Assembly (NCBI GenBank): GCA_964623775.1
Contig: CAZUVH010000001.1
Span: forward strand, 284,784 to 348,783
DNA length: 64,000 nucleotides
Origin: an uncultured Candidatus Saccharibacteria bacterium
Lineage (GTDB): Bacteria > Patescibacteriota > Minisyncoccia > Phycocordibacterales > UBA2100
Reading direction: 5' to 3'
Part shown: positions 1 to 64,000 of the stretch, piece by piece
Layout: each line of letters starts with the position of its first letter
Position numbering within the stretch: the stretch's first letter is position 1
Position numbers and translations under genes: made by a program
The notes under the pieces: generated by a model
The model's database searches: none
What the model was told of the DNA's origin: nothing
What the model saw: the letters and a program-made list of their open reading frames with translations, nothing else

Positions 1-995
1 GCGTCGGCAACACACCCAAGCATTTCCAGGATTATGCCGCCGAGTTGAAATCAAGATTCCTCAAAAAGGGTGATTTTGTTGTCGAAGTCGGCGGGAATGA
101 CGGCGTACTTCTCGTGGAGCTTAAGGATGATATGAAAGTGCTCAACATTGAGCCGGCGAAAAACATCGCACCAATCGCGCGATCTCGCGGCGTGGATACG
201 CTCAACGAATTTTTCAATGAGGATATTGCAATAAAAGTTACGGAGAAATACGGTAAGGCAAAAGTCGTACTTGGTAACAACTCGATACCCCATATTTCCG
301 ATCAAGAGAGCGTTATGAAAGGTTTTAAGGAGTTACTTGCCCCTGATGGCGTCGGTGTCATCCAGGCCCACTATCTCGGGTATATACTCGAGGATCTTGG
401 GTATGGTGATATTTACCACGAGCACATGGCGTATTACGCGATGCTGCCGCTCGTGCCTTTTTACAAACGGCTCGGGCTTGAGATATTCGATTACGCGATG
501 AACGATTTTCACGGAGCTTCGATTCGTATCTATTTCGGACACGAGGGTAAGCACCCCGTTTCGCCAAAAGTCGCAGCACTCGTAGAAGAAGAAAAGAAGA
601 AGGGATGGGACAAGCTGGAAACGTATCAGAAGTTTGCGGAGGAAGTAGAGAAATCTAAAAATAAATTGGTCAAAACGCTCGCTGATCTCAAAAAGCAGGG
701 CAAGCATATCGCTGCGTATGGTGCGGCAGCAAAAGCGGTGCCAATTCTCAACTACGCCGGAATTACAGAAAAAGATGTCGAATTTTGCGTAGATGGCTTG
801 CCATCCAAACAAGGCCTTTGCATGCCAATGTCGCACATACCAATCATTTCGCCGGAGGAAGCATCGAAGCGCCAGGTGGATTACTATCTACTACTTGCGT
901 GGACGTTCCGTGATCACATTGCTGAGAAAGAAAAAGACTTCGTCGCGAAGGGCGGCAAATTCATCATGCCGATTGGCAACATCGAAATCTTCTAG
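1..995 (+). CDS. NDP-hexose C-methyltransferase family protein (TylCIII-like), 5'-truncated at window edge
   Basis: The frame is open from position 3 (…VGNTPKHFQDYAAELKSRFLKKGDFVVEVGGNDG…). VVEVGGNDG matches the C-methyltransferase motif I. The C-terminal Rossmann-like 'C-methyltransferase' domain is present (HIAAYGAAAKAVPILNYAGI…VDGLPSKQG…YYLLLAWTF). The N-terminus lies upstream of the window. Confidence 0.75.
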   Translation, partial: VGNTPKHFQDYAAELKSRFLKKGDFVVEVGGNDGVLLVELKDDMKVLNIEPAKNIAPIARSRGVDTLNEFFNEDIAIKVTEKYGKAKVVLGNNSIPHISDQESVMKGFKELLAPDGVGVIQAHYLGYILEDLGYGDIYHEHMAYYAMLPLVPFYKRLGLEIFDYAMNDFHGASIRIYFGHEGKHPVSPKVAALVEEEKKKGWDKLETYQKFAEEVEKSKNKLVKTLADLKKQGKHIAAYGAAAKAVPILNYAGITEKDVEFCVDGLPSKQGLCMPMSHIPIISPEEASKRQVDYYLLLAWTFRDHIAEKEKDFVAKGGKFIMPIGNIEIF

Positions 996-1040
996 TTGGA
1001 TTTCGTTTGCTCAGTTTGGTTAAACCATTATAGTTACTCA

Positions 1041-2198
1041 ATGAGAAGTGAGTTTCTTAGATTTGGGGCCCCGAAATTCGATAAAAAGGAAATCGCCGAG
1101 GTCGTGGATACGCTCAAAAGCGGGTGGGTGACGACGGGTCCCAAGACGCGGAAATTTGAAGAAGATTTTGGAACATACGTTGGGGTTTCGCATGCACTCG
1201 CGCTCAATTCTGGTACAGCCGCACTACATCTGGGACTTTTGGCTGCAGGTGTTGGGCCAGGGGATGAGGTCATCGTACCGGCGATGACATTTGGCGCATC
1301 GGCCAACACGGTCGTCCATTGCGGTGCCAAGCCCGTGTTTGTCGATTGCGAGCGCGACACGATGAATATCGACCCCACGAAAATTGAGGCCGCGATTACG
1401 GGCAAGACGAAGGTGATAATGCCTGTGCATATGGCCGGGCGTGCATGCGACATGGATGCGATATTCGCGATCGCCAAAAAACACAATTTGAAAGTCGTAC
1501 AGGATGCGGCACATGCCGTTGAGACCGAATACAAAGGGAAAAAAGTCGGGGCGTATGGAGATTTCGCCTGCTACAGCTTCCATGCGATCAAGAATCTCAC
1601 CACGGCTGAAGGCGGCATGCTCACGATGGAGGATGGGGCGACGTACAAAAAATGCAAGACGTTATCGCTGCATGGCATGAGTGTCGACGCACATGACAGG
1701 TATGGCACGTCAGGGTACAAGCACTATGAGCATGTGGAAGCAGGTTTTAAATACAACATGATGGACATCCAGGCCTCTCTTGGAATCCACCAGCTCGGGA
1801 AAATCGAGAAGAATTGGAAAAAGCGTCGGAAGATTTGGAACGCATACATGAAAGATTTGAGAGGTTTGCCAATCATTCTCCCCGCTCCCATCCGGAAAGA
1901 TGAGCGTCATGCATACCATATGTTTACGATACTTATCGATACCGATAAGACGGCCGTGACACGCGACCAGTTCTTGAATGAAATGGCGAAGCGAAATATT
2001 GGTACCGGCGTGCACTTTCGCGCCGTTCATTTACACCCGTATTATCGAAAGACGTACGGGTATAAAGAGGGAGATTTTCCCAACGCCGAATGGATCGGCG
2101 ATCGCACCGCATCAATCCCGATAATGCCGTATCTTTCGAAGCAAGATGTGACCGACGTCGTAGAGGCGATCAAGGATATTTTCTCCAAGAACACATGA
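1041..2198 (+). CDS. DegT/DnrJ/EryC1/StrS family PLP-dependent sugar aminotransferase
   Basis: Family motifs are clear (GWVTTGPKTRKFEEDF…ALNSGTAALHLGL…VIVPAMTFGASAN…FSFHAIKNLTTAEGGML). The start is taken at MRSEFLRF (1041), not the upstream ATG at 996 that overlaps the previous gene. Confidence 0.9.
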   Translation: MRSEFLRFGAPKFDKKEIAEVVDTLKSGWVTTGPKTRKFEEDFGTYVGVSHALALNSGTAALHLGLLAAGVGPGDEVIVPAMTFGASANTVVHCGAKPVFVDCERDTMNIDPTKIEAAITGKTKVIMPVHMAGRACDMDAIFAIAKKHNLKVVQDAAHAVETEYKGKKVGAYGDFACYSFHAIKNLTTAEGGMLTMEDGATYKKCKTLSLHGMSVDAHDRYGTSGYKHYEHVEAGFKYNMMDIQASLGIHQLGKIEKNWKKRRKIWNAYMKDLRGLPIILPAPIRKDERHAYHMFTILIDTDKTAVTRDQFLNEMAKRNIGTGVHFRAVHLHPYYRKTYGYKEGDFPNAEWIGDRTASIPIMPYLSKQDVTDVVEAIKDIFSKNT

Positions 2199-3349
2199 GT
2201 CCGGAACCCAGGAAAATAAAAGTCGCCTTGATGAGCTATGCGATGGATGGTCGTCAGGCAAAGGGGAGTGCACTCTCGACCCATAGGCTTGTCGAGAGAC
2301 TCGTTAAGAATCCTGAGCTTGAAGTGACACTCGTCCATTTCGACCCGAGCGACGACCCGCTCTACAAGCAGGCGAGAGAAATTATAATGCCCCAATTCAA
2401 ACTCCCGGCAGGCACCCGTTTTTTTCGTACACTCGCTTTTTTTTGGAAATATCGACACGAAGATTTCGATGTCATCCACTGGTTCCAGTCACGCGTATAT
2501 CCTTTCTTCTGGATGGCACCAGCTCGTAAAATCATCGTGACCGCGCATGCGGGCGGGGATATTACGTCCCCGGGCAAATTCCCGTTTTCTCGCAGAATGT
2601 TCAACTTCGTACTCAAACATTTCAACAATCGTGTCGATGCGCTTGTCGGGGTCTCGAATTTCGGCAGGGAGGAAATCATAGAGGCATATGGGGCAAATCC
2701 GGACAAAGTACACGCACTCATTCACTACAATGGCGGAGCGGAAGAATATAAGCCAATGGACAAAAAACAGGCGCTTGAACACATGCGAGAGAAACACAAT
2801 ATTAGTGGCCCATACATTCTCGATGTCTCGCGGCTCAGTCTTCACAAGAATGTAACGACGCTCATAAAAGCATATATATTGTTGCGAGATCAGTATCCCG
2901 ACCGAAGGGAGTTACTCGTCGTCGCGGGTGGGCCTGATAACGACGCAGAGGCAGTGTATGCACTCGCGCGTGACTCAAAATATGCGGCCGACATCCGCTT
3001 TATCGATTATGTCGCGCAGGAAGACATGAACGCACTTTATTCCGGCGCAGAAGTGTTCGCATTCCCGTCCCTGAGTGAAGGTTTTGGCATGCCGCTCATC
3101 GAGGCATTCGCCTCCGGTACGCCCATCGTGACATCCAATGTTGCTTCGCTGCCGGAAGTGGGCGGAGACGCCGTATTGCTGGTAGATCCAAAAAAATCTG
3201 AGGAACTCGCCAACGCGATACACAGGCTTTTAACAGATGACGATCTCCGAAAGTCATTGATCGAAAAAGGACTTGAGCGCTGTCGTGTATTTACATGGGA
3301 TTTGGCCGCTAAAGAAGTGAGTGATCTCTACAGGCACGTCGCCGGATGA
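2195..3349 (+). CDS. glycosyltransferase family 4 (GT-B, GT1 clan)
   Basis: The C-terminal GT4 signature is present (EGFGMPLIEAFASGTPIVTSNVASLPEVGGDAVLLVDP). The start at MSPEPRKIKV forms an ATGA overlap with the upstream stop. The 2090–2194 extension in the ORF track is not supported. Confidence 0.85.
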   Translation: MSPEPRKIKVALMSYAMDGRQAKGSALSTHRLVERLVKNPELEVTLVHFDPSDDPLYKQAREIIMPQFKLPAGTRFFRTLAFFWKYRHEDFDVIHWFQSRVYPFFWMAPARKIIVTAHAGGDITSPGKFPFSRRMFNFVLKHFNNRVDALVGVSNFGREEIIEAYGANPDKVHALIHYNGGAEEYKPMDKKQALEHMREKHNISGPYILDVSRLSLHKNVTTLIKAYILLRDQYPDRRELLVVAGGPDNDAEAVYALARDSKYAADIRFIDYVAQEDMNALYSGAEVFAFPSLSEGFGMPLIEAFASGTPIVTSNVASLPEVGGDAVLLVDPKKSEELANAIHRLLTDDDLRKSLIEKGLERCRVFTWDLAAKEVSDLYRHVAG

Positions 3350-3380
3350 AGATGTCTGTGAATTGCTATATACTCACTCC

Positions 3381-3746
3381 ATGGAAATGCCGATATCGGA
3401 AATAATCGACCGGTGTAGTATTTTGCAGTTGAAGCGCGAGCGCTTGCCACTACACGATGCTTTGCAGAAAGAGTGTGAGCGTTTCGAGGCACATATTACC
3501 TCGCACCCCCTCCATCAAAGGATTAATGAACACTTGAAGACACTCAAAGAGGTGAATGGGAAAATTTGGGACCTTGAATCGGATATTCGTAAGGGAAAAG
3601 AGGGCGAATTGGGATTAGAGGAGGTCGGCCGCCGGGCACTTGCAATCCGTGATCTGAACGGTGAACGTATTCGACTAAAGAACGCGATTGCAGAAGAAAT
3701 GGGGGAATTTGGAGACGTCAAAGTCGACCACGCGAGTGATTCGTAG
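3381..3746 (+). CDS. hypothetical protein (small, predicted helical/coiled-coil)
   Basis: This 121-aa ORF sits in a tight array between the GT4 and a methyltransferase. It is charged and helical (…GKIWDLESDIRKGKEGELGLEEV…). I recognise no family. Confidence 0.45.
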   Translation: MEMPISEIIDRCSILQLKRERLPLHDALQKECERFEAHITSHPLHQRINEHLKTLKEVNGKIWDLESDIRKGKEGELGLEEVGRRALAIRDLNGERIRLKNAIAEEMGEFGDVKVDHASDS

Positions 3747-3757
3747 ATGCGCTTCAT

Positions 3758-4708
3758 ATGACTCCCACCCCAGCCTCCTGTCCTCTGTGTAATGCGGAAG
3801 CGCCGAAAACTACTGGGCGCACGCACACCGATGGAGCGACAACGTACGCCCAATACGGCTGTGATGCCTGTCTTGTCCAATTTTGGTGGCCTCTTAAGAA
3901 TCCGGGAGCGGAATGGTATCGTACACACGAAAAATACGGCAATCGCAATGCAGATCCCGTGTGGAACGCAACGACGAACCACAAAAAAACGATGACGGTA
4001 CTTTCGAGACCCGGGGCCGTTCTTGATATCGGATGCGGTATCGGCAATTTCCTTTCTCTCGCGAAGGAGAAGGGGTGGCAGATAGCTGGTATCGACTTTG
4101 ATACGGATGCAATCGCATCTGCGAAAAAAGTGACAGAAGTCGACGATTTTGAGGCAGCAGATGTTGTTACATATGCCGCACGTCATCCAGATAGAAAATT
4201 CGACCTTGTGACATTTTTCGATGTTCTCGAACATGTCGATAATCACAATGAATTCATAGGATCGGTAAAATTACTTCTCAAGCCGGGCGGGCATATCGCC
4301 ATGAGCATGCCGTACCGCAAGCACGCACTGTGGCTCATGAGGGCAGATGTGCCGCCGATGCACCTTACGTGCTGGGATCGCGAATCACTGGAGCGCTTCC
4401 TCGATGCGCGGGGTTTTGATGTTGTGTATATGCGCCGTAGTTCCGAAGGTATATGGCCGATCATCATGAAGCTGCGCTTCAGGTACGGGAACTGGTCATC
4501 GCTCGGCGCGGTGAATGTGGCTCGCAAAGCATCAGGCAACTCGTCAGCCGGTCCACGTAATCGCCCACTGCTCGTCCGACTCGTACACATAGCCGCGAAA
4601 GCCAAAGACATTATCCTCTTTGGACTTCCTGCGCTTATTATCTGGCTTGTCATGCTGCCGAGTCCGAAGCGTTACATCGATCTTTTCGCGATTGCCAAGA
4701 TGCGTTGA
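3758..4708 (+). CDS. class I SAM-dependent methyltransferase with N-terminal Cys4 zinc ribbon and C-terminal membrane anchor
   Basis: The N-terminus has CPLCN…GCDAC. Motif I is VLDIGCGIGNF, followed by …LLKPGGHIAM. The C-terminal hydrophobic segment is LFGLPALIIWLVMLP. Confidence 0.8.
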   Translation: MTPTPASCPLCNAEAPKTTGRTHTDGATTYAQYGCDACLVQFWWPLKNPGAEWYRTHEKYGNRNADPVWNATTNHKKTMTVLSRPGAVLDIGCGIGNFLSLAKEKGWQIAGIDFDTDAIASAKKVTEVDDFEAADVVTYAARHPDRKFDLVTFFDVLEHVDNHNEFIGSVKLLLKPGGHIAMSMPYRKHALWLMRADVPPMHLTCWDRESLERFLDARGFDVVYMRRSSEGIWPIIMKLRFRYGNWSSLGAVNVARKASGNSSAGPRNRPLLVRLVHIAAKAKDIILFGLPALIIWLVMLPSPKRYIDLFAIAKMR

Positions 4709-4739
4709 TTGAGCAGTTGTTGTACAGTGACCATACTTT

Positions 4740-5990
4740 ATGCGGTACACCGGAAAAATTCGGTTTGTCGATAGGTACATCGGCTCTATTGTGCTTTTTT
4801 TGTTTACGATCCTGCATTTTTTCCGTCGCGTCCCGAAAGATAGGAAGGTGCAAAATGTTCTCATAATCGAGCTGGTTGAGATGGCGGCAGCAGTCATGGG
4901 ATACGCTTCGGTATTACACATCAAGAAGCAGATACCCGATGCGCGTATATTCGTACTGTGCACTGAAAGTACAAAGGAGGCGTGGATGCTGCTCGACGGA
5001 ATCGATAAAGATGATGTCGTGACACTCGACAATAAAAGCACCCTGACACTTCTCGCATCTATCTGGCGAGCGACACATGCACTATCCAAAAAGAACATCG
5101 ATCTGATACTCGATTTCGAGCTCTTTACACGAATCTCGGCGATTCTCTCGCTGCTCATCAGGACGAAGCTGCGCGCGGGATTCTACGGCTATACGACAGG
5201 TGGGCTCTATCGCGGTAATTTCCTCGATGTGAAATGCAATTTCAACCAGAACATGCATATCAGTAAAAATCTGCTCGCACTCACAAAATCCGCGCTCGAT
5301 CCAAATCCGCAACACTACAATTGGGATGGTCCGATTTTAAATAGTGAAATTGTTGTTCCAGAATATGTATCCGATCCGGTGATGCGCGCAGAAGTAAAGA
5401 AGAAGGTCTATGAGGCAATAGGCGGCAATTCTGAGCACCTCATCGTACTCGCTCCTACTGTCGGTCAGATGCTCCCCATGCGCGATTATCCGAAGGAGAT
5501 GTATGTCGAAGTGATCAAGAAATTACTCGTCGTATATCCGATGCATCACATACTTCTCGTCGGTACCCCGTCCCATAGCGGAGTCGGTAGATTCATAGAA
5601 AAGGCGGTCAGTGCGAAGAAGTGTGTAAATTTCTGTGGCAAGACAGCTACTCTGCGTGAACTCCTAGAGCTCTTTTCCATGGCTGAGCTCCTCATCACCA
5701 ATGACAGTGGTAATCCGCATTTTGCGGCGATGGTCGGACTCAAAAACGTAGCGCTCTTCGGACCGGAGACACCTTTTATGTACGGACCTTTGGGCAAATC
5801 GGTCTGCCTTTTCGATTTTTTCCACTCGAGCCCGAGCATTACCTCATACAATCACAAGAATCCTCCGAGTGATTCCAATGCCTCATTGCGAAGCATCTCG
5901 CCTGAGCGCGTTGTGAAGACGGTGCAACTCCTGATGGAGGGTAATGCGAGATACGGGACGGTCAATAACGAGGTACCATATCTGCTTTAG
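4740..5990 (+). CDS. glycosyltransferase family 9 (ADP-heptose:acceptor heptosyltransferase-like)
   Basis: The GT9 C-terminal motif is present (LLITNDSGNPHFAAMVGLKNVALFGPETP). The N-terminus is VLIIELVEM…GYASVL. The exact start is uncertain (4740 or a downstream ATG). Confidence 0.8.
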   Translation: MRYTGKIRFVDRYIGSIVLFLFTILHFFRRVPKDRKVQNVLIIELVEMAAAVMGYASVLHIKKQIPDARIFVLCTESTKEAWMLLDGIDKDDVVTLDNKSTLTLLASIWRATHALSKKNIDLILDFELFTRISAILSLLIRTKLRAGFYGYTTGGLYRGNFLDVKCNFNQNMHISKNLLALTKSALDPNPQHYNWDGPILNSEIVVPEYVSDPVMRAEVKKKVYEAIGGNSEHLIVLAPTVGQMLPMRDYPKEMYVEVIKKLLVVYPMHHILLVGTPSHSGVGRFIEKAVSAKKCVNFCGKTATLRELLELFSMAELLITNDSGNPHFAAMVGLKNVALFGPETPFMYGPLGKSVCLFDFFHSSPSITSYNHKNPPSDSNASLRSISPERVVKTVQLLMEGNARYGTVNNEVPYLL

Positions 5991-5993
5991 GCA

Positions 5994-6451
5994 GGAATTT
6001 TCAATTTACAATTCTCAATTTCCAATCAATTTACAATGAAGGAAATTTCAAACAAAAAGACTTATGATCTTGAAGAGCGAACGGCCGTTTTTGGCGAGTC
6101 AGTCATTTTGCTTTGCAGGGAAGTAAAGCAGGACGCAATTACTAAGCCGCTAGTAAATCAGCTCGTTCGCTCCGCCACAAGTATTGGTGCAAATTACATG
6201 GAAGCGAACGGCGCTAGTTCGAAGAAAGATTTTGCCAACAAGATCTTTATCTGCAAAAAGGAGACTCAAGAGACGAAACATTGGCTACGAATGCTTGCAA
6301 CAAGTGTTCCAGTGTTGCGCGACGAGATTCGAAAGCTCTGGCAGGAATGTCAAGAATTAACCCTCATATTTCAGAAAATCGCATCTTCAAGCCGGTTGAA
6401 AAATTGAACATTTGACCTTCAATGAAAATTGAAAATTAAGAATTGAAAATT
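5994..6451 (+). mobile_element. putative insertion cassette carrying a four-helix-bundle (23S-IVS-type) gene, bounded by AT-rich 'caatt/gaaaatt' repeat termini
   Basis: The left terminus is aattttcaatttacaattctcaatttccaatcaatttacaATG. The right terminus is caatgaaaattgaaaattaagaattgaaaatt. Both termini recur at 8456–8600 with the gene interior missing. Confidence 0.45.
6036..6407 (+). CDS. four helix bundle protein (TIGR02436-like, '23S rRNA intervening sequence protein' family)
   Basis: The family hallmark is present (…VRSATSIGANYMEANGASSKKDFANKIFICKKETQETKHWLRM…). It is a 123-aa protein, as is typical. Confidence 0.85.
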   Translation: MKEISNKKTYDLEERTAVFGESVILLCREVKQDAITKPLVNQLVRSATSIGANYMEANGASSKKDFANKIFICKKETQETKHWLRMLATSVPVLRDEIRKLWQECQELTLIFQKIASSSRLKN

Positions 6452-6478
6452 CCTCATGTTTTGAGGTACTATTAAAAC

Positions 6479-7372
6479 ATGAGGATTTTAGTCACGGGCG
6501 GTACAGGATTTATTGGCTCAAATATCGTCGAGGCGCTTATTGCGCGCGGCGATGAGGTATTGATCACGGGACACGACGCAGAGCAGCAACCAAAGGGATT
6601 TACCGGAAAATTCTTGCAACCGTCGCTCATCGGTATAGATTGGGATTCGATAGGATCCCTTGACGCCGTCATCCATGAGGCTGCGATCAACGAGACGCAA
6701 TCGAAGGACGAAAAGGAAATGATGCGTGCCAACGTGGATTCCTCACTCGCACTTTTTGAATATACTGTAAAAAATGGCTGCAAGCGAATTGTGTACGCAT
6801 CGTCGACAGCCGTATATGGTGACGGGCCGACACCATACAAGGAAGACCAAGAACTGCAGCCACTTACACCCTATGCCAAATCGAAGGCCAAACTTGACGC
6901 TGAAGTGAAGAAATTTGCCACAAATAATCCGTCCATAACAATCGTCGGTCTGCGGTATTGCAACGTCTATGGACCGGGCGAGTCACATAAAGGTAATCGC
7001 GCGAGCATGATCTACCAGCTGGCGCAGCAGATGAAAAAAGGAAATCCGCGACTTTTCAAATCTGGTGAACAAAAACGCGACTTTATTTATGTAAAGGATG
7101 TTGTCGTTGCAAACCTCCTGGCGCTCGAATCAAAAGAAAATGCCCTTGTAAATTGCGGCTCGGGCACTGCGTCATCGTTTAATGAGATTGTCGCGATTCT
7201 GAATACGGAAATGAATTTGAGTCGCGTTCCCGAATACTTTGACAATCCTATCGCTGCTACCTACCAAAACCACACCGAGTGTGACATGTCGCTTGCGGAA
7301 CAAAAGCTCGGCTTTATTCCCGCTTTCGATATTAAAAAGGGAATCAAGGATTACGTGGCCTCCGGTCTCTAG
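6479..7372 (+). CDS. hldD: ADP-L-glycero-D-manno-heptose 6-epimerase
   Basis: The N-terminus is MRILVTGGTGFIGSNIV. There is a strong match to E. coli HldD/RfaD across VGLRYCNVYGPGESHKGNRASMIYQLAQQMKKGNPRLFKSGEQKRDFIYVKDV. The gene is 297 aa. Confidence 0.85.
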   Translation: MRILVTGGTGFIGSNIVEALIARGDEVLITGHDAEQQPKGFTGKFLQPSLIGIDWDSIGSLDAVIHEAAINETQSKDEKEMMRANVDSSLALFEYTVKNGCKRIVYASSTAVYGDGPTPYKEDQELQPLTPYAKSKAKLDAEVKKFATNNPSITIVGLRYCNVYGPGESHKGNRASMIYQLAQQMKKGNPRLFKSGEQKRDFIYVKDVVVANLLALESKENALVNCGSGTASSFNEIVAILNTEMNLSRVPEYFDNPIAATYQNHTECDMSLAEQKLGFIPAFDIKKGIKDYVASGL

Positions 7373-7776
7373 TTGTTGAGGATCTTCTTGAGCACGTTGG
7401 TGGTTGATCGGCCCGGTACGACCTTCGCGAGGACGATCTTGCCGCCGGTTTTTTCGACAGCGTCTTTTTCAATAATTTGATCGATAGTGCGATCGCCGCC
7501 TTTTACATGCACATGAGGCTGAAGTTTGCCGAGCCATTCGATCGGCGTCGTTTCATCAAAAATGAAGACCGCGTCAACACACTTAAGAGAGGTAATGATT
7601 TCAGCACGCTCAAGCTCGGTGTTGATGGGGCGAGAGTCGCCTTTGTTGCGTTTGACCGATGCGTCAGAATTGACCCCGACGATCAGGATGTCACCATGGC
7701 GTTTGGCCTCTTCGAGGTAGCGGACGTGGCCGACATGGAGGATGTCGAAGCAGCCGTTGGTGGTCACGACGGTCAT
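7369..7776 (-). CDS. hldC: D-glycero-beta-D-manno-heptose 1-phosphate adenylyltransferase (stand-alone HldE domain II)
   Basis: The sequence is MTVVTTNGCFDILHVGHVRYLEEAK…ILIVGVNSDASVKRNKG…RPIN (HxGH cytidylyltransferase-like fold, RfaE-II pattern). The start is at 7776. The longer ORF extending to 7962 has an unsupported 62-aa extension. Confidence 0.8.
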   Translation of the reverse strand: MTVVTTNGCFDILHVGHVRYLEEAKRHGDILIVGVNSDASVKRNKGDSRPINTELERAEIITSLKCVDAVFIFDETTPIEWLGKLQPHVHVKGGDRTIDQIIEKDAVEKTGGKIVLAKVVPGRSTTNVLKKILNN

Positions 7777-7953
7777 TTTATGGGCTTTTGCAGCCCTGGA
7801 GAGCGCCAATGCCGCCCTAAACGGCAATACTTTCGCTCCAGACGATTTTGCGATACGCTTCGGGAATCGCGGCCTTCCCGCGCTCTTATGGGCTCCAAAA
7901 GCACTATTTTTAACTCTGCGTTTCAACGTCATACAGATGTGGTGGCTCAAAGT

Positions 7954-8475
7954 ATGCAACACATCATGTCGGATGTCGAGAAGTCCGGAAAGTTGCTTGT
8001 GACAGCGCTAAAGAGCGGAAAAAAGGTTTTGGTATGTGGCAATGGAGGCTCCGCTGCCGATAGCCAGCATCTCGCAGCCGAACTATCAGGCCGCTACAAG
8101 AAAGAACGAAAGGCATTAGCCGGAATCGCGCTCACGACTGATACGTCAGCACTTACGGCGATCGGAAACGACTATGGTTTTGAAAATATCTTTAAGCGTC
8201 AGATTGCAGCACTTGGTATGAAAGGCGATGTTCTTGTAGCTTTTTCGACGAGTGGTTCATCGCCCAATATACTCGCGGCGATTGCAGAGGCTCGCGCGTG
8301 CAAAATGAAAGTGATTGTACTCACGGGCATAAAAGGGAGGGGGCTACGCAAAAGTGTCGACGCTCTTATTTGCGTCCCTACCGAAGAAACTGCTCGTATC
8401 CAGGAGATACATGAACTTGTGTATCACTCATGGTGCGAATACATCGATTCAAAATTTCCAATTCCCAATTCCTAA
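7954..8475 (+). CDS. gmhA: D-sedoheptulose 7-phosphate isomerase (SIS domain)
   Basis: There is a near-collinear match to E. coli GmhA (KVLVCGNGGSAADSQHLAAELSGRY…GNDYGFENIFKRQIAALGMKGDVLVAFSTSGSSPNILAAIAEAR…KVIVLTG…ARIQEIHELV). The start could be ATG 7954 or GTG 7942. The last ~8 codons (SKFPIPNS*) are encoded by repeat-element sequence. Confidence 0.9.
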   Translation: MQHIMSDVEKSGKLLVTALKSGKKVLVCGNGGSAADSQHLAAELSGRYKKERKALAGIALTTDTSALTAIGNDYGFENIFKRQIAALGMKGDVLVAFSTSGSSPNILAAIAEARACKMKVIVLTGIKGRGLRKSVDALICVPTEETARIQEIHELVYHSWCEYIDSKFPIPNS

Positions 8476-8600
8476 TTTTCAATCAATTTACAATGAATCA
8501 AGCCTCAAACACATACCACTTAGGTCTAGTTGACGGACTCCTTGAGACATTAAAAATTGATAATTCAATGAAAATTGGAAATTAAAAAATTGAAAATTCT
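8456..8600 (+). mobile_element. decayed second copy of the four-helix-bundle cassette termini (interior deleted; 30-codon remnant ORF 8493–8585)
   Basis: Positions 8456–8492 (aaaatttccaattcccaattcctaattttcaatcaatttacaATG) match 5996–6038. Positions 8562–8600 (aattcaatgaaaattggaaattaaaaaattgaaaattct) match 6415–6451. The remnant ORF reads MNQASNTYHLGLVDGLLETLKIDNSMKIGN. Confidence 0.45.
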
Positions 8601-8606
8601 GAACCT

Positions 8607-9578
8607 ATGAAAAACGATCTCTCAAAACATTTCTCGCAATTTCCCAAGAAGAGGGTACTCGTCATCGGTGATGTAATGCTCGATGAATACATCGGGGGTA
8701 CGGCGGATCGTATCTCACCGGAAGCGCCGATACCGGTGCTTTTGCAGAAAACTGTACGCTACATCCTCGGCGGTGCTGGCAATGTGGCCGCCAATGTCGC
8801 ATCGCTTGGCGGAAAGGTCACTTTGCTCGGCATTGTCGGTAATGACGCGCGGAGTAAGAAACTCAGAGAGCTCTCGCGCGAAAAAAAGATCCAGCCGAAG
8901 TTTGTGAATGACGCAAAACGACCGACCACCACCAAGATCCGCTTTGTGGTCGGTCATCATCAGCTCGTGCGCATGGACATTGAGGAGACCCGATCAATCA
9001 GCGGGGACCTTGAAAACCGCGTCATCAAGGCAATTCGAGCTCTGCCGAAGCACGACATTGTTATCGTCTCGGATTACGCAAAAGGATGTATCACGAAGAA
9101 AGTAATGGATGAATTGCGAAAGAAATTTGGGGCGTCGTCGATTCTCGCCGATATGAAACCCGCGAACGCGCATTTTTTCAAGAATATTCTTGCGATCACA
9201 CCTAATCTAAAAGAGGCAGCCGAACTCACGGGTATTCACGCCACGAATAATGCGCTTGCCGATCGCACCGCAAAATTACTGCAGGAAAGTTTCAATACAT
9301 CCATTATCCTCACGCGCGGTGAGCATGGAGTGACAGTTCTTGAGAAGACCGCAGACAAGCCAGTGCATTTTGGCGCGGAACTCCTCACGGTACGCGATGT
9401 GACTGGCGCGGGCGATACACTCGTCGCTGCGTTTGCGCTCATGTATTCGACAGGAGTTCCATTTGTCGAAGCGGCGGAAGCGGCCAATTTTGCAGCGGGG
9501 ATCGTGGTAGGTGTCGGCGGTACGCACGCGCTCACGAGAAAGGAGTTTCAAAAAAGTTATGATAACTTTACATCATAA
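8607..9578 (+). CDS. hldA: D-glycero-beta-D-manno-heptose 7-phosphate kinase (stand-alone HldE domain I, PfkB family)
   Basis: The N-terminal half is VLVIGDVMLDEYIGGTADRISPEAPIPVL…LGGAGNVAANVASLGGKVTLLGIVGND. The C-terminal PfkB motif is VTGAGDTLVAAFA. Confidence 0.85.
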   Translation: MKNDLSKHFSQFPKKRVLVIGDVMLDEYIGGTADRISPEAPIPVLLQKTVRYILGGAGNVAANVASLGGKVTLLGIVGNDARSKKLRELSREKKIQPKFVNDAKRPTTTKIRFVVGHHQLVRMDIEETRSISGDLENRVIKAIRALPKHDIVIVSDYAKGCITKKVMDELRKKFGASSILADMKPANAHFFKNILAITPNLKEAAELTGIHATNNALADRTAKLLQESFNTSIILTRGEHGVTVLEKTADKPVHFGAELLTVRDVTGAGDTLVAAFALMYSTGVPFVEAAEAANFAAGIVVGVGGTHALTRKEFQKSYDNFTS

Positions 9579-11380
9579 TGGAAGCGATACTCACCAAGCA
9601 TTTTTTTAAGCAGTTCAGTGCTCTTCTGCGCCTCGGCAAGAAGGCGTACGGCCCGTACAAGAAGCAGATTCTCATACTAACCGCACTCGGATTCATAGGA
9701 GGTATTTTCGAGAGTGTCGGTATCAGTGCTGCAATCCCGCTTCTCACATCCGTACTCGCGCTTCACAGTCCTGCATCCGACGTGCTCTCTGTTGCAATGC
9801 AGGGAGTATTTACGTTTCTTGGTGTGCCATTCGTTCCGAGAAATCTTCTCATATTCATCGTGCTGCTCTTCATTGCAAAATCACTGACCTCGCTCTATTT
9901 CAGCTACGTGCAGATCAAGATTACGACGGAATATGATCGCGAGATGCGTGCGCGCACTTTTAGCAGGGTACTGCGGGCGTCGTGGCCGTATTTGATAAAG
10001 CAAAAACTCGGCAATCTCGAGACGCTTCTCATGCTTGATGTTCCGATAAGTACGAGTCTTCTCGTTAAAGTCAGCGCGATGATCACGTTGATTTCAAGTG
10101 TCATCGTGTATTTCATTTTTGCATTCTCAATCTCAGGACTGATCACTGTCATTACATTTGTGATCGGCATTCTCATTTTCTTCTTCATGCGACCGATCAA
10201 TGATCGTGTCCATACGATGGCCAAAGATCGTGCGACCACATACCGAGATACGGTACACCACGTGTCAGAACACGTGAGCGGATTGAAGACCGTAAAGGCA
10301 ATGTACGTAGAGAATGCTGCGATACGTCATGGCGATACTTTGTTTGAGGCGATCAAAGATTACAACCAGCGAATTCAATTCCTCCAGCAGATTGCGGCTC
10401 AGGCAATCCCGCCGATCGGAGTCATCTATATAGGTCTGATTTTGTCACTCGCATTCAAGACACCGTTTATTTCCATCGCCGCATTGCCTGCGGTCCTCTA
10501 TCTCATCTATCGTATTTTCGCCTACATCCAGCAGATGCAAAATAACTTCCAATCGATAAGCGAATACATTCCACACCTTGAACGAGTTATTTACTACGAC
10601 AGTATGGCAGATGATACGCGAGAGGTCGTCTCTGGCTCGTCGCCCTTCTCGTTCTCGAAGGAGATATCTTTTGAGAATGTTTCTTTTTCGTACGATGGTG
10701 CAAAAAATGTTCTCGATAATGTGACTCTCTCAATCCCCAAGGGATCCATGGTCGGAATTGTGGGACCTTCCGGTGCCGGTAAGACCACGTGCGTCGACCT
10801 CATGCTTCGACTCCTCGAGCCCTCAAGTGGTTCAATAAAATTGGACGGTGTGCACAGTAGTGATATCGCTCTCAAGGACTGGCGCCGACACATCGCGTTC
10901 GTATCGCAAGATCTCTTTCTTATTCACGGCACCATAAGGGACAATATCCGCTTTTATGACGACACCATTACCGATGATGGTATCTGGAAGGCGGCGGAAA
11001 TGGCACGAATTGCTGATTTTATCCGCGAGTGTCCGGAAGGACTTGATACAGCTGTTGGCGATCGGGGCATCATGCTCTCCGCTGGCCAGCGTCAAAGAAT
11101 CGTCATCGCTCGGGCACTCGCGCGTCAACCTGAAGTCCTTATTCTCGACGAGGCGACGAGTGCGCTCGACAATGAATCTGAGGCGCACATCAAGCGTGTC
11201 ATTCAGGAATTGAAGGGCCAGCTTACCATCGTCGCGATCGCCCACAGGCTCTCGACGATCATGGATTCAGATCAGCTCATAGTCTTGCAGGATGGTCGTG
11301 TCGTCGAGACTGGCGCGCCAAAAGAGCTCCTTGGAAATACGAATTCGTATTTCTACAAGGTCTATACGATCGGCCAGTAG
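9578..11380 (+). CDS. ABC transporter, fused permease/ATP-binding exporter (MsbA/PglK-like)
   Basis: The N-terminal half has ~6 TM helices. The C-terminal half has Walker A GPSGAGKTT, the signature LSAGQRQRIVIARAL and Walker B ILILDEATSALD. Its ATG overlaps the hldA stop (TAATGG). Confidence 0.9.
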   Translation: MEAILTKHFFKQFSALLRLGKKAYGPYKKQILILTALGFIGGIFESVGISAAIPLLTSVLALHSPASDVLSVAMQGVFTFLGVPFVPRNLLIFIVLLFIAKSLTSLYFSYVQIKITTEYDREMRARTFSRVLRASWPYLIKQKLGNLETLLMLDVPISTSLLVKVSAMITLISSVIVYFIFAFSISGLITVITFVIGILIFFFMRPINDRVHTMAKDRATTYRDTVHHVSEHVSGLKTVKAMYVENAAIRHGDTLFEAIKDYNQRIQFLQQIAAQAIPPIGVIYIGLILSLAFKTPFISIAALPAVLYLIYRIFAYIQQMQNNFQSISEYIPHLERVIYYDSMADDTREVVSGSSPFSFSKEISFENVSFSYDGAKNVLDNVTLSIPKGSMVGIVGPSGAGKTTCVDLMLRLLEPSSGSIKLDGVHSSDIALKDWRRHIAFVSQDLFLIHGTIRDNIRFYDDTITDDGIWKAAEMARIADFIRECPEGLDTAVGDRGIMLSAGQRQRIVIARALARQPEVLILDEATSALDNESEAHIKRVIQELKGQLTIVAIAHRLSTIMDSDQLIVLQDGRVVETGAPKELLGNTNSYFYKVYTIGQ

Positions 11381-11404
11381 CTCGCTAGGGGAGGATGCTA
11401 TACT

Positions 11405-12049
11405 ATGACCCTCATGAGGTCTCCTTTTGTGACTATCATCGACTACGGCATGGGTAACGTCGGATCAGTACGCAATGCCCTCGAAGCGCTCGGGGCCAAG
11501 GTAAAAATATCGTCCACTCGGGAGGATATTGAGGGCGCGACGCATCTCGTCTTGCCCGGCGTCGGCTCCTTCACGGAAGGAATGAAAAACTTGGAAAAGA
11601 GCGGCGCAATCCAACCATTAACGGAAGCTGTTATCCGGGATAAAAAACCGATTCTTGGCCTTTGTCTTGGGATGCAGATGCTTGCTGAGACGGGTCAGGA
11701 AGGTGGCACCACAAAAGGCTTGGGGTGGGTCAAGGGTGTTGTGAAGCGTCTTGATGTGGATGAAGCCAGATTCCATGTACCACACATCGGGTGGAATGAC
11801 GTCGAGGCGAAATCAACATCTGTCTTGCTCGCAGGTATTAAGCGCACGATCTTTTATTTTGTGCATAGCTATTGTTTCTTTGCTGCAAGCGACACTGTTG
11901 TTGCTGGCACGACGGAGTACGGAGAAAAATTTGCCACAGTCGTCGAGCAAGGCAATATTTTTGGTGTCCAGTTTCATCCTGAGAAGAGCCAGGAGGATGG
12001 ACTGTCGCTCCTGAAGAATTTTTTACGGGTTAGCAACGCTGTGGTATGA
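11405..12049 (+). CDS. HisH-like glutamine amidotransferase (imidazole glycerol phosphate synthase subunit H homolog, WbuY/PseA-partner type)
   Basis: The sequence is IIDYGMGNVGSVRNALEALGA…LPGVGSF…LGLCLGMQML…VQFHPEKS. The 3' end overlaps the next gene. Confidence 0.85.
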   Translation: MTLMRSPFVTIIDYGMGNVGSVRNALEALGAKVKISSTREDIEGATHLVLPGVGSFTEGMKNLEKSGAIQPLTEAVIRDKKPILGLCLGMQMLAETGQEGGTTKGLGWVKGVVKRLDVDEARFHVPHIGWNDVEAKSTSVLLAGIKRTIFYFVHSYCFFAASDTVVAGTTEYGEKFATVVEQGNIFGVQFHPEKSQEDGLSLLKNFLRVSNAVV

Positions 12050-13224
12050 AAAAAAATTTCGATCACACGCGCATTCTCAATAATCTCAGGCGCTGCACGC
12101 GCTGTACGCTTCCCGAAACGCACGAGACTATTCAGTTCGATGAAGAGGGTGTGTGCAACATTTGTCACAATGCTACGTACAAGAAGGAGAAGGTGGACTG
12201 GAAGCATCGTCGGAATGAACTCGAGAAATTGGTTGAGCAACACCGAGGTAAAGGCGATTATGACTGCCTCGTCCCTTTCAGTGGTGGCAAGGATTCTACA
12301 TTCACACTCTGGTATATCGTGCGGGAGCTCGGATTGAAGCCGCTTGTCGCCAGCTTCGATCACGGTTTCTATAGGCCTGGCACACTCGAGAACAATGAGC
12401 GGACGATGCGCAAACTCGGTGTTGATTTCATAAAATTTCGCACCGATTGGCGCATAGTGCGCAAACTCATGCTCGAGTCACTTCGACGAAAGGGTGATTT
12501 TGATTGGCACGCTCATGTGGGCACTTTCGTATTTCCCTTACAGGTGGCCGTAAAGTACCAGATCCCCCTTATTTTCAAGGGAGAGCCGACCTCGGAATAT
12601 ACGGCGTATTCTTCTTACGAGGAGATTGAAGAACAGGATGTGAAGAAACACCACCAGATCAATGATCTAGGTATCGCCGCAGAAGATATGGCGGGGTTCT
12701 TGAAAAAAGACGGCGTTACGCTTCGAGATCTAAAGGCGTACATCTACCCTGGGGCACGCGAAGTGCGGGCGCTCGGAGTACGTCAGGTGCCTCTCGGCTC
12801 GTTCATTCCATGGGATGTGCAATCAAATTACGAGATTATTCATCGCGAACTTGACTGGCAAGGGGCGCGGGTTGAAGGCGTGCCGCCGCAATATCCTTAC
12901 GAGAAGGTCGAATACCAGCTGCAAGGACAGCGCGACTACATCAAATTCATCAAGCGCGGATACGCCCGCACGACGCACCTCACGAGCATCGATATCCGCA
13001 ATGGTCGCATGACCCGCGAAGAAGCGGTGAAGCTCATAGAAAAGTACGAGGGTAAGCGGCCGCAGAGTCTGCCGTATCTCCTAAAAATACTTGGGATCGA
13101 CGAGAAGGAATGGCGGGAGATCGCCGTGACGCAAGCCATCCCTCCGTATGTGCACGATTTCTCAAAAGAACAGGATGACGAAGTGCTTCCGGATATGGCG
13201 CAGTGGGAGCAAAATCCGGACTAA
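12046..13224 (+). CDS. N-acetyl sugar amidotransferase (WbuX/PseA-like, PP-loop ATPase; TIGR03573-type)
   Basis: A Cys-rich N-terminus (CTRCTLPETHE…GVCNICHN) is followed by the PP-loop FSGGKDST. It is paired with HisH/HisF homologs. Confidence 0.8.
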   Translation: MKKNFDHTRILNNLRRCTRCTLPETHETIQFDEEGVCNICHNATYKKEKVDWKHRRNELEKLVEQHRGKGDYDCLVPFSGGKDSTFTLWYIVRELGLKPLVASFDHGFYRPGTLENNERTMRKLGVDFIKFRTDWRIVRKLMLESLRRKGDFDWHAHVGTFVFPLQVAVKYQIPLIFKGEPTSEYTAYSSYEEIEEQDVKKHHQINDLGIAAEDMAGFLKKDGVTLRDLKAYIYPGAREVRALGVRQVPLGSFIPWDVQSNYEIIHRELDWQGARVEGVPPQYPYEKVEYQLQGQRDYIKFIKRGYARTTHLTSIDIRNGRMTREEAVKLIEKYEGKRPQSLPYLLKILGIDEKEWREIAVTQAIPPYVHDFSKEQDDEVLPDMAQWEQNPD

Positions 13225-13254
13225 ATATGCCCCAACACACGAAATGACCTTGTT

Positions 13255-13524
13255 ATGTTCTACGTATACATATTGAAAAGCCGCAAAGATGAAAAATTGT
13301 ACATTGGATACACCAGTGATTTGAAGCGGCGTGTTTCCGAACATAACGAAGGTCAGAACATCTCCACAAAACCCAGACGACCGCTCGATTTGCTATATTA
13401 CGAGGCATACATGTCTCAGGCAGATGCAAAAAAGCGCGAATTTAATCTGAAGAATTCTGCCGGTGCCAAAACTGCACTTAAACGTCGATTACCAGCAAGC
13501 CTGAGACTAGGTCATTTCGTGTGA
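13255..13524 (+). CDS. GIY-YIG nuclease family small protein
   Basis: The sequence MFYVYILKSRKDEKLYIGYTSDLKRRVSEHNEG is a canonical GIY-YIG motif. The 89-aa ORF is wedged between the amidotransferase and the HisF-like gene. Its stop overlaps the next start region. Confidence 0.8.
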   Translation: MFYVYILKSRKDEKLYIGYTSDLKRRVSEHNEGQNISTKPRRPLDLLYYEAYMSQADAKKREFNLKNSAGAKTALKRRLPASLRLGHFV

Positions 13525-13529
13525 GGGGT

Positions 13530-14300
13530 ATGCTCAAAGTGCGCGTCATTCCCGTGCTACTTCTCAAAGACGAGCGCCTGGTCAAGCCGATTAAGTTCGG
13601 CGAAGGTGGCGAGCGCGATGTCGGATGGCCCGTTACCACTGCCCGTATCTACAACTCCCAGGATGCTGACGAGCTCATTTTTCTTGATGTCGAGGCATCT
13701 ATGCACGGCCGAGAATTTCTCGCGTCGACATTGCGAGAGATCGCCTCGGATTGCTTCGTGCCAATTACCGCAGGTGGCGGTATTCGATCCTTGAAGGCGA
13801 TTCAGGACGTGCTTTCGCTTGGGGCGGACAAGGTATCAATAAATGCCTATGCCGTCGAGAACCCCGCTTTCATTACGGAAGCTTCAGAGCGTTTCGGCGC
13901 GCAATGTATCGTGGTCTCAATTGACGTACGAAAAAAAGTGGATGGTTCTTGCGAGGTTTTCACGCATCGCGGCACTGTCCCGACAGGTCTCGAGCCCGTC
14001 GAGTGGGCAAAGCGTGTCGCTGAGCTCGGTGCAGGGGAGATATTATTAACGTCGATCGATCGAGAGGGCACTCTATCGGGGTACGATCTTGAGCTTACTC
14101 GCCTCGTATCGGAATCGGTGCGCATCCCTGTCATAGCGCACGGTGGTGCCGGGACCAGACAGCATTTTGTCGATGCTGTGCAGCAGGCAGGGGTTTCAGC
14201 TGTAGCCGGGGCGTCCATTTTCCACTTCTCGGATTCGAATCTTTCACAGGTAAAGTCGTTTATGTATAATGCCGGCCTTCCTGTACGGCCCGTTGTATGA
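13530..14300 (+). CDS. HisF-like cyclase subunit homolog (WbuZ type)
   Basis: The sequence is MLKVRVIPVLLLKDERLVK…DELIFLDV…ITAGGGIRS…SIDREGTLSGYDLEL…IAHGGAG. ATG 13530 is preferred over GTG 13521. Confidence 0.85.
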   Translation: MLKVRVIPVLLLKDERLVKPIKFGEGGERDVGWPVTTARIYNSQDADELIFLDVEASMHGREFLASTLREIASDCFVPITAGGGIRSLKAIQDVLSLGADKVSINAYAVENPAFITEASERFGAQCIVVSIDVRKKVDGSCEVFTHRGTVPTGLEPVEWAKRVAELGAGEILLTSIDREGTLSGYDLELTRLVSESVRIPVIAHGGAGTRQHFVDAVQQAGVSAVAGASIFHFSDSNLSQVKSFMYNAGLPVRPVV

Positions 14301-14848
14301 CAAAAAAGATTCCTGCAAAAATACTTAGAGGCGAAAAGTGTTCGATTCGTCCTATCGCTTTGTCTGATGTCACCTCAAAGTATGTGCGGTGGCTGAACGA
14401 CAAAGAGGTCAATCAGTATCTTGAAAGCCGATTTTCTCGCGCGACGCTTCCTGGAGTGCGTGCGTACATCAAAAAGGCGATCAAGGATTCGGACACGTAC
14501 TTATTTGCGATTATCGATTCAAAAACAGGTGAACATATAGGCAACATCAAACTTGGCCCAGTCAATCTGCACCACCAATGCGCAGAGATCGGTTTTTTCA
14601 TCGGTGAGAAAAGCTTCTGGGGGAAGGGCTATGCGAGTGAGGCGATCCGACTTATTGAGCAATTTGCCTTTAACGATTTGAAGCTGCATAAACTTACCGC
14701 TGGTGCATATGCCAACAATATCGGGTCAGTGAAACTTCTTGAGAAATGTGGATTTAAAAAGGAGGGTGTCATGAAAGACAACTGTTTCTTTGAGGGCGGA
14801 TTTGTCGATGGTATTCGATTCGGTAAACTTAGTGGACGTAAGATATGA
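14297..14848 (+). CDS. GNAT family N-acetyltransferase (RimJ/RimL-like)
   Basis: The GNAT core is IDSKTGEHIGNIKLGPV…GFFIGEKSFWGKGYASEAIRLIEQFAFNDLKLHKL. Confidence 0.75.
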   Translation: MTKKIPAKILRGEKCSIRPIALSDVTSKYVRWLNDKEVNQYLESRFSRATLPGVRAYIKKAIKDSDTYLFAIIDSKTGEHIGNIKLGPVNLHHQCAEIGFFIGEKSFWGKGYASEAIRLIEQFAFNDLKLHKLTAGAYANNIGSVKLLEKCGFKKEGVMKDNCFFEGGFVDGIRFGKLSGRKI

Positions 14849-16272
14849 AAATAGCGCTATTGTGGACTACACCGGATGAAAAAATAAAAGTGGTACTTGA
14901 CGCGTTCAAAGATGCGGGTCATGAAGTAGTCTACTGGGTTGCTTTCGATGAAAACAAACATCTCATCCCAAATGGCGCAATATTTCATAATCATTTTGAT
15001 GCACTCTCTGCACTTCCTGCAGACAGTTTCAAGAATACAAAGTTCGACCCGCCTTCGGCGGGGTTGATTAAAAAAATGTATCGCACTGAGTCCCTCACGC
15101 TCTCCATGATGAATAAGCATTACAAAGATGCGCCAGTTGACGAGCGACGGCATGTGTACTACACAATGCTTTCGTATTGGAATCGCGTTCTCGACGAGAC
15201 CAAACCCGACGTGGTTATCTTTGGGATCATCCCGCACACGATTTACAATTTTGTTCTTCACGAACTCGCGCTCGAAAAGGGAATCAAGACCGTAAGTTTT
15301 GAGGATATCTGGGTAATTCACAGGACTCTCGTATTTCGTAATTTTTGGAAGGGCAGTGAGGAGTTGCAGGAGGTAATAAAAAGAACGGCAAATAAGCCTA
15401 TTTCTGAAAAAGATTTGAGCGAAGAAATGCGCGAGTATTGGGGCAGCCTGGTCGGTAAAACGCCATATGTCGAGCAGCCGTTCATTGCATTACAGCGCAG
15501 GATGGGCGCTGGCTTGGGCTTATTAGCGCATCGCCTTAAAGTCGCTTTGAGAACTCTTGCTAACGGCACTTTTTTTAAATTTGTGTGGGGTTTTGTTTTG
15601 CGAGTCGGGAAACCAAATCTCATTAGGGAATATGCGCACCATATTACAGAAGTTGATTGGGATACTCCTTTTGTATATTTTCCGCTGCACTATCAGCCGG
15701 AGCGCACGACAATGCCGCAAGGAGACATGTATCACGACCAGTTGCTCGTCATTGAAACTCTCTCCGCTTCGCTGCCGGATGGATGGAAAATCTATGTGAA
15801 AGAGCATCCGATGCAATGGTTGATCAGCAACAAGGAACGATATTCTTCATCGCGTTATCGCGGGTATTACGAGAGAATTGCGGCGATACCTAATGTGCTG
15901 CTCGCACCACTTTCTACAGATTCTTTTACACTCATCGAACGCTCAAAAACTGTTGCGGCAATCACCGGAACTGCTGGCTGGGAGGCACTCTCCAAAGGCA
16001 AGTGCACACTCCTTTTTGGTATGCCATGGTATCGCGATTGTCCGGGCGTGTATCGTATCGACTCAGTAGAGTCGTGCAAAAAAGCTCTCGGGGCCATCAA
16101 GGGTGGCGCTCAAGCCGCAAAAGGAGATCTGTTGCGATTTTTGAAGGCATACGATGAGGTTAGTGTACGTGCCTACATCGAACCACCTCTCGAAGATAAG
16201 CCCCTCATCGATGCTGACGAAAACATCCGGATTCTGGCGAAGTACGCGTGCGATTTTCTTAAGAAACTCTGA
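14845..16272 (+). CDS. KpsS/KpsC-like capsule-polysaccharide-synthesis family protein (Capsule_synth/GT107-like), putative CMP-nonulosonate transferase
   Basis: Motifs align to E. coli KpsS: FVYFPLHYQPERT (cf. LAVLQVYNDSQ), IYVKEHPMQ (cf. VIKHHPMD) and VAAITGTAGWEAL (cf. VVTINSTAGISAL). The start uses an ATGA overlap. Confidence 0.6.
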   Translation: MKIALLWTTPDEKIKVVLDAFKDAGHEVVYWVAFDENKHLIPNGAIFHNHFDALSALPADSFKNTKFDPPSAGLIKKMYRTESLTLSMMNKHYKDAPVDERRHVYYTMLSYWNRVLDETKPDVVIFGIIPHTIYNFVLHELALEKGIKTVSFEDIWVIHRTLVFRNFWKGSEELQEVIKRTANKPISEKDLSEEMREYWGSLVGKTPYVEQPFIALQRRMGAGLGLLAHRLKVALRTLANGTFFKFVWGFVLRVGKPNLIREYAHHITEVDWDTPFVYFPLHYQPERTTMPQGDMYHDQLLVIETLSASLPDGWKIYVKEHPMQWLISNKERYSSSRYRGYYERIAAIPNVLLAPLSTDSFTLIERSKTVAAITGTAGWEALSKGKCTLLFGMPWYRDCPGVYRIDSVESCKKALGAIKGGAQAAKGDLLRFLKAYDEVSVRAYIEPPLEDKPLIDADENIRILAKYACDFLKKL

Positions 16273-16292
16273 TCGTTTGTTAAGATGCAGCA

Positions 16293-17438
16293 ATGATCCT
16301 TTACGAATTCGAGGGAAAGGGAATATTAGAAAAAGCGGGGGTCAGTGTACCTCGGTCGCAGCTTCTTACTTCGTCCGATGAGCGAATCACACTACTATTC
16401 CCGGCCGTTCTAAAGGCGCAGGTACTCTCGGGGAAAAGAGCTGTTGCGGGGGGGATTGTGATCGTCGCCAACGCAGCTGACGCGAAGAAATCTCTTGCAG
16501 AAATGTTTGGCAAGACAATTAATAATGAGAAAGTCGAAAAGATTCTTGTCGAGGAGAGGGTGGATATCGATAAGGAATTCTACGTTTCAATTTCCTACGA
16601 CACTGACACAAGGTCGCCGATACTTTCGATATCAGAATCCGGCGGGACGGGAATCGAGGAAAGGGGTGTTACCGTTGCCCCTATTGATATTCTCGAGAGG
16701 AGTGTCAAATCCGACATCATTGACGGTAAGGTACTAGAGGCTCTTATCGAGACCTTTTTTTCGTCGGACTGCACACTTCTTGAAGTCAATCCGCTCGTGC
16801 GCACCAAAAGTGGTGCTTGGGTTGCGCTTGATGCGAAAATTAAACTTGATGACGAAGCAAAAGCTCGTCATAAGGATTGGACCTATCCACTGAGATTTCC
16901 CTCGGGGAGGACACCGACTCCGCGTGAGATCGATGCAAAAAAAATTGACGATGGCGATTATCGCGGTACAGCAGGGTCCGCGTATTTTGATTTAGATGGC
17001 GACATTGCCATCTTGTCGTCGGGGGGTGGAGTATCACTGACGGCCATGGACGCTCTCATTGCTGTAGGAGGTAAGCCTGCCAACTTTACGGAGTACTCCG
17101 GGAATCCGCCCAAGGAAAAAGTAGTGAAGCTTACGAAAATCGTGCTCTCAAAACCGAATATACGAGGTTTGTGGGTAGTCGGGACTGTCGCTGCAAATTT
17201 CACCGACATTTTCGAGACGCTGTCGGGATTAATCGAAGGATTGCGCGAAGCAGAAAAGGAATTGGGAAAAAAATTCGATTTCCCGATCGTCATCAGACGC
17301 GGCGGACCGCGGGATAAAGAAGCGTTTGAAATGCTACGACAGGTGAAGGATTTCAATCTGATACTTCAGGGGGAAGAAGTTTCCATCGCACAATCAGCGA
17401 GCGTCGTTTACCGTTTAACGAGATCGAGCACGGTATGA
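16293..17438 (+). CDS. succinyl-CoA synthetase beta-subunit-like ATP-grasp protein (ATP-citrate lyase/citryl-CoA synthetase large-subunit type)
   Basis: Conserved motifs are EVNPLV and SGGGVSLTAMD. GGKPANFTEYSG parallels E. coli SucC GGEPANFLDVGG. Confidence 0.8.
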   Translation: MILYEFEGKGILEKAGVSVPRSQLLTSSDERITLLFPAVLKAQVLSGKRAVAGGIVIVANAADAKKSLAEMFGKTINNEKVEKILVEERVDIDKEFYVSISYDTDTRSPILSISESGGTGIEERGVTVAPIDILERSVKSDIIDGKVLEALIETFFSSDCTLLEVNPLVRTKSGAWVALDAKIKLDDEAKARHKDWTYPLRFPSGRTPTPREIDAKKIDDGDYRGTAGSAYFDLDGDIAILSSGGGVSLTAMDALIAVGGKPANFTEYSGNPPKEKVVKLTKIVLSKPNIRGLWVVGTVAANFTDIFETLSGLIEGLREAEKELGKKFDFPIVIRRGGPRDKEAFEMLRQVKDFNLILQGEEVSIAQSASVVYRLTRSSTV

Positions 17439-18328
17439 ATCTAAACAAAGGCGTGAAAATAATTGGACAGGGCATAACGGGCAGCGAGGGTTCGCGTGCA
17501 GCTCAGTGGATGCTCGAGTACGGTACGAATCTTGTAGCTGGCGTCACCCCGGGCAAAGGCGGACAGACGGTATGCGGTACGATTCCTGTGTTCAACACGG
17601 TCAAAGAGGCGCAGGATGCAGTAGGACCGATTGACGCCACGGTGGTGTTTGCACCGCCCATGCGGTCCAAAGACGCTGTTGTTGAGGCGATTGATGCGGG
17701 CGTAAAATTGCTAATCGTGATTGCGGAAAAAATCCCGACCCACGACGGCGCCTACATGTATGCGTACGCAAAAAAGCACGGAGCGCAAATCATAGGTCCC
17801 AATACGACTGGCATTGTCAATCCATCAAAAAAGATAAAAGTGGGATTGATGGGCGGCGGTGAGCCGCTCCGGATGTTCCAGCCCGGAGATGTTGCTATCG
17901 TCTCGAAATCAGGAAGCGTGGCTGCCGAAATCGGCGGGATGCTCAAGCGAGCGGGCAGAGGTGTTTCTTGGGCGGTGGGGATCGGCGGAGACAGGATCAT
18001 TGGCTCAACGTACGTGGATATTTTGACCGAGCTTGAAAAGGATGATGATACAAAAATCTCAGTAATTTTTGGAGAGTTGGGCGGTACCTATGAGGAACAG
18101 CTTGCGGTAGCGATAAAGGACGGCAGGATCAAGAAACCGGTCGTTGCATTTATTGCAGGGGAATTTACCGCCTCACTCCCGAGTGAGGTGCAATTTGGAC
18201 ACGCCGGTGCCATAATCGAAGGCGAGCGCGGGAAACCAGAGCATAAAAGAAAAGTGCTTCGCGACTCTGGAGCCCATGTCGCAAATACGATCGATGAGAT
18301 CGTGTCGCTGGTTAAAAAACACATCTAA
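17435..18328 (+). CDS. succinyl-CoA synthetase alpha-subunit-like CoA-binding protein
   Basis: It is collinear with E. coli SucD (KIIGQGITGSEGS…GVTPGKGGQTV…PVFNTVKEA…GPNTTGIVNP…VGIGGD…). The phospho-histidine motif GHAGAII is present. Confidence 0.85.
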   Translation: MNLNKGVKIIGQGITGSEGSRAAQWMLEYGTNLVAGVTPGKGGQTVCGTIPVFNTVKEAQDAVGPIDATVVFAPPMRSKDAVVEAIDAGVKLLIVIAEKIPTHDGAYMYAYAKKHGAQIIGPNTTGIVNPSKKIKVGLMGGGEPLRMFQPGDVAIVSKSGSVAAEIGGMLKRAGRGVSWAVGIGGDRIIGSTYVDILTELEKDDDTKISVIFGELGGTYEEQLAVAIKDGRIKKPVVAFIAGEFTASLPSEVQFGHAGAIIEGERGKPEHKRKVLRDSGAHVANTIDEIVSLVKKHI

Positions 18329-18330
18329 CC

Positions 18331-19014
18331 ATGGCAATCACCATAACGCACAAAGACCCGAACGATGAGACCTCTCCGGCAATGTTTGGAGCACAGGAGC
18401 TGCTTTCGTACGGGAAAACAGCGCGTTTTTCCGAACTCGTGCTGGAGTCGCTCATGGGAGAAAAACCGAGCGACGAGCAGAAACGCATGTTTGATCTCAT
18501 TCTCAATCTTTGTTTTGATCACGGACCAAATTCTCCATCATCTTCGGCAACGATTGCTGCTGCAAAAGAGGGCAAGAGCATGGGGGAAGCGGTTGCTGCG
18601 GGCATTGCACAGATCAACGATAGTCACGGCGGAGCAGGCGAACCGCTCATGAAGATTTTATATTCGATTCAGAGGAGCGAAACGACCGCTCCCGAAATTG
18701 TCGGACAGTATAAAAAAGATGGAAAAAGAATGCCCGGCTATGGCCACAGGGTGTATAAAGACGCTGATCCCAGGGCGCAAGAGCTACTGGCAGAGGTTCG
18801 AAAAATTTCTCACGGCGGCGACTTTGCTGATTATGCCGAAGAAATCCGAAAAGAGATCGAGAATCAGCTCGGAAAAAAATTGCCCATTAATATTGATGGC
18901 GCAATCGCGGTGACACTTTGCGCGCTCGGGATGCCTCCGGAGAGCGGAAAAGCGGTATTCATTGTCGCACGTTCGGCGGGTCTCTGCGCCCACTTCCTCA
19001 ACAACTCGAAATAG
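18331..19014 (+). CDS. citrate-synthase-like domain protein (citryl-CoA lyase / ATP-citrate-lyase C-terminal domain type)
   Basis: It carries citrate synthase signatures (SHGGAGEPLMKIL and PGYGHRVYKDADPRAQ). Only the 227-aa C-terminal CS-like portion is present. Confidence 0.7.
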   Translation: MAITITHKDPNDETSPAMFGAQELLSYGKTARFSELVLESLMGEKPSDEQKRMFDLILNLCFDHGPNSPSSSATIAAAKEGKSMGEAVAAGIAQINDSHGGAGEPLMKILYSIQRSETTAPEIVGQYKKDGKRMPGYGHRVYKDADPRAQELLAEVRKISHGGDFADYAEEIRKEIENQLGKKLPINIDGAIAVTLCALGMPPESGKAVFIVARSAGLCAHFLNNSK

Positions 19015-19074
19015 CGCCCCCGCGTATATTTCCTGGTATTGGCGCACCGCTGTCTCAAGGTGTATTCTCATTAG

Positions 19075-20394
19075 ATGAGAGGAAAGGGAATAAAAAAGTC
19101 TGAGGCCCTCTGGAAAAAGGCACAAAAAGTCGTTCATGGCAGCGTACCGCTCCTGTCTAAAAAGCCGACGCGTTTTTTGCGCGAAGGGTGGCCCGCGTAT
19201 TTCAAAAAGGCAAAAGGAATTCAGGTAACTGATCTTGATGGCAATACATACCTAGATTTTTCTATGATGGGTGTCGGACCAAATCTTCTCGGGTATGCAG
19301 ATGGTGACGTAAATGCTGCGGTCAAAAAAATAGTTGATGCTGGAAATCAGTCGACACTGAATTCACCGGAAGAAGTGGAGCTTGCTGAAGAATTGCTGCG
19401 CCTGCATCCGTGGGCAGGTCAGGTGCGTTATGCGCGTGCAGGCGGTGAAATGGCCGCTGTTGCTATCCGTGTCGCTCGCGCACACACTGGCAAGGATACA
19501 GTCGCTATTTGCGGATACAGCGGCTGGCACGACTGGTATCTCGCCGCAAATCTAGCGAAAGACAAAAATCTTGATGGCCACCTCATGCCGGGGTTACAGC
19601 CAGTGGGAGTGCCTCGCGGATTGCACGGTACTGTGCTCACCTTCAATTACAACCACATCGAAGAGCTCGAAAAAATAGTTGCAGAGCATGAAATCGGCAC
19701 TATTGCTATGGAACCAATGCGTCATCACGAACCGGAAAATGGGTTTCTTCAAAAAGTGCGTGAAATAGCGGATCGGATCGGTGCTGTACTTATCTTCGAC
19801 GAAATATCTTCCGGTTTTCGACTCGGCTTTCCAGGTGCACATACGCGGCTCGGAGTTACTCCCGATATTGTGGTTTACAGTAAGGCGATGGCCAACGGAT
19901 ATCCAATGGCGGCTTTGGTCGGTAAAACTGAGATCATGAAAGAAGCGGAGGCGTCTTTCATCAGCAGTACATTCCACTCCGAGCGATTGGGACCTGCGGC
20001 TGCACTCGCAACAATTAAGAAAATGCGGAAAGTAAAAATAACCCCATACGTCGATACAATGGGCTGGAAGATCGGAAAGATCTGGCAGAGGGTAGGAAAA
20101 AAATACAATTTACCTATTATCGTAGAGGGCCCGGGTGCGCTTATTAATTTCACCTTCGATCACCCCGACGCCACTGCACTTAAGGCCCTCTATACGCAAG
20201 AAATGCTGAAAGAAGGCTATCTCGCCAGCGCAGTCATATACGTAAGTTATGCTCACAAAGAGGCGCATCTTAAGAGTTTTGAAAAGGCGGTTGACCGCGT
20301 GTTCAAATTCCTTACAGAACGCATAGACCAAAAAGACGTCTCCCGGCATCTGAAAGGGGGTTTGCCGGAATCCGGATTTAAGCGACTCACCTAA
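19075..20394 (+). CDS. class III aminotransferase (glutamate-1-semialdehyde 2,1-aminomutase-like)
   Basis: It matches HemL-family aminotransferase III (…VTDLDGNTYLDFSMMGVGPNLLGYADGDV…YARAGGEMAAVAIRVAR…ICGYSGWHDWYL…IFDEISSGFR…VVYSKAMANGYPMAALVG). Confidence 0.8.
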   Translation: MRGKGIKKSEALWKKAQKVVHGSVPLLSKKPTRFLREGWPAYFKKAKGIQVTDLDGNTYLDFSMMGVGPNLLGYADGDVNAAVKKIVDAGNQSTLNSPEEVELAEELLRLHPWAGQVRYARAGGEMAAVAIRVARAHTGKDTVAICGYSGWHDWYLAANLAKDKNLDGHLMPGLQPVGVPRGLHGTVLTFNYNHIEELEKIVAEHEIGTIAMEPMRHHEPENGFLQKVREIADRIGAVLIFDEISSGFRLGFPGAHTRLGVTPDIVVYSKAMANGYPMAALVGKTEIMKEAEASFISSTFHSERLGPAAALATIKKMRKVKITPYVDTMGWKIGKIWQRVGKKYNLPIIVEGPGALINFTFDHPDATALKALYTQEMLKEGYLASAVIYVSYAHKEAHLKSFEKAVDRVFKFLTERIDQKDVSRHLKGGLPESGFKRLT

Positions 20395-20447
20395 GACCCT
20401 TCAGTTACGTTTGAAATGGGGACCCTAATGCTATATAGTGCTTCTCT

Positions 20448-21437
20448 ATGAACTCTAAACACCTCGCAGGGAAGAATATTCTCATAACGGGAGGTACCGG
20501 TACCTTTGGTACTGCGATGACTCGGCACCTTTTGGATACGACCGACGTACGGAGGGTGACTATTTTCAGCAGAGATGAATACAAGCAGAGCGTGATGGCG
20601 GGAAATTTTGGTAACGATCCGAGGCTCAATTTTTTTCTTGGTGATATTCGTGACGCTGCTCGATTGCGTCGCGCTTTCAATCAAATCGATATCGTCATAC
20701 ATGCCGCAGCTCTTAAGCAGGTTCCTGCGCTCGAATATAATCCGACCGAAGCGATTGATACAAACATCACAGGAACGAAAAATGTGATCGATGCCGCGCT
20801 TGATCGAGATGTCGAACGCGTACTCGTTGTTTCCAGCGACAAGGCCGTCCAGCCCGTCAATCTCTATGGCGCTACAAAAATGTGCGCGGAACGCTTGGCA
20901 ATCGCGGCGAACGTATACCGGGGTAAAAAAGGAAAGACGCGTATCAGTGCAGTGCGCTATGGCAACGTGATCGGAAGTCGCGGGTCGCTCATAGAGCTTA
21001 TTGAGAAACAGAGGGCAAGCGGCGTACTGCCACTCACCGATCCGCGTATGACGCGTTTCTGGCTCCATATCGGTGACGTGATGGGACTAGTTACGGAAAT
21101 ACTCGCCATTATGGAAGGTGGCGAGATCTTCGTCCCGAAAATGAAAAGTCTTCGCGTCGAAGATGTGATGCGCGTCGTAGCGCCTGAGTGCAAGATCAAG
21201 GTTGTCGGTATGCGACCCGGAGAAAAGTTGCACGAAACCCTCGTTACAGAGCACGAGGCCACCCGAACCAAAGATATTGGAAATCTCTATGTTGTTTTGC
21301 CGGAATTTCATTCATGGAGCTCGAAAGTTTCAATTTTCGCAAATAAGAGGTCGTTTGACGCAAAGGAGATATACGTGAGCAACAATGAAAAGTATCTGCT
21401 TGGACAAAAGGACGTAAAAAAGATACTCAAACTATAG
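20448..21437 (+). CDS. pseB: UDP-N-acetylglucosamine 4,6-dehydratase (inverting), PseB/FlaA1 type
   Basis: It is collinear with H. pylori PseB (ILITGGTGTFG…FSRDEYKQS…RLNFFLGDIRD…HAAALKQVPALEYNP…DKAVQPVNLYGATKMC…VRYGNVIGSRGS…MTRFW…GGEIFVPKM…GMRPGEKLHE). Confidence 0.85.
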   Translation: MNSKHLAGKNILITGGTGTFGTAMTRHLLDTTDVRRVTIFSRDEYKQSVMAGNFGNDPRLNFFLGDIRDAARLRRAFNQIDIVIHAAALKQVPALEYNPTEAIDTNITGTKNVIDAALDRDVERVLVVSSDKAVQPVNLYGATKMCAERLAIAANVYRGKKGKTRISAVRYGNVIGSRGSLIELIEKQRASGVLPLTDPRMTRFWLHIGDVMGLVTEILAIMEGGEIFVPKMKSLRVEDVMRVVAPECKIKVVGMRPGEKLHETLVTEHEATRTKDIGNLYVVLPEFHSWSSKVSIFANKRSFDAKEIYVSNNEKYLLGQKDVKKILKL

Positions 21438-21475
21438 TTGTTTCGTGATAAGTGGTAGTGCGATACTATCCTGAT

Positions 21476-22396
21476 ATGGCGGATCGGAAATCAAAGCTCG
21501 TACTCGGTACGGTGCAGCTCGGGATGCCGTACGGCGTCAACAACGCTACGGGCCAGCCGTCGATAGACGAAGCCTTTTCAATACTTGATATGGCTTTTGA
21601 CGCGGGGATCGATACTTTCGATACCGCATATGCATACGGGAACTCCGAAGAGGTGATCGGAAAGTGGCTTGTAAACCGGGGTAAAAGAGGTGTGCGCGTC
21701 ATTACGAAATTCATGCCGACCGCGCTCGCTGAAAATCAGCAGGCCTCGCCAGCCGACATCATCGAAGGACAGCTACATACATCTTTGAAACGACTCGGAG
21801 TAGAAAGCGTGGAGGGTTACTTACTCCCCACGCCTCAGTATCTCTATTCGGCTGGCGTAATCGAAGGTCTGCGACACGTAAAAGCCCGGGGCCTTACGCG
21901 CAATATTGGTGTGTCGATTTACGATGAAGAGGACGCTCTCAAGGTTGTTGATATGGGAATCGATTACATTCAAATTTCTTACAATGCGCTTGATCAACGT
22001 CTTGATAAAACAGATTTCTTCCAAAGGGCAGAGCGCAGGGGTGTTACCGTTTTTGCGCGAGGGCCATTTCTTCAGGGACTCCTCCTGATGGACCCTGAAC
22101 AAATCCCTCAGCATCTACTCTACACAAAGGAATACGTAGTTCGTTTTCGAGCGATCGCCCAGAGTCATGCACTTACTCCACACCAGGCAGCACTCATGTT
22201 CGTCTACCGCCAACCAGGTATTGCCCGGATTGTTTTTGGTGTGGAGAAGTTGACGCAACTCGAGGAGGGTCTTGAGTCGGTCAAAATGGCTGAGAAAAGT
22301 TCAGACGACAATCTCGTAGCGGAAATTAGAAACGCGTTTAAGAACATTGACCGCTCAGTGGTCAATCCAACTTTATGGAACAAAAAAAAGAATTAA
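21476..22396 (+). CDS. aldo/keto reductase
   Basis: AKR motifs are present (LGTVQLGMPYG…DTAYAYGNSEEVIGKWL). The start is at MADRKSK. Confidence 0.8.
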   Translation: MADRKSKLVLGTVQLGMPYGVNNATGQPSIDEAFSILDMAFDAGIDTFDTAYAYGNSEEVIGKWLVNRGKRGVRVITKFMPTALAENQQASPADIIEGQLHTSLKRLGVESVEGYLLPTPQYLYSAGVIEGLRHVKARGLTRNIGVSIYDEEDALKVVDMGIDYIQISYNALDQRLDKTDFFQRAERRGVTVFARGPFLQGLLLMDPEQIPQHLLYTKEYVVRFRAIAQSHALTPHQAALMFVYRQPGIARIVFGVEKLTQLEEGLESVKMAEKSSDDNLVAEIRNAFKNIDRSVVNPTLWNKKKN

Positions 22397-22401
22397 GATC
22401 C

Positions 22402-22956
22402 ATGATCGTCGTGCTCGCCTCTGATATTAAAAAAGAGGGTAATTTGTGGGCGCTCGACGAATGGTCGCTCATAAGAGTAGCGGCGGGCGAATGCTTCTAT
22501 AAGAAAGACCCATCGGACCGCGTGATTGTCGTAGGGGGCGGCAGCCCAGGCGACGACCGACCGACGGTGGCCTCTCTCATGAGCCGATATCTCATTGATA
22601 AGGGAGTACCTGAGTCGGCAATAGTGTCTGAAGATACCTCTCTCTCGACGTTGCAGGAGTTGCTGCAAGTGCAAGGTTTTACTGAGGAGACGGGGCCGAA
22701 AGACATCAGTATAATCTCAAGTGAGTGGCATTTAGAGAGAGTTAGAGCCATACTTGAGTACTTTCCAAAGCTCTCAACGCTGAATAAGTCTGCGCCAAGT
22801 TTTCTTGCCGCCGAAGATATACTTTTGCGCGAAAACCCAGTCGAATGGGAAAACTTTATCGAAAAATCACGTAAAAATCCAGAGACGGAAACTCGGCGAG
22901 CCAATGAAAAAAAGGGCGTCGCTCAAATTATCGACGGGACCTATCACTACCGATAG
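22402..22956 (+). CDS. DUF218 (YdcF/SanA/ElyC-like) domain protein
   Basis: The pattern VIVVGGGS…SLMSRYLIDKGVPESAIVSEDTSLST…ISSEWHLERV is typical of DUF218. Confidence 0.55.
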   Translation: MIVVLASDIKKEGNLWALDEWSLIRVAAGECFYKKDPSDRVIVVGGGSPGDDRPTVASLMSRYLIDKGVPESAIVSEDTSLSTLQELLQVQGFTEETGPKDISIISSEWHLERVRAILEYFPKLSTLNKSAPSFLAAEDILLRENPVEWENFIEKSRKNPETETRRANEKKGVAQIIDGTYHYR

Positions 22957-22985
22957 CGCCAATTTACCGGACTCGCAATCAAGTT

Positions 22986-23744
22986 CTATTTCCGGATACC
23001 TTGTCGCGGATATTCTTTTTCATGCAGCGTATTGAGCGCAGCAACATTGGGATTTTGGTCGAGAAATTCTATTACGTCAGGGACGCTGATGATGCGATTT
23101 GACGTAGAGAATCGATCATAGAGCTTCGAAATAAGTTCATAATCTTCCTGATAGTCGAGGGTGAGCCGATATTGTGGACGCGCAAAAATTCCGCGTGCTT
23201 CTACCATCTTCCCGATGCGGAATTCACCCGTTTTGTTTTCATGAATATAAGGGGTCACATGTTCTCGTTCATAGATCTCCCGAGCCTCGGTACACGCCTT
23301 CTCAAGCGCCTTGAATGAAAAGACCTCACAGTCCAATCCGCGCGGAAACGTACGTTCTCCGGGGAGGGCGTTGCTTACGTAATCACATTTCCCATGTTTG
23401 TACACGTCTATGACCTCGGTGATGATACTGGGGTCGAGAAGGGGGCAGTCGCTAGTGATCCGTACGATAGTTTCAATTTTAAATTGCTGTGCAGCGTCGA
23501 AATAGCGCGAAAGAACGTCGTCTCGCGATCCGCGAAAACAAGAATATCTGTTTCGCGAGCAAAAATCGGCAATCGCGTCATCTTCTGTCTCAGTGGTCGT
23601 CGCTACAATGACGGAGTCGATGCCGCGTACCTGTTTGACGCGTTCAATGACATGCTGGAGTACCGGCTTGCCTGCAAGTGATAAAAGCACTTTGCCTGGA
23701 AGACGCGTGGAACTCATGCGAGCTTGGATGATGACTCCGATCAT
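22986..23744 (-). CDS. acylneuraminate cytidylyltransferase family protein (PseF/SpsF-like CMP-sugar synthetase)
   Basis: The N-terminus is MIGVIIQARMSSTRLPGKVL. Further motifs are …VIVATT…FRGS..DVLSRY and …RITSDCPLLD. The start is at M32 of the listed ORF (23744). Confidence 0.75.
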   Translation of the reverse strand: MIGVIIQARMSSTRLPGKVLLSLAGKPVLQHVIERVKQVRGIDSVIVATTTETEDDAIADFCSRNRYSCFRGSRDDVLSRYFDAAQQFKIETIVRITSDCPLLDPSIITEVIDVYKHGKCDYVSNALPGERTFPRGLDCEVFSFKALEKACTEAREIYEREHVTPYIHENKTGEFRIGKMVEARGIFARPQYRLTLDYQEDYELISKLYDRFSTSNRIISVPDVIEFLDQNPNVAALNTLHEKEYPRQGIRK

Positions 23745-23805
23745 GTTGTCACTATATATCCCGAAGCACCTTAGCAAAAGTACACTTGCAAGAGCGGTTA
23801 AATTA

Positions 23806-23834
23806 TTGACAGCATCTACACTGTCCGCTAACGT
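23806..23834 (+). promoter_or_regulatory. candidate sigma70-like promoter (TTGACA-17-TAACGT) for the downstream cytidylyltransferase gene
   Basis: TTGACA lies at 23806–23811. A 17-nt spacer follows, then TAACGT at 23829–23834, 6 nt before ATG 23841. The -10 element is weak. Confidence 0.3.
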
Positions 23835-23840
23835 CACCCT

Positions 23841-24584
23841 ATGTTGACCGCTATAGTGCAGGCGAGGATGTCCTCGACAAGACTCCCCGGGAAAGTTCTA
23901 AAAGAAGTCCACAATAGGCCACTACTTTCCTACCTCATTGAGCGTTTACAGAGGGTGTCTGAAATAGAGAAGATCGTCGTAGCAACCACTGATAGTGTCG
24001 CTGATGATGCGATCGCCGAGTACTGCAAAAAAAATGGAATTTCTGTTTTCCGTGGATCGGAAAACGATGTACTCGATCGTTACATGAAGGCTGCCATGGA
24101 ATACAGCGCAAATCCCATAGTCCGCATCACAGGTGATTGCCCACTACTTGATGTTGATACGGTGCAAAAGCTGATCGAAGTGTATAAAAAAGGTGGGGTC
24201 GATTATGTGGTGACGGGGCAGTCTTTTACTGAGGGATTTGATTGTGAAATTTTTTCCCAAAAAATGCTCGAACTCTCTCATGTAAATGCCACAAAGTCGT
24301 CCGAGCGCGAACATGCAACACTGTATATGTACACTCATCCCGAGGTGTGTAGAAAATTCATCCTTGAAAATTCAACAGACGACAGTAGTTACCGCGTGAC
24401 AGTCGACGAACCGGAGGACTTTGCTGTGGTGAAAACTATCATTGAAGGTATCTATCCGAATAATTCAGAATTCACCGCAGGCGACATTAAAAATTTTTTA
24501 GACTCCCACCCTGAGATCAGAGACCTTAATAAGGGCATTGTTCGGAATGAAGGTCTCCTTAAATCGCTAGCAGATGAGAAGTAA
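23841..24584 (+). CDS. acylneuraminate cytidylyltransferase family protein (PseF/SpsF-like), paralog of 22986–23744, divergently transcribed
   Basis: The N-terminus is MLTAIVQARMSSTRLPGKVL. Further motifs are …VVATT…FRGSENDVLDRY and …RITGDCPLLD. Confidence 0.75.
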   Translation: MLTAIVQARMSSTRLPGKVLKEVHNRPLLSYLIERLQRVSEIEKIVVATTDSVADDAIAEYCKKNGISVFRGSENDVLDRYMKAAMEYSANPIVRITGDCPLLDVDTVQKLIEVYKKGGVDYVVTGQSFTEGFDCEIFSQKMLELSHVNATKSSEREHATLYMYTHPEVCRKFILENSTDDSSYRVTVDEPEDFAVVKTIIEGIYPNNSEFTAGDIKNFLDSHPEIRDLNKGIVRNEGLLKSLADEK

Positions 24585-24594
24585 TTGAAATTTC

Positions 24595-25749
24595 ATGAGT
24601 ATGAAAGAAATCCAATATCGAGATCGCTCTTGTGATTGCTGTGGAAGCGTAGATCTGGAAAAGGTGTGGGACTATACTTACAATGCAAGAACAAAAAATG
24701 AGACGTACTTATGGCAAGTCACGAATGTCATTTGCCAGCATTGTGGTTTCGCGTTCGTCTCTCCGGTCCCTAAGCAGGAGAGCCTTGCTGATTATTACGC
24801 CAACTCCTTTGTTTCGCAGCAGGCGGAATTTTATTATTCCATCTCAAAAAGAGTCCAGCTCATCCGTAAATACACACCCTTGAGAAGGAGATCGCTTTTT
24901 GTCGAGGTGGGAAGCAACAATGACACGAAATTCCAAGAGGAATTAACAAAAGTAGTTGAGTATCACAATGTGGAGATCAATAAAAGCGCAGAAGCAGACT
25001 CTCGATCACTCACTGAGATATTGCCAAATAGCGTTGATATTGCAGCATTGTATTTTGTACTTGAACATATTCCCGACCTGAAAAATTTTCTCGTACAGTG
25101 CAGTGTAGTGTTGAAAGAACACGGAATATTGATCATTGAAGTGCCAGACGCATCCTTGTATGACGAGAGAAATGAAGGCCTTGTATTATGGGAGCACACA
25201 AATCATTTCACACCAAAGACGCTTGAGTATGTAGCCAGTCTCAACGGATTGCAGCTCCTCGAAGCGGGGCATGAGGCGTGCTCAAGAGATTTCGGATTTG
25301 CAGCCGTTTTTGAAAAAAAGACCGGGCCTATCGAGGTTCAAAAACCAGGTGCAGAAGAATACAGAAACACGTTATCGAAAATGCGCGCGGGCGTTAAGAA
25401 ATATGAAATTCGAAACGAAAAACTCAACGAGGTGAGACGCAAGATTGCCGCCACCGCAATCGCGGGAAAAAAAGTAACTTTGTGGGGCGCAACGAGTGTG
25501 TGCCAGGATCTTTTGAGCGGTTATGAATTACCGGAGTCCGTTTCCGTCGTGGACTCTGCTTTGCAAAAGAAGGATTTTTTGTCCGATAAGGGTGTTCAGG
25601 TGCGTTTACCGCAAGACGCATTTGCGCATATCGCGGAGACGGATCTTTTCGTAATAAACACGCAAGATTATAAAGAGGATATCCTTAATGACATCAAAAA
25701 AATGACAGGCAGGACATTAAATGAAAGTGAGTATATAGTGGTCAAATAA
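24595..25749 (+). CDS. C-methyltransferase family protein (TylCIII-like architecture: Zn-ribbon + MTase-like + C-methyltransferase C-terminal domain)
   Basis: The N-terminus has CDCCGS…CQHCG. Motif I is degenerate (LFVEVGSNND). The C-terminal domain (KKVTLWGATSVCQDLL…) resembles the C-terminal domains of the ORFs at 1–995 and 44761–46035. Confidence 0.6.
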   Translation: MSMKEIQYRDRSCDCCGSVDLEKVWDYTYNARTKNETYLWQVTNVICQHCGFAFVSPVPKQESLADYYANSFVSQQAEFYYSISKRVQLIRKYTPLRRRSLFVEVGSNNDTKFQEELTKVVEYHNVEINKSAEADSRSLTEILPNSVDIAALYFVLEHIPDLKNFLVQCSVVLKEHGILIIEVPDASLYDERNEGLVLWEHTNHFTPKTLEYVASLNGLQLLEAGHEACSRDFGFAAVFEKKTGPIEVQKPGAEEYRNTLSKMRAGVKKYEIRNEKLNEVRRKIAATAIAGKKVTLWGATSVCQDLLSGYELPESVSVVDSALQKKDFLSDKGVQVRLPQDAFAHIAETDLFVINTQDYKEDILNDIKKMTGRTLNESEYIVVK

Positions 25750-25769
25750 GGCTGAAATTTCGCTACCAT

Positions 25770-26984
25770 ATGCCCAAAAAGCGCCAAAAAAGAATACTGT
25801 TTATTGGGGCCGGTCCCTACCAAAAAAAGGGGATCGAGACTGCCAAGAAAATGGGTCTGTACGTAATCGCGGCGGATGGCAATCCCAACGCTCCAGGACT
25901 TCCCCTGGCTGATAAGGAATACGATGTCAACGTGACGGATGTAAATGCGAATTTGGAAATCGCGCGAAAGGAAAAGATCGATGGCGTATGTGCCGTAGCA
26001 TCTGATATAAGCATGCGAAGTGTCGCGACCATCAGCGAGATCCTCGGACTTCCCGGGATTTCGCGCGACGTAGCAGAAAGATGTCTTGATAAAGAGCTGA
26101 TGAGAAAGGCATTTGTCGCCGCTGGCGTCCCCTCGCCGAAGTCGTTTGCGGTCTATACAGTGCCCGAATTACTCAAAATCTCCAAACAACTTTCGTTCCC
26201 TGTTGTAATCAAGCCCTCTGACAGTGCCGGAAGCAGGGGAGTGAGAAGGGTGGATAGTCAAAAGGGTCTCAAAGACGCTTTTGAGAATGCAGTCGGACTC
26301 TCCTCGCAAAAAAAGGTGATTATCGAAGAGTTCATGGAAGGTGTTGAATGTTCAGTAGAAGCGTTTGTGGTGGGAGGAGAGATCCACATAATTACACTTT
26401 CCGATAAAGTGCGGACCAAGCCGCCAATCCTCACCGACATTGAGGTCTCTTTCCCCTCGGCCTATCCTGAAAAAATTCAGAAAGAAATTATCGATGTTGC
26501 AAAGCGCGCAATACGAGCAGTGGGCGTCAAGGATGCGCCGATTCACATGGAGCTGATGATGACAAAAAGCGGTCCAGTACCTGTAGAGCTTGCAGCACGC
26601 GGCCCCGGTTTTAAATTGTTTACCGATATCATTCCGGAGGTGACCGGTATAAATGTACTGAAAGCATTGATTGACCTCTCGGTCGGAAAGAAACCTGTCC
26701 TTCGTCGTGCAAAACATAAAGCATCCGTGATCAGATTCTTCTCGACAGAGGTCGCTGGTACGGTGAAGTCAATCGAGGGCGTGGAAGAAATACGGAAAAT
26801 GCGAGGCGTATACGAAATAATCATGTATGTAAATCCAGGTGATCGGGCCCGTGCACTCACGAGCGGACAGGATCGGCTCGGACACATCATTTCTATGGCG
26901 CCGTCTCTCGCGGAAGCTCATACGGTCGTAGAGAGGGCCCTTGCGAGATTATCGATCGAGATTACACCCGATGCTAAAAAATAA
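25770..26984 (+). CDS. ATP-grasp domain protein (carboxylate–amine ligase type)
   Basis: The sequence is RILFIGAGPYQ…LMRKAFVAAGVPSPKSF…SFPVVIKPSDSAGSRGV…IIEEFMEGVECSVEAFVV (pre-ATP-grasp plus ATP-grasp). Confidence 0.75.
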   Translation: MPKKRQKRILFIGAGPYQKKGIETAKKMGLYVIAADGNPNAPGLPLADKEYDVNVTDVNANLEIARKEKIDGVCAVASDISMRSVATISEILGLPGISRDVAERCLDKELMRKAFVAAGVPSPKSFAVYTVPELLKISKQLSFPVVIKPSDSAGSRGVRRVDSQKGLKDAFENAVGLSSQKKVIIEEFMEGVECSVEAFVVGGEIHIITLSDKVRTKPPILTDIEVSFPSAYPEKIQKEIIDVAKRAIRAVGVKDAPIHMELMMTKSGPVPVELAARGPGFKLFTDIIPEVTGINVLKALIDLSVGKKPVLRRAKHKASVIRFFSTEVAGTVKSIEGVEEIRKMRGVYEIIMYVNPGDRARALTSGQDRLGHIISMAPSLAEAHTVVERALARLSIEITPDAKK

Positions 26985-28164
26985 CAGCAATAAGAATTTT
27001 TTCTCCGAGCGCATCCTTCGCGTGCCGCCTTCCGGTACGATCGTATTAACCGATCGGGTACGAGAAATGAAAAAGGCTGGTGAAGATGTTGTTGATCTTA
27101 CGGTAGGGGAACCCAATTTTGATACACCCGTAGCAATAAAAGAAGCCGCTATCAGCGCGTTGAAAAAAGGCGAGACGAAATATGGCCCGAGTGCAGGGCT
27201 TTCTGAGCTGCGAAAGCTTATTGCAAAAAAGCTGCAATCAGAAAATAAAATAAATGTTGAAGAAAAAAATATATTAGTCACGCCGGGCGGCAAACAAGGA
27301 CTCGTGTATGCCTTCATGTCACTACTCAATGAGGGCGACGAAGTTGTCATCCCGGAGCCGACATGGGTAAGTTATTCTGCGATGGTCACGATCGCCGGTG
27401 GCGTACCTGTTGCGGTCGCGACTACTGAAGAGAATGGTTTTAAGGCGGACATACGAGATATTGAGTCGGCTATTACTAAACGGACGAAGCTCCTTGTCCT
27501 GGTAAATCCGGGTAATCCGACCGGAGTTCTTTATACAAAAAAGGATCTTGAGCGGATCGCAGAAGTGGTTGCCAAGCATGACCTTATTGTCGTTGCTGAT
27601 GAAATCTACGAAAAGATAGTTTTTGACAGTGTGCAATTTGTCAGTTTTGCCTCGCTTCCTGGTATGTTCCAAAGAACCGTCACCATCAATGGTTTCTCAA
27701 AGTCTCATGCGATGACTGGGTGGCGGCTCGGGTATGCGGCTGCGCCGGCGCCGATAATTGAAAAGATGCTCATCCTCCAGCAACAAATGGCGACGTGTCC
27801 GAATTCGTTCTCGCAATACGGAGCCGTGTATGCCTATTCGCACGAAATGCCTGAAGTAAAAAATATGGCCAGAGAATATGAGCGGCGTAGAAATACTTTC
27901 TACGAAGAAATAGAAAAAATACCGATGTATTCTGCATTACGACCCGAGGGATCGTTCTATTTATTTCTTAATGTTAAGAAATTCAAAAAAAATTCCCTCA
28001 GGGTAGCAGAAGAACTGCTGAAGACGGTAAAGCTTGCGACGGTGCCGGGGTCGTCATTTGGCGAGGCTGGCGAAGGGTACTTGCGACTCTCGTTCGCGAC
28101 GTCGGATAAAAACCTGAAAGAGGCAGTTTTGCGTCTGAAAAAATTCGCAGAACTCGCACATTAA
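26971..28164 (+). CDS. class I/II (aspartate-aminotransferase family) PLP-dependent aminotransferase
   Basis: The AAT-I lysine motif is present (TINGFSKSHAMTGWRLGYAAAP). The N-terminus is …FSERILRVPPSGTIVLTDRVREMKKAGEDVVDLTVGEPNFDTP. The start at 26971 overlaps the upstream gene by 14 nt. Confidence 0.85.
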   Translation: MLKNNSNKNFFSERILRVPPSGTIVLTDRVREMKKAGEDVVDLTVGEPNFDTPVAIKEAAISALKKGETKYGPSAGLSELRKLIAKKLQSENKINVEEKNILVTPGGKQGLVYAFMSLLNEGDEVVIPEPTWVSYSAMVTIAGGVPVAVATTEENGFKADIRDIESAITKRTKLLVLVNPGNPTGVLYTKKDLERIAEVVAKHDLIVVADEIYEKIVFDSVQFVSFASLPGMFQRTVTINGFSKSHAMTGWRLGYAAAPAPIIEKMLILQQQMATCPNSFSQYGAVYAYSHEMPEVKNMAREYERRRNTFYEEIEKIPMYSALRPEGSFYLFLNVKKFKKNSLRVAEELLKTVKLATVPGSSFGEAGEGYLRLSFATSDKNLKEAVLRLKKFAELAH

Positions 28165-28204
28165 CTGGCTTTGAATATCGTCCAGACTGGACTATATTCC
28201 TTAT

Positions 28205-29209
28205 ATGGAGGCTTTTCAGAAAGTGAACATTTTGGACTGCACGCTCCGTGATGGGAGCTATGCTGTTGACTATACATTTACCGCAGAAGACACGGCTAAA
28301 ATATGCACTGCCCTAGAGGGCGCGGGTGTTGAATATATAGAAATCGGTCACGGGGTCGGATTCAATGGCTCCGAAAAACACGGCAAGGCTGTCGCGACAG
28401 ACGAGGAGTATATAAGAGCGGCGGCAAGCGTTCTTAAAAAATCGAAATTCGGGATGTTCTGTATCCCCGGCATAGCCCGTCTCGAAGATCTTGATATGGC
28501 AGTAAGGTATGGAATGGGGTTTGTCCGCGTCGGCACCAATGTCAGTGAGGCCGAACAGTCAGAGCCTTTTATACGCAAGGCAAAGCAGCTCGGTATGCAT
28601 GTCAGCTTTAATATGATGAAGTCGTATGCCTTGCCTATAGATGAAGTCGTAAAAAAGGCGACGCTCGCGCGCAACTACGGTGCCGATGTCGTATCCGTTA
28701 TTGATTCAGCGGGTGGTATGTTGCCTGACGAGGTCTATGAATATGTCTCCAAGATCAAAAAAGAAGTCACGGGTATTGAGGTGGGTTTCCATGGGCACAA
28801 CAATTTGATGCTTGCGATGGCCAATTCTTTGGCGGCCGTCAAGGCAGGGGCGACATTCATAGACGCAACACTTCAGGGCATTGGAAGGAGTGTCGGTAAT
28901 ACACAGGCGGAGATACTGGTGCTTTTGCTCAATAAACTAGGATACAGGACGGGTATTGATGCGATAAAAATGATGGATGCGGGAGATTCGATCGTACGCC
29001 CGCTCATGCCGCAAGCGACAGGAATAGATTCGCTCAGTGCCACACTCGGAGCTGCTCAGTTCCATTCGAGCTTTCTTCCGATCGTCCAAAAGGTCGCAAA
29101 GGAACAAAGTATCGACGTCCGAAAACTGATCGGCGAAATTAGTAAGATCGATCGAATTACAGTGACTGAGGATCTCGCGAATAAAGTCGCGTCACAACTA
29201 AAAAAGTAA
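28205..29209 (+). CDS. HMGL-like (DRE-TIM) aldolase, 4-hydroxy-2-oxovalerate aldolase (DmpG/MhpE)-type
   Basis: The N-terminus ILDCTLRDGSYAVDYTF and the motifs …VEYIEIGHG…GFHGHNNLMLAMANSLAAVKAGA match DmpG/MhpE. At 334 aa it has no LeuA-type C-terminal domain. Confidence 0.75.
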   Translation: MEAFQKVNILDCTLRDGSYAVDYTFTAEDTAKICTALEGAGVEYIEIGHGVGFNGSEKHGKAVATDEEYIRAAASVLKKSKFGMFCIPGIARLEDLDMAVRYGMGFVRVGTNVSEAEQSEPFIRKAKQLGMHVSFNMMKSYALPIDEVVKKATLARNYGADVVSVIDSAGGMLPDEVYEYVSKIKKEVTGIEVGFHGHNNLMLAMANSLAAVKAGATFIDATLQGIGRSVGNTQAEILVLLLNKLGYRTGIDAIKMMDAGDSIVRPLMPQATGIDSLSATLGAAQFHSSFLPIVQKVAKEQSIDVRKLIGEISKIDRITVTEDLANKVASQLKK

Positions 29210-29214
29210 TAATC

Positions 29215-30378
29215 ATGAGCGCAAAGAAAGGTAAAAAGGATTTGATCCCGTACTCTCGTCAAACTGTCGATGCGGACGACATACGTGAAGTTGTTAAGAC
29301 CCTGAAGGCGCCGTTTCTTACGCAAGGGCCAAAAATCAAAGAATTTGAAGCGTTGGTTGCAAAATTTACAGGTACACGATTCGCCGTTGCGTTCTCAAAT
29401 GGCACGACCGCTCTTCATGCGGCCTATTCTGCTGCAGGCATCCGCGCGAATGACGAGGTCATCGTTCCCGCCCTGACGTTTGCTGCCACAAGCAATGCCG
29501 CTTTGTATCTCGGTGCGAAACCAGTCTTTGCAGATAGTGATATTCATACGGGCAATGTTGATCCGGCTGCGGTAGAGAGAAATGTAACGGGAAAAACGAA
29601 GGCGATTGTGGCGGTGGATTATGCGGGCAATCCCGCTGATCTTGCCGGGATGCGCAATATTGCCAAGAAACATAACCTTGTATTTATCGAAGATGGCGCC
29701 CAGAGCCTTGGCGCGACCTATCAGAAGCGATCCGTTGGTACGCAGGCAGACATGACGATGTTTAGCTTCCATCCGGTCAAATCAATTACCACGGCGGAGG
29801 GCGGGATAATCGTCACAGATAATGAGCGATACTACGAACATCTCATGATGTTTCGTACGCACGGAATGACTGCGGATTCAAAAAAAATGAATAACAAAAC
29901 GTATGCCAAATGGCACCGAGAGATGCATGTTCTCGGCAATAACTACCGTCTGAGTGATGTTCATGCTGCACTTGGTGTATCGCAGATGCGCAAACTACGA
30001 GGATTTATCGTTAAGCGGCGCGCGGCGGCGAAACGATATTTTTCGCTACTCAAAAATTTCGAGGGAATAAAGTTGCCGCCAATAGAGATTCTCGAATCGT
30101 CCGCGTGGCACCTTTTTCCAGTGCATGTGAATCCCCGTCACCGCGACGCGATTTTCAATGGACTTTTGGCAGCGGGCATCGGTGTGCAAGTTCATTATCT
30201 ACCGGTCTATATGCATCCGTACTACCAAGGTCTCGGATACCAAGAAGGGATTTGTCCAAATGCGGAGAAGTACGCCTTCTCAGAAATCTCGATACCGTTG
30301 TTTCCCGGTATTACACAGCGAGAGCAAGTTTACATCGCCAAGACCCTGATCAGGCTCGTGAAGGACCTCGATCGCTAG
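29215..30378 (+). CDS. pseC: UDP-4-amino-4,6-dideoxy-N-acetyl-beta-L-altrosamine transaminase-like DegT aminotransferase
   Basis: It is collinear with H. pylori PseC (…KTKAIVAVDYAGNPADL…FSFHPVKSITTAEGGIIVTDNERYYEHLMMFRTHGM…NYRLSDVHAALGVSQ…GIGVQVHYLPVY…). Confidence 0.85.
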   Translation: MSAKKGKKDLIPYSRQTVDADDIREVVKTLKAPFLTQGPKIKEFEALVAKFTGTRFAVAFSNGTTALHAAYSAAGIRANDEVIVPALTFAATSNAALYLGAKPVFADSDIHTGNVDPAAVERNVTGKTKAIVAVDYAGNPADLAGMRNIAKKHNLVFIEDGAQSLGATYQKRSVGTQADMTMFSFHPVKSITTAEGGIIVTDNERYYEHLMMFRTHGMTADSKKMNNKTYAKWHREMHVLGNNYRLSDVHAALGVSQMRKLRGFIVKRRAAAKRYFSLLKNFEGIKLPPIEILESSAWHLFPVHVNPRHRDAIFNGLLAAGIGVQVHYLPVYMHPYYQGLGYQEGICPNAEKYAFSEISIPLFPGITQREQVYIAKTLIRLVKDLDR

Positions 30379-30418
30379 AGAGCTCGAAACACGCCGTTTT
30401 ACGGGCTATAGTGAGAAT

Positions 30419-31027
30419 ATGATCGCCATCGTTGATTATGGAATGGGGAACGTTAGATCAATGGTAAACGCGCTTGCGCGTATCGGCGCAGAAGGCATCG
30501 TTACATCAAAAGACAAAGATTTTGCACGTGCCACGCATATTATTTTCCCAGGTGTCGGAGCATTCAGTGATGGAATGCGTGAATTACATACGAGGGGAAT
30601 CATCCCGCTCCTTGAGCGTGAGGTATTGAAGCGAAAAAAGCCGTTTCTCGGAGTGTGTTTGGGCATGCAGTTGCTCATGGAAAAAGGTGAAGAAGGTGGC
30701 GAGATAGATGGTCTCGGATGGATATCTGGGAGGACGCGACGTCTTAGGGTCGACGAGCTCAAATTTCGTTTACCGCATATAGGGTGGAATGACGTACGCG
30801 TCAATGACTCAAAATTATTCACCGAAGTGAGTGCGCTCGATTTCTACTTCGTGCACAGCTTCGTGGTCGATCCCGAAGACGCGACGCTTGTCACAGGGAC
30901 TTGTGATTACGGTGAATCGTTCGTTGCGAGTGTGCAAAAGAACAACATATACGGCGTCCAGTTTCATCCGGAAAAAAGTCAGAAGAGTGGTTCACGGGTA
31001 CTCAAGAATTTTGTAAGCCTATGCTGA
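30419..31027 (+). CDS. HisH-like glutamine amidotransferase (second copy)
   Basis: The sequence is MIAIVDYGMGNVRSMVNAL…FPGVGAFSDGM…LGVCLGMQLLM…VQFHPEKS. Confidence 0.85.
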   Translation: MIAIVDYGMGNVRSMVNALARIGAEGIVTSKDKDFARATHIIFPGVGAFSDGMRELHTRGIIPLLEREVLKRKKPFLGVCLGMQLLMEKGEEGGEIDGLGWISGRTRRLRVDELKFRLPHIGWNDVRVNDSKLFTEVSALDFYFVHSFVVDPEDATLVTGTCDYGESFVASVQKNNIYGVQFHPEKSQKSGSRVLKNFVSLC

Positions 31028-31770
31028 AGATTCGTATAATTCCCACGCTCACAGTCAAGGCGGAGCGATTGGTAAAAAGTGTTAAATTCGAGAACCACCG
31101 AAATATTGGGAGCTCAATTGCGGCGGTACGAGTTTTCAATGCGCGCGACGTTGACGAGCTCGTCTTTCTGGATATCGATGCGCGTATGCGGGGTATTGAT
31201 ACGAGGTTACTCGAAGATGTGACAAAAGAATGCTGCATGCCGGTGACACTTGGTGGCGGCGTGAAAACCCTCGAAGACTTCAAAAAGATGCTCGCGATCG
31301 GGGCAGATAAGGTTGCAATAAATACTGTCGCTCTCGATGATCCCGATCTTATCGATGCGGCATCAAAAAGGTATGGAGCTCAATGCGTCGTCGTCTCGAT
31401 TGATGTCCGAAAAATCAATAGTGCGTACGAAGTATTTGGATGTGGTGGCAAGCAGGCAAGCGGAAAGGATCCGGTCGCCTGGGCAAAGGAAGTTGAGAAA
31501 CGAGGTGCTGGGGAGATTTTACTCACCTCGATTGATAACGATGGAGTTATGGAGGGATATGATCTCGAATTGATCAAAAAGGTCTCCTCTGCTGTGAGGA
31601 TACCCATCATTGCTTCGGGCGGAGCGGGGATACCAGCGCATTGTGTCGAGGCTGTTACCGCAGGCGCTTCTGCCGTCGCGGCAGCGAGCATCTTTCAGTA
31701 CACACAAACGACGCCGTCATCGATAAAGGAAGCGTTGAGGAATGCCGGTTTCCCCACGCGGGCCTCATAG
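31021..31770 (+). CDS. HisF-like cyclase subunit homolog (second copy)
   Basis: The sequence is MLKIRIIPTLTVKAERLVK…DELVFLDIDA…TLGGGVKT…SIDNDGVMEGYDLEL…IASGGAG. The start overlaps the upstream stop. Confidence 0.85.
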   Translation: MLKIRIIPTLTVKAERLVKSVKFENHRNIGSSIAAVRVFNARDVDELVFLDIDARMRGIDTRLLEDVTKECCMPVTLGGGVKTLEDFKKMLAIGADKVAINTVALDDPDLIDAASKRYGAQCVVVSIDVRKINSAYEVFGCGGKQASGKDPVAWAKEVEKRGAGEILLTSIDNDGVMEGYDLELIKKVSSAVRIPIIASGGAGIPAHCVEAVTAGASAVAAASIFQYTQTTPSSIKEALRNAGFPTRAS

Positions 31771-31819
31771 GCGCTTAAATTGGCATTCACGTGTTATTTC
31801 TGTAAGATGGTGAGCAACT

Positions 31820-32473
31820 ATGGGACGTACGAAGAAAACGAAGCAAATATCGCATTGGGCGGGTAAAAACGGTAATGCGTATGTAGACCGTAATCCGCAG
31901 ACCACAAAACAAATGGAGAGCCTCTACGCGAAAGATTATGGTGTAAGCCGAAGTTCGATGGATAAAGAATTTTTAAAATCGTTCAACAAGAAGAGTGCGT
32001 CCATTCTCGAAGTGGGGGCGAACGTTGGTACGCAGCTGCAATTTTTGCACGAGCACGGGTTTGCAAAACTTCTTGGCATCGATGTGAATCGCCACGCCAT
32101 AAAAGAAGCAAAGCGTCTTCGCCCGGACGTGGATATTATCGAGGCGTCGGGTTTTGACCTGCCGTTTAAAGACGGAGCGTTTGACCTCGTCTATACTTCA
32201 GGCGTTCTCATTCATATCTCACCAAAAGATATTAAAGACATCATTCGTGAGATGTATCGCGTGTCCCGAAAATATATTTGGGGATTCGAATACTATGCGC
32301 CGAAATATACAGCGGTGACCTACCGCGGAAAAAAGGATCTTTTATGGAAGACGGATTTTGCGGCGCTTTTCCAAAAAGAATTTCCGGATCTAAAAGTCGT
32401 GAAGGAAAAGATCTATAAAATGTCAGACGGTGTAAACGCGACCAAGATGTATTTATTGAAAAAAAGTAACTAA
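31820..32473 (+). CDS. class I SAM-dependent methyltransferase (pseudaminic-acid-biosynthesis-associated methylase-like)
   Basis: Motif I is SILEVGANVGTQL, followed by …LLGIDVN…LVYTSGVLIHISP. The 217-aa gene is embedded between HisF-like and PseA-like genes. That placement matches the ~210-aa methyltransferase family described next to Pse genes. Confidence 0.7.
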   Translation: MGRTKKTKQISHWAGKNGNAYVDRNPQTTKQMESLYAKDYGVSRSSMDKEFLKSFNKKSASILEVGANVGTQLQFLHEHGFAKLLGIDVNRHAIKEAKRLRPDVDIIEASGFDLPFKDGAFDLVYTSGVLIHISPKDIKDIIREMYRVSRKYIWGFEYYAPKYTAVTYRGKKDLLWKTDFAALFQKEFPDLKVVKEKIYKMSDGVNATKMYLLKKSN

Positions 32474-32474
32474 C

Positions 32475-33632
32475 ATGCTCCGGTATTGTACGAAATGCGT
32501 AATGCCCGATACAAAACCTGATCTTTCATTTGACGAAGACGGGGTGTGCGACGCGTGTCGCTCGGCTTCGCATAAGGGTGAAATAGACTGGAGTGCGCGC
32601 GAGGAAGAATTTAAGGACCTGGTGGCAAGGTTCAAAAATAGCGATGGTACGAAGTATGACTGTATTATTCCGATATCGGGCGGGAAGGATAGTCACTACC
32701 AGGCGTTTATGGCCCGAAAATACGGACTCAATCCGCTCATGGTTCATTTCGAGCCCACGATGCGCACCGATCTCGGTCTGAAAAATCTCGAAAATATTCG
32801 CCAATTCGGAGACGTGATCGAGCTCAGGAAAAATCCGTCAGTATACAGAAAAATGGCCGTCGAAGGGTTTCGTCGTGTCGGCGACAATGAGTGGCCGAAT
32901 CACGTGGGTATTTTCACGTTTCCGATAAGAATTGCGGTTGCCTATAAAATACCACTCATTATTTGGGGCGAGAATTCTCAGCTCGAATATGGCGGCCCGA
33001 AGGCGGCCCGAATGAAGAATGTACTCGATCGTCGGTGGCTCGAAGAATTTGGCGGGCTCCTCGGACTACGCATTGAGGACATGATTGGCGTAGACGGTAT
33101 CAAGCATGAAGACCTCATCTCGTTTTTCTATCCGAGTGAGACAGAATTGAAAGATGCGGGAATCACAGGGGTCTTTTTGGGGTATTACTTCAAATGGGAT
33201 GCTCGGTCGCAGGTCAAGCTCATGCAGGAGCATGGTTTTTCTCTGAAAAAAGGGAAGCCAGTCGAGGGCACATATACGCATTATGAAAATTTGGATGAAG
33301 CGACCGTTGCCGTTCACGACTATCTCAAGTTCGTAAAATTTGGATTTGGAAGGACCACTGACCACGTGTGTCTTGATATAAGAAATGGCCGGATGACCAG
33401 GGATGAGGGCGTGAGACTCGTAAAAAAATACGACGGCAAATTGCCAAAAATCTCCATCACTGATTTTCTGAAGTTTTCCGGCATGTCTCGAAAAGAGTTT
33501 GATGGCGTGGTGGATTCATTTACCAATAAGGCGCTTTTCAAGACCGATGCAAAAGGGAGGTTACTTCGAGACAAGAGCGGCAGCTTGATTAAAAAGTATT
33601 CAGATTACGCGATTGAGGCTCAGCGTGGCTGA
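32475..33632 (+). CDS. N-acetyl sugar amidotransferase (WbuX/PseA-like, second copy)
   Basis: The N-terminus is CTKCVMPDTKPDLSFDEDGVCDACRS. The PP-loop is ISGGKDSHY. Its overall collinearity with 12046–13224 makes it a paralog. Confidence 0.8.
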   Translation: MLRYCTKCVMPDTKPDLSFDEDGVCDACRSASHKGEIDWSAREEEFKDLVARFKNSDGTKYDCIIPISGGKDSHYQAFMARKYGLNPLMVHFEPTMRTDLGLKNLENIRQFGDVIELRKNPSVYRKMAVEGFRRVGDNEWPNHVGIFTFPIRIAVAYKIPLIIWGENSQLEYGGPKAARMKNVLDRRWLEEFGGLLGLRIEDMIGVDGIKHEDLISFFYPSETELKDAGITGVFLGYYFKWDARSQVKLMQEHGFSLKKGKPVEGTYTHYENLDEATVAVHDYLKFVKFGFGRTTDHVCLDIRNGRMTRDEGVRLVKKYDGKLPKISITDFLKFSGMSRKEFDGVVDSFTNKALFKTDAKGRLLRDKSGSLIKKYSDYAIEAQRG

Positions 33633-33647
33633 AGTGACATACGTAAT

Positions 33648-34112
33648 ATGGACCAACCCCTTACGTTGCGACGAGTTACGAAAGACGATGCGAAACTTCT
33701 TTATGAGTGGCGTAACGACGAGGAGACCCGGAAACAGTCTCAAAGTATCACACCTGTTGAGTGGGATGAGCATGCGCACTGGATCGAAAACTCACTAAAA
33801 AATCCTGATCGAATTCTTGTCATTGCCGAACGCGGGGGCACGCCCGTTGGCACATGCCGGGCTGATGTGCGAGCCGACGGTTTTACGGAGATATCATACA
33901 CAATTGCTCCGCAGGAGAGAGGCAGGGGACTGAGTAAGCCAATGGTCCAACAGTTCGTAAAAGAATATTTAGAGGGGCGGCGCTTGGCCGCACACATAAA
34001 AAAGGGACACAAGCAGTCAGAGTCGGTTGTAATTGCTCTCGGGATGAAGCCTTTTTTGGAGATACCATCAAAAGACCAAAATGACACCAGGCTGATCGTC
34101 GAGTGGCGATGA
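33648..34112 (+). CDS. small GNAT acetyltransferase, PseH-like (UDP-4-amino-sugar N-acetyltransferase candidate)
   Basis: The 154-aa sequence is LRRVTKDDAKLLYEWRNDEETRKQS…ILVIAERGGTPVGTCR. It lies between PseA-like and NeuB-family genes. Its size and pattern resemble PseH. Confidence 0.55.
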   Translation: MDQPLTLRRVTKDDAKLLYEWRNDEETRKQSQSITPVEWDEHAHWIENSLKNPDRILVIAERGGTPVGTCRADVRADGFTEISYTIAPQERGRGLSKPMVQQFVKEYLEGRRLAAHIKKGHKQSESVVIALGMKPFLEIPSKDQNDTRLIVEWR

Positions 34113-34140
34113 AACCTCGAAGCGTGTACTATTCTGCCAT

Positions 34141-35181
34141 ATGCAGATAGGTAAGCGGAAGATTGGTAAGGGGCAACCTGTTTTCGTTATTGCCGAGATA
34201 TCGGGCAACCACAATCAGGACATTAATCGCGCCTACGCGATTATTGATGCCGCTGCTGAAGCGGGTGCAGATGCCGTAAAACTTCAAACCTATACGCCGG
34301 ATACCATTACTATCGATTCAGACCAGGAGTATTTTGTAGTTAGGTACAAGAATCCAGATTGGAAGGGCAAAACGTTGTTTCAGTTGTATGGAGAAGCATA
34401 TACACCTTGGGATTGGCAGCCTAAATTAAAGGAATACGCTGAAAAAAAGGGCCTCATTTGTTTCTCATCGCCATTTGATACCACATCCGTTGATTTTTTG
34501 GAGAAAATGCACGTTCCGGCGTATAAAGTCGCCTCTCCCGAGGTTGTTGATGTGCCACTTCTCGAGAGAATAGGTAAGACAAAAAAACCCGTCATTATGT
34601 CGCGCGGGATGGCGAAGCCCGACGAATTACGTTTTGCTATCAAGACCCTAAAAGGGAGCGGTACTAAAGAGGTGGCGATTCTACACTGCGTGAGCGCATA
34701 TCCCGCAATACCTGAGGAGATGAATCTTGCGACCATTCCAGATATCTCAAAACGTTTTAATGTGGTCGCGGGCCTTTCTGATCATACGCTCGGGATCGAG
34801 GTGCCTGTGGCCGCCGTTGCATTAGGGGCATTGATAATCGAGAAACATCTTACGATGAAACGATTTGATGGAGGTCCTGATGCATCCTTCTCTCTTGAGC
34901 CATCCGAATTCAAAGCGATGGTTTCGGCGATTCGAATTACTGAAAAGTCTGTCGGTAAGCCGATGTATACGTTGCTCGCAGAAGAGAATATCCTCGGTAG
35001 AAAATCTTTATTTATTGTGAAAGATGTAAAAAAGGGAGATTTGTTTACTCCGGAGAACGTTAGATCGATTCGCCCCGGCCATGGACTTGCGCCAAAGTAT
35101 TACAAAAAAGTAATAGGTAAGCGTGCAAAGATGGATGCAAAGAGGGGCACACCACTTTCTCGGGGCCACGTGAGCATATAA
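34141..35181 (+). CDS. pseI: NeuB-family nonulosonic acid synthase (pseudaminic acid synthase candidate) with C-terminal SAF domain
   Basis: The sequence is PVFVIAEISGNHNQDINRAYAIIDAAAEAGADAVKLQTY…GLSDHTLGIEVPVAAVALGA. The C-terminal SAF domain is LFIVKDVKKGDLFTPENVRSIRPG. The assignment as pseI, as opposed to neuB or legI, rests on the co-located pseB/pseC. Confidence 0.8.
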   Translation: MQIGKRKIGKGQPVFVIAEISGNHNQDINRAYAIIDAAAEAGADAVKLQTYTPDTITIDSDQEYFVVRYKNPDWKGKTLFQLYGEAYTPWDWQPKLKEYAEKKGLICFSSPFDTTSVDFLEKMHVPAYKVASPEVVDVPLLERIGKTKKPVIMSRGMAKPDELRFAIKTLKGSGTKEVAILHCVSAYPAIPEEMNLATIPDISKRFNVVAGLSDHTLGIEVPVAAVALGALIIEKHLTMKRFDGGPDASFSLEPSEFKAMVSAIRITEKSVGKPMYTLLAEENILGRKSLFIVKDVKKGDLFTPENVRSIRPGHGLAPKYYKKVIGKRAKMDAKRGTPLSRGHVSI

Positions 35182-35189
35182 TACAAGGT

Positions 35190-35969
35190 ATGGTCATTGA
35201 CGGGCACGTCCATATCTGGGATTCCTCGGACAAAGGATACACAAAAGGCGACGGGTCACTGGAGACGCTTCTAAAAAAAATGGATGAAAATCCAGAGATA
35301 GGGAAGGTCGTGCTCCTGCCCATATCGCCTTTTGTAAGCAATAGTTATATCGGTAAAGTTTGCGCCGAACATCCCGATAAGCTTATCGGTTTTGCGTCAG
35401 TCGATCCGAAGAGTGATACGGCGGTTGAGACGTTTGGGCGTGATGTGCGCCAATATGGTCTTCGAGGTCTCAAATTGCATCCTCGCGTCCAACAGATGGC
35501 AGCATCCGATGAAAGGATTGTAAAGCTGGTAAAAAAAGCAGCTGAGCTGAATGTGCCCGTGCTCATTGATTGTTTCCCGCAAGACACTGCTGCGTTCCCT
35601 GTCGAGAATTTGTTCCCAGAAAGAATCGGTGAACTTGCGCAAAAAGTGCCGGAGGCAAAAATTATTATGGCGCACGTGGGTGGGTACAAAATTATGGATG
35701 CCTTCGCCGTCGCGAAGGCGCGCCAGAACATATACTTCGACTTCTCTTTTTCGCCGCATTATTACAAAGGCTCTTCCATAGAACAGGATCTGGTCTTTGT
35801 ATTGAAAAAGATTGGCTCGAAGCGTTGCATATACGGATCCGATTATCCGGAGGTGTCCATGAAAGAGTCGCTTGAAATCGCGAAGGAGATGGTTGAGAAA
35901 GCGGGCTTTAGCGCTGAGGATAAAGAGTATTTTTTTGGCAAAACACTATTGTCGTTGCTCCCTGCTTAA
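35190..35969 (+). CDS. amidohydrolase-2 family metal-dependent hydrolase (TIM barrel)
   Basis: The N-terminus is MVIDGHVHIWD. Further motifs are …GLRGLKLHP and …IMAHVGG…GSDYP. Confidence 0.65.
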   Translation: MVIDGHVHIWDSSDKGYTKGDGSLETLLKKMDENPEIGKVVLLPISPFVSNSYIGKVCAEHPDKLIGFASVDPKSDTAVETFGRDVRQYGLRGLKLHPRVQQMAASDERIVKLVKKAAELNVPVLIDCFPQDTAAFPVENLFPERIGELAQKVPEAKIIMAHVGGYKIMDAFAVAKARQNIYFDFSFSPHYYKGSSIEQDLVFVLKKIGSKRCIYGSDYPEVSMKESLEIAKEMVEKAGFSAEDKEYFFGKTLLSLLPA

Positions 35970-35973
35970 ATTC

Positions 35974-36591
35974 ATGGATAAAAAAGATAAAGAAGAGGCG
36001 ATACGGCGCTACGAAAGCAGGCTCGAAGAATTTGGCGAGTCGATGAAAGCACTGGGGTGGAGAAATGAGGAGCAGCAAAAGCTGCGTTTCAAGATTCTTG
36101 CTGAGATCGGCGATTTGCGCGGAAAAAAAATTCTCGATGTGGGCTGCGGCTTCGGGGATTTTTACGGCTATTTGAAAGAGCGGGGCATCGAGACAGATTT
36201 CACAGGTTATGATGTTACCCCGAAGTTTATTGATGTAGCGAAAAAGAAATACCCGGAGGCAAAGTTTAAGGTCATGGACATACAGTCTGACAAAGTCGGG
36301 GAGTCGTTCGATTACGTTTTTTCATCAGGCGTTTTTAATCACGCGATCACTGATAATATGAAATTTACCGAAGATATGATAAAAAAGATGTTCGACCTCG
36401 CGAAGATCGGTGTGGCGACGAATATGATGACCGATAAAGTTGATTTTAAAGACGAGCATCTCTTCTATTATTCACCTGAAGAAATGCTCGCGTATGCAAA
36501 GAAAATCTCGGGCAACGCGGAATTGCGAGAAAATTATGGATTGTATGAATTCAGCTTGTATATAAGGCATCAAGCGGAGCCAGCCAGCTAA
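35974..36591 (+). CDS. class I SAM-dependent methyltransferase
   Basis: Motif I is KILDVGCGFGDF, followed by …FDYVFSSGVFNH. The start is at MDKKDKEE. The 35872–35973 extension overlaps the amidohydrolase and is not supported. Confidence 0.75.
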   Translation: MDKKDKEEAIRRYESRLEEFGESMKALGWRNEEQQKLRFKILAEIGDLRGKKILDVGCGFGDFYGYLKERGIETDFTGYDVTPKFIDVAKKKYPEAKFKVMDIQSDKVGESFDYVFSSGVFNHAITDNMKFTEDMIKKMFDLAKIGVATNMMTDKVDFKDEHLFYYSPEEMLAYAKKISGNAELRENYGLYEFSLYIRHQAEPAS

Positions 36592-36598
36592 CTCTTTT

Positions 36599-38134
36599 AT
36601 GCATTCACTTCGTGGAAAACGCGTCCTTATGATCCAGCAGCGAAGCTGGGGCGTGAATGTCGGTCACCATATTGCAAAAGAGCTTCAAAACGAGGGATGT
36701 CTTCTTGCTGCCGTCACGTATAAGAAAAGCATGCACGCGTTCCATGCATCCCAGAAAGACGTTCGTTATGAAATGTTGATCAGCAACGATGCGGTGTACG
36801 AAAATCCGGAGATGTATATAAAGGAGTCTCCCAAGAGTCTTTCGGAGATCACTGAGGCTCTTGGTATCGAAAGCATATGGCCACTCGTCGCGGGCTCGAG
36901 GGAAGTCACCCGGTCATATGGCGAAAAGTATTTTTTTGCCGGAAGGCAGCAGATGTCTGACGATGAGATCATCCACTATATTCAAGGCGCTTTTGCGTAT
37001 GCCACAGAAATATTTGACACTTTTAAGCCGGATGTAATCGTGGCGCCGCTCATAGCAGAGCCATCACATATGATCTTGTATCACCTCGGGCGGATGCGCG
37101 GGATCTATCCCGTCATCGCTACGGATTCAAAAGTTCGCGGAGTATTTATCGTGGTCACGAGTCCTTGGGAAGATTCCGGGCCCTTCTTCGATCGAATCAA
37201 GGAGCTCAATGATGGAATTGAAAGTAAGAATGCGGCTCGAGCACAGGAATACATTCGACGCTTCAGGGAGAAATTTATGCCGCCCCTTTGGGCGGACCGT
37301 TTTCTTCAAGTAGGGTCACTCTGGAAGAGGATTCGTTCAGAGCTTGCGCCATACCGGCTTATATTTCAGTGGTATGTAAACCCTAATTCGAACTGTGATT
37401 GTGTAAAGCCACTTGGCCCCACGCTCGATTGTAGACCCCCGCGAATCATCCTGCGCGACCACTACACAAAGCTAATGCGGACCAGGGCAGCGAAGAAATT
37501 CCCATATTTCCCGCCTGATCGCGTGAAGGAATACGCGTATTATCCTTTGCAGGTCGAGCCGGAAACCACGCTCGATATTATGGCGCTGAATTTTAGCGAT
37601 CAACGTGAGCTAATCCGCAACATCGCACTTTCCCTTCCAGGGGGGATGACGCTCGTCGTCAAAGATCATCCCGCGATGCTTGGGCTGCGCACAGCGGAGT
37701 ACCTTGAAGATATATCTCGCATGCCTAATGTAAAATTGGTGGACTATCGAATACCCAATGAAAGATTGATTCGTTCGGCGTCGCTTGTATTGGCACCGAA
37801 TGCGACGGCTCATGCTGAGGCGACTATGTACGGTATCCCGGGCGTTCAATTCGGACGTCAGGGGACGACACTCAAGCTCCCGAACGTCATCCGGCACACG
37901 GACTACACGACGCTTCCCGCACGCATTGCGGAGCACCTGAGGAAGAAATTCGATACCGCCGAATATGAGCAGTTATTGAACAATTTTGTAGCCTCAGCCT
38001 ATGATGTGGGGGTAGAGACTGACTATTCCAAGGCGTGGGACTACGGAAAAAAAGAGGAACTCGATGCCATGTGGCGACTCTACAGAGGTGGAATCGAGCA
38101 CGTCTTGCAAAAGAGTGCGCGTGACACAGGCTGA
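36599..38134 (+). CDS. KpsS/KpsC-like capsule-polysaccharide-synthesis family protein (second paralog), putative CMP-nonulosonate transferase
   Basis: The motifs YAYYPLQVEPETT, TLVVKDHPAM and VLAPNATAHAEAT match the same family as 14845–16272. Confidence 0.6.
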   Translation: MHSLRGKRVLMIQQRSWGVNVGHHIAKELQNEGCLLAAVTYKKSMHAFHASQKDVRYEMLISNDAVYENPEMYIKESPKSLSEITEALGIESIWPLVAGSREVTRSYGEKYFFAGRQQMSDDEIIHYIQGAFAYATEIFDTFKPDVIVAPLIAEPSHMILYHLGRMRGIYPVIATDSKVRGVFIVVTSPWEDSGPFFDRIKELNDGIESKNAARAQEYIRRFREKFMPPLWADRFLQVGSLWKRIRSELAPYRLIFQWYVNPNSNCDCVKPLGPTLDCRPPRIILRDHYTKLMRTRAAKKFPYFPPDRVKEYAYYPLQVEPETTLDIMALNFSDQRELIRNIALSLPGGMTLVVKDHPAMLGLRTAEYLEDISRMPNVKLVDYRIPNERLIRSASLVLAPNATAHAEATMYGIPGVQFGRQGTTLKLPNVIRHTDYTTLPARIAEHLRKKFDTAEYEQLLNNFVASAYDVGVETDYSKAWDYGKKEELDAMWRLYRGGIEHVLQKSARDTG

Positions 38135-38161
38135 CCAAACTCAAGCGATACTCGTTGTGGT

Positions 38162-39199
38162 TTATCGGCTTTCCTTCCTCAGCCTCTCGTAGTCCGATTT
38201 TGCCATCATTTGTACGAGCTCCTCAAAAGAGGTTTTTGGCTTCCATCCCAATTTTTTCGCAGCTTTTGAAGGGTCACCACGGAGCCAATTAACTTCACGC
38301 GGACGGTAGAATTTTTTATCTATTGAGAGAATCGTGCTGCCTTTCTCGTCGACGCCGATCTCCTTGAGCCCCGACCCCTTCCATGTAATTTTCATATCAA
38401 GCGCCCGTGCTGTGGCTTCGACGAACTCCCTGACCGTGTGCGAAACTCCGGTAGCGATCACAAAATCATCCGGCTTTTTTTGCTGCAGCATCAGGTGCAT
38501 CATCTGCACATAGTCGCCGGCAAAACCCCAGTCCCGCTTCGCTTCGAGATTGCCAAGGGCAAAACTTTTTTGAAGCCCTAACTTTATTTTTGCGAGCGAA
38601 ATAGTGATTTTACGAGTCACAAAATGCTCTCCGCGTCGGGGAGACTCGTGATTGAAAAGAATGCCCGAGCAAATGTAGAGCCCGTGCTTTTCCCGGTACG
38701 AGACGACAAAGTCTTCATGTGCCTTTAGCTTCGCCTCACCGTATGGTGATACGGGTACAAATGGTGATTTTTCATTTTGTGGAGGTGGGGTCGATCCGTA
38801 CATTTCACTCGTCGAAGCTTGGTATATACGTGCTCTCGGCACAATTTTCATCGCTTCATGCACGAGACGTCCAAGTCCGAAATAATCTATCTCGAGCGTT
38901 TCCTCCGGACAAAGAAAGGAAATACCGACATCAGACTGAGCGGCCAGATTGTAGATCTCATCAGGCTTCGATGTCTCCAATGCTCTCGCCAAAGATGCGC
39001 TATCGCGTAAGTTGCCATAGCAAAGATGAAATTTTTTTGACGGTATCAGGGTGCGAAGCCGGGAAGTCGGATCCGAACTCGATCGCCGGAGCAATCCCCA
39101 GACCTCGTACCCGAGCGAAAGCAAGTGCTCAGCAAGATACGAACCATCTTGACCGGTAATACCGGTAATCAGCGCCCGTTTCTGCTTTTTAGACCTCAT
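38162..39199 (-). CDS. gmd: GDP-mannose 4,6-dehydratase
   Basis: The sequence is ALITGITGQDGSYLAEHLL…YEVWGLLRRSSS…IYNLAAQSDVGISF…QASTSEMYG…NHESPRRGE. The start is at MRSKKQK (39199). Confidence 0.9.
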   Translation of the reverse strand: MRSKKQKRALITGITGQDGSYLAEHLLSLGYEVWGLLRRSSSDPTSRLRTLIPSKKFHLCYGNLRDSASLARALETSKPDEIYNLAAQSDVGISFLCPEETLEIDYFGLGRLVHEAMKIVPRARIYQASTSEMYGSTPPPQNEKSPFVPVSPYGEAKLKAHEDFVVSYREKHGLYICSGILFNHESPRRGEHFVTRKITISLAKIKLGLQKSFALGNLEAKRDWGFAGDYVQMMHLMLQQKKPDDFVIATGVSHTVREFVEATARALDMKITWKGSGLKEIGVDEKGSTILSIDKKFYRPREVNWLRGDPSKAAKKLGWKPKTSFEELVQMMAKSDYERLRKESR

Positions 39200-39207
39200 G
39201 ACTGCGG

Positions 39208-39236
39208 ATTTTATCTTGCGCGACCCTATTTCGCAA
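39208..39236 (-). promoter_or_regulatory. candidate promoter for gmd (minus strand TTGCGA-17-TAAAAT, ~8 nt before ATG)
   Basis: The reverse complement of 39231–39236 is TTGCGA. A 17-nt spacer follows. The reverse complement of 39208–39213 is TAAAAT. Confidence 0.35.
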
Positions 39237-39353
39237 CGACCAATTTTTCTTGCCCGTACTCGGGCATAGAAACAATGGAAGTACTCTTGTGGTGCGACCA
39301 ATTTTTCTTAGGGCTTTGCCCTTAGAAACAATGGAAGTGCCCTTGTGGCGCGA
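39236..39353. repeat. two tandem ~58-bp direct repeats, each containing a short hairpin (gcccgTACTcgggc / agggcTTTgccct)
   Basis: Unit 1 is cgaccaatttttctt[gcccgtactcgggcat]agaaacaatggaagtactcttgtggtgcg. Unit 2 is cgaccaatttttctt[agggctttgcccttag]aaacaatggaagtgcccttgtggcgcg. They lie between the GT4 stop and the gmd start. Confidence 0.8.
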
Positions 39354-40541
39354 CTACTCCTTGATCAGATTTTGGTAAAAACTGAGCCACTCCGCACTTC
39401 GTTCAGCACCTCTCATTGTGGCGAGTGTTGCCTTGCCGCCATTTTGCAGCCGTTGGCATAGATCTGGATCTCGCATCACGTCTTCGATTCCCCCCGCAAG
39501 TGCGTGTGGGTCCTCTGGTCTTACAAGATACGCATTCTCGCCATGAGTCAGAAAATCTGTGAGCGCGTCCACGCGAGAGGCGATCACGGGCTTATTCATC
39601 TCAAACGCTTCGAGCGGGACGAGTCCGTACCCTTCGTATCTCGAAGGCACTATGATAAGTGAGCTTTTCTCAAATACGCTTTTTAGATCCGTATTCGAAG
39701 GAACTCTGCCGAGAAAGACGACACGATCGCGTATATCAAGTGAATCGACAAGATGCGCGAACTCGTCTGTTTCGATGAGTGAAGATGAGCTTACAAAAAC
39801 GAATTTCGGGAGCACCTCGCGTGAGACATGTGGTATCGCGCGAAGAAGTATGTCCCACCCCTTACGCGGTTTCATCTGGCCGACGAAAAGCCCGTATGAT
39901 TCCTGCGGAAGTCGTCCGACAATCCCGCTGGGTACCTCGGTTGTTTCCCAGCGTTGCTCGTCAGCCACCAAGGGGATATAGCGGGCATTTTTGATCCCGA
40001 GTTCTTGAGCGATTGGTATGTTGTGTTTGGAATAAAAAACCACCGCGTCGGCATGCATGAGCGGCCAGTGGAAAAAATAACTACGCCACGCCTTAAAAGC
40101 GAATCGTTTCGGGACGCGCTCGTATGCGATGGGCTTTCCGAGCGGATCGTCACGATCCTCGACAAGGTAGTGGTCGTGAAGAAGCCCAGCTTCGGTGAAA
40201 GCGACCGGAATTCCAAAAATTTTTGCAAGCATTGCCGCAACGACACCGACCCTGTTGTTACGCAGCATGTGGACGTGAACAGCATCCGGGCGCTCCGTAA
40301 TCATGAGCACTACCACACGCAGCACGCCAGAAAGAAAACTGCGATATTTATGTACATGTACGCCTGACACTGTAGAGTTGGGCATCTCACCTTTTTCCAT
40401 CCGAGCGATTCCCAGCACCCGCCAGCCGTTCTTGGCCAGCATCCTGCTCAGGATGAATTCCGGAAACATCGTGAGGCGATCGTTGAAACCATAGGGGATC
40501 ACGACGAGGATGGTTGGTTGTTTCGTCATGGTTTTACACAA
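39354..40541 (-). CDS. glycosyltransferase family 4
   Basis: The C-terminal GT4 motif is present (FVSSSSLIETDEF…LIIVPSRYEGYGLVPLEAFEMNKPVIASRVDALTDFL…GENAYLV). Confidence 0.85.
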   Translation of the reverse strand: MCKTMTKQPTILVVIPYGFNDRLTMFPEFILSRMLAKNGWRVLGIARMEKGEMPNSTVSGVHVHKYRSFLSGVLRVVVLMITERPDAVHVHMLRNNRVGVVAAMLAKIFGIPVAFTEAGLLHDHYLVEDRDDPLGKPIAYERVPKRFAFKAWRSYFFHWPLMHADAVVFYSKHNIPIAQELGIKNARYIPLVADEQRWETTEVPSGIVGRLPQESYGLFVGQMKPRKGWDILLRAIPHVSREVLPKFVFVSSSSLIETDEFAHLVDSLDIRDRVVFLGRVPSNTDLKSVFEKSSLIIVPSRYEGYGLVPLEAFEMNKPVIASRVDALTDFLTHGENAYLVRPEDPHALAGGIEDVMRDPDLCQRLQNGGKATLATMRGAERSAEWLSFYQNLIKE

Positions 40542-41338
40542 AACACATTAACAGACCCCTCTTTTTCAGGATACTTTCGTATCGAGTCCGCGTAGGGCTT
40601 TTTCAAGACGATCGGTCCCGTGTCCGTGATGACGTGGAGCTGATAGCCATATCTGTCAAAAATATCCAAAAATGCCTCGGGCGTTTTGCCCGAGCGCGAA
40701 AGCGCCGACGGATTATACTCACACACAATACTGGGCGAATCGGTGCGCAATGTCTCTTGCATGCCTTCAAGCGCGCTCCACTCGCCACCCTCTATATCCA
40801 TCTTTATGAGGTGTATTCTTCGGATGCCGTGTTTCCTTTTGAAGATATCAAGCGTTGTGCCCCTCACTGTCGTATGGGTCGCATTATCGGCGCCGACTGT
40901 GGTATGGCAGCCAGTTGACCCCACGACGTGAAAAAAGGAAATCGGCCCCTCTTTTGAAGTGAGCGCCTCGGGAATGGTTTCAACAGTACTAAATCGCGCT
41001 GTATTTTTACGCAGAAGAGCGAGATTTTCCGTGTCGGGTTCAAAGGCATATACTCGACCTTTTGAGCCGACTCGAGTCGCCATGAGCCGAGTGAAGTAGC
41101 CAATGTGCGCCCCCGCATCGACAACCACCATACCTTCTTTGGTAATGCGACGTAAAAGTCGCGATGTCCCGCGTTCGTATGAACCACTGAGCATCTCCCA
41201 CTTCCATCGCCAGCTGAATTTTTTTGGAAACGAAAAGCCTGCGAATGTCGCCAAGAGTGAGACAACGCCCGATATGAAAAGTTTCGCGACGAAGCGCATC
41301 ATGGTCATCTTACACGCGAAAACGGTATTTGACATCAC
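40526..41338 (-). CDS. FkbM-family SAM-dependent methyltransferase with N-terminal TM anchor
   Basis: The Methyltransf_21 pattern is present (VVDAGAHIGYFTRLMATRVGSKGRVYAFEPDTENLALLRKN…IKMDIEGGEWSAL). The N-terminus is hydrophobic (FISGVVSLLATFAGF). Confidence 0.75.
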   Translation of the reverse strand: MMSNTVFACKMTMMRFVAKLFISGVVSLLATFAGFSFPKKFSWRWKWEMLSGSYERGTSRLLRRITKEGMVVVDAGAHIGYFTRLMATRVGSKGRVYAFEPDTENLALLRKNTARFSTVETIPEALTSKEGPISFFHVVGSTGCHTTVGADNATHTTVRGTTLDIFKRKHGIRRIHLIKMDIEGGEWSALEGMQETLRTDSPSIVCEYNPSALSRSGKTPEAFLDIFDRYGYQLHVITDTGPIVLKKPYADSIRKYPEKEGSVNVFCVKP

Positions 41339-41379
41339 TGGCGTTTCTTGGTTTTAAGTGATATTTTGCCCTCTATACC

Positions 41380-42183
41380 ATGGCAAAATCTGACTCAAAA
41401 GGGAGCATCAGCTGGGTAGCGGTATCCGGCGGTTTTGATCCGATCCATATCGGACATGTACGAATGTTAGAGGAGGCCAAAAAATTGGCGGATAAGCTCG
41501 TAGTCATAGTCAATAACGACAATTGGCTTCGCGACAAGAAAGGATACGTGTTCATGCCTCAAAAGGAGCGAGCCGAACTCATCAAATCGTTTCCGTTTGT
41601 AGATAAAGTGGTCGTAACCGATCACAAGAAAAACGATCCGGACAGGAGTGTGGTTCGCGCTCTCGCAAAAATAAAACCAGCGATATTTGCGAACGGGGGA
41701 GATCGAAAAGGTGTACAAGACATTCCTGAAGCACTCCTATGTAAAAAAATGGGCATCAAAATGGTTTTCAATGTCGGATATGGAGGCAAGGTGCAGTCGT
41801 CTTCTTGGATGATTAAAGACGTGAGTCGTAATTTCCTACGGAGCGTTCGTCCATGGGGAGAATTTTATAGCTGGGACAAAGGTGAGCAGTGGAATCTAAA
41901 AACGATCTACATACAGGCCGGCAAGCGACTCTCTCTCCAGTATCACAATCACCGCTCGGAGCTCTGGACACTCGTGCAGGGGGACGCGACTGCCACGATC
42001 GAAGCAAATGGTGAGCTCAAACGCATTCCGCTTATGGTCGGGCAGACCTTTGTCGTACCGAGTCGTGCCCATCATCGTCTCGAATCAAAAAAAGGCGGCA
42101 TACTTGTGGAAGTCGCGCTCGGAAATTTTGATGAAAACGATATTGTGCGCCTCCACGACGATCATGGTCGCACTGGAGCGTGA
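41380..42183 (+). CDS. fusion protein: HIGH-motif cytidylyl/adenylyl-transferase-like domain + type-II phosphomannose-isomerase (ManC C-terminal) cupin domain
   Basis: The N-terminal ~150 aa are WVAVSGGFDPIHIGHVRMLEEAKKLADKLVVIVNNDNWL (HldE-II/TagD-like). The C-terminal ~110 aa are RPWGEFYSWDKGEQWNLKTIYIQAGKRLSLQYHNHRSELWTLVQG…HRLES…VEVALGNFDENDIVRLHDDHGR (ManC PMI cupin signature). Confidence 0.7.
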   Translation: MAKSDSKGSISWVAVSGGFDPIHIGHVRMLEEAKKLADKLVVIVNNDNWLRDKKGYVFMPQKERAELIKSFPFVDKVVVTDHKKNDPDRSVVRALAKIKPAIFANGGDRKGVQDIPEALLCKKMGIKMVFNVGYGGKVQSSSWMIKDVSRNFLRSVRPWGEFYSWDKGEQWNLKTIYIQAGKRLSLQYHNHRSELWTLVQGDATATIEANGELKRIPLMVGQTFVVPSRAHHRLESKKGGILVEVALGNFDENDIVRLHDDHGRTGA

Positions 42184-42274
42184 ACACCGTTTTGCCCCTT
42201 GATTTACGTTACGTTTGTGCCCTATTGACCCCGCGCATTTTTTGAACCAAGATGCACGTGTCAGGCCATATTTC

Positions 42275-43084
42275 ATGAAAAAAAGCGCTAAAATACCAGC
42301 CATTAAGGACATACCCGTAGTCATTTTCTGCGGAGGTAAGGGGACGCGCCTCCGAGAGGAGACTGAGATCATTCCAAAACCAATGGTGCGCATCGGTGAT
42401 AAACCGATCCTGTGGCACATTATGAAGATTTACTACACACAGGGATTTCGCAATTTTATTCTCTTGCTTGGATATAAAGGTGAAAAGATCAAGGATTATT
42501 TTTCAAACTACATGCTCTATGCGAGCGACCTGACGCTTTCGCGCGACGCATGGGGCATGGAAACGAGCTATCATAAAAAGCCGGCCGAAGACTGGCGCAT
42601 TACTTTTGTAGAAACCGGACCCGACACCATGACGGGGGGTCGATTGAAAAGAATAGAGTCTTTCATTCGGGCACCTTTTTTTATGCTCACATATGGTGAT
42701 GGTGTCGCCAACGTCAATTTGAAGGAGCTTATTAAAACGCATTCCGAAAAAGAAGCTCTGGTCACGATCACGGGAGTACATCCACCAGCGCGATTTGGAG
42801 AATTGCATATCGATGACGGGCACGTGGTTGCTTTCAATGAAAAACCAAAAACGGACGCGCTCATCAACGGAGGTTTTTTTGCTGTGGACCGCAAAGTCTT
42901 CAAGCACATACCAAAAGGAGATGAAATCAATTTTGAGATGGATGTACTGCCAGGCATCGCAAAGGATTCAAGAATGGCCGCGCATCGTCATGAAGACTAT
43001 TGGCAATGTATGGATACGATTCGTGACATGGAAGTGCTCAATGAGAAGTGGGCAAGTGGGAAGGCGCCCTGGAAAATATGGTAA
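42275..43084 (+). CDS. rfbF: glucose-1-phosphate cytidylyltransferase
   Basis: It is collinear with Salmonella RfbF/DdhA (VVIFCGGKGTRLREETEIIPKPMVRIGDKPILWHIMKIY…TGPDTMTGGRLKR…TYGDGVANVN…INGGFF…WQCMDTIRD…GKAPWKIW). Confidence 0.9.
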   Translation: MKKSAKIPAIKDIPVVIFCGGKGTRLREETEIIPKPMVRIGDKPILWHIMKIYYTQGFRNFILLLGYKGEKIKDYFSNYMLYASDLTLSRDAWGMETSYHKKPAEDWRITFVETGPDTMTGGRLKRIESFIRAPFFMLTYGDGVANVNLKELIKTHSEKEALVTITGVHPPARFGELHIDDGHVVAFNEKPKTDALINGGFFAVDRKVFKHIPKGDEINFEMDVLPGIAKDSRMAAHRHEDYWQCMDTIRDMEVLNEKWASGKAPWKIW

Positions 43085-44043
43085 AAGATTTTTGGGCCGG
43101 TCGACGCGTGCTCGTGACCGGGGGCGCGGGATTCATCGGATACGCGCTCGCACGCAAACTCCTGGCATCGGGTGCCAAGGTCTCGATTCTTGATATACGA
43201 CCACTTCCTCCGTATGCGACCAAAGAAGAGAAAAAGAAATTCCACTTTGTACGCGGGAGCGTGACTTCGGAAAAGACGGTCGGCGCCATTCTAAAGAGCA
43301 AGAAGATACAGACCGTATTTCATTTGGCCGCGGAGGCGATCGTAGATCGAGCGCTCCACGACCCTGAAAACGCACTTGACTCAAATATTCGCGGGACATG
43401 GGTGCTTCTTGAGAGCGTCCGACAATCGAGGGGTGTGGAAGATATTGTTATCGCGTCCTCTGATCACGTGTACGGAACTGATGCAAAGCCCCCGTTCCAC
43501 GAGAGCTCTCCGCTCGGGGGGAGTAGTCCATACGATATATCAAAAAGTTGCACAGATTTGATCGCAAAGATGTATGCGAAGACGTTCGGGCTACCCATTG
43601 TGATTGCACGCTGCGGCAACGTTTTTGGGCCCGGGGACATGAATTGGACGAGGCTCATACCCGATGCACTGCGCTCACTCTCAAGTGGTAAGCCGCTACA
43701 ACTCCGCAGCAATGGGAAGTTTTCCCGCGACTATGTGTATATCGATGATGTTGTCGATGCGTATATCGCGCTTGCGCGAAATCTTCGGAAGAAGAATTTA
43801 CATGGCGAAGCATTCAACTTTGCCTTTGGAAAACCACTTTCGGTAAAAGCCGTCCTACGGCACATCAAAGAGGGCGCAGGACGATCGGTCCCTTTTACGA
43901 TTGCGAATACCGCACGGCACGAAATCAAGTCGTTGCATTTGGATTCCACAAAAGCAAAACGCATCCTTTCGTGGGCACCTTCCGTATCACGAGAAGAGGG
44001 CTTTAGACGGACTATTGCGTGGTATGCTGATTTCTTCAGTTAG
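43078..44043 (+). CDS. rfbG: CDP-glucose 4,6-dehydratase
   Basis: The N-terminus MVKDFWAGRRVLVTGGAGFIG is collinear with RfbG/DdhB. There is a 7-nt overlap with rfbF. Confidence 0.85.
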   Translation: MVKDFWAGRRVLVTGGAGFIGYALARKLLASGAKVSILDIRPLPPYATKEEKKKFHFVRGSVTSEKTVGAILKSKKIQTVFHLAAEAIVDRALHDPENALDSNIRGTWVLLESVRQSRGVEDIVIASSDHVYGTDAKPPFHESSPLGGSSPYDISKSCTDLIAKMYAKTFGLPIVIARCGNVFGPGDMNWTRLIPDALRSLSSGKPLQLRSNGKFSRDYVYIDDVVDAYIALARNLRKKNLHGEAFNFAFGKPLSVKAVLRHIKEGAGRSVPFTIANTARHEIKSLHLDSTKAKRILSWAPSVSREEGFRRTIAWYADFFS

Positions 44044-44046
44044 ACC

Positions 44047-44742
44047 ATGAGCAGAACGGAACTATCCATCGTCCTCCCCGCATACAACGAATCCGAGCAT
44101 CTTCTGAATGTCGTCAGCGAAATGGCGAGTGTGTTCAATGCGTCAGGGATCTCGTATGAAATTCGTGTCGTGGATAATGGCTCGACTGATTCCACCGAAG
44201 AAGTCATCAAGAAAATCGAAGCAGAAAACCCACACGTCTCCCATCTTCATTTGGAAAAGAATCGCCACTACGGCGGCGGGATCCTTGCGGGACTTGAGGG
44301 CGCAAAAGGTGAGGTGGTTGGGTGGGCGGATGCGGATGGGCAGGTAGACCCAAGGACTATTGTGCAGCTATACAAGGAGATGCGTGAAAAGGGGCTTGAA
44401 TTGGGAAAAGCCGTGCGCGTCGTGCGGCCCGAGGCGCTCGGTAGACGCATCCAGACGAAAGTCTACAACATACTTTTTCGAATTTTTTTCCTCACTTCGT
44501 ATACCGATATGAATGCAAAGCCAAAATTACTTACTCGCAGAGCTGTAGACATCTTGCAGTTACAATCGCACGATTTCTTTCTCGATCCCGAATTCGTGAT
44601 AAAAGCTCTCAGGAATCATGTGCCGATATGCGAGGTTCCCACTGTATGGCGAGAGCGTCAGAGCGGGCGGACCCGTATCCACGTATTGGCCGCACTTCAA
44701 TTTTTGAAATCAATGGTGGTGTATCGGCTCGGATTGAAGTAA
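44047..44742 (+). CDS. glycosyltransferase family 2, polyprenol-phosphate sugar transferase type (DPM1/ArnC-like)
   Basis: The sequence is LSIVLPAYNESEHL…RVVDNGSTDST…GGGILAGLEGAKGEVVGWADADGQ. Confidence 0.8.
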   Translation: MSRTELSIVLPAYNESEHLLNVVSEMASVFNASGISYEIRVVDNGSTDSTEEVIKKIEAENPHVSHLHLEKNRHYGGGILAGLEGAKGEVVGWADADGQVDPRTIVQLYKEMREKGLELGKAVRVVRPEALGRRIQTKVYNILFRIFFLTSYTDMNAKPKLLTRRAVDILQLQSHDFFLDPEFVIKALRNHVPICEVPTVWRERQSGRTRIHVLAALQFLKSMVVYRLGLK

Positions 44743-44760
44743 TATAGTGATCCAATACAT

Positions 44761-46035
44761 ATGAAATATCCAGCGCACCACTTCGTAAAAACCGGACACA
44801 TCACGCATTGCCAGGTATGCAATGGCAAAAAGCTTCACACCATTTTGGATCTCGGTCACCAGCCACTGTGCGACACGCTTCTTACGGAAAAGACGCTCCA
44901 TGAGCCCGAAAAGACATATCCGCTCCGCATGATCTGGTGCGAGAGCTGCACCAACGTCCAGATTGATTACTGCGTCGACGGAAAAGAGGTCTACCACCCG
45001 AAGTATCCTTATAAAAGCGGTGTCACCAAAGAGCTCGTCGCATACCAAGTCAAAATAGCGGAAGGTCTCATCAAAAAATTCGGGTTGAAAAAAGGCGACC
45101 TCGTCGTTGATGTCGGATCCAATGACGGGACGCTTCTCAGTGGTTTCAGGGGCACGGGCGTCAAATTTCTCGGTGTTGAGCCTACTGATATCGCAAAAAT
45201 TGCACGAAAGAACGGTATTCCGACGGTGCAAGCCTTTTTCGACATTAAAACTGCGCGTGAAATAAAGAAAAAGCATGGGCCCGCGTCGGTTGTCGTGACG
45301 ACAAACACGTTTGCTCACATGCAGACACTCGGCGAATTTATCATGGGTGCCCACACGCTCCTTAAGAACGATGGCGTGTTCGTCGCCGAGACACATTATC
45401 TTCTCAACGTCATTGAAGGCGGACAGTTCGATACGATCTATCACGAACACTTGCGCACCTATTGCCTGCGCTCCCTCGTGAGGCTTTTTGATCAATACGA
45501 TTTCACCGTGATCGACGTCGAGCGGGGAGACAGATATGGCGGCAATATCCGCGTGTACGTGCAGAAGGGTAAGGGAAGAAAGGTCTCAAAGGCAGTCGAA
45601 GATTTGCTTGCTCTTGAGAAAAAGTCCGGTCTAGACAAGCTTTCCACCTACACCGTTTTCGCCGATCGCGTGAAAAAGGCGCGGCTGCATTTCATGGACT
45701 TTCTGATTCAGACAAAAGGGGCTGGGAAATCAATTGTAGGCAACTCATGTCCTGGCCGGTGCGCGACACTCCTTAATTATTACGGTGTCGACCGCGAAAT
45801 GATCCCGTATCTCGCGGAACAGCCTGCCTCGCTGAAGCTCGGGCACTATGCCCCCGGCACACACATACCAGTCGTTAATAATCAACGTCTTATCGACGAG
45901 CAACCTGATTACGTAGTGCTCATGGCATGGCACTATGCGCAGCCGATCATGGAACAATTGAAGGCACGCGGACTCCGGTCAGATTTTGTCATCCCACTGC
46001 CTGATTTTCGCATTGTGAAAAATTCGGAAGTATAG
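44761..46035 (+). CDS. NDP-hexose C-methyltransferase (TylCIII-like)
   Basis: The N-terminal zinc ribbon is CQVCNG…CESC. Motif I is LVVDVGSNDGTLL. The C-terminal C-methyltransferase domain is GKSIVGNSCPGRCATLLNYYGV…YVVLMAWHY. Confidence 0.8.
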   Translation: MKYPAHHFVKTGHITHCQVCNGKKLHTILDLGHQPLCDTLLTEKTLHEPEKTYPLRMIWCESCTNVQIDYCVDGKEVYHPKYPYKSGVTKELVAYQVKIAEGLIKKFGLKKGDLVVDVGSNDGTLLSGFRGTGVKFLGVEPTDIAKIARKNGIPTVQAFFDIKTAREIKKKHGPASVVVTTNTFAHMQTLGEFIMGAHTLLKNDGVFVAETHYLLNVIEGGQFDTIYHEHLRTYCLRSLVRLFDQYDFTVIDVERGDRYGGNIRVYVQKGKGRKVSKAVEDLLALEKKSGLDKLSTYTVFADRVKKARLHFMDFLIQTKGAGKSIVGNSCPGRCATLLNYYGVDREMIPYLAEQPASLKLGHYAPGTHIPVVNNQRLIDEQPDYVVLMAWHYAQPIMEQLKARGLRSDFVIPLPDFRIVKNSEV

Positions 46036-46042
46036 TGTCAGT

Positions 46043-46966
46043 ATGGCGAGTATCCGTGTTGCCGTGCTCGGCGCGAGCGGTATCGGAAGATTCCATGTCA
46101 GGGAATTTTTGCGCGCAGGCACCGATGTTGTTTCTATTCTCGGGAGTTCCTCCGAGAGCGCGCAAAATACTGCTACTGCGATTGCGAAGGAATTTGGTAC
46201 GCACCCTCGCGCGTATTCAGATCTCGACACGCTTCTCGAAGAGGAGAAACTCGATGCGGTTTCGATTTGTACTCCGCCACGCCTACATTTTGAGCAGATT
46301 AAACAGTGTCTAAATGCGAAGCTGCATGTTCTTTGCGAGAAGCCCCTTGTGTACGATGGATCGTCCGATACGGGTCCGCAGATCGAAAAACTCTTTCGTC
46401 TCGCGCAGAATCAAGACCGTATTCTTTCCGTAAACACCCAATGGCCCTCGGTTCTCCCGGTGGTATCGCAGTTTGTTGATCTTTCGGATGTGAAAAGTTT
46501 TTCATTTTCATCGCAGCCTGGTGAAGCGGGCGTTGAAATGCTTTTCGATCATCTGCCCCATGCGAATAGCATGCTTGTAAAAATGATTCCAAGAGGTCGA
46601 GTTGCCGATATCTCTTTCGAGATGAAATCATCTAAGGCTATATCGGTTTCGTTCGACTACCATGCAGACGGTTCGGTGTGTCATGTGAGCTATTTATTCC
46701 AGTTCAAAAAAGAGAGACCACGTGATCTTGCGTTTGCTATCAACGACGTGACGTTTGAGCGAGAAATCAAGGGAGGGTATTCGCAGGCGCTCGTAGTAAA
46801 CGGGGAAGCAGTCGCGATAGAAGATCCGTTCAAAACGTCCATCAGTAAATTCGTGAGCGCGATACAAGGAGAAGGAGCGCCCCTCGTTAGCGAGAGGGAA
46901 ATTATTGAGAATGCACACCTACAAGATGCCCTTGTGGCTGCATTCATGACACAATTTGACCAATAG
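46043..46966 (+). CDS. Gfo/Idh/MocA family NAD(P)-dependent oxidoreductase
   Basis: The sequence is IRVAVLGASGIGRFHVREF…AVSICTPPRLHFEQIKQCLNAKLHVLCEKPL. Confidence 0.8.
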   Translation: MASIRVAVLGASGIGRFHVREFLRAGTDVVSILGSSSESAQNTATAIAKEFGTHPRAYSDLDTLLEEEKLDAVSICTPPRLHFEQIKQCLNAKLHVLCEKPLVYDGSSDTGPQIEKLFRLAQNQDRILSVNTQWPSVLPVVSQFVDLSDVKSFSFSSQPGEAGVEMLFDHLPHANSMLVKMIPRGRVADISFEMKSSKAISVSFDYHADGSVCHVSYLFQFKKERPRDLAFAINDVTFEREIKGGYSQALVVNGEAVAIEDPFKTSISKFVSAIQGEGAPLVSEREIIENAHLQDALVAAFMTQFDQ

Positions 46967-47005
46967 TGAATCGGCGATGATACTATTCGGACTTCACGCA
47001 TTTTT

Positions 47006-47863
47006 ATGACCATCACACCCGAGTTGGAAAAAATCCTTGCATGTCCGCACTGCCGTGCCCGCCTACAGACATCCGCAGCAAGTTATATATGCAACACGTG
47101 CGGCAAGGAATATCGAAAGGCGGCGAGTCAGGCCATTTTTGAGACAATAAAATCGAGCGAAAGTAAGGAAGCGGGCGATACACTTTTTTTTACGGTCAAA
47201 AATTTCTTCAAGGCACACGTACCTTGGATTTTTCGGATGGTGTACGAGATCGTGGCGATCGACGTGGGGCCGAAGGCACGCAAACTCGTAGAAAAACTTC
47301 CGGAGAATGCCGTCATTGTAAATGTGGGTTCCGGCGTGAGACATGTCCATCCTCGCGTCATTAATCTCGACCTCAATATGGAGCAAGGCGTCGATCTCGT
47401 CGCAAGTGCGTACCAACTCCCATTCCAAAATGAAAGTGTGGATCTCGTGATCTCTGAGTCCATGCTTGAGCACCTCGAACATCCGGAAATTGCTGTTCAG
47501 GAAATGCATCGCGTTTTAAAGAAAAGTGGCAGAGTGTATATCCTGACACCCTTTATGGTCGGATTTCATTCCTCCCCGAACGATTTTTATCGGTGGACAA
47601 TTCCGGGTATGAAGATCTTTTTGAAGGACTTTGAGGTCACTGAGACGGGGGTTGCCGTGGGGCCGACGTGTGCCCTTACATGGATGATGCGTGAGTGGCT
47701 CGCGATCCTTCTCTCATTTGGTATCAGACCCCTCTACCAAGTATGGTCGCTCTTATTTTTGATACTTTTACTGCCTCTAAACGTCCTCGACCTAGTCCTT
47801 TCTCGGTACAGTTTTAGCTCCCAGATCGCAATGTCCTACTTTTGGATCGCGAGGAAGAAGTAG
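47006..47863 (+). CDS. class I SAM-dependent methyltransferase with N-terminal Trm112-like zinc ribbon and C-terminal TM helices
   Basis: The N-terminus has CPHCRARL…CNTCG. The MTase core is VNVGSGVRH…VDLVISESMLEHLEHP…LKKSGRVYI. The C-terminus is hydrophobic (SLLFLILLLPLNVLDLVL). Confidence 0.75.
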   Translation: MTITPELEKILACPHCRARLQTSAASYICNTCGKEYRKAASQAIFETIKSSESKEAGDTLFFTVKNFFKAHVPWIFRMVYEIVAIDVGPKARKLVEKLPENAVIVNVGSGVRHVHPRVINLDLNMEQGVDLVASAYQLPFQNESVDLVISESMLEHLEHPEIAVQEMHRVLKKSGRVYILTPFMVGFHSSPNDFYRWTIPGMKIFLKDFEVTETGVAVGPTCALTWMMREWLAILLSFGIRPLYQVWSLLFLILLLPLNVLDLVLSRYSFSSQIAMSYFWIARKK

Positions 47864-47880
47864 GGGTATAATGCGACATC

Positions 47881-48732
47881 ATGAATTCGTGCACCATCTG
47901 TGGCTCACAAGACTTTGTACCGTTTAGTACGAAAAATGGCCACAGCATTATTCGCTGCACCGCTTGCGATCTCATATTCGTGTATCCAATACTCGCAGCT
48001 CCGCGAGAAATATATGACCGCAATTATTTCGATGGAGCGGCGAACGGATTTGGCTATACAAATTACGACGAGGACAAGGAGCCAATGCGGCCTGTTTTTT
48101 CAAAATATATTGAAATAATTGATGAGGAGCTTGCGGGGGAAAAGGGCAGGCTGCTTGATGTGGGTGCAGCGACAGGTTTTTTTGTAGCGATGGCTCAAGA
48201 AGCGGGGTATGAGGCGGAGGGGGTCGACATTTCCGAGCACGCTGCCGGAGTGGGCCGGGCAAAAGGCCGCAAAGTGCATGCGGGCACAATCGAGGACATA
48301 CATGGCGTGTACGACTGCATTACAATGCTTGATCTCATCGAGCACGTACCTGATCCGCGATCTGTCATAAAAAAAGCGGCTGCACTTTTGAGAAGCGGGG
48401 GAGTGCTTGTGATTAATGCACCAGACGCGGGAAGTCTGTTGGCCCGAATGCTCGGTAAGCGTTGGCACTTGATTTCCCCACCTGAGCATCTCCATTATTT
48501 CAATCGAAATAACATGCGAAGACTTCTTGAGGAAGAGGGTTTCGAGGTCGTCCGTATCACCACGATCGGAAAATGGTTCACGCTCAAGTACATTTTCAAG
48601 GTGCTTGGTCGGAGCACGCATATCGGGCTGTTTCAGAAAATGAGTGCACTTTTTTCCCATTGGACGCTTGCACGATTTTCGATACCTCTCAATTTGCGCG
48701 ACAATATGTTTGTGATAGCTAAACGATCATGA
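47881..48732 (+). CDS. class I SAM-dependent methyltransferase with N-terminal zinc ribbon
   Basis: The N-terminus has CTICGS…CTACD. Motif I is LLDVGAATGFF, followed by …CITMLDLIEHVPDP…LLRSGGVLVI. Confidence 0.75.
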   Translation: MNSCTICGSQDFVPFSTKNGHSIIRCTACDLIFVYPILAAPREIYDRNYFDGAANGFGYTNYDEDKEPMRPVFSKYIEIIDEELAGEKGRLLDVGAATGFFVAMAQEAGYEAEGVDISEHAAGVGRAKGRKVHAGTIEDIHGVYDCITMLDLIEHVPDPRSVIKKAAALLRSGGVLVINAPDAGSLLARMLGKRWHLISPPEHLHYFNRNNMRRLLEEEGFEVVRITTIGKWFTLKYIFKVLGRSTHIGLFQKMSALFSHWTLARFSIPLNLRDNMFVIAKRS

Positions 48733-50486
48733 TCCGAATCTTGCGAGACCGCATACTTCTCATCACTGTTTTTGTAACGGTGCTGCTTTCGCTTGTGCCC
48801 CTCGTCCAATATCCTTCGTCGGGGAGCAGTTTTGAAGGATTTGTGTATGGGCGCTACATGGACTATTACTACACATCAGTGGCGCGAGAAGTGTATGACG
48901 GGTATCCGCTTCTAGGGAACCCGTTTTTTTATGAGCATAGGGAGTCAATAGCGCCTGCAATGATCCTCCCTTTTCAGATATATGCACTGCCATTGTTTGC
49001 GGGCTTCTCGCTTGCCGCGACCTCCATTTTCAATTTCAGTCTCTGGAGCGTGATTTTCGTGGCCGCCCTCTATCTTATCTTGAGACGACTCACCATTCCT
49101 TCAATATGGGCCGCTGTTGGGAGCGTGTTTGTGTATCTCATCATGTATGGACAGCTTATCCGGGTGGTCTCCATGGAAATGGTGCACCCCGTGTTTCTGC
49201 TTTTCATACTACTTTTCTTTTATTGGTGGGATAAGCCCGGAAAGTATCGCGACACAATCCTCTCACTCGTCATCGCATTCAGTATTTATATATACCCCTA
49301 CTTGCTGCACGTAATTTTCTGGTTCCTAATTATCGTCTTCGGCCAGCTGCTCTATGTGCGTGACAGTGAACGGACCAGGCGTGCGCTCATGGTTGGATTA
49401 ATTACTACGGCGCTCTGCATACCATTCCTGGTGATCACCTGGATCCAGGTGAATAATCCGTATTACGTCGAGTCACTGCTCCGTATCGGCTTAGGGTACA
49501 CACATATACCCTCAGGAGAGGTTGTGCGCGGTGCTATGCGTATATTCCCGATGATCGCGCTTGCGCTCTTGAGCTGGGTGTGGATCTTTCGCAAGAAAAA
49601 TCTCTCAAGTGCCCCGCACCTTTTTCATCTCCTTATTCTTGGAATCGCGATATGGATATCATCCACTGAGAATGTGATCACGGGTCTCGATCTGGAGACG
49701 GCGTCGCATGTCGAGAGGTTCGTCATGCTCTGGTTTTCGATCATGTCGGTCGTTGCTTTGTATTTTCTGTATAGTGCGCGACGCGACATCGCATTCATGA
49801 GTAGTGGTAAAAAGATCACACTCGGACTTCTTGCGGCACTCGTTTTTCTACTTGCGATACCGTATGTAAAAAAAATTGATCCGGCCATACGAGACGCTGA
49901 TGCGAATCGCCTGAAAGCCCAGAAGGCCACGGCAGTGCTACCTGCCTTGCGGTGGCTTGATGCCAGCGCGAAAGGCGCTGTAGTCTGGACGAACCCAGAG
50001 ACCGACCTCAATGCTCATGTGTCGGTGCTCACGACGCAATATACTCTTTTCGGCACCGGTCATTTACATCTCATGCCCACGAGGGACGTTGAAGATCGGT
50101 ATCTCATCGCGCACTCGGCGGGGGAAGTTACACTCGAAAGTATTACAGCTGACGTGTGGGATCACAGTGGTGTAGGTGCCGCGATTGATACACCAAATAC
50201 ACTCAATCGCAGTGTAAAGTTGTGCCGACTTCTCCGACTTCACTATTTTGGTCGCGAGTGTGGCAATCTCACGAATGCGCGGATACTCTATGCAGAGAAT
50301 TATGCGGCCATGTATAACAGGTTTACGAATGAGATTCGGCCACATCTTGCAGAGCAACTTAAAAAATACCACGTCGACTATGTCATTCGAGATACACAAA
50401 CCGACAACGACTTTCATCCCGAGCGTATGGTAAAAATGGAGCTTGTGTATTCAGACGACCGTTTTGAAATCTACAAGACAATATAG
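48729..50486 (+). CDS. polytopic membrane protein with C-terminal soluble domain (candidate GT-C-fold glycosyltransferase)
   Basis: The 585-aa protein has ~10–12 TM segments. Its first extracytoplasmic loop carries the acidic/aromatic motif AREVYDGYPLLGNPFFYEH. The C-terminal ~200 aa are hydrophilic. It is a paralog of the next gene. Confidence 0.4.
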   Translation: MIRILRDRILLITVFVTVLLSLVPLVQYPSSGSSFEGFVYGRYMDYYYTSVAREVYDGYPLLGNPFFYEHRESIAPAMILPFQIYALPLFAGFSLAATSIFNFSLWSVIFVAALYLILRRLTIPSIWAAVGSVFVYLIMYGQLIRVVSMEMVHPVFLLFILLFFYWWDKPGKYRDTILSLVIAFSIYIYPYLLHVIFWFLIIVFGQLLYVRDSERTRRALMVGLITTALCIPFLVITWIQVNNPYYVESLLRIGLGYTHIPSGEVVRGAMRIFPMIALALLSWVWIFRKKNLSSAPHLFHLLILGIAIWISSTENVITGLDLETASHVERFVMLWFSIMSVVALYFLYSARRDIAFMSSGKKITLGLLAALVFLLAIPYVKKIDPAIRDADANRLKAQKATAVLPALRWLDASAKGAVVWTNPETDLNAHVSVLTTQYTLFGTGHLHLMPTRDVEDRYLIAHSAGEVTLESITADVWDHSGVGAAIDTPNTLNRSVKLCRLLRLHYFGRECGNLTNARILYAENYAAMYNRFTNEIRPHLAEQLKKYHVDYVIRDTQTDNDFHPERMVKMELVYSDDRFEIYKTI

Positions 50487-50490
50487 GCCT

Positions 50491-52251
50491 ATGAAGGAAT
50501 TTCTAAAAACGCACAGGATCGCGATGCTCCTCACGCTATTTGTCGGAACTGTCATAGGATTACCCTCGATTCTCGCTCCGCTTGCGATCGGAAGTGCCTA
50601 TCTAGGCATCCCGTTTCTCCCCCTCAGTGATGAATATTTTTACATGTCTCGCATTCGCGAAGTGCTCGACGGTCACCTGTGGACAAATGCGCCGTACGTC
50701 TACGAGTACAAAAGCCTTCTCTCGCCTACATTTCCGGTCAATGAGTGGCTCTATGCAATCCCCGCACTCGTGTTTGGCCTGATCCCCGTCGTAGTAGCGA
50801 GCAAGTTTGTTCTGCCCGCGCTTTTATTTGTATTTTCGTATTTTCTTTTCCTCAGCGTATTCAGACGGGACGATGAGACTACCAGGTGGAGCGCGATTGC
50901 CGGCTCTCTCGTTATTGTATTGGGAACAGAATTTGTTAATTACAGTTATGTTTTCGGCATCTTGGATGGAACGAAGTATCCGATTGAAAATGGATGGACA
51001 CGACTGGTTAACCCGGTAATGGGCGGCGTGCAATTGCTTGCCTTTTTGTTTCTCATTGCAGAAGTGTGGAACCGAGGATGGCGCTATGCGCATATTGCAG
51101 CGGGCATAGTGCTTGCGGGCATGGTCGGGTATTTCTTCAGTTTTGGTCTGGCCCTGTCCATGCTTGCGACACTTTTCCTTTTTGCGCTTGCGAGAAAAGA
51201 ATACAATGTCGCTCGTGCCCTTTTCACGACGGGGGCACTCTCCATTTTTCTCGACGCGTGGTGGTGGTACAAGATGCTCTTTTCGCTCGGTGGGGAAGAG
51301 GGGGCGGCACTGGCCATGCGCAACGGCATGTTTTTCACGCATGAGCCCGTTCTCAACAAAGCACTACTTGCATCCACTGTCGTTGTCGGCGCACTCTTTT
51401 GCTATGTGTACTTTTTCTTGCGCAGGCGCGAGTACATTCGAGAGTATCTCTTTGCTTTCGCCCTCGTCGTGGCTGGCTGGATTGCGTTTAATGAGCAGGT
51501 AATAACGGGGCGACAGGTCTGGCACCATCACTTTATGCAATACACAGTGCCAATGGGGGTTGCGGCAATAATAATAGCGGGATACTACACATTCAGGCAT
51601 CTGAGGTATCTATGGATCTTCGGTACCGGAAGTCTTGCGACCGTTTGCATCGCCTACGGTCTTTATGCCGTCACTGCATACACAGCACCATGGGATATAG
51701 ATCGTCATATCCATGTTCAACGTGCAGCACTTTATACGACATGGTTCCAGCAGAATGCACCCAAAGATTGTGTGGTCCTCGCGAACCCAAACGATATCGA
51801 TGTGTTCGATGAGGAGCGTCTCATCCCCACGTTCTCGCATTGCAATACGTATACCGTTGATTTCGTCCCATTCGGAATTACGCGAGAACGTATCGAGCAC
51901 AATTATTTATTACAACTGCGTATGCGTGGGGTAAGCGCAGCGGGCGTCCGTGAACATCTTTTGGGGCAAGGTGTATGGATTCGTCAGTATTTTTCTTCAG
52001 ATTGGCACCAGGTCTTTGGCTATGAGCGTGGCATGGAGCCGTGGATTCTTGATCGTATTGATCGACTTACGGAGGCATATCAGCATTTCATGAAAGTACC
52101 GCTCGAAACTCAGATCAAGAAATATCGTGTCGACTACATCCTTTCGGAAGGACCACTTCCGAGAAAATTGCTTGCCGAACTACCAGATCTCAAGCTCGTT
52201 GCTTCTCCCGGCATGTACCGCATCTATCAATTTACAGAGTCCGGAGAGTAG
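50491..52251 (+). CDS. polytopic membrane protein, paralog of 48729–50486 (candidate GT-C-fold glycosyltransferase)
   Basis: It shares the loop motif IREVLDGHLWTNAPYVYEY and a related C-terminal tail (KYRVDYILSEG…YRIYQF vs KYHVDYVIRDT…FEIYKT). The start is at MKEFLK. Confidence 0.4.
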   Translation: MKEFLKTHRIAMLLTLFVGTVIGLPSILAPLAIGSAYLGIPFLPLSDEYFYMSRIREVLDGHLWTNAPYVYEYKSLLSPTFPVNEWLYAIPALVFGLIPVVVASKFVLPALLFVFSYFLFLSVFRRDDETTRWSAIAGSLVIVLGTEFVNYSYVFGILDGTKYPIENGWTRLVNPVMGGVQLLAFLFLIAEVWNRGWRYAHIAAGIVLAGMVGYFFSFGLALSMLATLFLFALARKEYNVARALFTTGALSIFLDAWWWYKMLFSLGGEEGAALAMRNGMFFTHEPVLNKALLASTVVVGALFCYVYFFLRRREYIREYLFAFALVVAGWIAFNEQVITGRQVWHHHFMQYTVPMGVAAIIIAGYYTFRHLRYLWIFGTGSLATVCIAYGLYAVTAYTAPWDIDRHIHVQRAALYTTWFQQNAPKDCVVLANPNDIDVFDEERLIPTFSHCNTYTVDFVPFGITRERIEHNYLLQLRMRGVSAAGVREHLLGQGVWIRQYFSSDWHQVFGYERGMEPWILDRIDRLTEAYQHFMKVPLETQIKKYRVDYILSEGPLPRKLLAELPDLKLVASPGMYRIYQFTESGE

Positions 52252-52289
52252 TTGGACGCTTTCAGGGGGCGGGGTACAATGTCGCCCAT

Positions 52290-54500
52290 ATGCTCGAAAA
52301 AATTCTGCGTGGGATAGTCATTACCGGAGTTTTCAGTTTGCCGTTCGTTTGCCTCATTGTCGCGTCATCGATGTTCTTCCCTTTCATTACGGGTAAGAAT
52401 TTCGCGTTCCGCATCATTGTAGACATTATCGTCGGCGCGTGGCTTGCCCTTGCACTTGTCAACGAAAAATATCGTCCCCGTCGATCCTGGATCCTGGGGA
52501 CATTCGCTCTATTTGTACTCATAATGGCGATAGCAAATGCGCAGGGCGTCTATCCCTTCAAGAGCTTCTGGAGCAACTACGAACGCATGGACGGGTGGGT
52601 CACGATTGCCCACACACTGGCATACCTCGTCGTGGCCGCATCAGTGATCGCAAGTGAGAGAATGTGGCGATCCCTGTTTCAGGTCAATCTCGGCGTATCA
52701 GTGTTCTTGAGTGCGTATGGGTTAATGCAGTTGGCGGGGCTCTCTGCACTGGGTCAGGGGGGGAAAGCTGGACTTGCTACAGCTCGTATCGATGCGACTT
52801 TTGGAAACCCGATCTATTTGGCGGTGTACATGCTTTTCAATATCGCGTTCGCCGCACTCCTGTGGGTCCAGATGTCACAGGTACGGCCGGCAGGTAAGCG
52901 CTTGATGCCGTCGCTCTTTTACGGCGGAGTCATTTTATTCGATACATTGGCACTCCTTCTCACTGCGACACGCGGTGCGATGTTCGGGCTCATTGGAGGA
53001 GCGCTGCTCGCCTTGCTGCTCGTGGCCTTTTTCCAAGGGACTCGACGAATACGGACTATCGCAGTCGCATCTCTTGTGGCCGTCGTTGTCTTTGGCGTTG
53101 CCATCAAGCTCGGTAAAGATACGCCACTCGTAAAGAGCATAGGATTCATTGATCGTCTCGCGCAGACAAATCTGGGGGGTACCGTAGAGACCCGATTTCT
53201 CAATGCGGGTATGGCGTGGCAGGGAGTGAAAGAGCGTCCACTCCTTGGTTGGGGGCAGGAAAATTACGCCATTGTTTTCGATAAATATTTCGATCCTCGC
53301 ATGTACCGTGCGGAACCGTGGTTTGACCGAACGCACAACGTCATATTTGACTGGTTCGTTACGGGCGGCATCCTCGGACTTCTCTCGTATCTCTCAATTC
53401 TCGCAGCTGCACTGTGGCTGATTTGGATGCGGGGGATACTTTCGATTCCTGAACGAGCGATATTCACCGGGCTTCTCGCGGGCTATACATTTCAAAACCT
53501 CACGGTTTTTGACAATGTGACCAGTTATATACTTTTTGCGACTGTGCTCGCATACATTGTCTGGCGCGAGCGCGAGGCGGGGAAAAATGCGCCGCTCTTC
53601 ACGAAAAAGCTTCTGCCCGAAAATAGTCTGCCGTTTGTCGCTGTAATCGCAGGTATCGTCACGTTTGCTGCCGTATGGTGGATCAATATTCCCGCGTTGC
53701 AGGCCAATTGGACGCTTCTCAAGGCAGTAGCGCCGCAGCAGGCCGGTGTCACAAAGAATCTCGAATACTTCAAGCAGGCGATCGCATACGGCACGATGGG
53801 CACACAGGAGGCTCGTGAGCAGATCGCGCAGATCTCCGTGCAGGTGCAGGGCTCGAAGCTCGACAATTCGATCAAGCAGGAGTTCTTCAACCTGGCAACT
53901 TCCGAGATGAAAAAGCAAAGCGCAGAGTCGCCGCTTGATGCGCGATTCCCACTCTTCCTCGGGTCTGTCCTCGACGCGTATGGTCAGCATGACGCAGCTG
54001 CAGCCGCTTTCCAGCGGGCACATGAGCTCTCGCCGGCCAAACAAAGCATTCTGTACCTCATGGCGCAAAACGCGATGACGCGTGGTGACAGTGCAGCCGC
54101 ACTGCAACATTTGAAGACAGCGTATGAGGTCCTTCCGGCAAACATAGAAGCACGACTCAACTATGCCGCGATGGCGATCCAGCTGAAGCAGGACGCGCTC
54201 GCCGATGAGTTGCTTGCGCCAGTCATGGCGACAGGGGAGGCGGCCAACAATAAAGTCGCATCCGCGTATCTCGCACGTGGCCGCTACGACAAGATTGCGC
54301 AGATCTGGGAATCGCACATCGTGGCAGTACCGACCGATCTGCAAGGATACTTCACGCTCGCCGCCGCCTATTACGCACTCGGCAACAAGGAAAAATCGAT
54401 CGAAGCTTTACAAAAGGCAAAGGCCGCTATCCCAGCTTCGGCACAACAGGTTGATTCACTCATCATTGAGATTCAAAACGGCACGGTGAAGTTGCAGTAG
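52290..54500 (+). CDS. O-antigen ligase family (Wzy_C) membrane protein fused to C-terminal TPR repeats
   Basis: The N-terminal ~430 aa are multi-TM with Wzy_C-like loop regions (…TFGNPIYLAVYMLFNIAF…LLLTATRGAMFGL…). The C-terminal ~280 aa are helical repeats (…AAAAFQRAHELSPAKQSILYLMAQNAMTRGDSAAALQHLKTAYEVLPANIEARLNYAAM…). Confidence 0.7.
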   Translation: MLEKILRGIVITGVFSLPFVCLIVASSMFFPFITGKNFAFRIIVDIIVGAWLALALVNEKYRPRRSWILGTFALFVLIMAIANAQGVYPFKSFWSNYERMDGWVTIAHTLAYLVVAASVIASERMWRSLFQVNLGVSVFLSAYGLMQLAGLSALGQGGKAGLATARIDATFGNPIYLAVYMLFNIAFAALLWVQMSQVRPAGKRLMPSLFYGGVILFDTLALLLTATRGAMFGLIGGALLALLLVAFFQGTRRIRTIAVASLVAVVVFGVAIKLGKDTPLVKSIGFIDRLAQTNLGGTVETRFLNAGMAWQGVKERPLLGWGQENYAIVFDKYFDPRMYRAEPWFDRTHNVIFDWFVTGGILGLLSYLSILAAALWLIWMRGILSIPERAIFTGLLAGYTFQNLTVFDNVTSYILFATVLAYIVWREREAGKNAPLFTKKLLPENSLPFVAVIAGIVTFAAVWWINIPALQANWTLLKAVAPQQAGVTKNLEYFKQAIAYGTMGTQEAREQIAQISVQVQGSKLDNSIKQEFFNLATSEMKKQSAESPLDARFPLFLGSVLDAYGQHDAAAAAFQRAHELSPAKQSILYLMAQNAMTRGDSAAALQHLKTAYEVLPANIEARLNYAAMAIQLKQDALADELLAPVMATGEAANNKVASAYLARGRYDKIAQIWESHIVAVPTDLQGYFTLAAAYYALGNKEKSIEALQKAKAAIPASAQQVDSLIIEIQNGTVKLQ

Positions 54501-54639
54501 AGAATTTTTTCCCCGGACAATCTCGTCATTTGCACTTCTCTCGGTGCAGTTGAAATGATATTTTAAGAGATCAAAAAGAGATAAAGAAAAGATAAAGTGA
54601 TTGTTTGCACAGCGGCGGGCACGTATGTATAGTGCCGCC

Positions 54640-57471
54640 ATGAATTTGCGCAGGGTCGCGTTGATGGTACTTATATTGGCAGCCACTTCCTCTGCGACGC
54701 CCGCTTTCGCCTCCACTCTCCCCGACACCTGTGGCGCCTACGATAGTGGCCAATCGGGAGGCATCTTCGACCCGGCGGGGGATAGCACTGAATATTCTTC
54801 GGATGGGTATCTCATCTACCGTCTCCATCTCAAAAACCCCTCTGCCCCGGGCGATACTTTCAATCTTAGATTCCAATATTTTCTGGACACATGCAGAGAT
54901 GTCACGCTCTTTGCAAGCGGACCGCTCGTCACTTTGCCAGCAGGCGTCAGCGACGTCAGTATTCGCTTCACGTCGAGAACAGAGTACGGTATCTGGGACG
55001 ACACACACGAGACGCTTCTTAATCAGGTCTCGATCGAATCGTACCCCGCGTATATCAGCATCAGACCCACCCTCATCGCTTCGCCGACCTCGTTCTACAT
55101 CGGCCACACGCACAAAATCTATCGTGATGGCGTGCCCCCGATTGTCGAGAGTGCCGTGGAGAAGCCTGCCGCTTGTCCGCCACTCCAGGTACAGACGGAT
55201 GGCCTGTGGTTTGACCATGGATACGAACGTGCCGAATACGTGGACGGCCTCTTGCGCGTCCACTTGCGCTTCCTCGACAGAGTAGTCCCTGCCGACAATT
55301 TCCCACGTTTCAACTTCCGGCAAGGCGTTGTACCGGTGACGAACGAAGATTGCACATTCAGTGCGCCACTCAATTCTTTGCCTTCAATCATCGCTCCGTA
55401 TCACAGCTGGTACTATTCGTACCGTTTTATCGATGCGACGCACTGGGTAATGTGGGACGATGAGAGAAACGTGCCGTTCTCAGACGTGTCGGGACTCTGC
55501 AATAGCTGCTCCGGCACCATTCCCGAAGGTACGAAGTACGTCTACTGGCTCGGCGACCGCAACGGCCGCTTCATGCGCACCACCCCATTCCCGCCGGTGG
55601 AACCGACGACGAGAATTGACCCCGTCATCATGATTCCCGGTATTTTGGGGTCAGATTATAACGAGAACGGGGAATTAGTTATGGACCCGATCTTGCACAA
55701 ATACGATGATCTGATCGCGACGTTGGATGCCAATGTTTACACTCAAGGCACGGACCTCTTCACGTTCCCATACAATTGGCGCTTATCGAATATGCATACG
55801 GCACTGCTGCTTAAGGCGAAGATCGATGAGGTTAAGGCGATTTGCCAGTGCGATAAAGTCGATCTCGTCGCGCACTCGATGGGCGGTCTCGTTGCACGAC
55901 AGTACATTCAATCGAGTAGCTATGAAAACGATGTTGATCAGCTAATCTTCCTCGGAACGCCTCACCGTGGTGCGCCCAACTCTTATTTAATGTGGGAAGG
56001 TGGTGAGGTCGAAGCTGGCTTAAGGGATAGGGCGATGGAGCACATTTTGGGACAAGAGGCGCATGAACAAGGTTATGACGATCTGTTTGATTATGTGCGA
56101 AATGAGCCGATTACCTCAGTTCGCGAACTTTTACCTGTCTATGATTACGTTTTCGATAACGGAGACTTGCGTGACTACCCGGAAAATTATCCGACCAACC
56201 CATTTCTCGAAAACCTCAACGCCAACGTAAACGAGCTTCTTGGTTCAGGAGTTTCGATCAGCAATATTGTCGGAGAAAATGGGAGTAACGAGACAATAAT
56301 CGGCATTAATGCAACAAACGGTATGCAGTATTTGCCAATGTGGGAGCATGGCTACCCGGAGAATTTTTATCTTAATTTTGGAGATCATGGATTAGTGCGC
56401 GGTCAAGGTGACGGAACCGTTCCATTCGCAAGTGCCACGTTCGTTGCAGAAAATGTTTCAACGACCACATTCGAGCACACCGCAATACCTGAAGAGGCTC
56501 AGGCAGAGATTTACGAAATCCTTACGGGTGAATCGGCTACGACACTCGTCGACAACTGGAACCTAGTAAACGCCAAACTACTCTTCTTTAAAATGTTTTC
56601 TCCAGCGGATTTTTATGTCATGGCGCCGGATGGCAAGAAGGTCGGAAAAAATGTGCCCGAATCAGAAAAGATCCCTGGTTCATTCTATAGCGGATTCACC
56701 TCTGGCCCGGAATATGTCACGATTCTCAACCCGCTCGATGGAGAGTACAAAATCGTGACGGAAGGCACAGGCAGCGGATCATATACAGTCGAAGCAGCAC
56801 TCCTGAGTGATGAGGAGGTCGTCGAATCTTCGTTTACGGGCAACACCACCTCTGGTTTACTCACGGAGCTCAATGTCGTTCTTGATAGTAATAATCCGAA
56901 CGAGATCGAGGTCACGCCGACCGACACAGAGTCGCCGATCATAAACATCGTATCTCCTGAGGAACGAGACTACGAGCGCTCGCTGCAGCTGGCAGTTAAC
57001 ATATCAGCACAAGACTCGTCAGGCGTATTTGCGCTCGAAACCATACTTGGCACTACGACGATTCCGAACATCGGAGTCGTTGATCTCTTTTTTCTCAAAC
57101 TCGGGACGCACACACTGGCCGTATCTTCCTCCGATAACGTCGGCAATGCGACGACATCAAATCGCACATTCAAAATCATCGCAACGGCGAGCAGTACGCT
57201 TTCGGACATTGATCGTACGTATGCTCTCGGATGGATGACGGAAAAAATTCACAAAACTGTCAGTAAGAAGTTCAAAGCCATAACCAAAATTTCAAAAAAA
57301 GTCGAGAGACGAACTGACGGAAGACCGAATGGAGAGAAGCTACAGATGGTGGTTGATAAGATCCTTGCGCACGCTATGCTTAATGAGCTGCAGAGATACC
57401 GAAGCAGGGGACTCAGTGAGCAGGCTTACCAATTATTAAGAGAGGATATTCTGTGGCTCATTAATAACTAA
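54640..57471 (+). CDS. large secreted alpha/beta-hydrolase (lipase class 2 / LCAT/PGAP1-like esterase domain) with extended N- and C-terminal regions
   Basis: It has a signal peptide (MNLRRVALMVLILAATSSATPAFA). The central lipase-like core is PVIMIPGILGSDYN…FTFPYNWRLS…VDLVAHSMGGLVARQYI…IFLGTPHRGAP (nucleophile elbow GHSMGG type). The start at 54640 is preferred over 54601. Confidence 0.65.
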   Translation: MNLRRVALMVLILAATSSATPAFASTLPDTCGAYDSGQSGGIFDPAGDSTEYSSDGYLIYRLHLKNPSAPGDTFNLRFQYFLDTCRDVTLFASGPLVTLPAGVSDVSIRFTSRTEYGIWDDTHETLLNQVSIESYPAYISIRPTLIASPTSFYIGHTHKIYRDGVPPIVESAVEKPAACPPLQVQTDGLWFDHGYERAEYVDGLLRVHLRFLDRVVPADNFPRFNFRQGVVPVTNEDCTFSAPLNSLPSIIAPYHSWYYSYRFIDATHWVMWDDERNVPFSDVSGLCNSCSGTIPEGTKYVYWLGDRNGRFMRTTPFPPVEPTTRIDPVIMIPGILGSDYNENGELVMDPILHKYDDLIATLDANVYTQGTDLFTFPYNWRLSNMHTALLLKAKIDEVKAICQCDKVDLVAHSMGGLVARQYIQSSSYENDVDQLIFLGTPHRGAPNSYLMWEGGEVEAGLRDRAMEHILGQEAHEQGYDDLFDYVRNEPITSVRELLPVYDYVFDNGDLRDYPENYPTNPFLENLNANVNELLGSGVSISNIVGENGSNETIIGINATNGMQYLPMWEHGYPENFYLNFGDHGLVRGQGDGTVPFASATFVAENVSTTTFEHTAIPEEAQAEIYEILTGESATTLVDNWNLVNAKLLFFKMFSPADFYVMAPDGKKVGKNVPESEKIPGSFYSGFTSGPEYVTILNPLDGEYKIVTEGTGSGSYTVEAALLSDEEVVESSFTGNTTSGLLTELNVVLDSNNPNEIEVTPTDTESPIINIVSPEERDYERSLQLAVNISAQDSSGVFALETILGTTTIPNIGVVDLFFLKLGTHTLAVSSSDNVGNATTSNRTFKIIATASSTLSDIDRTYALGWMTEKIHKTVSKKFKAITKISKKVERRTDGRPNGEKLQMVVDKILAHAMLNELQRYRSRGLSEQAYQLLREDILWLINN

Positions 57472-57482
57472 AGTTTATTACG

Positions 57483-57869
57483 ATGATTCTAAAAATTGCA
57501 AAAAACATCGTTCTGATAGTGATTGCGGCAGTCGCAGGCCACTTTCTCGCAGTTCCGTTCGGAGCCGCATTATCACAAATACTCTCTATCGGAGGCTCAT
57601 ATGGCGGCGATGTTCTAGAGTATTACATGTTTGGCGTTTGCATTTCCCTTACATTTTTTATCTGTCTTCTCTTTTCGACATTTGGCGACAAATATAAATT
57701 CTGGTGGACAGGTGTCGCGCTGCTACCAGTCTTGTGGCTTGAAATGCAGTTGGCAGCAATCTTAATAATTTTCTCAGCGATTTTTGGGGGTATTGGTTGG
57801 TGGCTCGGCAGATTGTTAAGCGGTTATCTGACAAAGGTTGCGCCATCGTTCATGACGAAACTTTCTTGA
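57483..57869 (+). CDS. small hypothetical membrane protein (3–4 TM)
   Basis: The 128-aa ORF is hydrophobic (IVLIVIAAVAGHFLAVPFGAAL…CISLTFFICLLFSTF…LLPVLWLEMQLAAILIIFSAIFGGIGWWLGRLL). Confidence 0.45.
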   Translation: MILKIAKNIVLIVIAAVAGHFLAVPFGAALSQILSIGGSYGGDVLEYYMFGVCISLTFFICLLFSTFGDKYKFWWTGVALLPVLWLEMQLAAILIIFSAIFGGIGWWLGRLLSGYLTKVAPSFMTKLS

Positions 57870-57981
57870 TACATCCGGGGCCAGGATACTGGGAGACGTT
57901 GCGTTCAGGACGAAAAGAACTATAATCACTGATGTGAGTGCCACACAATACGTGTGAACGTGTAGCACAAAGAAAGTCACC

Positions 57982-58015
57982 AAAAAAGCACCATCCGAAA
58001 GGAAGGTGCTTTTTG
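57982..58015. terminator. bidirectional Rho-independent terminator (A-tract / stem with GNRA loop / T-tract)
   Basis: The sequence is aaaaaagcaccatcc-GAAA-ggaaggtgcttttt. The stem halves are agcacc(a)tcc and gga(a)ggtgct. Confidence 0.7.
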
Positions 58016-58026
58016 GTTGTATATGC

Positions 58027-58237
58027 AGGGCACACTGCGGAGGACGGGGTGAATTACGACTATAAAGGAGTAATTCACGGCCGCAGCGAGAAGGCGAGCG
58101 AGGCGGGGTCGCGCAATTTTTCAGCAGAAAAATATGCGTGACCGAGCAGCTCGCGCACGTACGATTCAGGGCACACTGCGGAGGACGGGTGCGAGCTCCA
58201 AAGTGAAAGTCGATGTGAGTGCCGCCGCCCTCCGCAG
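58027..58237. repeat. two direct copies of GGGCACACTGCGGAGGACGG(G)TG (58027, 58168) plus one inverted partial copy (58222–58235); additional hairpin GAATTAC…GTAATTC (58051–58076)
   Basis: The repeats are verified in the sequence. The second copy and the inverted copy can form a 14/15-bp stem with a ~33-nt loop. Confidence 0.75.
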
Positions 58238-58512
58238 TAAGTCCTGAATACTGCATTCAGAGTAGCATCACCATTTACACGCACAAGTGTGGCTGTGATT
58301 AAGAAAAATTTTCGAGCAAAATAAAGTTTCAAAAAACATTCTGAAAATTTTCTCGAAAAAATATTTTATATAAAAGTTATCCACACAAAAAAATATTTTT
58401 CACTCGTAAACATCACATGAGTGCAATAATTAATAAAACGCTCTTCGCATCATAAATGTGCGAGTGCGGGTCGAGCTTAGCACTCCAAGTAAAAGTGATC
58501 ACTGAAAATACT

Positions 58513-58560
58513 ATGGCAAAGAAGAAGAAGGCAAAGGCGAAGAAAAAGAAGCGCCTCTAA
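58513..58560 (+). CDS. 15-codon lysine-rich mini-ORF (MAKKKKAKAKKKKRL), speculative
   Basis: ATG is at 58513 and TAA at 58558–58560. A strong terminator follows immediately. There is no obvious Shine-Dalgarno sequence. Confidence 0.2.
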   Translation: MAKKKKAKAKKKKRL

Positions 58561-58566
58561 TCTCCT

Positions 58567-58600
58567 GAAGATCCCTCCAACCGGAGGGATCTTCTTTTAT
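58567..58600 (+). terminator. Rho-independent terminator (12-bp GC-rich stem, AACC loop, T-tract)
   Basis: The sequence is gaagatccctcc-aacc-ggagggatcttc-ttttat. Confidence 0.75.
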
Positions 58601-58712
58601 ATCGATGTGAATTGATGTAAATCTTATGATTTCAGAACTCCTCGGTCCGGCAACTTAAAAGAACACATTCCTTTATGTTGCACTCACCCTACGTCGCCTG
58701 TAGGATAACCCA

Positions 58713-61292
58713 ATGGCATTTTGGAGGCGTTTTATAGGTGATGAAAATACGGCCGCGCTTAAGCGTGCTGAGCCGATTGTGGCAAAGGTTAACGCCCTTG
58801 AGGACTCCATAAAGGCACTTTCCGACCTGGAGCTCAGGGATAAAACGACCGAGTTTAAGAACCGTTTTGCGGCTGGCGAGTCGCTTGATGATATGGCACC
58901 CGAAGCCTTTGCGGTTGTCCGAGAAGCCTCGCGGCGCACGCTCGGCCAGCGGCACTTCGATGTGCAGCTCATCGGAGGCATGATCCTGCACAATGGCGAT
59001 ATCGCCGAGATGCGCACCGGAGAAGGCAAGACGCTCGTCGCGACACTCCCTGCATATTTGAATGCACTGACCGGTAAGGGCGTCCACATTGTCACCGTCA
59101 ACGACTACCTGTCGAGGCGCGATGGGGTTTGGATGGGGCAGATATATGATGCGCTCGGCCTTTCTGTTGGCATCATCAACCACGAAGCGTCGTTCCTCTA
59201 CGATCCCTCATTACGCAAGAATCCGGACGACACAGTGGCTGACGACGCCATACGCGATGAGACAGGAAGCTTCAAAGTCGTGCACGAATTCATGCGCCCC
59301 TGCACGAGGCATGAAGCGTATGCCGCCGATATTACATACGGGACCAACAACGAATTCGGCTTTGATTACTTGCGCGACAATTTGGAATACGAGCCCGAGC
59401 GCCTGAGGCAGCGTGTGCCTGATAAGGGAGGCTATCATTTTGCGATCGTAGACGAGATCGACTCCATATTGATCGACGAGGCGCGCACGCCGCTCATTAT
59501 CTCGGCTCCGATCTCTGATGCCGAGTCGCTCTACGGGCGTTTTGCCGAGATCGCGGCAAGCCTATCTCGGGACGAGGATTACGTGGTCGACGAGAAACAT
59601 CGCTCAATCGCACTCACTGATAGCGGTATCGAGAAGGCGCAGGCCAAACTCGGCATCGACAATATATATACGGATGCAGGCATCAAGTACGTGCATCATC
59701 TCGAGACCGCTGTCCGCGCCAAGGCGCTCTACCATCGCGACAAAGACTACGTGATCAATGGCGGGGAAGTCGTTATTGTCGACGAGCTCACCGGCAGAAT
59801 GCAGCCGGGCAGACGTTGGGCCGAGGGTTTGCACCAAGCGATAGAGGCGAAAGAGGGTGTCTCGGTTCAGCAAGAATCGCGTACATTTGCCTCAATTACG
59901 TTCCAAAATTACTTCCGTCTCTACGATAAATTGGCCGGCATGACGGGCACCGCCATCACCTCGTCGGAGGAGTTCTACAAGGTATACGGGCTGAATACTG
60001 TCGTTGTACCGACCAATAAAAAGACTGAGCGAAAGGATTCTGAAGACCTCATCTTTCAGACAGAGTCAGGCAAGATGAAGGCAATCGCAAAGCGCGTGAA
60101 AGAGCTGCACGACAGAGGGCAGCCGGTGCTCATCGGCACCGCATCAGTCGAAAAGAACGAGCTCCTCTCGGTCTACTTCAAGCAGGAGGGGATACCGCAC
60201 GAGATTTTGAATGCAAAGAACCACGAGCGCGAGGGCGAGATCATTGCGCAGGCAGGAAGAAAGGGTGGCGTGACAGTCGCCACCAACATGGCTGGTCGCG
60301 GCGTCGACATCAAGCTTGGCGGGAATCCGGCGACTCCTGAAGAGTACGAGGAGGTCAAGACACGCGGCGGTCTTTTCGTACTCGGTACCGAAAGACATGA
60401 GGCGCGCCGTATCGACAACCAGTTGCGCGGTCGCGCTGGTCGTCAGGGCGATCCTGGCGAGACTCAATTTTACGTGTCACTCGAGGACTCGCTCATGCGT
60501 GTATTTGCGTCCGATGTAATCAAGCGTGTGATGGGCACTTTCAAGATCCCAGAAGATGAGCCGATCTACAATTCCATGATCACGCGTGCACTTGAAAAGG
60601 CGCAGACGCGCATCGAGGAGATCAATTTCGACTCGCGAAAACACGTACTTTCGTACGATGACGTTTTGAATATTCAAAGGCAGAGCATTTATGCCCGTCG
60701 CCGCACTCTTTTGATCGGAGGCGCTGCTGCAGTCGACGAGGAGCTCGCGCGTATTGCCGAAGCGGAGACCGTCCAGTTTGAAGTGAACGCTGAGGGCGAG
60801 CAGGTTGAGGTAAAGACAGAAGCATTCTCTACGGTTATCGAAAGAAAGAAAGGAGAGTTTGGCGAATCATTCCACATGGCAGTACGCCGGTTCCTTCTCC
60901 AGACCATCGATTATCTCTGGGTGGAAAATCTCGAAGCAATGGAATACTTACGCTCGAGCGTAAATCTGCGGGCATACGGACAGCGTGATCCACTTGTCGA
61001 ATACAAGAAAGAGGGCCTGAGACTCTTCCGGGGCATGGAGGATACGTACACGGCTCATGTCAAAAACATACTGCCCAATATCACGCCGCAGGGGGCACCG
61101 GTCGCCCGCGAGAGCCAAGTTATCCACAAAGCGGCAGCGGCTATTACATCGAATTCTGGCAACGCACCGAAGACCGAGTATGGTAGAAACGATCACGTTG
61201 TCATCACGAATGGAGTCGAGCGGAAGGAAATGAAATACAAAAAAGCGGAGCCCCTCTTGGCGAGCGGAGAGTGGAAGATAGTCCGAGAATAA
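58713..61292 (+). CDS. secA: preprotein translocase ATPase SecA
   Basis: The sequence is …MRTGEGKTLVATLPAYLNALTGKGVHIVTVNDYL…MTGTA…NMAGRGVDIKLGG. The 859-aa protein has no C-terminal CxxC zinc finger. Confidence 0.95.
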   Translation: MAFWRRFIGDENTAALKRAEPIVAKVNALEDSIKALSDLELRDKTTEFKNRFAAGESLDDMAPEAFAVVREASRRTLGQRHFDVQLIGGMILHNGDIAEMRTGEGKTLVATLPAYLNALTGKGVHIVTVNDYLSRRDGVWMGQIYDALGLSVGIINHEASFLYDPSLRKNPDDTVADDAIRDETGSFKVVHEFMRPCTRHEAYAADITYGTNNEFGFDYLRDNLEYEPERLRQRVPDKGGYHFAIVDEIDSILIDEARTPLIISAPISDAESLYGRFAEIAASLSRDEDYVVDEKHRSIALTDSGIEKAQAKLGIDNIYTDAGIKYVHHLETAVRAKALYHRDKDYVINGGEVVIVDELTGRMQPGRRWAEGLHQAIEAKEGVSVQQESRTFASITFQNYFRLYDKLAGMTGTAITSSEEFYKVYGLNTVVVPTNKKTERKDSEDLIFQTESGKMKAIAKRVKELHDRGQPVLIGTASVEKNELLSVYFKQEGIPHEILNAKNHEREGEIIAQAGRKGGVTVATNMAGRGVDIKLGGNPATPEEYEEVKTRGGLFVLGTERHEARRIDNQLRGRAGRQGDPGETQFYVSLEDSLMRVFASDVIKRVMGTFKIPEDEPIYNSMITRALEKAQTRIEEINFDSRKHVLSYDDVLNIQRQSIYARRRTLLIGGAAAVDEELARIAEAETVQFEVNAEGEQVEVKTEAFSTVIERKKGEFGESFHMAVRRFLLQTIDYLWVENLEAMEYLRSSVNLRAYGQRDPLVEYKKEGLRLFRGMEDTYTAHVKNILPNITPQGAPVARESQVIHKAAAAITSNSGNAPKTEYGRNDHVVITNGVERKEMKYKKAEPLLASGEWKIVRE

Positions 61293-61400
61293 TTGATCTC
61301 GGCATCCGATATCGTCTTGATCTAGGCGACATCTCGGGGGCTCTCGGTCGCCCCCTATCCACCGCACCGAACACTACGTCAGGGGTAGTCGGTCGATCCC

Positions 61401-61437
61401 CACCACTGCTATTGGCAGTGGTGATTTGTATATTTTT
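61401..61437 (+). terminator. Rho-independent terminator downstream of secA
   Basis: The sequence is caccactgc-tatt-g-gcagtggtg followed by atttgtatattttt. Confidence 0.6.
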
Positions 61438-61553
61438 GCGCGCGATGTTCTCTCGATGGAAAGGGGCGCGACCTCGTTTTATACGTTAGAAACTTGCATG
61501 ACACGGTTTACGAAAATTGGCTTGCAGGGGGAGCGGGTGGTACAGTGTCCGAC

Positions 61554-63008
61554 ATGAGCGAATACGTCCCGACCATAGGTCTTGAGATACACGCCGAGCT
61601 TCGCACCAAGACGAAGATGTTCTGTAATTCAAAGAACGATCCGGACGAGACGCGCCCCAATGTAAACGTGTGCCCCGTGTGCCTAGCGCATCCGGGGACT
61701 CTTCCTGTGGTCAATAAAGAGGCTGTGCGACACGTCCTCAAGGTCGGGCTCGCAATTGGTGCGAAGTTGGCCGACTACACCGAGTTTGATCGCAAGAACT
61801 ATTTCTATCCGGATCTCCCAAAAGGGTATCAGATCAGTCAGTATGAGTACCCGCTCGTTTCAAAAGGGGTACTGAACGGAGTCGAAATTACGCGCATTCA
61901 CCTTGAAGAAGACACGGCGAGTTCGGTGCACGACGAGGCACGCGGGATGACCATGATCGATTACAATCGCGCAGGCGTCCCTTTGATGGAGCTTGTCACC
62001 GAACCAGTCATTCATAGTGCCGAGGAAGCCGGCGCGTTTGCCCGAGAACTCCAGATTCTCCTACGGTATCTCGGCGCAAGCGAAGCGAATATGGAGAAAG
62101 GGGAAATGCGCGTCGAGGCCAATGTATCGGTCAGCAAAACAGGCGAGCTCGGCACGAAGACAGAGATAAAAAATTTAAATTCATTTCGCGCGATGGAGCG
62201 AGCAGTAGCATACGAGATCAAGCGCCAGACCGAGATTTTGGAGCGGGGCGAGAAGGTGGTGCAGCAGACGCTGGGCTGGGACGAGACCAAGCAGCAGACC
62301 TTCCCCCAGCGAATCAAGGAAGGCAGCGCCGACTATCGATATTTCCCTGATCCCGATATACCGTCTTTCAGGCTCAGCGAGGTCGCAGAACTCGCCACGG
62401 AGACACTCCAGTCACGCATGCCCGAGCTACCGTCTCAGCGACGGGAGAGGTATCTCAGTCAGGGCATCAAACCGGGTGATACAGAGCTCTTTGTCAGGGA
62501 GCCATCGCTCGGAGTCTTTTTTGACACCGTTACAAGCGAGATCAGTGACAAAGCACGCATCACACTCGCTGCAAATTACATAGCCAACGACCTCGTAAAC
62601 ATCATACGTACGGATGCAATGACCGGTGCACGAGAAGTCGAAAAACGAGAAACAGACTTACATGCCGAGATCCCCATATCGGCACAGAATTTCAAGAAAA
62701 TTATCGAACTTATAGCGGATGGCAAAATATCATCCCGATCGGCAAAGGATCTTCTAGCGGCGGCAATTTCTGAAAAAAAGGATCCTGAAGTCATAGCGAA
62801 AGAGAGGGATTTATTCCAGAAGAATGACGCAGGTCAGATTGAGATTGTGGTGGACGAAATTTTGGCGAAAAACGGTCCCGTCGTGGCAGACTATAAGGCT
62901 GGTAAGCTGGCAGCGCTCGAATTTCTGGTCGGTCAGGGCATGAAGGCGCTTCGCGGCGCTACAAATCCTCAGGCATTGAGAGAAATGATCCAAAAAAAGC
63001 TCGCGTAA
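61554..63008 (+). CDS. gatB: aspartyl/glutamyl-tRNA(Asn/Gln) amidotransferase subunit B
   Basis: The sequence is MSEYVPTIGLEIHAEL…NVCPVCLAHPGTLPV…NYFYPDLPKGYQISQYEYPL. The C-terminal GatB/YqeY domain is present. The start is at 61554, not 61494. Confidence 0.9.
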   Translation: MSEYVPTIGLEIHAELRTKTKMFCNSKNDPDETRPNVNVCPVCLAHPGTLPVVNKEAVRHVLKVGLAIGAKLADYTEFDRKNYFYPDLPKGYQISQYEYPLVSKGVLNGVEITRIHLEEDTASSVHDEARGMTMIDYNRAGVPLMELVTEPVIHSAEEAGAFARELQILLRYLGASEANMEKGEMRVEANVSVSKTGELGTKTEIKNLNSFRAMERAVAYEIKRQTEILERGEKVVQQTLGWDETKQQTFPQRIKEGSADYRYFPDPDIPSFRLSEVAELATETLQSRMPELPSQRRERYLSQGIKPGDTELFVREPSLGVFFDTVTSEISDKARITLAANYIANDLVNIIRTDAMTGAREVEKRETDLHAEIPISAQNFKKIIELIADGKISSRSAKDLLAAAISEKKDPEVIAKERDLFQKNDAGQIEIVVDEILAKNGPVVADYKAGKLAALEFLVGQGMKALRGATNPQALREMIQKKLA

Positions 63009-63101
63009 ATAGCGGTGAGCAATATCTATCCATAGATAGCGAACGAATACTTCGGCTCGCCGGTCATTGTTAGAGAAAATATCTCGCGGTATACTTCTGG
63101 C

Positions 63102-63980
63102 ATGACAGACGAGCTAACTATTGAAGGAAAGCAGTATATCTCGTCCAAGCGAGCAGCGGATTTAAGCGGTTATGCGCAGGATTATGTCGGCCAACTCGCT
63201 AGAAAGGGGCTTATAGATGCGCAGAGAATCGGTGGACTCTGGTATGTGTTCATGGAATCCCTCGCAAAGTATAAAGAGAAGGCAGATGCGTACGTGCCCA
63301 TACCCCCGCAGGCCATTCATAAGAACGAAAATCCCGACACACTGATCTCATTTGATGGTAAAGACTATGTCTCGGCTGCGAGAGCTGCCGAGATTACCGG
63401 GTATCACCAGGATTATGTGGGGCAACTCGCGCGATCAGGCAAGATCCTATCTCGGCAGGTAGGCAATCGGTGGTATGTGGACCGGGATGGGATATTGGCA
63501 CACAAGGAGGAAAAAGACAGTCTCCTCGGCGCCGTACAATCACAGGCTGTCGGTATAAAGCCCGTCATGCCGAAAACAGAGCCATACATCGATAAAATTC
63601 AGTCTTGGGAGCCTCTCAACTATCAAAATGATTCAGGCGCACTCATCCCTGAGCTCCCCGCAAGAGCAGAGCCAGTAGAAGAGAAAGAGCCAGAAGAAAG
63701 TTCTCAAGAAGACACAGTGGCGCGTGTACCGATTCGGATAGTCGAGAATACAAGGAGACAGGCCGCGCCCATCAAAAACGACCTAAAGAAAATAGCCACA
63801 AAAAGAGCGGGTATACCCAGAAAGACTATATTTTACAGCGTATTTTTAATTACAGTATTTATCGCTCTGGCAGCATTTCTGGTCAGCAGACCATCAAGCG
63901 TCATCATAAGGTACGCGATCTCAGTGGGTGACGTTCTTGAGCCGGTAGTGACCAAAGAGCTCATATACACCCAAAACTAG
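63102..63980 (+). CDS. membrane-anchored protein with two tandem excisionase-type helix-turn-helix (HTH_17-like) repeats
   Basis: Repeat 1 is KQYISSKRAADLSGYAQDYVGQLARKGLIDAQRIGGLWYV. Repeat 2 is KDYVSAARAAEITGYHQDYVGQLARSGKILSRQVGNRWYV. An acidic linker follows. The C-terminal TM segment is IFYSVFLITVFIALAAFLV. Confidence 0.5.
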   Translation: MTDELTIEGKQYISSKRAADLSGYAQDYVGQLARKGLIDAQRIGGLWYVFMESLAKYKEKADAYVPIPPQAIHKNENPDTLISFDGKDYVSAARAAEITGYHQDYVGQLARSGKILSRQVGNRWYVDRDGILAHKEEKDSLLGAVQSQAVGIKPVMPKTEPYIDKIQSWEPLNYQNDSGALIPELPARAEPVEEKEPEESSQEDTVARVPIRIVENTRRQAAPIKNDLKKIATKRAGIPRKTIFYSVFLITVFIALAAFLVSRPSSVIIRYAISVGDVLEPVVTKELIYTQN

Positions 63981-64000
63981 TCCAGCTTGGCACTAGACTC

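Follow-up and report, generated by a model that had tools for sequence, protein, structure and literature searches.

A probably variable, module-built surface-glycan locus in a Kaiserbacteria-like bacterium of the candidate phyla radiation

We propose, with a probability of about 0.7, that the sugar-coat gene block in the window (the whole stretch of 64,000 nucleotides analysed here) is the variable surface-glycan locus of a Kaiserbacteria-like bacterium of the candidate phyla radiation (CPR), a group of ultra-small bacteria, and that it is built from modules at a fixed site upstream of a gene for a Wzy_C protein with TPR. The CPR host and the hypervariable locus at a fixed site are the main point, and neither was visible to the preliminary description of this DNA.

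Host lineage and chromosomal site

SecA from the window shares 61–76% identity with its counterparts in 80 MAGs labelled Kaiserbacteria, Paceibacterota or Parcubacteria, and the synteny secA-gatB-HTH17 is common to the window and these MAGs. As judged from the sequences of SecA and GatB and from their synteny, the window would be placed in a Kaiserbacteria-like CPR (Patescibacteria) bacterium, an assignment drawn from the right-hand 12 kb together with composition rather than from a complete genome. Tetranucleotide usage is even along the window (segments of 8 kb, each against the remainder, r 0.89–0.95) and correlates with that of close relatives (r 0.87–0.94), and identical contigs were found in independent metagenome assemblies. 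Our verdict is that the glycan locus is native, modular and hypervariable.

The site of the block adjoins secA. Its anchor gene (52290–54500) encodes a Wzy_C (O-antigen-ligase family) membrane domain, scoring 65.6 bits against a cut-off of 31.7, with C-terminal TPR. Relatives were viewed within 10 kb of secA, and 67 of 80 CPR loci have a homolog of this gene immediately before secA, on its upstream side; R228, R289, R302, D346, R347 and H349 are each at least 95% conserved, and the Wzy_C loop has conserved Arg and His residues. The protein is a candidate ligase, protein O-oligosaccharyltransferase or polymerase, three activities that its sequence does not separate. In a topology drawn by hand with the positive-inside rule (13 TM segments), the TPR domain is predicted to lie outside the membrane.

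The 5 kb upstream of the anchor gene, compared in 34 close relatives, contain 101 protein families, and 77 of these are singletons; the mean pairwise Jaccard index is 0.028 there, compared with 0.355 downstream of secA. Nine random singletons include FkbM and Methyltransf_11 methyltransferases, a GT2, an ATP-sulfurylase/APS kinase and an inositol-monophosphatase-family protein. The locus keeps to one place on the chromosome, upstream of the conserved Wzy_C-TPR gene adjoining secA-gatB, and its content is hypervariable.

Extent and layout of the block

The block spans at least 63 kb, of which the window holds most but not all. Its borders had been set at 1 and 57471, and this was wrong on both sides: position 1 is merely the window's edge, which cuts the first gene, and at least 9 kb of further glycan genes follow to the left on the same metagenome's contig; on the right, the glycan genes end at 54500. 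The secreted hydrolase that had been taken as the end of the block (54601–57471, 956 aa) is a lipase/LCAT-PGAP1-like alpha/beta hydrolase (LCAT 51.7 bits) with a signal-peptide-like N-terminus and a GHSMGG motif. No homolog was found at the corresponding position in relatives, and it is probably an insertion outside the glycan machinery.

Pfam and NCBIfam scans covered 59 ORFs; scores are given below in bits, with the model cut-off where one is quoted (">", cut-off passed), and genes lie on the plus strand unless stated. About 38 of the 57 genes in 1–57471 match sugar-nucleotide, glycosyltransferase or export families and 13 further genes are generic modifying enzymes, which bears out a block for glycan biosynthesis and assembly. 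The claim that virtually every gene is glycan-related has to be narrowed by six: an intervening-sequence (IVS) protein, a GIY-YIG ORF, three CCS/CCL genes and the lipase-like protein. PseB, GmhA, HldA, HldD and WbuZ narrowly miss their equivalog cut-offs. Packing is tight (most intergenic gaps <60 bp) and about 52 of the 57 genes are on the plus strand; because there are minus-strand genes at 7369–7779, 22986–23837 and 38162–41338, the block is not the single co-transcribed unit, or operon, that had been assumed. Promoter and terminator scans stayed at chance level. In the window and the 9 kb to its left we found neither an initiating phosphoglycosyltransferase (WecA- or WbaP-type) nor a Wzx flippase or Wzz; PseG and GmhB were not found.

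Nonulosonate genes and amidotransferase sets

The nonulosonate core comprises an inverting PseB-like UDP-GlcNAc 4,6-dehydratase (20448–21437; TIGR03589 398.8 vs 407.75), 51–53% identical to cassette genes of other CPR contigs, the aminotransferase PseC (29215–30378; TIGR03588 432>423.5) and the pseudaminic acid synthase PseI (34141–35181; TIGR03586 455.8>340). With them stand two CTP_transf_3 cytidylyltransferases (22986–23837, minus, PF02348 129.8; 23841–24584, PF02348 114, PseF model 34 vs 206), a DUF218 protein (22375–22956; PF02698 60) that belongs to the CPR nonulosonate cassette and has an equivalent place in L167, and two GNAT N-acyltransferases (14297–14848, Acetyltransf_3 97.8, PseH model 47.6 vs 93.1; 33648–34112, in the PseH position, Acetyltransf_3 59, PseH model 35.8 vs 93). 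A fused TMD-NBD ABC exporter (9578–11380; ABC_membrane, ABC_tran), MsbA/PglK/HepA-like, shares 41–48% identity with its counterparts in the L167–L169 cassettes. Two GT-B proteins are paralogous (E 1e-11): one is KpsC-like (14845–16272; Capsule_synth PF05159 30.7>20, KpsC chains E 0.009) and a candidate CMP-nonulosonate transferase; the other, CPR-wide and of KpsC-like fold (36599–38134), is the best candidate for the CMP-pseudaminate transferase.

The ABC exporter, the KpsC-like gene and a DegT aminotransferase occur together in all three of the other CPR-labelled or CPR-like contigs examined; PseB, the cytidylyltransferase, DUF218, NeuB and GNAT are found in subsets of them, and only L167 has the complete set in that order. 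Elsewhere in CPR genomes, the Pse core appears to stand by itself as a self-contained cassette. In the window it would be an enlarged version of this CPR-wide cassette (ABC exporter, PseB, PseC, DUF218, cytidylyltransferase, PseI, GNAT, KpsC-like GT-B) and would lead to CMP-pseudaminic acid.

The amidination predicted earlier is matched by two WbuX/HisH/HisF sets, which would convert N-acetyl to acetamidino groups. Set 1 consists of a HisH-type glutaminase (11405–12049; TIGR01855 235>105), the N-acetyl sugar amidotransferase WbuX (12046–13224; TIGR03573 333>203) and a WbuZ/HisF-type cyclase subunit (13531–14300; TIGR03572 290.5 vs 299.7), with the 89-aa GIY-YIG nuclease-family ORF inserted (13255–13524; PF01541 61.7). 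Set 2 has a HisH-type glutaminase (30419–31027; GATase 89.9), a HisF/WbuZ-type subunit (31021–31770; His_biosynth 215) and WbuX (32475–33632; TIGR03573 387.5>203). Further substituents could come from a pseudaminic-acid-biosynthesis-associated methylase (31820–32473; TIGR03587 182.5>112) and from the trio of an ATP-grasp L-amino-acid-ligase-type enzyme (25770–26984; LAL_C2, ATP-grasp_4), a class I/II, aspartate-type aminotransferase (26971–28164, 397-aa gene call; Aminotran_1_2 254) and a member of the 4-hydroxy-2-oxovalerate aldolase family (28205–29209; TIGR03217 306.7>286). The same region encodes a class-III aminotransferase (19075–20394; Aminotran_3 135), an aldo/keto reductase (21452–22396; PF00248 128), an Amidohydro_2 protein (35190–35969; PF04909 109) and a 205-aa SAM methyltransferase (35974–36591, gene call; Methyltransf_25/11).

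Both amino-acid/acyl-CoA modules described previously exist, the ATP-grasp/aminotransferase/aldolase module and a CoA trio, but the latter is not a glycan-specific acyl module. It encodes a citryl-CoA synthetase/ACL beta-like subunit (16293–17438; ATP-grasp_2, Citrate_bind), an alpha-like subunit (17435–18328; CoA_binding, Ligase_CoA) with a GHAGA phosphohistidine motif at residue 255, and a citryl-CoA lyase-like protein (18331–19014; Citrate_synt 123, CCL models 148 vs 212). The trio is conserved in 52 metagenome loci, usually amid housekeeping genes, and CCS/CCL genes have been reported in CPR (bioRxiv 10.1101/2022.10.25.513756). It is a general CPR citrate-cleavage cassette that happens to sit here, and could supply acetyl-CoA.

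Heptose, deoxymannose and branched-sugar genes

A second module would be an ADP-heptose pathway. HldC, the D-beta-D-heptose 1-phosphate adenylyltransferase (7369–7779, minus; rfaE_dom_II 186.7>181.5), passes its cut-off, and the GmhA-like sedoheptulose-7-P isomerase (7918–8475; PRK13936 223 vs 276), the HldA-like heptose-7-P kinase (8607–9578; rfaE_dom_I 309 vs 345) and the HldD-like ADP-heptose 6-epimerase (6479–7372; TIGR02197 244.6 vs 274.6) score just below theirs; a GT9, heptosyltransferase-family glycosyltransferase is present (4740–5990; Glyco_transf_9 65.8>22, heptosyltransferase II model 74 vs 134.6). The hldC gene had been overlooked previously and by metagenome gene calls. In the long ORF 7477–8475 the GmhA match starts at residue 146; the first ~147 codons, which overlap hldC as an N-terminal extension without relatives, look spurious. 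The 23S rRNA IVS protein (6036–6407; PF05635 57) lies between the GT9 and hldD-like genes.

GDP-mannose 4,6-dehydratase (38162–39199, minus; TIGR01472 426>415), kept near the anchor gene in relatives, would form a GDP-6-deoxymannose branch with a GT4 glycosyltransferase (39354–40541, minus; Glycos_transf_1 108.6) and an FkbM-family O-methyltransferase (40526–41338, minus; TIGR01444 98>37.7). Next to it, a fusion of a cytidylyl/adenylyl-transferase-like domain with a cupin of the mannose-6-P-isomerase type (41380–42183; CTP_transf_like, MannoseP_isomer) is 62–77% identical in ~25 relatives, where its gene immediately precedes Wzy_C-TPR.

The fourth module may consist of two branches for branched sugars, each with a TylCIII-type C-methyltransferase. 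The left enzyme is the C-terminal three quarters of an NDP-hexose C-methyltransferase (1–995, open from base 3; Methyltransf_14 179) whose full gene, 409 aa, starts left of the window and in L165 shows Methyltransf_13, 23 and 14. It is followed by a DegT-family sugar aminotransferase (1041–2198; DegT_DnrJ_EryC1 456), under the ArnB and PseC cut-offs, whose product has an exact 385-aa match on Logan contigs, a GT4 glycosyltransferase (2231–3349, gene call in L164/L165; Glycos_transf_1 117), a 121-aa protein with a weak DUF6165 match (3381–3746; PF19662 21.9, cut-off 27) and a SAM methyltransferase (3758–4708; Methyltransf_23 95.7). The right branch would be CDP-hexose based: glucose-1-phosphate cytidylyltransferase (42215–43084; TIGR02623 313>300), an NDP-hexose 4,6-dehydratase-like SDR (43048–44043; CDP_4_6_dhtase 182 vs 278, dTDP model 188 vs 365), a short GT2 nearest polyprenyl-phosphate sugar synthases (44047–44742; Glycos_transf_2 88.5; best NCBIfam matches PgfS, ArnC, AglJ and PpgS, all far under cut-offs) and a full-length TylCIII-type enzyme (44761–46035; Methyltransf_13, 23 and 14). 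A GFO/IDH/MocA oxidoreductase (46043–46966; PF01408 91.8) and two SAM methyltransferases (47006–47863, Methyltransf_11 55; 47881–48732, Methyltransf_23 104, 59% identical in L027) follow. Two 12-TM proteins, both unannotated, have the fold of GT-C glycosyltransferases: one (48729–50486) belongs to a family without Pfam or NCBIfam model, and its distant paralog (50491–52251; 23% identical along its whole length, E 1e-14) is 40–45% identical in L027 and L044. The polyprenyl-P-sugar-synthase-like GT2 and these two enzymes would follow on this branch.

The four nucleotide-sugar routes recognized earlier are thus all represented, and the nine or more methyltransferases announced are there as nine (1–995 and those starting at 3758, 24595, 31820, 35974, 40526 (minus), 44761, 47006 and 47881). 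Two of the three supposed TylCIII-like enzymes carry Methyltransf_14; the third, a 384-aa methyltransferase-like protein (24595–25749; Methyltransf_23 29.3 vs 27), has only weak core similarity (E 4e-4).

Discussion

In the flow that we envisage, the activated sugars would come from soluble enzymes, a lipid-linked glycan would be built at the inner membrane face by GT4, GT9 and KpsC-like enzymes, and the ABC exporter would flip it. Outside the membrane, the Wzy_C-TPR protein would then transfer the glycan to its acceptor, presumably a surface protein or a wall polymer, and GT-C enzymes would attach single sugars from polyprenyl-P donors. The lipid-carrier route with transfer outside the membrane, as first suggested, is plausible with the ABC exporter, the ligase-type Wzy_C protein, the polyprenyl-P-sugar-synthase-like GT2 and the GT-C enzymes present.

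The block need not yield a single glycan, as was expected earlier. Several parts occur more than once (amidotransferase sets, cytidylyltransferases and KpsC-like transferases twice each, GT-C enzymes two or three times), and the Pse core is a separate, self-contained cassette elsewhere in CPR. For both reasons we regard the locus as modular, and more than one product may be made or decorated there.

CPR genomes are reported to be without LPS genes, lipid A genes included. LPS is therefore an unlikely acceptor, and the view that this is not a routine O-antigen locus fits such a host. Since relatives keep one glycan-transferase gene by secA and swap nearly all sugar genes, the block looks like the equivalent, for a lineage that is not thought to make LPS, of an O-antigen or capsule locus.

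Genomic Context and Borders of the Locus

The SecA encoded in the window is 61–76% identical to the SecA of 80 MAGs labelled Kaiserbacteria, Paceibacterota, Parcubacteria or Patescibacteria, and the gene order secA-gatB-HTH_17 is common to the window and these relatives. The tetranucleotide signature is uniform: each 8-kb segment, be it glycan or housekeeping, correlates with the rest of the window at r 0.89–0.95. The correlation with the loci of the closest relatives is r 0.87–0.94, and that with distant ones is below 0.5. GC is flat across the window (0.44–0.53). Overlapping contigs from the same run cover approximately 49 of the 64 kb, contigs from two other runs carry identical genes, and one window protein also occurs on a 352,595-bp contig at NCBI. 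From the synteny with members of the candidate phyla radiation (CPR, Patescibacteria), the uniform composition and the tiling contigs we conclude that the block of glycan genes is native to a CPR bacterium, and is neither a chimera nor a recent import.

The opposite explanation is that foreign DNA has been joined to a CPR backbone, be it an island of recent acquisition, an auxiliary-gene region of a prophage or an assembly chimera. Phages of Patescibacteria do carry nucleotide-sugar genes such as gmd (PMC12911398), for most genes in the middle of the block the relatives lack a counterpart within 10 kb of secA, and the block contains an 89-aa ORF of the GIY-YIG nuclease family (13255–13524, + strand), which separates WbuX from the HisF-like gene in the first of two amidotransferase sets and fills an apparent 296-bp gap (13224–13521). 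We nevertheless regard a foreign origin as extremely improbable, as phage, integrase and tRNA genes were not found in the window, orthologs of the middle genes are present in other CPR genomes, and the flat GC, the tetranucleotide signature shared with the relatives and the agreement between runs all argue against it. A paper on horizontal gene transfer (PMC12455944) makes no mention of glycan islands.

The preliminary description had let the block begin at window position 1. This start is set by the window edge, which cuts a gene, and on the overlapping contig L165 from the same metagenome (window coordinate = L165 coordinate minus 8960) the block extends for a further 9 kb or more. Left of the window this contig encodes GtrA, a PMT_2 GT-C enzyme, a methyltransferase, a secreted fibronectin-III (fn3) protein, a GT2, an AsnB-like amidotransferase and an epimerase, and it has the full form of the C-methyltransferase gene that the window edge cuts; the GtrA, GT2 and PMT_2 GT-C genes are found within 6 kb of each other, with other genes interspersed. 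The secreted protein consists of 583 aa with fn3 repeats (L165 2860–4611, − strand, 4.3–6.1 kb left of the window start), has 28% Ser+Thr, and is encoded inside the glycan block beside PMT_2 GT-C, GtrA and GT2; it is a candidate glycoprotein acceptor.

Nor does the block run to 57471, as had been proposed, since the final sugar gene stops at 54500. The next gene (54601–57471, + strand) encodes a secreted 956-aa lipase/LCAT/PGAP1-like alpha/beta hydrolase with a GHSMGG motif and Ig-like C-terminal regions. It is inserted upstream of secA in this genome only, save for a weak partial match in the relative L049, and no counterpart was found at the same position in the relatives. The protein could be an enzyme with which an episymbiont attacks the envelope of its host.

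Between the glycan locus and secA we also observe an RNA-like hairpin (58170–58245, + strand, core 58178–58235). Its 59-nt core is 95–100% identical in most of the approximately 55 relatives that carry it, although the SecA of these is only 61–76% identical. The outer helix shows covariation, G-U pairs that are invariant favor the + strand, and the orientation relative to secA varies (same in 13 genomes, opposite in 36). The hairpin is not a tRNA and has no Rfam match even at E ≤ 1; tRNA and Rfam scans of the whole window likewise found nothing. Just upstream of secA, a second stretch (58415–58594, + strand) is 70–74% conserved in relatives with constant orientation. It contains a 15-codon Lys-rich ORF, MAKKKKAKAKKKKRL (approximately 58513–58560), followed by a terminator-like hairpin (58567–58594, 12-bp stem and T-run) that was the sole strong one in the terminator scan of the window.

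The Wzy_C-TPR Gene and Its Variable Upstream Region

The last sugar gene of the locus (52290–54500, + strand), which we refer to as the anchor, encodes a Wzy_C domain (PF04932, 65.6 against a cut-off of 31.7) and a C-terminal TPR domain of approximately 240 aa. In 67 of the 80 relatives the gene immediately upstream of secA encodes a homolog (33–57% identity). About 25 close relatives share the arrangement of variable sugar genes, GMD (− strand), nucleotidyltransferase-cupin (+ strand), Wzy_C-TPR (+ strand) and secA. The nucleotidyltransferase-cupin gene of the window (41380–42183, + strand) encodes a HIGH-motif cytidylyl/adenylyl-transferase-like domain fused to a mannose-6-P-isomerase-type cupin. 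This fusion is 62–77% conserved in about 25 relatives, where it is nearly always found directly upstream of Wzy_C-TPR and often divergent from gmd. Compared with close relatives that carry it, the window has approximately 10 kb extra (42215–52251) between the fusion gene and the anchor.

Upstream of the anchor the content turns over almost completely. We compared 34 relatives with a SecA identity of 70% or more. In their 5 kb upstream of the anchor we count 101 protein families, of which 77 are singletons, with a mean pairwise Jaccard index of 0.028, compared with 0.355 for the 5 kb downstream of secA in the same relatives. Nine singletons picked at random encode two methyltransferases, a GT2, an ATP-sulfurylase/APS kinase, an inositol-monophosphatase-family protein, a NYN-domain protein and three proteins without family match. 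NeuB-, PseC-, cytidylyltransferase-, C-methyltransferase-, GmhA- and ABC-like genes recur upstream of the anchor in the relatives. The ATP-sulfurylase/APS kinase gene (4501–6150 in relative L012) and the inositol-monophosphatase-family gene (5648–6460 in relative L033), which we take to be perhaps a CysQ-type PAP phosphatase, are a hint of sulfated glycans in those relatives.

Six residues of the anchor protein, R228, R289, R302, D346, R347 and H349, are conserved in 95% or more of 57 full-length homologs (25–58% identical), and they lie in or beside a loop at 274–352. A hand-made topology, with 13 hydrophobic segments, a positive N-terminus and a positive stretch (REREAGK...KK) after segment 12, would place both the loop and the TPR domain on the outer side of the membrane. 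Escherichia coli WaaL has essential Arg-Arg-His residues at similar spacing. A sequence search of the Wzy_C-TPR protein against the PDB returned TPR proteins only. Like WaaL, Neisseria PglL, Pseudomonas TfpO/PilO and Geobacillus WsaB (slg), the anchor has a Wzy_C domain with conserved His/Arg in a predicted outer loop. Unlike them, it carries a C-terminal TPR domain and is conserved beside secA throughout one clade of CPR, and no subclass can be claimed for it. In the slg S-layer glycan clusters the Wzy_C transferase is accompanied by an exporter and methyltransferases, as at the window locus, and the locus may resemble the Gram-positive S-layer glycan clusters with a Wzy_C O-oligosaccharyltransferase.

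Gene Content and Nucleotide-Sugar Pathways

Gene content was taken from the ORF listing and from Pfam/NCBIfam scans of 59 ORFs, which bear out the sugar-gene character that the preliminary description had given the block. Several enzymes score above their curated equivalog thresholds: GDP-mannose 4,6-dehydratase (426 > 415), glucose-1-P cytidylyltransferase (313 > 300), 4-hydroxy-2-oxovalerate aldolase (307 > 286), an FkbM methyltransferase (98 > 37.7) and a Pse-associated methylase (182.5 > 112). All three subunits of the WbuX/WbuY/WbuZ sugar amidotransferase are present, with two WbuX proteins (333 and 387.5 > 203), HisH (235 > 105) and a marginal WbuZ (290.5 against 299.7). The predicted minimum of nine methyltransferases agrees with the nine that we count in the window. 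Three of these had been called TylCIII-like C-methyltransferases, and this holds for the products of 1–995, which is cut by the window edge, and 44761–46035, in which TylCIII-type domains (Methyltransf_14 with the Zn-binding Methyltransf_13) are found. It does not hold for the 384-aa protein encoded at 24595–25749, which has weak core similarity to TylCIII-type proteins. A gene for a 23S rRNA intervening-sequence protein (6036–6407, + strand) also lies inside the block, and homologs are found downstream of secA in the relatives L019 and L047.

Approximately 52 of the 57 genes are on the + strand and closely spaced. The minus-strand genes (7369–7779, 22986–23837 and 38162–41338) rule out a single operon. 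Consensus scans of the window for promoters and terminators gave counts at shuffle level and thus carry no information on operons.

The ADP-heptose enzymes GmhA (223 against 276), HldA (309 against 345) and HldD (244.6 against 274.6) are by far the best matches of their genes and score below the cut-offs. HldC (rfaE domain II) is encoded by the minus-strand gene 7369–7779 (186.7 > 181.5). On the opposite strand, the ORF 7477–8475 matches GmhA only from about residue 148, and its N-terminal extension, which overlaps HldC, appears spurious; public metagenome gene calls of the identical sequence miss HldC and call a 322-aa 'GmhA' instead. As the true HldC is found here, the nucleotidyltransferase-cupin fusion, which we had considered for this step, was rejected as the primary candidate. 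With HldC identified, the predicted route lacks only GmhB, and no HAD-family protein was detected in the window by Pfam/NCBIfam.

ADP-heptose genes, GT9, an MsbA-like ABC transporter and an O-antigen-ligase domain are classic parts of LPS synthesis. The locus could accordingly be read as the LPS core/O-antigen cluster of a diderm, with GT9 and ADP-heptose serving the inner core and the Wzy_C protein acting as WaaL. We find this highly improbable. The secA-gatB-HTH_17 flank and the Wzy_C-TPR gene are syntenic with 67–80 CPR MAGs, the composition is uniform across the window, lpx, kds, Wzx and Wzm/Wzt genes were not found in it, and lpxC and kdsA, and lipid A genes generally, are reported to be absent from CPR genomes (PMC5220378). 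Neither Wzx/Wzy/Wzz, Wzm/Wzt nor an initiating phosphoglycosyltransferase was found in the window or in L165, where the MsbA/PglK-like exporter and the Wzy_C protein are the only genes of this kind.

The Predicted Pseudaminic Acid Cassette and KpsC-Like Proteins

The pseudaminic acid (Pse) pathway is represented by PseC (TIGR03588, 432.0 > 423.5) and PseI (TIGR03586, 455.8 > 340.25, with the NeuB model below its own cut-off), and PseB, the inverting UDP-GlcNAc 4,6-dehydratase, nearly reaches its cut-off (TIGR03589, 398.8 bits against 407.75). Two GNATs score 47.6 and 35.8 with the PseH model (cut-off 93.1), and two CTP_transf_3 proteins are present, with a PseF model score of 34 (cut-off 205.7). 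The UDP-sugar hydrolase PseG was found neither in the window nor in the CPR nonulosonate cassettes described below.

A 511-aa protein encoded at 36599–38134 matched no family in the initial scans. It has at least 256 homologs (41–60% identity), many of them recorded with Capsule_synth, and all those named by organism are from CPR groups. When its family profile was compared with the PDB, only KpsC chains were matched (E 9e-5); single-sequence PDB searches of this protein, the 384-aa protein and a 585-aa membrane protein described below gave nothing useful. The 511-aa protein is paralogous (E 1e-11) to the product of 14845–16272, which itself passes Capsule_synth, and both sequence and fold of these KpsC-like proteins match the KpsC/KpsS-type (Capsule_synth) ulosonate transferases. 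The β-Kdo transferases KpsC/KpsS and WbbB (GT107, GT99) differ from them in that the window protein has approximately 500 aa, extra helical segments and 13–14% identity to KpsC, and in that the window proteins belong to nonulosonate clusters instead of Kdo clusters. As the linkage to NeuB and cytidylyltransferase genes is constant, we infer a CMP-ulosonate donor, which in view of the nonulosonate clusters would presumably be CMP-Pse and not CMP-Kdo.

All three cassette contexts that we examined share genes for an HTH_17 protein, an ABC exporter of 600 aa, a DegT aminotransferase and a KpsC-like protein. In Buchananbacteria (L167) the full ordered set is HTH_17, ABC exporter, PseB-like, DegT, cytidylyltransferase, DUF218, NeuB, GNAT and KpsC-like. 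A JGI metagenome contig (L168), one protein of which is labelled Minisyncoccia by NCBI, has in addition to the common genes an edge-cut Polysacc_synt_2, a cytidylyltransferase and a GNAT, and lacks NeuB and DUF218 within 8 kb; Uhrbacteria (L169) adds a PseB-like gene and lacks cytidylyltransferase, DUF218, NeuB and GNAT within 8 kb. The window orthologs are 41–62% identical to the genes of these cassettes, from which it follows that the CPR nonulosonate cassette is present in the window in expanded form. Added to it are two acetamidino-forming sets, the Pse methylase, extra methyltransferases, and an aldolase, an aminotransferase and an ATP-grasp enzyme that together could make and attach a hydroxy-amino-acyl group.

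In Campylobacter jejuni and Helicobacter pylori the pathway consists of PseB, C, H, G, I and F, plus PseA for the acetamidino group. The window resembles these Pse/flagellin loci in that PseC and PseI pass their cut-offs and PseB nearly does, and in its GNATs, cytidylyltransferases, Pse-associated methylase and PseA/WbuX-type amidotransferase. A pse gene set with an acetamidino-forming amidotransferase and a Pse methylase is typical of flagellin or pilin glycosylation islands such as those of Campylobacter, Helicobacter and Aeromonas, and the locus could in principle be one of these. We consider this very unlikely, because a Maf/DUF115 transferase, flagellin and flagellar genes are absent from the window and its flanks, and the conserved partners are instead a KpsC-like enzyme and an ABC exporter, although the acceptor could be a pilin. 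The window further departs from the Campylobacter/Helicobacter arrangement in its lack of PseG, its two KpsC-like GT-B proteins, a doubled amidotransferase set, and the extra aldolase, aminotransferase and ATP-grasp genes.

GT-C Proteins and Putative Citrate-Cleavage Genes

Two 12-TM proteins of 585 and 586 aa, encoded at 48729–52251, are distant paralogs of each other without any Pfam, NCBIfam or PDB sequence match, including PMT_2, ArnT and YfhO, and only seven homologs of the family are detectable among 5.8 billion proteins. Their fold is that of GT-C membrane enzymes, and the first outer loop contains acidic residues. The gene for a short GT2 lies four genes upstream of the pair; its best matches are polyprenyl-P sugar synthases, with scores far under the cut-offs. 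CDP-hexose, 4,6-dehydratase, C-methyltransferase, oxidoreductase and two methyltransferase genes are also found upstream. By analogy, the GT2 and GT-C arrangement resembles an ArnC/ArnT-type decoration outside the membrane, for which the donor would be an unusual C-methyl, O-methyl 6-deoxyhexose. The likeness to ArnC/ArnT, GtrA/GtrB/GtrC and CsbB/GtcA/YfhO lies in the GT2 near a GT-C pair and in the GtrA, GT2 and PMT_2 genes left of the window; the difference is that the GT-C family of the window has no Pfam model.

An amino-acid/acyl-CoA-style module had also been counted as part of the glycan block. These CoA-ligase/lyase genes (16293–19014, + strand) encode a beta subunit with an ACL citrate-binding domain (Citrate_bind 75.8 > 26.8), an alpha subunit with the GHAGA motif of the catalytic His, and a short citrate-synthase-fold protein resembling citryl-CoA lyase (148 with the CCL models against a cut-off of 212). 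All three genes are present in 52 of 80 metagenome loci (L084–L163; groundwater-type; up to 68% identity). Most of these loci have neighbors that we read from the sequence as YebC, XerC/D, FtsH, TrpRS and RuvC. A few sit among glycan genes, all of them with order and strand kept where listed, and in L152 the trio is directly upstream of Wzy_C-TPR-secA. Given the mostly housekeeping neighbors elsewhere, we rejected a glycan-specific acyl module. CCS/CCL and aclAB have already been reported in CPR (CCS/CCL: bioRxiv 10.1101/2022.10.25.513756), and we accordingly regard the three genes as a citrate-cleavage cassette of general occurrence that is not specific to glycans. The trio has the same three-part architecture as Hydrogenobacter CCS/CCL and ATP-citrate lyase, from which it differs in missing all NCBIfam cut-offs and in being embedded in a glycan locus. 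The host lineage is not known to have a TCA cycle. The trio may supply acetyl-CoA to the N-acetyltransferases.

Discussion

The initial proposal was of one co-regulated island in which four sugar routes feed one repeat unit or oligosaccharide, giving a single heavily decorated glycan. The close packing of the genes, mostly on one strand, the sole ABC exporter, the sole Wzy_C gene and the uniform composition are consistent with this. On the other hand, WbuXYZ sets, cytidylyltransferases, GNATs, KpsC-like proteins and GT-C enzymes all occur in pairs, with PMT_2/GtrA in addition to the left; the Pse core is elsewhere a stand-alone cassette with its own exporter; relatives carry differing subsets of the modules; and the strand is broken three times. 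A single product thus appears doubtful to us, and given the duplicated functions and the stand-alone cassette, the formation of several products or decorations is in our view no less likely than that of one glycan. We suggest that assembly in the cytoplasm would be followed by flipping by the ABC exporter, transfer by Wzy_C-TPR and decoration by the GT-C enzymes, onto an acceptor that is probably not LPS; the chemical products are likewise predicted from the genes.

The locus behaves like an O-antigen/capsule serotype locus that borrows the Pse chemistry of flagellin systems. Hypervariable content between conserved flanks is also seen in O-antigen/capsule loci (E. coli galF-gnd), and the locus shares with these the nucleotide-sugar genes, glycosyltransferases, processing genes and WbuX/HisH/HisF-type amidotransferases; the WbuX/Y/Z genes derive from E. 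coli O145. CPR genomes are typically approximately 1 Mb. The locus differs from O-antigen/capsule loci in its reportedly LPS-less host, the absence of Wzx/Wzy/Wzz and Wzm/Wzt, an anchor in the form of Wzy_C+TPR by secA, the KpsC-like partner and the new GT-C family, and in its size, as at least 63 kb is an unusually large share of a presumably small genome.

A large part of bacterial diversity belongs to the CPR, whose members are attached to other cells in life and have an envelope about which little has been learned. Their genomes have been described as rich in glycosyltransferases and their phages as carrying nucleotide-sugar genes (PMC5220378, PMC12911398), and in the library that we searched there was no paper connecting nonulosonic acids, O-antigen-ligase genes or this anchored locus to CPR. 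The most far-reaching interpretation, to which we assign a probability of about 50%, is that CPR of the class Paceibacteria have a fixed-site hypervariable surface-glycan locus, anchored by Wzy_C+TPR next to secA, as the counterpart of O-antigen/capsule loci in ultra-small LPS-less episymbionts. The window would hold a version of at least 63 kb, several percent of a genome of approximately 1 Mb, building a doubly amidinated, methylated Pse glycan through a CPR-specific cassette (ABC exporter and KpsC-like transferase) and an unrecognized GT-C family, and glycan diversity would be a main axis of strain variation, related to host attachment and phage escape.

If this is true, the Wzy_C+TPR gene could serve as a locus marker for typing of MAGs, and the nonulosonic acid cassette would provide a target for mass spectrometry in 0.1–0.2 µm filter fractions. 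It would also open up two enzyme families, the KpsC-like putative pseudaminyl transferases and the new GT-C family. For the organisms themselves it would mean that at least 63 kb of approximately 1 Mb is spent on one locus, with near-complete turnover among close relatives around a transferase that stays fixed, which would point to surface sugars as central to the recognition of hosts and to resistance against phages.

Follow-up and report, generated by a model that had tools for sequence, protein, structure and literature searches.

The 64,000-nucleotide stretch of DNA analyzed here (the window) appears, with a probability that we would place at about 60%, to carry an intact and an internally deleted member of a widespread family of cassettes similar to rRNA intervening sequences (IVSs), whose protein would bind the heptads surrounding its own gene. 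In the intact member, located between a GT9 heptosyltransferase-family gene and hldD, a gene for a four-helix-bundle (4HB) protein is enclosed by two arms of tandem heptamers, while the second, referred to here as a mini, shares these arms and lacks the ORF (Table 1). Comparison with the rest of the family was done with ~150 homologous loci from Patescibacteria/CPR, nearly all of which have the layout of the intact cassette in the window.

Table 1. Position of the two cassette copies, their parts and the neighboring genes in the window
Feature	Position	Strand	Remarks
GT9 heptosyltransferase-family gene	4740..5990	+	stop codon abuts the intact cassette
Intact cassette, 462 bp	5993..6454	+	left arm, 4HB gene and right arm; inverted repeat 5993-6051 / 6396-6454
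Left arm, intact cassette	5993..6035	+	AGG + AATTTTC AATTTAC AATTCTC AATTTCC AATCAAT TTACA, running into ATG
4HB gene	6036..6407	+	123 aa; PF05635 / TIGR02436; Avd-like fold
Right arm, intact cassette	6416..6454	+	CCTTCAATG AAAATTG AAAATTA AGAATTG AAAATTCCT
14-bp hairpin	6451..6485	+	links the last bases of the cassette (TTCC) with the region around the start codon of hldD
gmhA (sedoheptulose-7-P isomerase)	7888..8475	+	probable true start 7888; 195 aa
Mini (ORF-less, internally deleted copy), 157 bp	8447..8603	+	between gmhA and hldA; shares the arms of the intact copy
Left arm, mini	8453..8492	+	AATTTCC AATTCCC AATTCCT AATTTTC AATCAAT TTACA; codes for GmhA tail KFPIPNS + stop
30-codon remnant ORF (MNQASNTYHL...)	8493..8585	+	first ~45 nt from the 5' end of a 4HB ORF, the rest from 3' UTR and right arm
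Right arm, mini	8542..8603	+	ends 3 nt ahead of the hldA ATG (8607)
hldA-type PfkB heptose kinase gene	8607..9578	+	downstream neighbor of the mini

The left arm of the intact copy is built of AATTTTC-type heptamers and the right arm of GAAAATT-type heptamers, and its two termini are mutual inverted repeats (71% complementary over 59 nt, 88% in a 24-nt core), a relation absent from the preliminary description of this DNA. The left arm starts 2 nt past the GT9 stop codon (5988-5990), the inner right arm could pair with the region of the 4HB start codon (6026-6042 / 6416-6432, 88% complementary), and the right arm has TGA in all three frames and a promoter-like TTGAAA-18-TACTAT that points outward, with a mirror-image site in the minus strand of the left arm. 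The same termini had been claimed for both places, and this is borne out by their alignment, with 81% identity over 59 nt on the left (5996-6054 vs 8453-8511) and 73% over 59 nt on the right (6396-6454 vs 8542-8600). The motif CAATCAATTTACAATG is found exactly twice in the 64 kb (6023 and 8480, with 0.09 occurrences expected), and 11 of the 15 matches to AATTGAAAATT with at most one mismatch (2.85 expected) are within the two cassette places. Only four period-7 arrays of at least 3.5 copies were detected by TRF in the window (5996-6037, 6423-6451, 8453-8477 and 8569-8598), one at each arm; these are head-to-tail 7-nt units in intergenic DNA, like those of STRR repeats. A generic intergenic motif, which according to the preliminary description would have overturned the idea of a cassette, is ruled out by this restriction to the four arms and by the absence of the motif from the other ~60 junctions of the window. 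The window copies gave no match in Rfam, even at E values up to 1.

The second copy had been taken for an internal-deletion derivative, and it has the corresponding structure, retaining ~45 nt from the 5' end of a 4HB ORF, the 3' UTR and the inner right arm. The remnant ORF, without matches in Pfam or NCBIfam, is identical in 28 of 32 nt to the start of the ORF of another locus (L088) and belongs to a different sub-lineage from the intact copy (MNQASN... vs MKEISN...), and it is too short to tell whether this mini is orthologous to the full elements that L083 and L086 have between gmhA and hldA. Similar minis, which retain the ATGAATCAA... start, are carried by ~25 other places. The mini folds as a hairpin (z -4.2 for the plus strand and -6.6 for the minus strand), with a folding energy of -52 kcal/mol in the minus strand vs -33 kcal/mol in the plus strand. 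As for the proposal that the tail of GmhA is encoded by the arm, the final seven codons, together with the stop (8453-8475), do fall within the left arm of the mini; the conserved domain extends to I164 in the 173-aa reading, which is position 153 of the 154 in model TIGR00441, and the GmhA of a relative (P0122) likewise reads into a left arm. The 3' end of gmhA has evidently been remodelled by the cassette, and annotators should be aware that tails of this kind, such as the C-terminal SKFPIPNS of GmhA, derive from the cassette.

Judging from the homologous loci, the cassette family is widespread in Patescibacteria. With a strict criterion of exact AATT chains, left arms were recognized in 61 of 68 elements and right arms in 63 of 68, mostly with four units. 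The neighboring genes are co-oriented with the cassette upstream in 61/64 loci and downstream in 59/66, and they fall into 56 distinct protein clusters for 64 upstream genes and 57 for 66 downstream ones, that is, neighbors differ in roughly 88% of loci. Cassettes were found in more than 100 different genomic contexts, some of them shared by related genomes (L004-L007; L008, L009, L026 and L064), and among the operons that harbor them are cas2/cas1, hsdS/hsdR, DISARM drmD with an MmeI-type restriction-modification gene, and RND pumps. Median distances are 4.5 nt from the upstream stop to the first AATT and 8 nt from the last one to the next start; the cassette occupies the space between the stop codon of one gene and the start codon of the following one, nearly always in sense orientation, a bias partly confounded by the strong gene co-directionality of these genomes. 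Hairpins at 5981-5995 and 6452-6466 had raised the idea of insertion next to terminators, for which no enrichment was found in 95 elements (11% vs 12%).

Two copies in one genome (L013 and L015) share 95% identity along 575 nt, which stops at the arm edges and gives way to unrelated flanks, so the cassette behaves as a unit with sharp boundaries at the outer heptamers. The gmhA/hldA site is empty in L085, where both genes overlap by ATGA, and filled by a full element in L083 and L086, the latter also having a mini between the GT9 gene and hldD, the place of the full copy in the window. Together with the number of contexts, the L013/L015 duplicate and these empty, full and decayed orthologous sites sustain one part of the proposal of a mobile cassette, that of a discrete movable unit. 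Considering the two window copies as direct evidence of mobility in this genome was an overstatement, given that they are only 73-81% alike and the remnant is of another sub-lineage; since dS is saturated, most copies must be old, and mobility therefore refers to evolutionary history rather than to demonstrated current activity. The view that the element split the heptose genes is not supported either: hldD, hldC, gmhA and hldA stay contiguous, the mini adding only ~130 bp, and L086, with its genes in the same order, carries the decayed state between GT9 and hldD and the intact one between gmhA and hldA, the reverse of the window. The suggested search for target-site duplications (TSDs) gave none recognizable at L013/L015 or in the empty vs filled gmhA/hldA sites, the insertions being old and the AATT edges ambiguous.

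The product of the ORF at 6036-6407 scores above the cut-offs for both PF05635 (57.2 bits, cut-off 33.8) and TIGR02436 (75.3 bits, cut-off 24), a very large family with at least 8000 close relatives in CPR alone. Its AF2 model (pLDDT 90.3) is an up-down bundle with helices 12-28, 36-58, 63-90 and 92-121, and the top Foldseek matches were 2RLD (TM 0.76-0.86), then 2GSC and 4DWL (Avd). Of the conserved motif GxxRxxxSxxxNxxE described for this family (Zhang et al., 2013, PMC3936711), R45-x3-S49-x3-N53-x2-E56 is present, with residues invariant or nearly so in the family, and Q42 in place of the leading G. By analogy with solved relatives and Avd, the 4HB protein probably forms a pentameric barrel: the single entry of 2RLD comprises five chains, the matched chains were A-E of 2RLD and 2GSC and C-E of 4DWL, and Xcc0516 and Avd are described as pentamers in the literature, the latter binding an RNA stem-loop via flipped bases held between protomers (bioRxiv 10.1101/2023.10.23.563531). 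Values of dN/dS are 0.05-0.10 where measurable, dS being saturated for most pairs, and point to strong purifying selection on the protein; the arms are also under purifying selection. Among the matches listed, those nearest to the 4HB protein and to GmhA alike are from Candidatus Kaiserbacteria. Neither a defense (PADLOC) nor a phage (PHROG) match was obtained.

The type of arm agrees between left and right in 55 of 57 elements, and it covaries with the protein. Residue 113 is by far the top column in association with heptamer position 7 (MI 0.85 bits, z=28.8, maybe inflated by shared ancestry, with G-type proteins sharing a GKIVSSLK signature, although they are scattered in an NJ tree); next in rank are A116 and S117, which lie on this face of the helix as well. 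Q113 is accompanied by C at position 7 in 72/76 elements and G113 by a base other than C in 33/34, while S113 and A113 go with T or A. In the window the residue, on helix 4, is Q113 (codon 6372-6374).

The family consensus heptamer is AATTTTC, with ~4 units that are degenerate at positions 5-7. Across 63 elements the arms are complementary over ~53 nt at 76%, and the whole cassette folds better than shuffled sequences (z -3.7); with complementary termini around the insert and z values between -3.7 and -6.6, the copies resemble IVSs in their stem. However, the right arm of an element is no better a complement for its own left arm than the right arms of other elements (21.4 vs 22.3). Compensatory evolution between the arms of one element was sought and not found, and a strand-specific RNA helix was discarded in the absence of significant bias in the 63 elements (wobble types 115 vs 139, Wilcoxon p=0.07), whose arm mismatches are mostly transversions. 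The arms are thus best described as arrays of independently conserved heptamers, not as a co-evolving helix, and this lack of compensatory change weakens the part of our model that involves an RNA stem. Pairing would nonetheless be preserved in the inner 14-bp stem and in the AATT cores, which are invariant.

PF05635 genes of cyanobacteria, Chloroflexota and Bacteroidota are also flanked by approximately four inverted heptamers of paralog-specific sequence, and inverted arrays of about four units were present in 15 of 18 such loci. Period-7 arrays reach a density of 3.25/kb within 300 nt of the gene vs 0.10/kb elsewhere in these loci (31-fold), and arrays of period 5, 6, 8 or 9 were not found near the PF05635 genes, with three anywhere in the loci. 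These genes share the design of the cassette, with other heptamers, and the recurrence of this design across phyla suggests that the 4HB family recognizes heptamer repeats. A specificity code in helix 4 was also considered for the non-CPR paralogs and rejected, as the segment does not obviously track the heptamer.

Taken together, these elements are probably IVS-like selfish cassettes whose 4HB protein binds its own heptad repeats. A full cassette consists of ~4-5 AATTTTC heptamers, the PF05635 4HB gene and ~4-5 inverted GAAAATT heptamers, and would be co-transcribed with the host operon. The arms would pair into an AU-rich stem burying the 4HB start codon, a likely substrate for RNase III as in rRNA IVSs, which could insulate or excise the insert. 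A pentameric 4HB barrel, like Avd gripping its RNA stem-loop with all five protomers, would probably bind the heptads of its arms, as RNA or DNA, and in this way control its own expression by feedback and/or build a synaptic complex or an RNP. New junctions would rarely be reached, and only through an activity supplied in trans. In the window, internal deletion removed the ORF of the second copy, whose left arm now forms the end of gmhA.

Other explanations have to be weighed against this one. The arms could be terminal inverted repeats (TIRs) for an unlinked transposase and the 4HB gene passenger cargo of unrelated function, as in a MITE-like element. This would agree with the small size, sharp TIR-bounded limits, lack of an internal transposase and many ORF-less derivatives of the cassette, and with the resemblance of inverted arms of repeated units to multi-site transposon ends. 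We find it improbable, though, because the supposed cargo is one and the same gene throughout (~150 CPR loci and 18 from other phyla), accompanied by lineage-specific heptamers, and because residue 113 follows position 7 of the repeat, as would not be expected of a passenger. Besides the missing TSD, there is no transposase, recombinase or RT in the cassette or the 64-kb window, no transposase-encoding autonomous element with the same TIRs was found, all full-length copies encoding the 4HB protein alone, and IMG/VR (2.9 M viral contigs) contains no relatives. The extent of arm complementarity, the fold scores of cassette and mini and the location of the 4HB start codon in the conserved inner stem would also be expected of an insulator acting on RNA, with arms that matter only through transcript pairing and RNase III cutting and a protein that reads no repeats; rRNA IVSs are RNase III substrates, and S23p of Coxiella seems not to be made (PMC4990558). 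Such an insulator is similarly unlikely in our opinion, in view of arms without element-specific complementarity, where transversions dominate and wobble bias is missing, and of a 4HB protein that is strongly conserved by selection and covaries with the repeat. Moreover, a 7-nt period is not required for a simple stem, but 7 is the only period found across phyla.

It is very unlikely that the 4HB gene is an ordinary, vertically inherited resident with flanks that are a conserved promoter/operator and terminator, the second site being a chance or regulatory look-alike. The promoter-like sites in the arms, the age of most copies and the contexts conserved among related genomes speak for it; against it are the more than 100 unrelated contexts, the sharp-ended intragenomic duplicate, the ORF fragments retained in minis and the lack of the motif at other window junctions, and the presence/absence data from orthologous sites largely refute it. 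Still less credible is a remnant or accessory of a diversity-generating retroelement (DGR), in which the 4HB protein would be an Avd with a reverse transcriptase and template repeat nearby. The protein does have the Avd fold, CPR often carry DGRs, and the RNA stem-loop bound by Avd is located downstream of the avd gene; nevertheless, there is no ORF with RT motifs in the 64 kb and no TR/VR-like repeat in 5900-8700, and the neighbors are diverse housekeeping genes.

To our knowledge, PF05635/TIGR02436 is a 30-year-old orphan family with no known function, despite its solved structures and a relative, Avd, that is essential for DGRs. The locus described here and its relatives tie it to heptameric intergenic repeats, an equally old puzzle. 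If this link holds, the ligand of the family would be identified, the presence of PF05635 genes wedged inside operons, such as the heptose genes of the window, would be explained, cassettes at protein-coding junctions would be linked to rRNA IVSs, and a set of natural orthogonal protein/repeat pairs would be available. A wider proposal, which we advance tentatively and at slightly less than even odds, is that PF05635 4HB proteins are sequence-specific readers of heptad repeats and that gene and arrays form a new class of selfish cassettes across phyla, whose ORF-less descendants would be behind at least some of the paired heptameric repeats that occur in unexplained excess in bacterial genomes, among them STRR of cyanobacteria and GGGAATC of Xanthomonas.

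There are precedents for several of these properties. The Omega repressor of pSM19035, a small oligomerizing protein, reads consecutive 7-bp units, direct or inverted; it is a plasmid-borne ribbon-helix-helix dimer with a fold unrelated to 4HB, and the parallel is one of analogy only. Integron gene cassettes, with a single 3' attC and arranged in tandem beside intI/attI, were discarded as a model for elements with repeats on both sides, solitary scattered insertions and diverse neighbors. Bacterial MITEs (Correia/NEMIS) are also small, TIR-bounded and intergenic, can fuse to gene ends, are transcribed with their neighbors and have many non-coding copies; the cassette departs from them in its full-length parent without transposase, the lack of TSD, the tandem-heptamer TIRs and its nearly constant sense orientation.

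The rRNA IVSs have terminal inverted repeats, excision by RNase III and an S23p ORF (PMC4990558), and PF05635 ORFs occur in CPR rRNA insertions (PMC11270868). Those in 23S and 16S genes of Leptospira, Coxiella, Brucella and CPR resemble the cassette in size (~430-760 nt), complementary termini, a single S23p/PF05635 ORF, ORF-less short forms and sporadic distribution, and are regarded as selfish and possibly mobile (PMC4990558, PMC11270868). In contrast, the host of the cassette is a protein-coding operon junction rather than an rRNA helix: none of 20 related loci had an rRNA context (23S helices 9, 25, 45, or 16S), and the window copies are between protein-coding genes. Its termini are heptamer arrays instead of a unique 28-bp stem, and its ORF is under strong purifying selection while that of the Coxiella IVS is decaying. 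The Avd protein of DGRs (PDB 4DWL, 8UB7) has the same four-helix fold, with homologues that are pentameric barrels, and binds a cis RNA stem-loop near its own gene with the same residues from each protomer; the 4HB cassette differs in having neither reverse transcriptase nor template/variable repeats, in the ~11% sequence identity and in its proposed ligand, a tandem heptad array on both sides of the gene. Finally, the arms share period 7 and about four units with the heptameric intergenic repeats of cyanobacteria (STRR), Xanthomonas (GGGAATC), Nostoc (GGGGATT) and Beggiatoaceae (TAACTGA), which lie between co-oriented genes, often as convergent (inverted) pairs, and are transcribed (PMC4692102, PMC4679880). 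The literature that we found on these repeats does not connect them to PF05635 genes, and it is in this respect that the cassette differs from STRR-type repeats as published, its arrays bracketing a PF05635 gene or the remnant of one.

The gene for a four-helix-bundle (4HB) protein, a 123-codon ORF, is enclosed by two AT-rich termini in the reading of 5700-9000. The left one consists of AGG AATTTTC AATTTAC AATTCTC AATTTCC AATCAAT TTACA, followed by the ATG, and the right one includes CCTTCAATG AAAATTG AAAATTA AGAATTG AAAATTCCT. Both arms are short tandem heptamer arrays, the unit being AATTTTC in the left arm and the complementary GAAAATT in the right, and a repeat scan identified them as mutual inverted repeats (71% over 59 nt, with a 24-nt core at 88%), a relation missing from the preliminary description. 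Both termini are found again at 8453-8511 (81% over 59 nt) and 8542-8600 (73%). If these sequences were a generic intergenic motif they would be expected between most genes; they are instead nearly confined to the two cassette copies. The 16-mer CAATCAATTTACAATG is restricted to these copies in the 64-kb window, 11 of the 15 near-matches to AATTGAAAATT (2.85 expected in 64 kb) lie inside them, and period-7 arrays of at least 3.5 copies (TRF) are limited in the window to their four termini. A conserved inner complementarity of 14-17 bp, between 6026-6042 and 6416-6432, takes in the 4HB start codon. The intact cassette is bordered at each outer end by a short hairpin that finishes in AGG (5981-5995 and 6452-6466), and in a 14-bp hairpin at 6451-6485 its last bases (AAATTCCTCATGTTTT) are paired with the hldD start region (AAAACATGAGGATTT), which would bury the hldD start codon. 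Hairpins beside the arms were not a general feature across the family elements tested.

Genes and cassette copies in the heptose region of the window
Feature	Position	Strand	Remark
GT9 heptosyltransferase-family gene	4740-5990	+	
Intact cassette	5993-6454		
4HB gene (PF05635 / TIGR02436)	6036-6407	+	profile matches
Epimerase (hldD-like)	6479-7372	+	
Cytidylyltransferase (hldC-like)	7369-7800	-	
gmhA	7888-8475	+	start inferred from homologue lengths
Second copy (mini)	8447-8603		
PfkB kinase (hldA-like)	8607-9578	+	

The surrounding genes (4740-9578) form an ADP-heptose-type set, with a GT9 transferase and hldD-, hldC-, gmhA- and hldA-like genes, in an evident Patescibacteria genome. The mechanically called ORF 7477-8475 is artefactual, since GmhA homologues have around 190 aa and the best gmhA start is the ATG at 7888 (195 aa), which leaves an 87-nt divergent region between gmhA and hldC. 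The GmhA domain model stops at "...CEYI", and the KFPIPNS codons plus stop (8453-8475) fall within the second copy's left arm. The GmhA of a related locus, L083 (protein P0122), also runs into a left arm (…SKFSIFNSQF…), and the earlier proposal that the cassette remodelled the 3' end of gmhA is thus supported. The 30-codon ORF between the termini of the second copy gave no Pfam or NCBIfam match. Its first ~45 nt past the ATG align to the 5' ends of 4HB ORFs (28/32 identical to the related locus L088), its reading MNQASN.TY.L fits the family consensus MxQxSNxKxYDL, and the remainder aligns to the 3' UTR and to the inner part of the right arm. These alignments make the second copy a derivative of a 4HB cassette that arose by deletion, in agreement with its initial reading as a decayed copy.

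A protein search returned at least ~8000 relatives at 65-85% identity among the matches listed, the named ones coming from many Patescibacteria (CPR) lineages (Kaiser-, Giovannoni-, Nomura-, Campbell-, Levy-, Wildermuth- and Nealsonbacteria); a search of IMG/VR yielded no relatives. The comparison set comprised 80 genome loci and 80 metagenome loci. The layout of the window cassette is repeated in nearly every homologue of the fetched loci, with a left array in 61/68 and a right array in 63/68 elements under a strict criterion, most commonly of four exact-core units with the consensus AATTTTC, and the arms of 63 elements are inverted repeats ~53 nt long with 76% identity. Neighbouring genes are highly diverse (56 distinct clusters among 64 upstream and 57 among 66 downstream) and are nearly always co-stranded with the element, which lies in sense with the upstream gene in 61/64 loci and with the downstream gene in 59/66. 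The element fills the gene junction: the median distance from the upstream stop to its first AATT is 4.5 nt, with the arm overlapping the upstream stop or ORF end in 24/98 cases, and that from its last AATT to the next start is 8 nt. Read-through into the right arm was observed as C-terminal extensions of the 4HB proteins P0091, P0045 and P0118 (e.g. ...RSRIENSMKIKN); these extensions and the left-arm end of P0122 are annotation artefacts of the cassette. An intergenic 17-unit heptamer array (AATTATC / ACTTATC / AGTTATC) was also seen at L048:1094-1212, on a contig binned as Pacearchaeota, 1.8 kb away from a standard AATTTTC-type cassette.

The boundaries of the cassette are defined by two copies in a single Campbellbacteria genome (L013 and L015), which are 95% identical over 575 nt, the identity stopping at the outer heptamers and the flanks being unrelated. 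In both, the real ATG is separated from the canonical start position by a ~125-nt insert (L013:2880-3000, L015:2880-3000) with ends CCCGTTAGAGG...CCTCTAAACGGG and a copy of ATGAAT on either side; the insert resembles a further palindromic mini-element, nested within the cassette and with a 6-bp duplication of its target. Orthologous sites are polymorphic, occurring as empty, full and mini states. The gmhA/hldA site is empty in L085 (GmhA 84% identical), where the genes overlap by ATGA, and a full-length 4HB cassette lies exactly at this junction in L083 (78%) and L086 (73%). L086 has an ORF-less mini at the junction of GT9 and hldD, the site of the intact copy in the window, so that relative to the window its intact and decayed states have changed places. 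In 8.3 kb (L086:1-8297) this locus holds one full cassette and three minis, the sites being the GT9/hldD junction and positions following gmhA, hldA and a HepT gene; its heptose genes are also interrupted by a Fic gene and an MNT/HepT pair. Around 25 more minis (85-200 nt) were found in 714 kb of related loci, many of them keeping the ATGAATCAA… start. At an orthologous Kaiserbacteria intergenic site (L005:5160-5254 and L007:4576-4672) there are equal-length heptad elements of different type, one genome having an AATT-type mini and the other AGCCACT AGGGACT ... CACTAAT CACTAAC.

These sharp ends, the more than 50 neighbour clusters and the empty, full and mini sites support the reading of the 4HB gene and its termini as a cassette. 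To regard the window copies as direct evidence of mobility in this genome was an overstatement because they are old and diverged, and the idea that the cassette split the heptose genes is not supported, given that these are still adjacent and in the same order in a relative. dS is saturated in most pairs of family members, and the insertion and decay events are mostly old. Where measurable, dN/dS is 0.05-0.10, which reveals purifying selection and a strongly constrained 4HB protein; the heptamer consensus of the arms has been kept through divergence as deep as that of the protein. No target-site duplication was found at the cassette junctions examined, nor any transposase, recombinase or RT in the cassette or the window. 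Terminator-targeted insertion failed when tested across family elements.

An RNA-helix reading of the arms fails in two of its predictions: the mismatches between arms are mainly transversions without strand-biased wobble (115 vs 139), and the own right arm of an element is no better complement than those of other elements (score 21.4 vs 22.3; median rank 43 of 78). The inverted symmetry arises because both arms are arrays of one unit in opposite orientation, and every heptamer acts as a site conserved independently of the others. The class of position 7 is shared by left and right arms, being C/C in 46 elements and G/G in 9, with 2 discordant. Predicted folds are better than shuffles (z -3.7, -4.2, -6.6), and RNA pairing of the arms would still be feasible through the invariant AATT cores and the inner complementarity.

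Possible recognition of the heptamers by the protein was analyzed as covariation between 4HB residue 113, in helix 4, and the base prevailing at position 7 of the heptamer, over 137 distinct elements. With Q at this residue the majority base is C in 72/76 elements, as it is with N (2/2), while with G it is not C in 33/34 (G 17, A 6, T 1, mixed 9); H goes with C or T, S with T or A, and A with T. Q113 ranks far above all other protein columns against heptamer positions 5-7 (MI 0.85 bits, z=28.8), and the next-ranked columns, A116 and S117 (i+3 and i+4), share its helix face. Different codon changes are required for Q113 to become G, S or A, and each of these replacements is accompanied by loss of C at position 7. 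G-type elements are scattered on an NJ tree (7 Fitch changes), although shared ancestry may contribute to the association, since the tree is weak and the G-types have a common C-terminal signature. The covariation, the best available evidence on this point, points to contact between the 4HB protein and the heptamers of its own arms.

The layout of a 4HB gene between heptamer arrays recurs in other phyla. Plasmid PF05635 genes of Nostocales, Oscillatoriales, Chloroflexota, Bacteroidota and Bacillota are wedged inside operons, between cas2 and cas1 (with the 4HB gene on the opposite strand), RND adaptor and permease, DISARM drmD and an MmeI-type enzyme, DUF1156 and Swt1-HEPN, helicase and methylase, or hsdS and hsdR. 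Those in defence operons are at L167, L168, L170, L171, L172, L174 (where the gene is unannotated) and L175. Period-7 tandem arrays flank the 4HB gene in 15/18 non-CPR loci, with a density of 3.25/kb within 300 nt of the gene vs 0.10/kb elsewhere; arrays of period 5, 6, 8 or 9 were absent near 4HB genes and only three were found anywhere in these loci. The arrays on the two sides of a gene are rotations of a single heptamer in inverted orientation, as a rule in about four units, and the heptamers are paralog-specific (e.g. TAATTCG, CAATTCG, GGAGGTC, GGGTGTG, CAAGTCG, AAAAGTA, GATTTAC, CAAAATT), two paralogs 2.4 kb apart in L180 having different units (GGAGGTC and GGGTGTG). In this Nostoc locus (L180:3932-7482) the two paralogs bracket XisH, XisI and a tyrosine recombinase, with Tn7-like TnsA/TnsB adjoining, and XisH/XisI or integrases are also next to 4HB genes in L176, L182 and L183. 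The downstream array at L176:1641-1907 (Nostoc) has grown to ~38 ACTTGCG units, and at L182:3907-4414 (Aulosira) the heptamer is that of the CPR G-type (CAAAATT / AATTTTG), with the arrays reversed in order around the gene.

An unexplained excess of intergenic heptameric repeats is on record (PMC4692102, PMC4679880): those of Xanthomonas have mostly four units, form 70-75 convergent pairs per genome and are commonest between co-oriented genes, and related repeats occur in Nostoc, Calothrix (STRR) and Beggiatoaceae. No paper was found in the searchable literature that connects them with PF05635. We propose, tentatively and with a probability of roughly 0.45, that PF05635 proteins are readers of heptad repeats and that gene and arrays constitute a cross-phylum class of cassettes, a reading that is unreported as far as this literature shows and is directly testable.

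The AF2 model of the window protein is a four-helix bundle (pLDDT 90.3) that matches BT_0352 (2RLD), Xcc0516 (2GSC) and the DGR protein Avd (4DWL, 8UB7), homologues that are pentameric barrels. The Avd pentamer grips an RNA stem-loop that follows closely on its gene region, with flipped-out bases held by the same residues of all five protomers (bioRxiv 10.1101/2023.10.23.563531). The cassette would be co-transcribed with the host operon, in view of the sense bias and because no convincing promoter of its own was found in the window copy. Its arms may then pair into a stem hiding the 4HB start codon, probably an RNase III substrate, and a probably pentameric 4HB protein could bind them, leading to autoregulation and/or the formation of an RNP or synaptic complex. 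rRNA intervening sequences (IVSs) with S23p ORFs carry inverted repeats at their ends, are cut out by RNase III and have long been proposed as mobile elements whose ORF aids mobility (PMC4990558), and PF05635 ORFs are also present in CPR 16S and 23S insertions (PMC11270868). These ORF-bearing IVSs are the nearest known kind of element, from which the window cassette differs in its location at protein-gene junctions and in its heptad-array termini.

Follow-up and report, generated by a model that had tools for sequence, protein, structure and literature searches.

What do two proteins of unassigned name do in a pseudaminic acid (Pse) locus, and from which donor and onto which glycan would they transfer sugar? 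The window, a 64-kb stretch of DNA analysed here as a whole, encodes P1 (14845..16272, + strand) and P2 (36599..38134, + strand), which every source giving a name calls "hypothetical protein". An earlier note on this DNA had described them as KpsS/KpsC-like proteins of GT107 type and as candidate transferases of CMP-activated nonulosonic acids (NulO).

A pseudaminic acid island in a Kaiserbacteria-like genome

The SecA affinity of the genome is with Kaiserbacteria-like Patescibacteria (CPR), a lineage that is monoderm and without LPS. Its island encodes a PseB-like inverting UDP-GlcNAc 4,6-dehydratase (20448..21437, + strand; TIGR03589, 398.8 bits against a cut-off of 407.75), the aminotransferase PseC (29215..30378, + strand; TIGR03588, 432 bits, cut-off 423.5), a PseH-type GNAT N-acetyltransferase (33648..34112, + strand; E = 4.5e-15 to the PseH half of PseG-PseH fusions and a weak TIGR03585 match) and the pseudaminic acid synthase PseI (34141..35181, + strand; TIGR03586, 455.8 bits, cut-off 340.25), the only NeuB-family gene of the window. 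The locus is a genuine Pse island, as PseC and PseI both exceed the cut-offs of their NCBIfam models and genes for PseB and PseH accompany them. Canonical PseG was not found in the window; a DUF218 protein (22375..22956, + strand; Pfam DUF218) is a candidate stand-in for its hydrolase step.

Two divergent cytidylyltransferase genes with Pfam CTP_transf_3 domains lie next to each other, CTa (22986..23837, − strand), a candidate CMP-Pse-derivative synthetase, and CTb (23841..24584, + strand). The earlier note's count of one NeuB-family synthase and two CMP-sugar synthetase genes thus proved accurate. CTa and CTb are 41% identical to each other, and CTa shares only 33-37% identity over 46-61 aa with real PseF. 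The best NCBIfam matches of both are KdsB-type models at sub-threshold scores (69-76 bits against cut-offs of 193-255), and the two proteins are too divergent to name.

Further genes would serve in the modification and assembly of a lipid-linked glycan. Two gene sets carry WbuX amidotransferases, one comprising HisH, WbuX and HisF (11405..14300, + strand; Pfam GATase and His_biosynth; TIGR03573, 333 bits) and assigned to acetamidino formation, the other HisH, HisF, a methyltransferase and WbuX (30419..33632, + strand; TIGR03573, 387.5 bits). P1 is preceded by a GNAT acyltransferase gene (14297..14848, + strand; Pfam Acetyltransf_3 and related families), and the stop codon of the latter overlaps with the start of P1. 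An MsbA/PglK-type ABC half-transporter (9578..11380, + strand; Pfam ABC_membrane and ABC_tran) may flip or export the lipid-linked glycan, and a Wzy_C (O-antigen-ligase/PglL-type) membrane protein (52290..54500, + strand; Wzy_C, 65.6 bits) with TPR repeats and 11 TM-like segments is a candidate en-bloc glycan ligase. The window also encodes four conventional glycosyltransferases together with heptose and GDP-sugar pathways. No initiating phosphoglycosyltransferase was found in it, nor any member of the other known CMP-ulosonate-using enzyme classes, for example Maf or sialyltransferase families.

Fold, family membership and motifs of P1 and P2

Both reading frames, of 475 aa (P1) and 511 aa (P2) and starting with ATG, were confirmed exactly at the positions given in the earlier note, and neither protein has a TM-like segment; both are classed as soluble GT-B proteins. 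The AlphaFold2 model of P1 (pLDDT 90.9) and the model of P2 (pLDDT 93.6) show a confident GT-B fold. Foldseek searches of both models against the PDB returned only generic GT-B matches at TM 0.2-0.33, WbbB being among those of P1 and a CMP-dependent polysialyltransferase among those of P2. They neither discriminate between families nor favour transferases of Kdo or NulO over other GT-B enzymes.

The Capsule_synth (PF05159) search suggested by the earlier note gave a split result. P1 exceeds the 20-bit gathering cut-off with 30.7 bits (E = 2.8e-7), through residues 300-403 only, whereas P2 stays below it with 15.4 bits and reveals its homology in profile comparison instead. The P1 and P2 families align over 435 columns with 99.8% probability (hhalign profile-profile, E = 1.7e-27), and the two proteins also match pairwise (BLASTP, E = 1e-11). 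The P2 family straddles the PF05159 threshold, as about a third of close P2 homologues have a precomputed match and the P2-type protein of locus L036 scores 27.9 bits. Other relatives reach 53.5 bits (KpsS1-like protein), 44.8 bits (Mariluticola), 38.4 bits (Klebsiella) and 32.4 bits (Rhizobium). The superfamily collected with the P2 profile comprises 8,754 clusters at 50% identity (E <= 1e-3). The homology of P2 to P1, to the KpsS1-like protein and to KpsC-C is secure.

By sequence, the nearest characterised relative of P1 and P2 is KpsS1 of Acinetobacter baumannii, represented in our comparisons by a K-locus protein taken as KpsS1-like from its locus position (after psaA-F and wzx) and its Y131-E132 numbering. 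This protein aligns with P1 over 311 columns (hhalign 98.9%, E = 2.2e-17) and with P2 over 266 columns (98.1%, E = 7.4e-14), with pairwise identities of 26-33% over about 140-160 aa, and was also matched in a tblastn search of 7.3 Gb of plasmid records with P2 (E = 3e-13). The earlier note mentioned KpsS-like proteins of Acinetobacter as proposed Pse transferases; for KpsS1 the activity has been demonstrated, and it is a retaining Pse5Ac7Ac transferase and the founder of GT118 (Walklett 2024, as described in PMC12887879).

Similarity to the Kdo enzymes is far weaker. E. coli KpsS aligns with P1 over 84 columns (hhalign 84%, E = 7e-6) and with P2 at 22% (E = 1e-3); against the PDB, the P1-family profile matches KpsC (E = 1.3e-8) and WbbB (E = 0.019) and the P2-family profile matches KpsC (E = 0.009). 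Only 60-100 C-domain residues match KpsC/KpsS, and GT107 similarity was not found over the whole catalytic module. We therefore drop the label "GT107-type", the likeness being confined to C-domain motifs in which the Asp of QXXXD is replaced by Glu, and retain the assignment as candidate CMP-nonulosonate, specifically Pse, transferases, since both proteins are far closer to the KpsS1-like protein than to Kdo enzymes.

The Glu in question is part of a conserved PL(H/Q)xxPE motif. In P1 this motif reads PLHYQPE (15682..15702, + strand), and its E286 stands where KpsC has the Asp (QXXXD) that serves as covalent nucleophile, an equivalence derived via hhalign from P1 to P2 and then from P2 to KpsC-C. 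Residues Q284, P285 and E286 are invariant among 45 homologues. The P2 motif PLQVEPE (QXXXE; 37544..37564, + strand) places E322 opposite the nucleophile Asp165 of KpsC-C, with PlQvqPE aligned to PGQVESD165 in the profile alignment to 6mgd, and P316, Q318, P321 and E322 are invariant among homologues. Downstream, the KEHP motif of P1 (15799..15810, + strand; invariant K319-E320-H321-P322) aligns with YVKVHP of KpsC in 6mgb, and the KDHP motif of P2 (37661..37672, + strand; invariant H357) aligns with VKVH194P of KpsC-N; H321 and H357 would correspond to the His that acts as general acid in the HP motif of CMP-ulosonate transferases. The general acid of KpsC-N is printed as His94 in PMC10148158; the actual sequence puts the HP His at His194.

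Of 291 family members, 290 keep both the Glu at the nucleophile position and K[ED]HP, as do distant relatives, and the KpsS1-like protein shares the Glu. The corresponding motifs of E. coli KpsS/KpsC are QVYND, QTFND and QVEDD, compared to HYQPE in P1 and QVEPE in P2, and KpsS of E. coli UTI89 contains LQVYND237SQ (QXXXD with Asp), IKHHP and TAGISAL. Of the motif blocks said to be common to P1, P2 and E. coli KpsS, KxHP is thus shared literally, while the first block is homologous yet has Glu in P1/P2 and Asp in KpsS. Where KpsS1 has its YE motif, P1 has F126-G127 and P2 has A149-P150. The loop in question also holds, just downstream, an invariant N-domain His (P1 H131, P2 H157), which is, judged from the alignments, the best candidate for the acceptor-activating base.

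We conclude that P1 and P2 are probably cytoplasmic peripheral GT-B glycosyltransferases with CMP-activated Pse derivatives as their most likely donors, and that they most likely attach modified Pse to a surface glycan. We infer the identity of the donor, the retaining stereochemistry, the base residue and the acceptor.

Gene neighbourhoods and competing functions

Among the best 80 of 132 loci, P1-type genes are confined to Patescibacteria. In this phylum they adjoin PseB, PseC, PseI and CTP_transf_3 genes in 36-45 of 48 loci. An ABC exporter is present in 45 of the 48; of 89 P1-type genes, 61 have it as the first recognised gene upstream, and the order ABC exporter, P1, pseB is typical and recurrent. 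One compact syntenic island lies on a JGI contig.

The island has no recognisable PseG, a gap that the earlier note did not remark on, and a hydrolase function for one of the two paralogues therefore has to be weighed. One of them, most likely P2, would be a non-orthologous PseG replacement, a GT-B-fold hydrolase freeing 2,4-diacetamido-2,4,6-trideoxy-L-altrose from its UDP carrier for PseI, leaving the other alone as Pse transferase. Canonical PseG is absent from all 44 CPR pse loci that have PseB, PseC and PseI in reach. P2-type genes directly follow pseI or pseH with overlapping start and stop codons in two loci (L007 and L008), a frequent place of pseG, and one member of the P2 family (P0143) carries a fused GNAT, reminiscent of the frequent PseG-PseH fusions. 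PseG is likewise a GT-B enzyme, and the generic GT-B enzymes at the top of the Foldseek matches include hydrolysing UDP-GlcNAc 2-epimerases such as NeuC. Loci selected by P1 do not separate a transferase from a PseG substitute, since any pse locus would be expected to have either one; we therefore base the argument on the coexistence with canonical PseG, the motifs and the paralogue number. Canonical PseG is encoded together with P-family proteins in four loci, namely L036 of the CPR, where P1- and P2-type genes are both present, an A. baumannii K locus, a Klebsiella plasmid and a Mariluticola plasmid. The invariant HP motif and the Glu at the nucleophile position are hallmarks of CMP-ulosonate use and not of UDP-sugar hydrolysis. 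At least two P-family genes occur in 22 of the 80 loci, and in one locus (L056) two NeuB genes stand alongside two of P1 type. P1 and P2 also have no sequence similarity to PseG: no match to the NCBIfam PseG model (TIGR03590) was obtained up to E = 10, and phmmer --max searches against two real PseG proteins gave nothing better than E = 1.7. DUF218 proteins offer an independent hydrolase candidate conserved in these clusters, being encoded in 22 of the 44 CPR pse loci, fused to the PseH GNAT in L070 and located between pseF and pseI in L007. Because relatives coexist with PseG in four loci and DUF218 provides an alternative, we regard a PseG function of either paralogue as improbable. The N-terminal part of a GNAT fusion in L039, considered as a divergent PseG or P-family domain, turned out to be a methyltransferase related to the one at 31820-32473 of the window.

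Just as improbable is a polymerase formed by P1 and P2 in the manner of the two KpsC modules, which would make an exported homopolymer or alternating-linkage polymer of Pse derivatives instead of adding single residues. Two paralogous modules are reminiscent of KpsC-N and KpsC-C, the linkage to an ABC exporter is tight, P1-type genes occur in tandem in some loci and the Rhizobium relative is situated in a capsule-type ABC-2 locus. However, in most Patescibacteria loci the P1-type gene stands without a P2-type gene, which lies within 10 kb of it in 8 of 48, and KpsS1 puts only one Pse on each repeat unit (PMC4487303). In addition, the four conventional glycosyltransferases, the heptose and GDP-sugar pathways and the Wzy_C ligase of the island indicate a hetero-oligosaccharide.

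A β-Kdo transferase function of KpsS/KpsC (GT107) type, in which two KdsB-like cytidylyltransferases would supply CMP-Kdo for a Kdo linker or cap, draws on the Capsule_synth match of P1, the KpsC and WbbB matches in the PDB, the KdsB models as best matches of CTa and CTb and an adjacent ABC exporter as in group 2 capsule loci, but is highly improbable given the far sub-threshold KdsB scores, the much weaker match to E. coli KpsS (E = 7e-6 and 1e-3) than to the KpsS1-like protein (2e-17 and 7e-14), the near-universal Glu in place of Asp, an exporter of MsbA/PglK and not KpsMT type, Pse genes as neighbours in most loci, a monoderm CPR host with kdsA and lpxC both absent from a curated Parcubacterium genome, and, as the earlier note had said of the island, no kds genes, with neither KdsA nor KdsD among all window ORFs of at least 150 aa. 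The only SIS-domain protein of the window (7477-8475), considered as KdsD, is GmhA (17 bits as KdsD, 223 bits as GmhA).

Proposed role and relation to known transferases

For P1 and P2 as Pse transferases, gene content suggests the following pathway. UDP-GlcNAc would be converted to Pse via PseB, PseC, PseH, a hydrolase step and PseI, its N-acyl groups would be elaborated by GNATs, an ATP-grasp ligase and both sets for acetamidino formation, and the products would be activated by the two divergent cytidylyltransferases. GT4, GT9 and GT2 enzymes would assemble a lipid-linked oligosaccharide, onto which P1 and P2 would then transfer Pse. By homology, the invariant Glu of PL(H/Q)xxPE would sit where KpsC and WbbB have their covalent Asp nucleophile, and double displacement with retention of configuration would yield an α-Pse linkage, as with KpsS1. 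The glycan would be flipped by the MsbA/PglK-type ABC exporter and transferred by the Wzy_C/TPR protein onto a surface acceptor, protein or wall polymer, of the monoderm Kaiserbacteria-like cell. That the two transferases use two different CMP-activated donors, as the earlier note proposed, is plausible, as the cytidylyltransferases are a pair of paralogues and the modification genes likewise form two sets, but the island has only one PseB, PseC and PseI each; two linkages or acceptors with one donor would account for two transferases equally well.

A more specific version of this pathway can be put forward as speculation, rather unlikely to hold in all its parts. The Pse added by P1-type proteins would be a terminal cap that ends assembly and licenses export, with P1 coupled to the upstream MsbA/PglK-type exporter, and the Wzy_C/TPR protein would ligate the capped glycan to pili or surface proteins, possibly mediating contact between episymbiont and host. 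WbbB, which adds a β-Kdo cap to O-antigens in ABC-transporter-dependent pathways, provides a parallel. As corollaries, PL(H/Q)xxPE with its Glu nucleophile would be the signature of a branch specific for nonulosonates within the superfamily of retaining ulosonic-acid transferases, and CPR subfamilies would use a His base in place of the YE Glu of KpsS1.

The transferase assignment gives two families of hypothetical proteins a specific, testable function. Glu for Asp, which distinguishes the nonulosonate from the Kdo branch, and His for YE within the nonulosonate branch are clear targets for mutagenesis. More broadly, the size of the island, which spans > 50 kb in the window, indicates a considerable investment of Patescibacteria, Kaiserbacteria-like and others, in a surface glycan with heavily modified Pse. 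A full-text literature search found no pairing of Patescibacteria with nonulosonic acid, and its sole match for Patescibacteria and pseudaminic acid was a poultry-microbiome study. The CPR envelope is poorly understood (PMC5220378), and a glycan with a nonulosonate cap would readily suggest itself for a part in recognising host cells or evading phages.

Among known systems, KpsS1 shares with P1 and P2 a soluble protein of 460-510 aa, a gene beside the pse module and, as predicted for P1/P2, a CMP-Pse-derivative donor; the KpsS1-like protein also shares a homologous region of about two thirds of the protein (266-311 columns) and the P-x-H/Q-x-x-P-E, VK(D/E)H and TAGxEA motifs. In contrast, BLAST detects the likeness over the C-domain only, KpsS1 has HK where P1 and P2 have HP, and its proposed base Glu132 (YE) is replaced by Gly/Pro, with the invariant His 4-7 residues downstream. 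KpsS1 further acts in a diderm Wzx/Wzy capsule pathway, whereas the genes accompanying P1 and P2, in a CPR bacterium of a monoderm lineage, are those of a Wzy_C ligase and an ABC exporter of MsbA/PglK type.

KpsC/KpsS (GT107) and WbbB (GT99) resemble P1 and P2 in their GT-B-derived C-terminal CMP-binding domain with the HP-motif His, in an acidic residue four positions past Q/H after the first C-domain strand and in the (S/T)xxG-E-A helix. The double-displacement retaining mechanism, established for KpsC (PMC10148158), is likely common to P1 and P2. They differ in the Glu for Asp exchange, in lacking a membrane-anchoring C-terminal region and in having no Kdo pathway beside them in the 64-kb window. 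GT99 and GT107 enzymes moreover have a reduced N-domain (PMC12887879), while the P1 and P2 models show a full N-terminal Rossmann domain with a ~100-aa helical insertion.

The Tanf_01245/BFO_1060 family (NF046086) comprises Pse/Leg-derivative transferases of the general O-glycosylation system of Tannerella forsythia and is the sole NCBIfam match of P2, sub-threshold and through the C-domain only (16.6 bits against a cut-off of 200, E = 0.003); P1 has no match to this model. Common features are the HP motif, a gene adjoining a NulO module and the pathway logic proposed here, in which a terminal modified Pse (Pse5Am7Gra-type) would be added to a lipid-linked O-glycan and the glycan passed on to surface proteins. 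The Tannerella proteins differ in carrying a TagB-like domain.

PF05159 members adjoining NulO modules have been predicted as NulO transferases (Kenyon et al. 2015, PMC4487303), as in the Gtr59/KpsS type, where a Capsule_synth-family gene beside a NulO module is a predicted retaining NulO transferase. The Klebsiella, Mariluticola and Rhizobium relatives obey this adjacency rule, whereas the P1 and P2 subfamilies are, among the best 80 of 132 loci, essentially found in Patescibacteria only. P1 and P2 extend a known rule to a little-studied group of bacteria and are not a new kind of enzyme.

Homology, fold and family of the two paralogues

The two KpsS/KpsC-like proteins of the window, P1 (14845-16272 (+), 475 aa) and P2 (36599-38134 (+), 511 aa), are encoded by open reading frames exactly where the earlier note had placed them. 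They share 25% identity over 313 aa (BLASTP, E = 1e-11), and a comparison of their family profiles (45 sequences) returns a probability of 99.8% over 435 columns (E = 1.7e-27). By these measures P1 and P2 are true, though distant, paralogues. The match to Pfam Capsule_synth (PF05159) expected for both is found for P1, with 30.7 bits against a cut-off of 20 and confined to residues 300-403, while P2 falls below the same cut-off with 15.4 bits and has its homology shown via profile comparison. Neither protein contains TM-like segments. AlphaFold2 yields confident models (pLDDT 90.9 for P1 and 93.6 for P2), each with two complete Rossmann domains and a helical insertion of about 100 residues. When searched against the PDB with Foldseek, these models match GT-B enzymes of a generic kind with low TM-scores; WbbB has the highest TM-score among the listed matches of P1, and a CMP-dependent polysialyltransferase is among those of P2. 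At the level of predicted models, Foldseek confirms a GT-B fold and does not discriminate between families.

According to PMC12887879, GT99 (WbbB), GT107 (KpsC), GT118 and GT140 (KrkA) are four related families whose members are retaining ulosonic-acid transferases; the founder of GT118 is Acinetobacter baumannii KpsS1, a demonstrated retaining Pse5Ac7Ac transferase. The PF05159 members Gtr59, KpsS1 and KpsS2 adjoin nonulosonate modules in many bacteria (Kenyon et al., PMC4487303). Our comparators from public records were KpsC and KpsS of E. coli UTI89 and a KpsS1-like ORF (480 aa) of an A. baumannii K locus. This ORF is located behind psaA-F, one of which encodes a canonical PseG, and behind a wzx-like ORF, and its Y131-E132 matches the numbering reported for the YE motif of KpsS1. 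In profile comparisons, the P1 family matches the KpsS1-like ORF with 98.9% probability (E = 2.2e-17, 311 columns) versus 84% for E. coli KpsS (E = 7e-6, 84 columns), and the P2 family matches them with 98.1% (E = 7.4e-14, 266 columns) versus 22% (E = 1e-3). These scores point to GT118 and not GT107 as the closest characterised relative, and the previous label "GT107-type" is replaced by GT118-like. Identity to the KpsS1-like ORF is just 26-33% and BLAST detects only the C-domain, so P1 and P2 may belong either in GT118 or in new CAZy families. The core of the earlier interpretation, that both are candidate CMP-nonulosonate transferases, stands, their nearest characterised relative KpsS1 being a demonstrated Pse5Ac7Ac transferase. 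Two A. baumannii records of the plasmid collection, NZ_CP077849.1 (3.66 Mb) and NZ_CP104448.1 (4.09 Mb), are chromosome-sized, contain the capsule K locus (L091; H16/H17) and look like chromosomes that were entered as plasmids.

Active-site motifs

In the N-terminal domain of KpsC, Glu66 acts as base, Asp160 of the invariant QXXXD motif as covalent nucleophile and the His of the HP motif as general acid (PMC10148158). This His is printed there as His94; the E. coli UTI89 sequence V-K-V-H194-P-D196 (L094, 13838-15865) identifies it as His194, in agreement with the Asp196 given in the same paper. Alignment of the P2-family profile with KpsC-C (6mgd) matches PlQvqPE to PGQVESD165, so that E322 of P2 falls opposite the Asp that forms the adduct, and KDHP opposite K-V-H-P. 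The equivalents in P1, reached through the P1-P2 profile alignment, are E286 and KEHP. A Glu preceded by Pro occupies the nucleophile position in 290 of 291 parsable family members, all of which contain K[ED]HP, and both features are also kept in distant full-length relatives. Glu is likewise present in the KpsS1-like ORF (YPIHFHPE) and in Klebsiella, Mariluticola and Rhizobium relatives from nonulosonate loci, while E. coli KpsS and KpsC possess Asp (QVYND, QTFND, QVEDD). Among the sequences examined, Glu therefore tracks proteins of nonulosonate loci and Asp tracks Kdo enzymes. The motif PLxxQxExT, described previously as shared with KpsS, is thus imprecise, since P1 and P2 have Glu where KpsS has Asp. 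P1 and P2 both lack the proposed base of KpsS1, Glu132 of the YE motif; an invariant His (P1 H131, P2 H157) lies within the equivalent loop and represents a candidate catalytic base.

The pseudaminic-acid island, its host and its relatives

A glycan-assembly island fills nearly the whole window to about 57.5 kb, with the housekeeping genes SecA and GatB starting at 58.7 kb. The nonulosonate of the island is pseudaminic acid, as judged from matches to PseC (432 bits, cut-off 423.5), PseI (455.8 bits, cut-off 340.25) and PseB (398.8 bits, cut-off 407.75) and from a GNAT protein (33648-34112) similar to the PseH half of real PseG-PseH fusions (E = 4.5e-15). The absence of kds genes reported earlier holds for KdsA and KdsD throughout the 64-kb window, and its SIS protein is GmhA. 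SecA is 79% identical to that of Candidatus Kaiserbacteria, and all named matches are Patescibacteria. CPR bacteria are placed in a monoderm clade, and a curated Parcubacterium genome is devoid of lpxC and kdsA (PMC5220378).

Several further gene sets accompany the island. A heptose pathway in this monoderm CPR genome (4740-5990, 7477-9578 and 41380-42183) comprises GmhA (223 bits), a PfkB-family kinase, a cytidylyltransferase-like/mannose-6-P-isomerase-C protein and a GT9 "heptosyltransferase", GT9 enzymes usually being tied to the LPS core. Directly 3' of P1 (16293-19014), ATP-grasp_2 + Citrate_bind, CoA_binding + Ligase_CoA and a short Citrate_synt protein (227 aa) form an ATP-citrate-lyase-like set resembling citryl-CoA synthetase and lyase. 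Such a set is unexpected in the pseudaminic-acid island of a CPR bacterium with reduced metabolism; it may supply an acyl-CoA for N-acylation. The stretch 25770-29209, which separates the cytidylyltransferases from PseC, encodes a 4-hydroxy-2-oxovalerate aldolase (331 bits, cut-off 229) together with an ATP-grasp ligase and an aspartate-aminotransferase-like enzyme, suggesting that an unusual amino or hydroxy acid is made and then ligated to a Pse amino group. A GIY-YIG ORF (ca. 13255-13524; 89 aa in the Logan gene call, L002) interrupts a HisH-WbuX-HisF set between WbuX (12046-13224) and HisF (13521-14300) and may be a homing-endonuclease-like insertion. A Wzy_C + TPR protein (52290-54500, 11 TM-like segments) is preceded by two unannotated polytopic membrane proteins (48729-50486 and 50443-52251; about 12 and 8 TM-like segments), neither of which has a match in Pfam or NCBIfam; they may serve as polymerase, GT-C or ligase in glycan export.

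Scanning 185,579 species-representative genomes identified 132 relatives of P1, the best 80 of which are all from Patescibacteria MAGs. Among 48 loci of at least 15 kb, an ABC exporter is found in 45, PseC-like proteins in 42, PseB-like in 41 and PseI-like in 36, with P2 within 10 kb in just 8. Of 89 P1-type genes, 61 have the exporter as the recognised gene immediately upstream and 35 have pseB directly downstream. A compact syntenic island on a JGI contig contains both paralogues, two cytidylyltransferases and one NeuB. An exhaustive profile search retrieved 8,754 clusters (50% identity) at E ≤ 1e-3 and 606 at E ≤ 1e-30; where sources name homologues, no function is stated. A full-length relative (28.5% identity, 97% of P1, E = 2e-44) is present on a Rhizobium sp. 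WL3 plasmid (NZ_CP042825.1; L092, 10376-16225), showing that CPR bacteria are not the sole carriers of the P1 subfamily. It lies within a run of four "hypothetical proteins" of ca. 450-510 aa in a neuC/NeuB nonulosonate locus with a capsule-type ABC-2 transporter and KpsF.

Donors, the hydrolase step and comparison with known systems

In the proposed mechanism, CMP-activated Pse derivatives would be the donors of P1 and P2, and transfer would proceed by a configuration-retaining double displacement, with Glu (E286/E322) as nucleophile and the HP-motif His as acid. GT4, GT9 and GT2 enzymes of the island would assemble the lipid-linked glycan that serves as acceptor, the MsbA/PglK-type exporter would flip it, and the Wzy_C/TPR protein would ligate it to a surface acceptor. 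The use of two donors, suggested in the earlier note, is possible and is favoured by two cytidylyltransferases and two modification sets; a single donor with two linkages or two acceptors is equally possible. The island contains one NeuB-family gene and two WbuX/HisH/HisF amidotransferase sets. The two CTP_transf_3 cytidylyltransferase genes (22986-23837 (-) and 23841-24584 (+)) are adjacent and divergently transcribed, and their products are 41% identical. They are paralogues and form a clade far from canonical PseF, with 22-37% identity to real PseFs, mostly over short N-terminal stretches, compared to 56-59% among real PseFs. Two other CPR loci (L007 and L056) encode PseF of the canonical type.

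The main rival, which we regard as improbable, assigns a P-family paralogue to replace PseG. The Pse pathway requires a UDP-sugar hydrolase, a recognisable PseG is found neither in the window nor in 44 CPR pse loci, and P2-type genes occupy the spot where pseG often lies. However, canonical PseG coexists with P-family proteins in Acinetobacter, Klebsiella and Mariluticola loci and in a CPR locus (L036) encoding both P1- and P2-types. P-family proteins show no similarity to PseG, and their conserved motifs are of the type used in CMP-ulosonate chemistry. At least two P-family copies are present in 22 of 80 loci, and L056 combines two NeuB genes with two P1-type genes. A DUF218 protein (22375-22956), conserved in 22 of 44 CPR pse clusters, represents an independent candidate for the hydrolase step as a non-orthologous PseG replacement. 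Its gene lies between pseF and pseI in L007 (7866-8477), and in L070 (6581-7669) it is fused to the PseH GNAT, whose usual fusion partner in Proteobacteria is PseG.

For P1 and P2 themselves, Pse transfer is the reading we retain. In the papers found by full-text literature searches, neither Pse nor a Pse transferase is reported for this lineage, to which P1 and P2 would extend the Pse-transferase kind. Compared with known systems, they are deeply divergent additions to an already known kind of enzyme.
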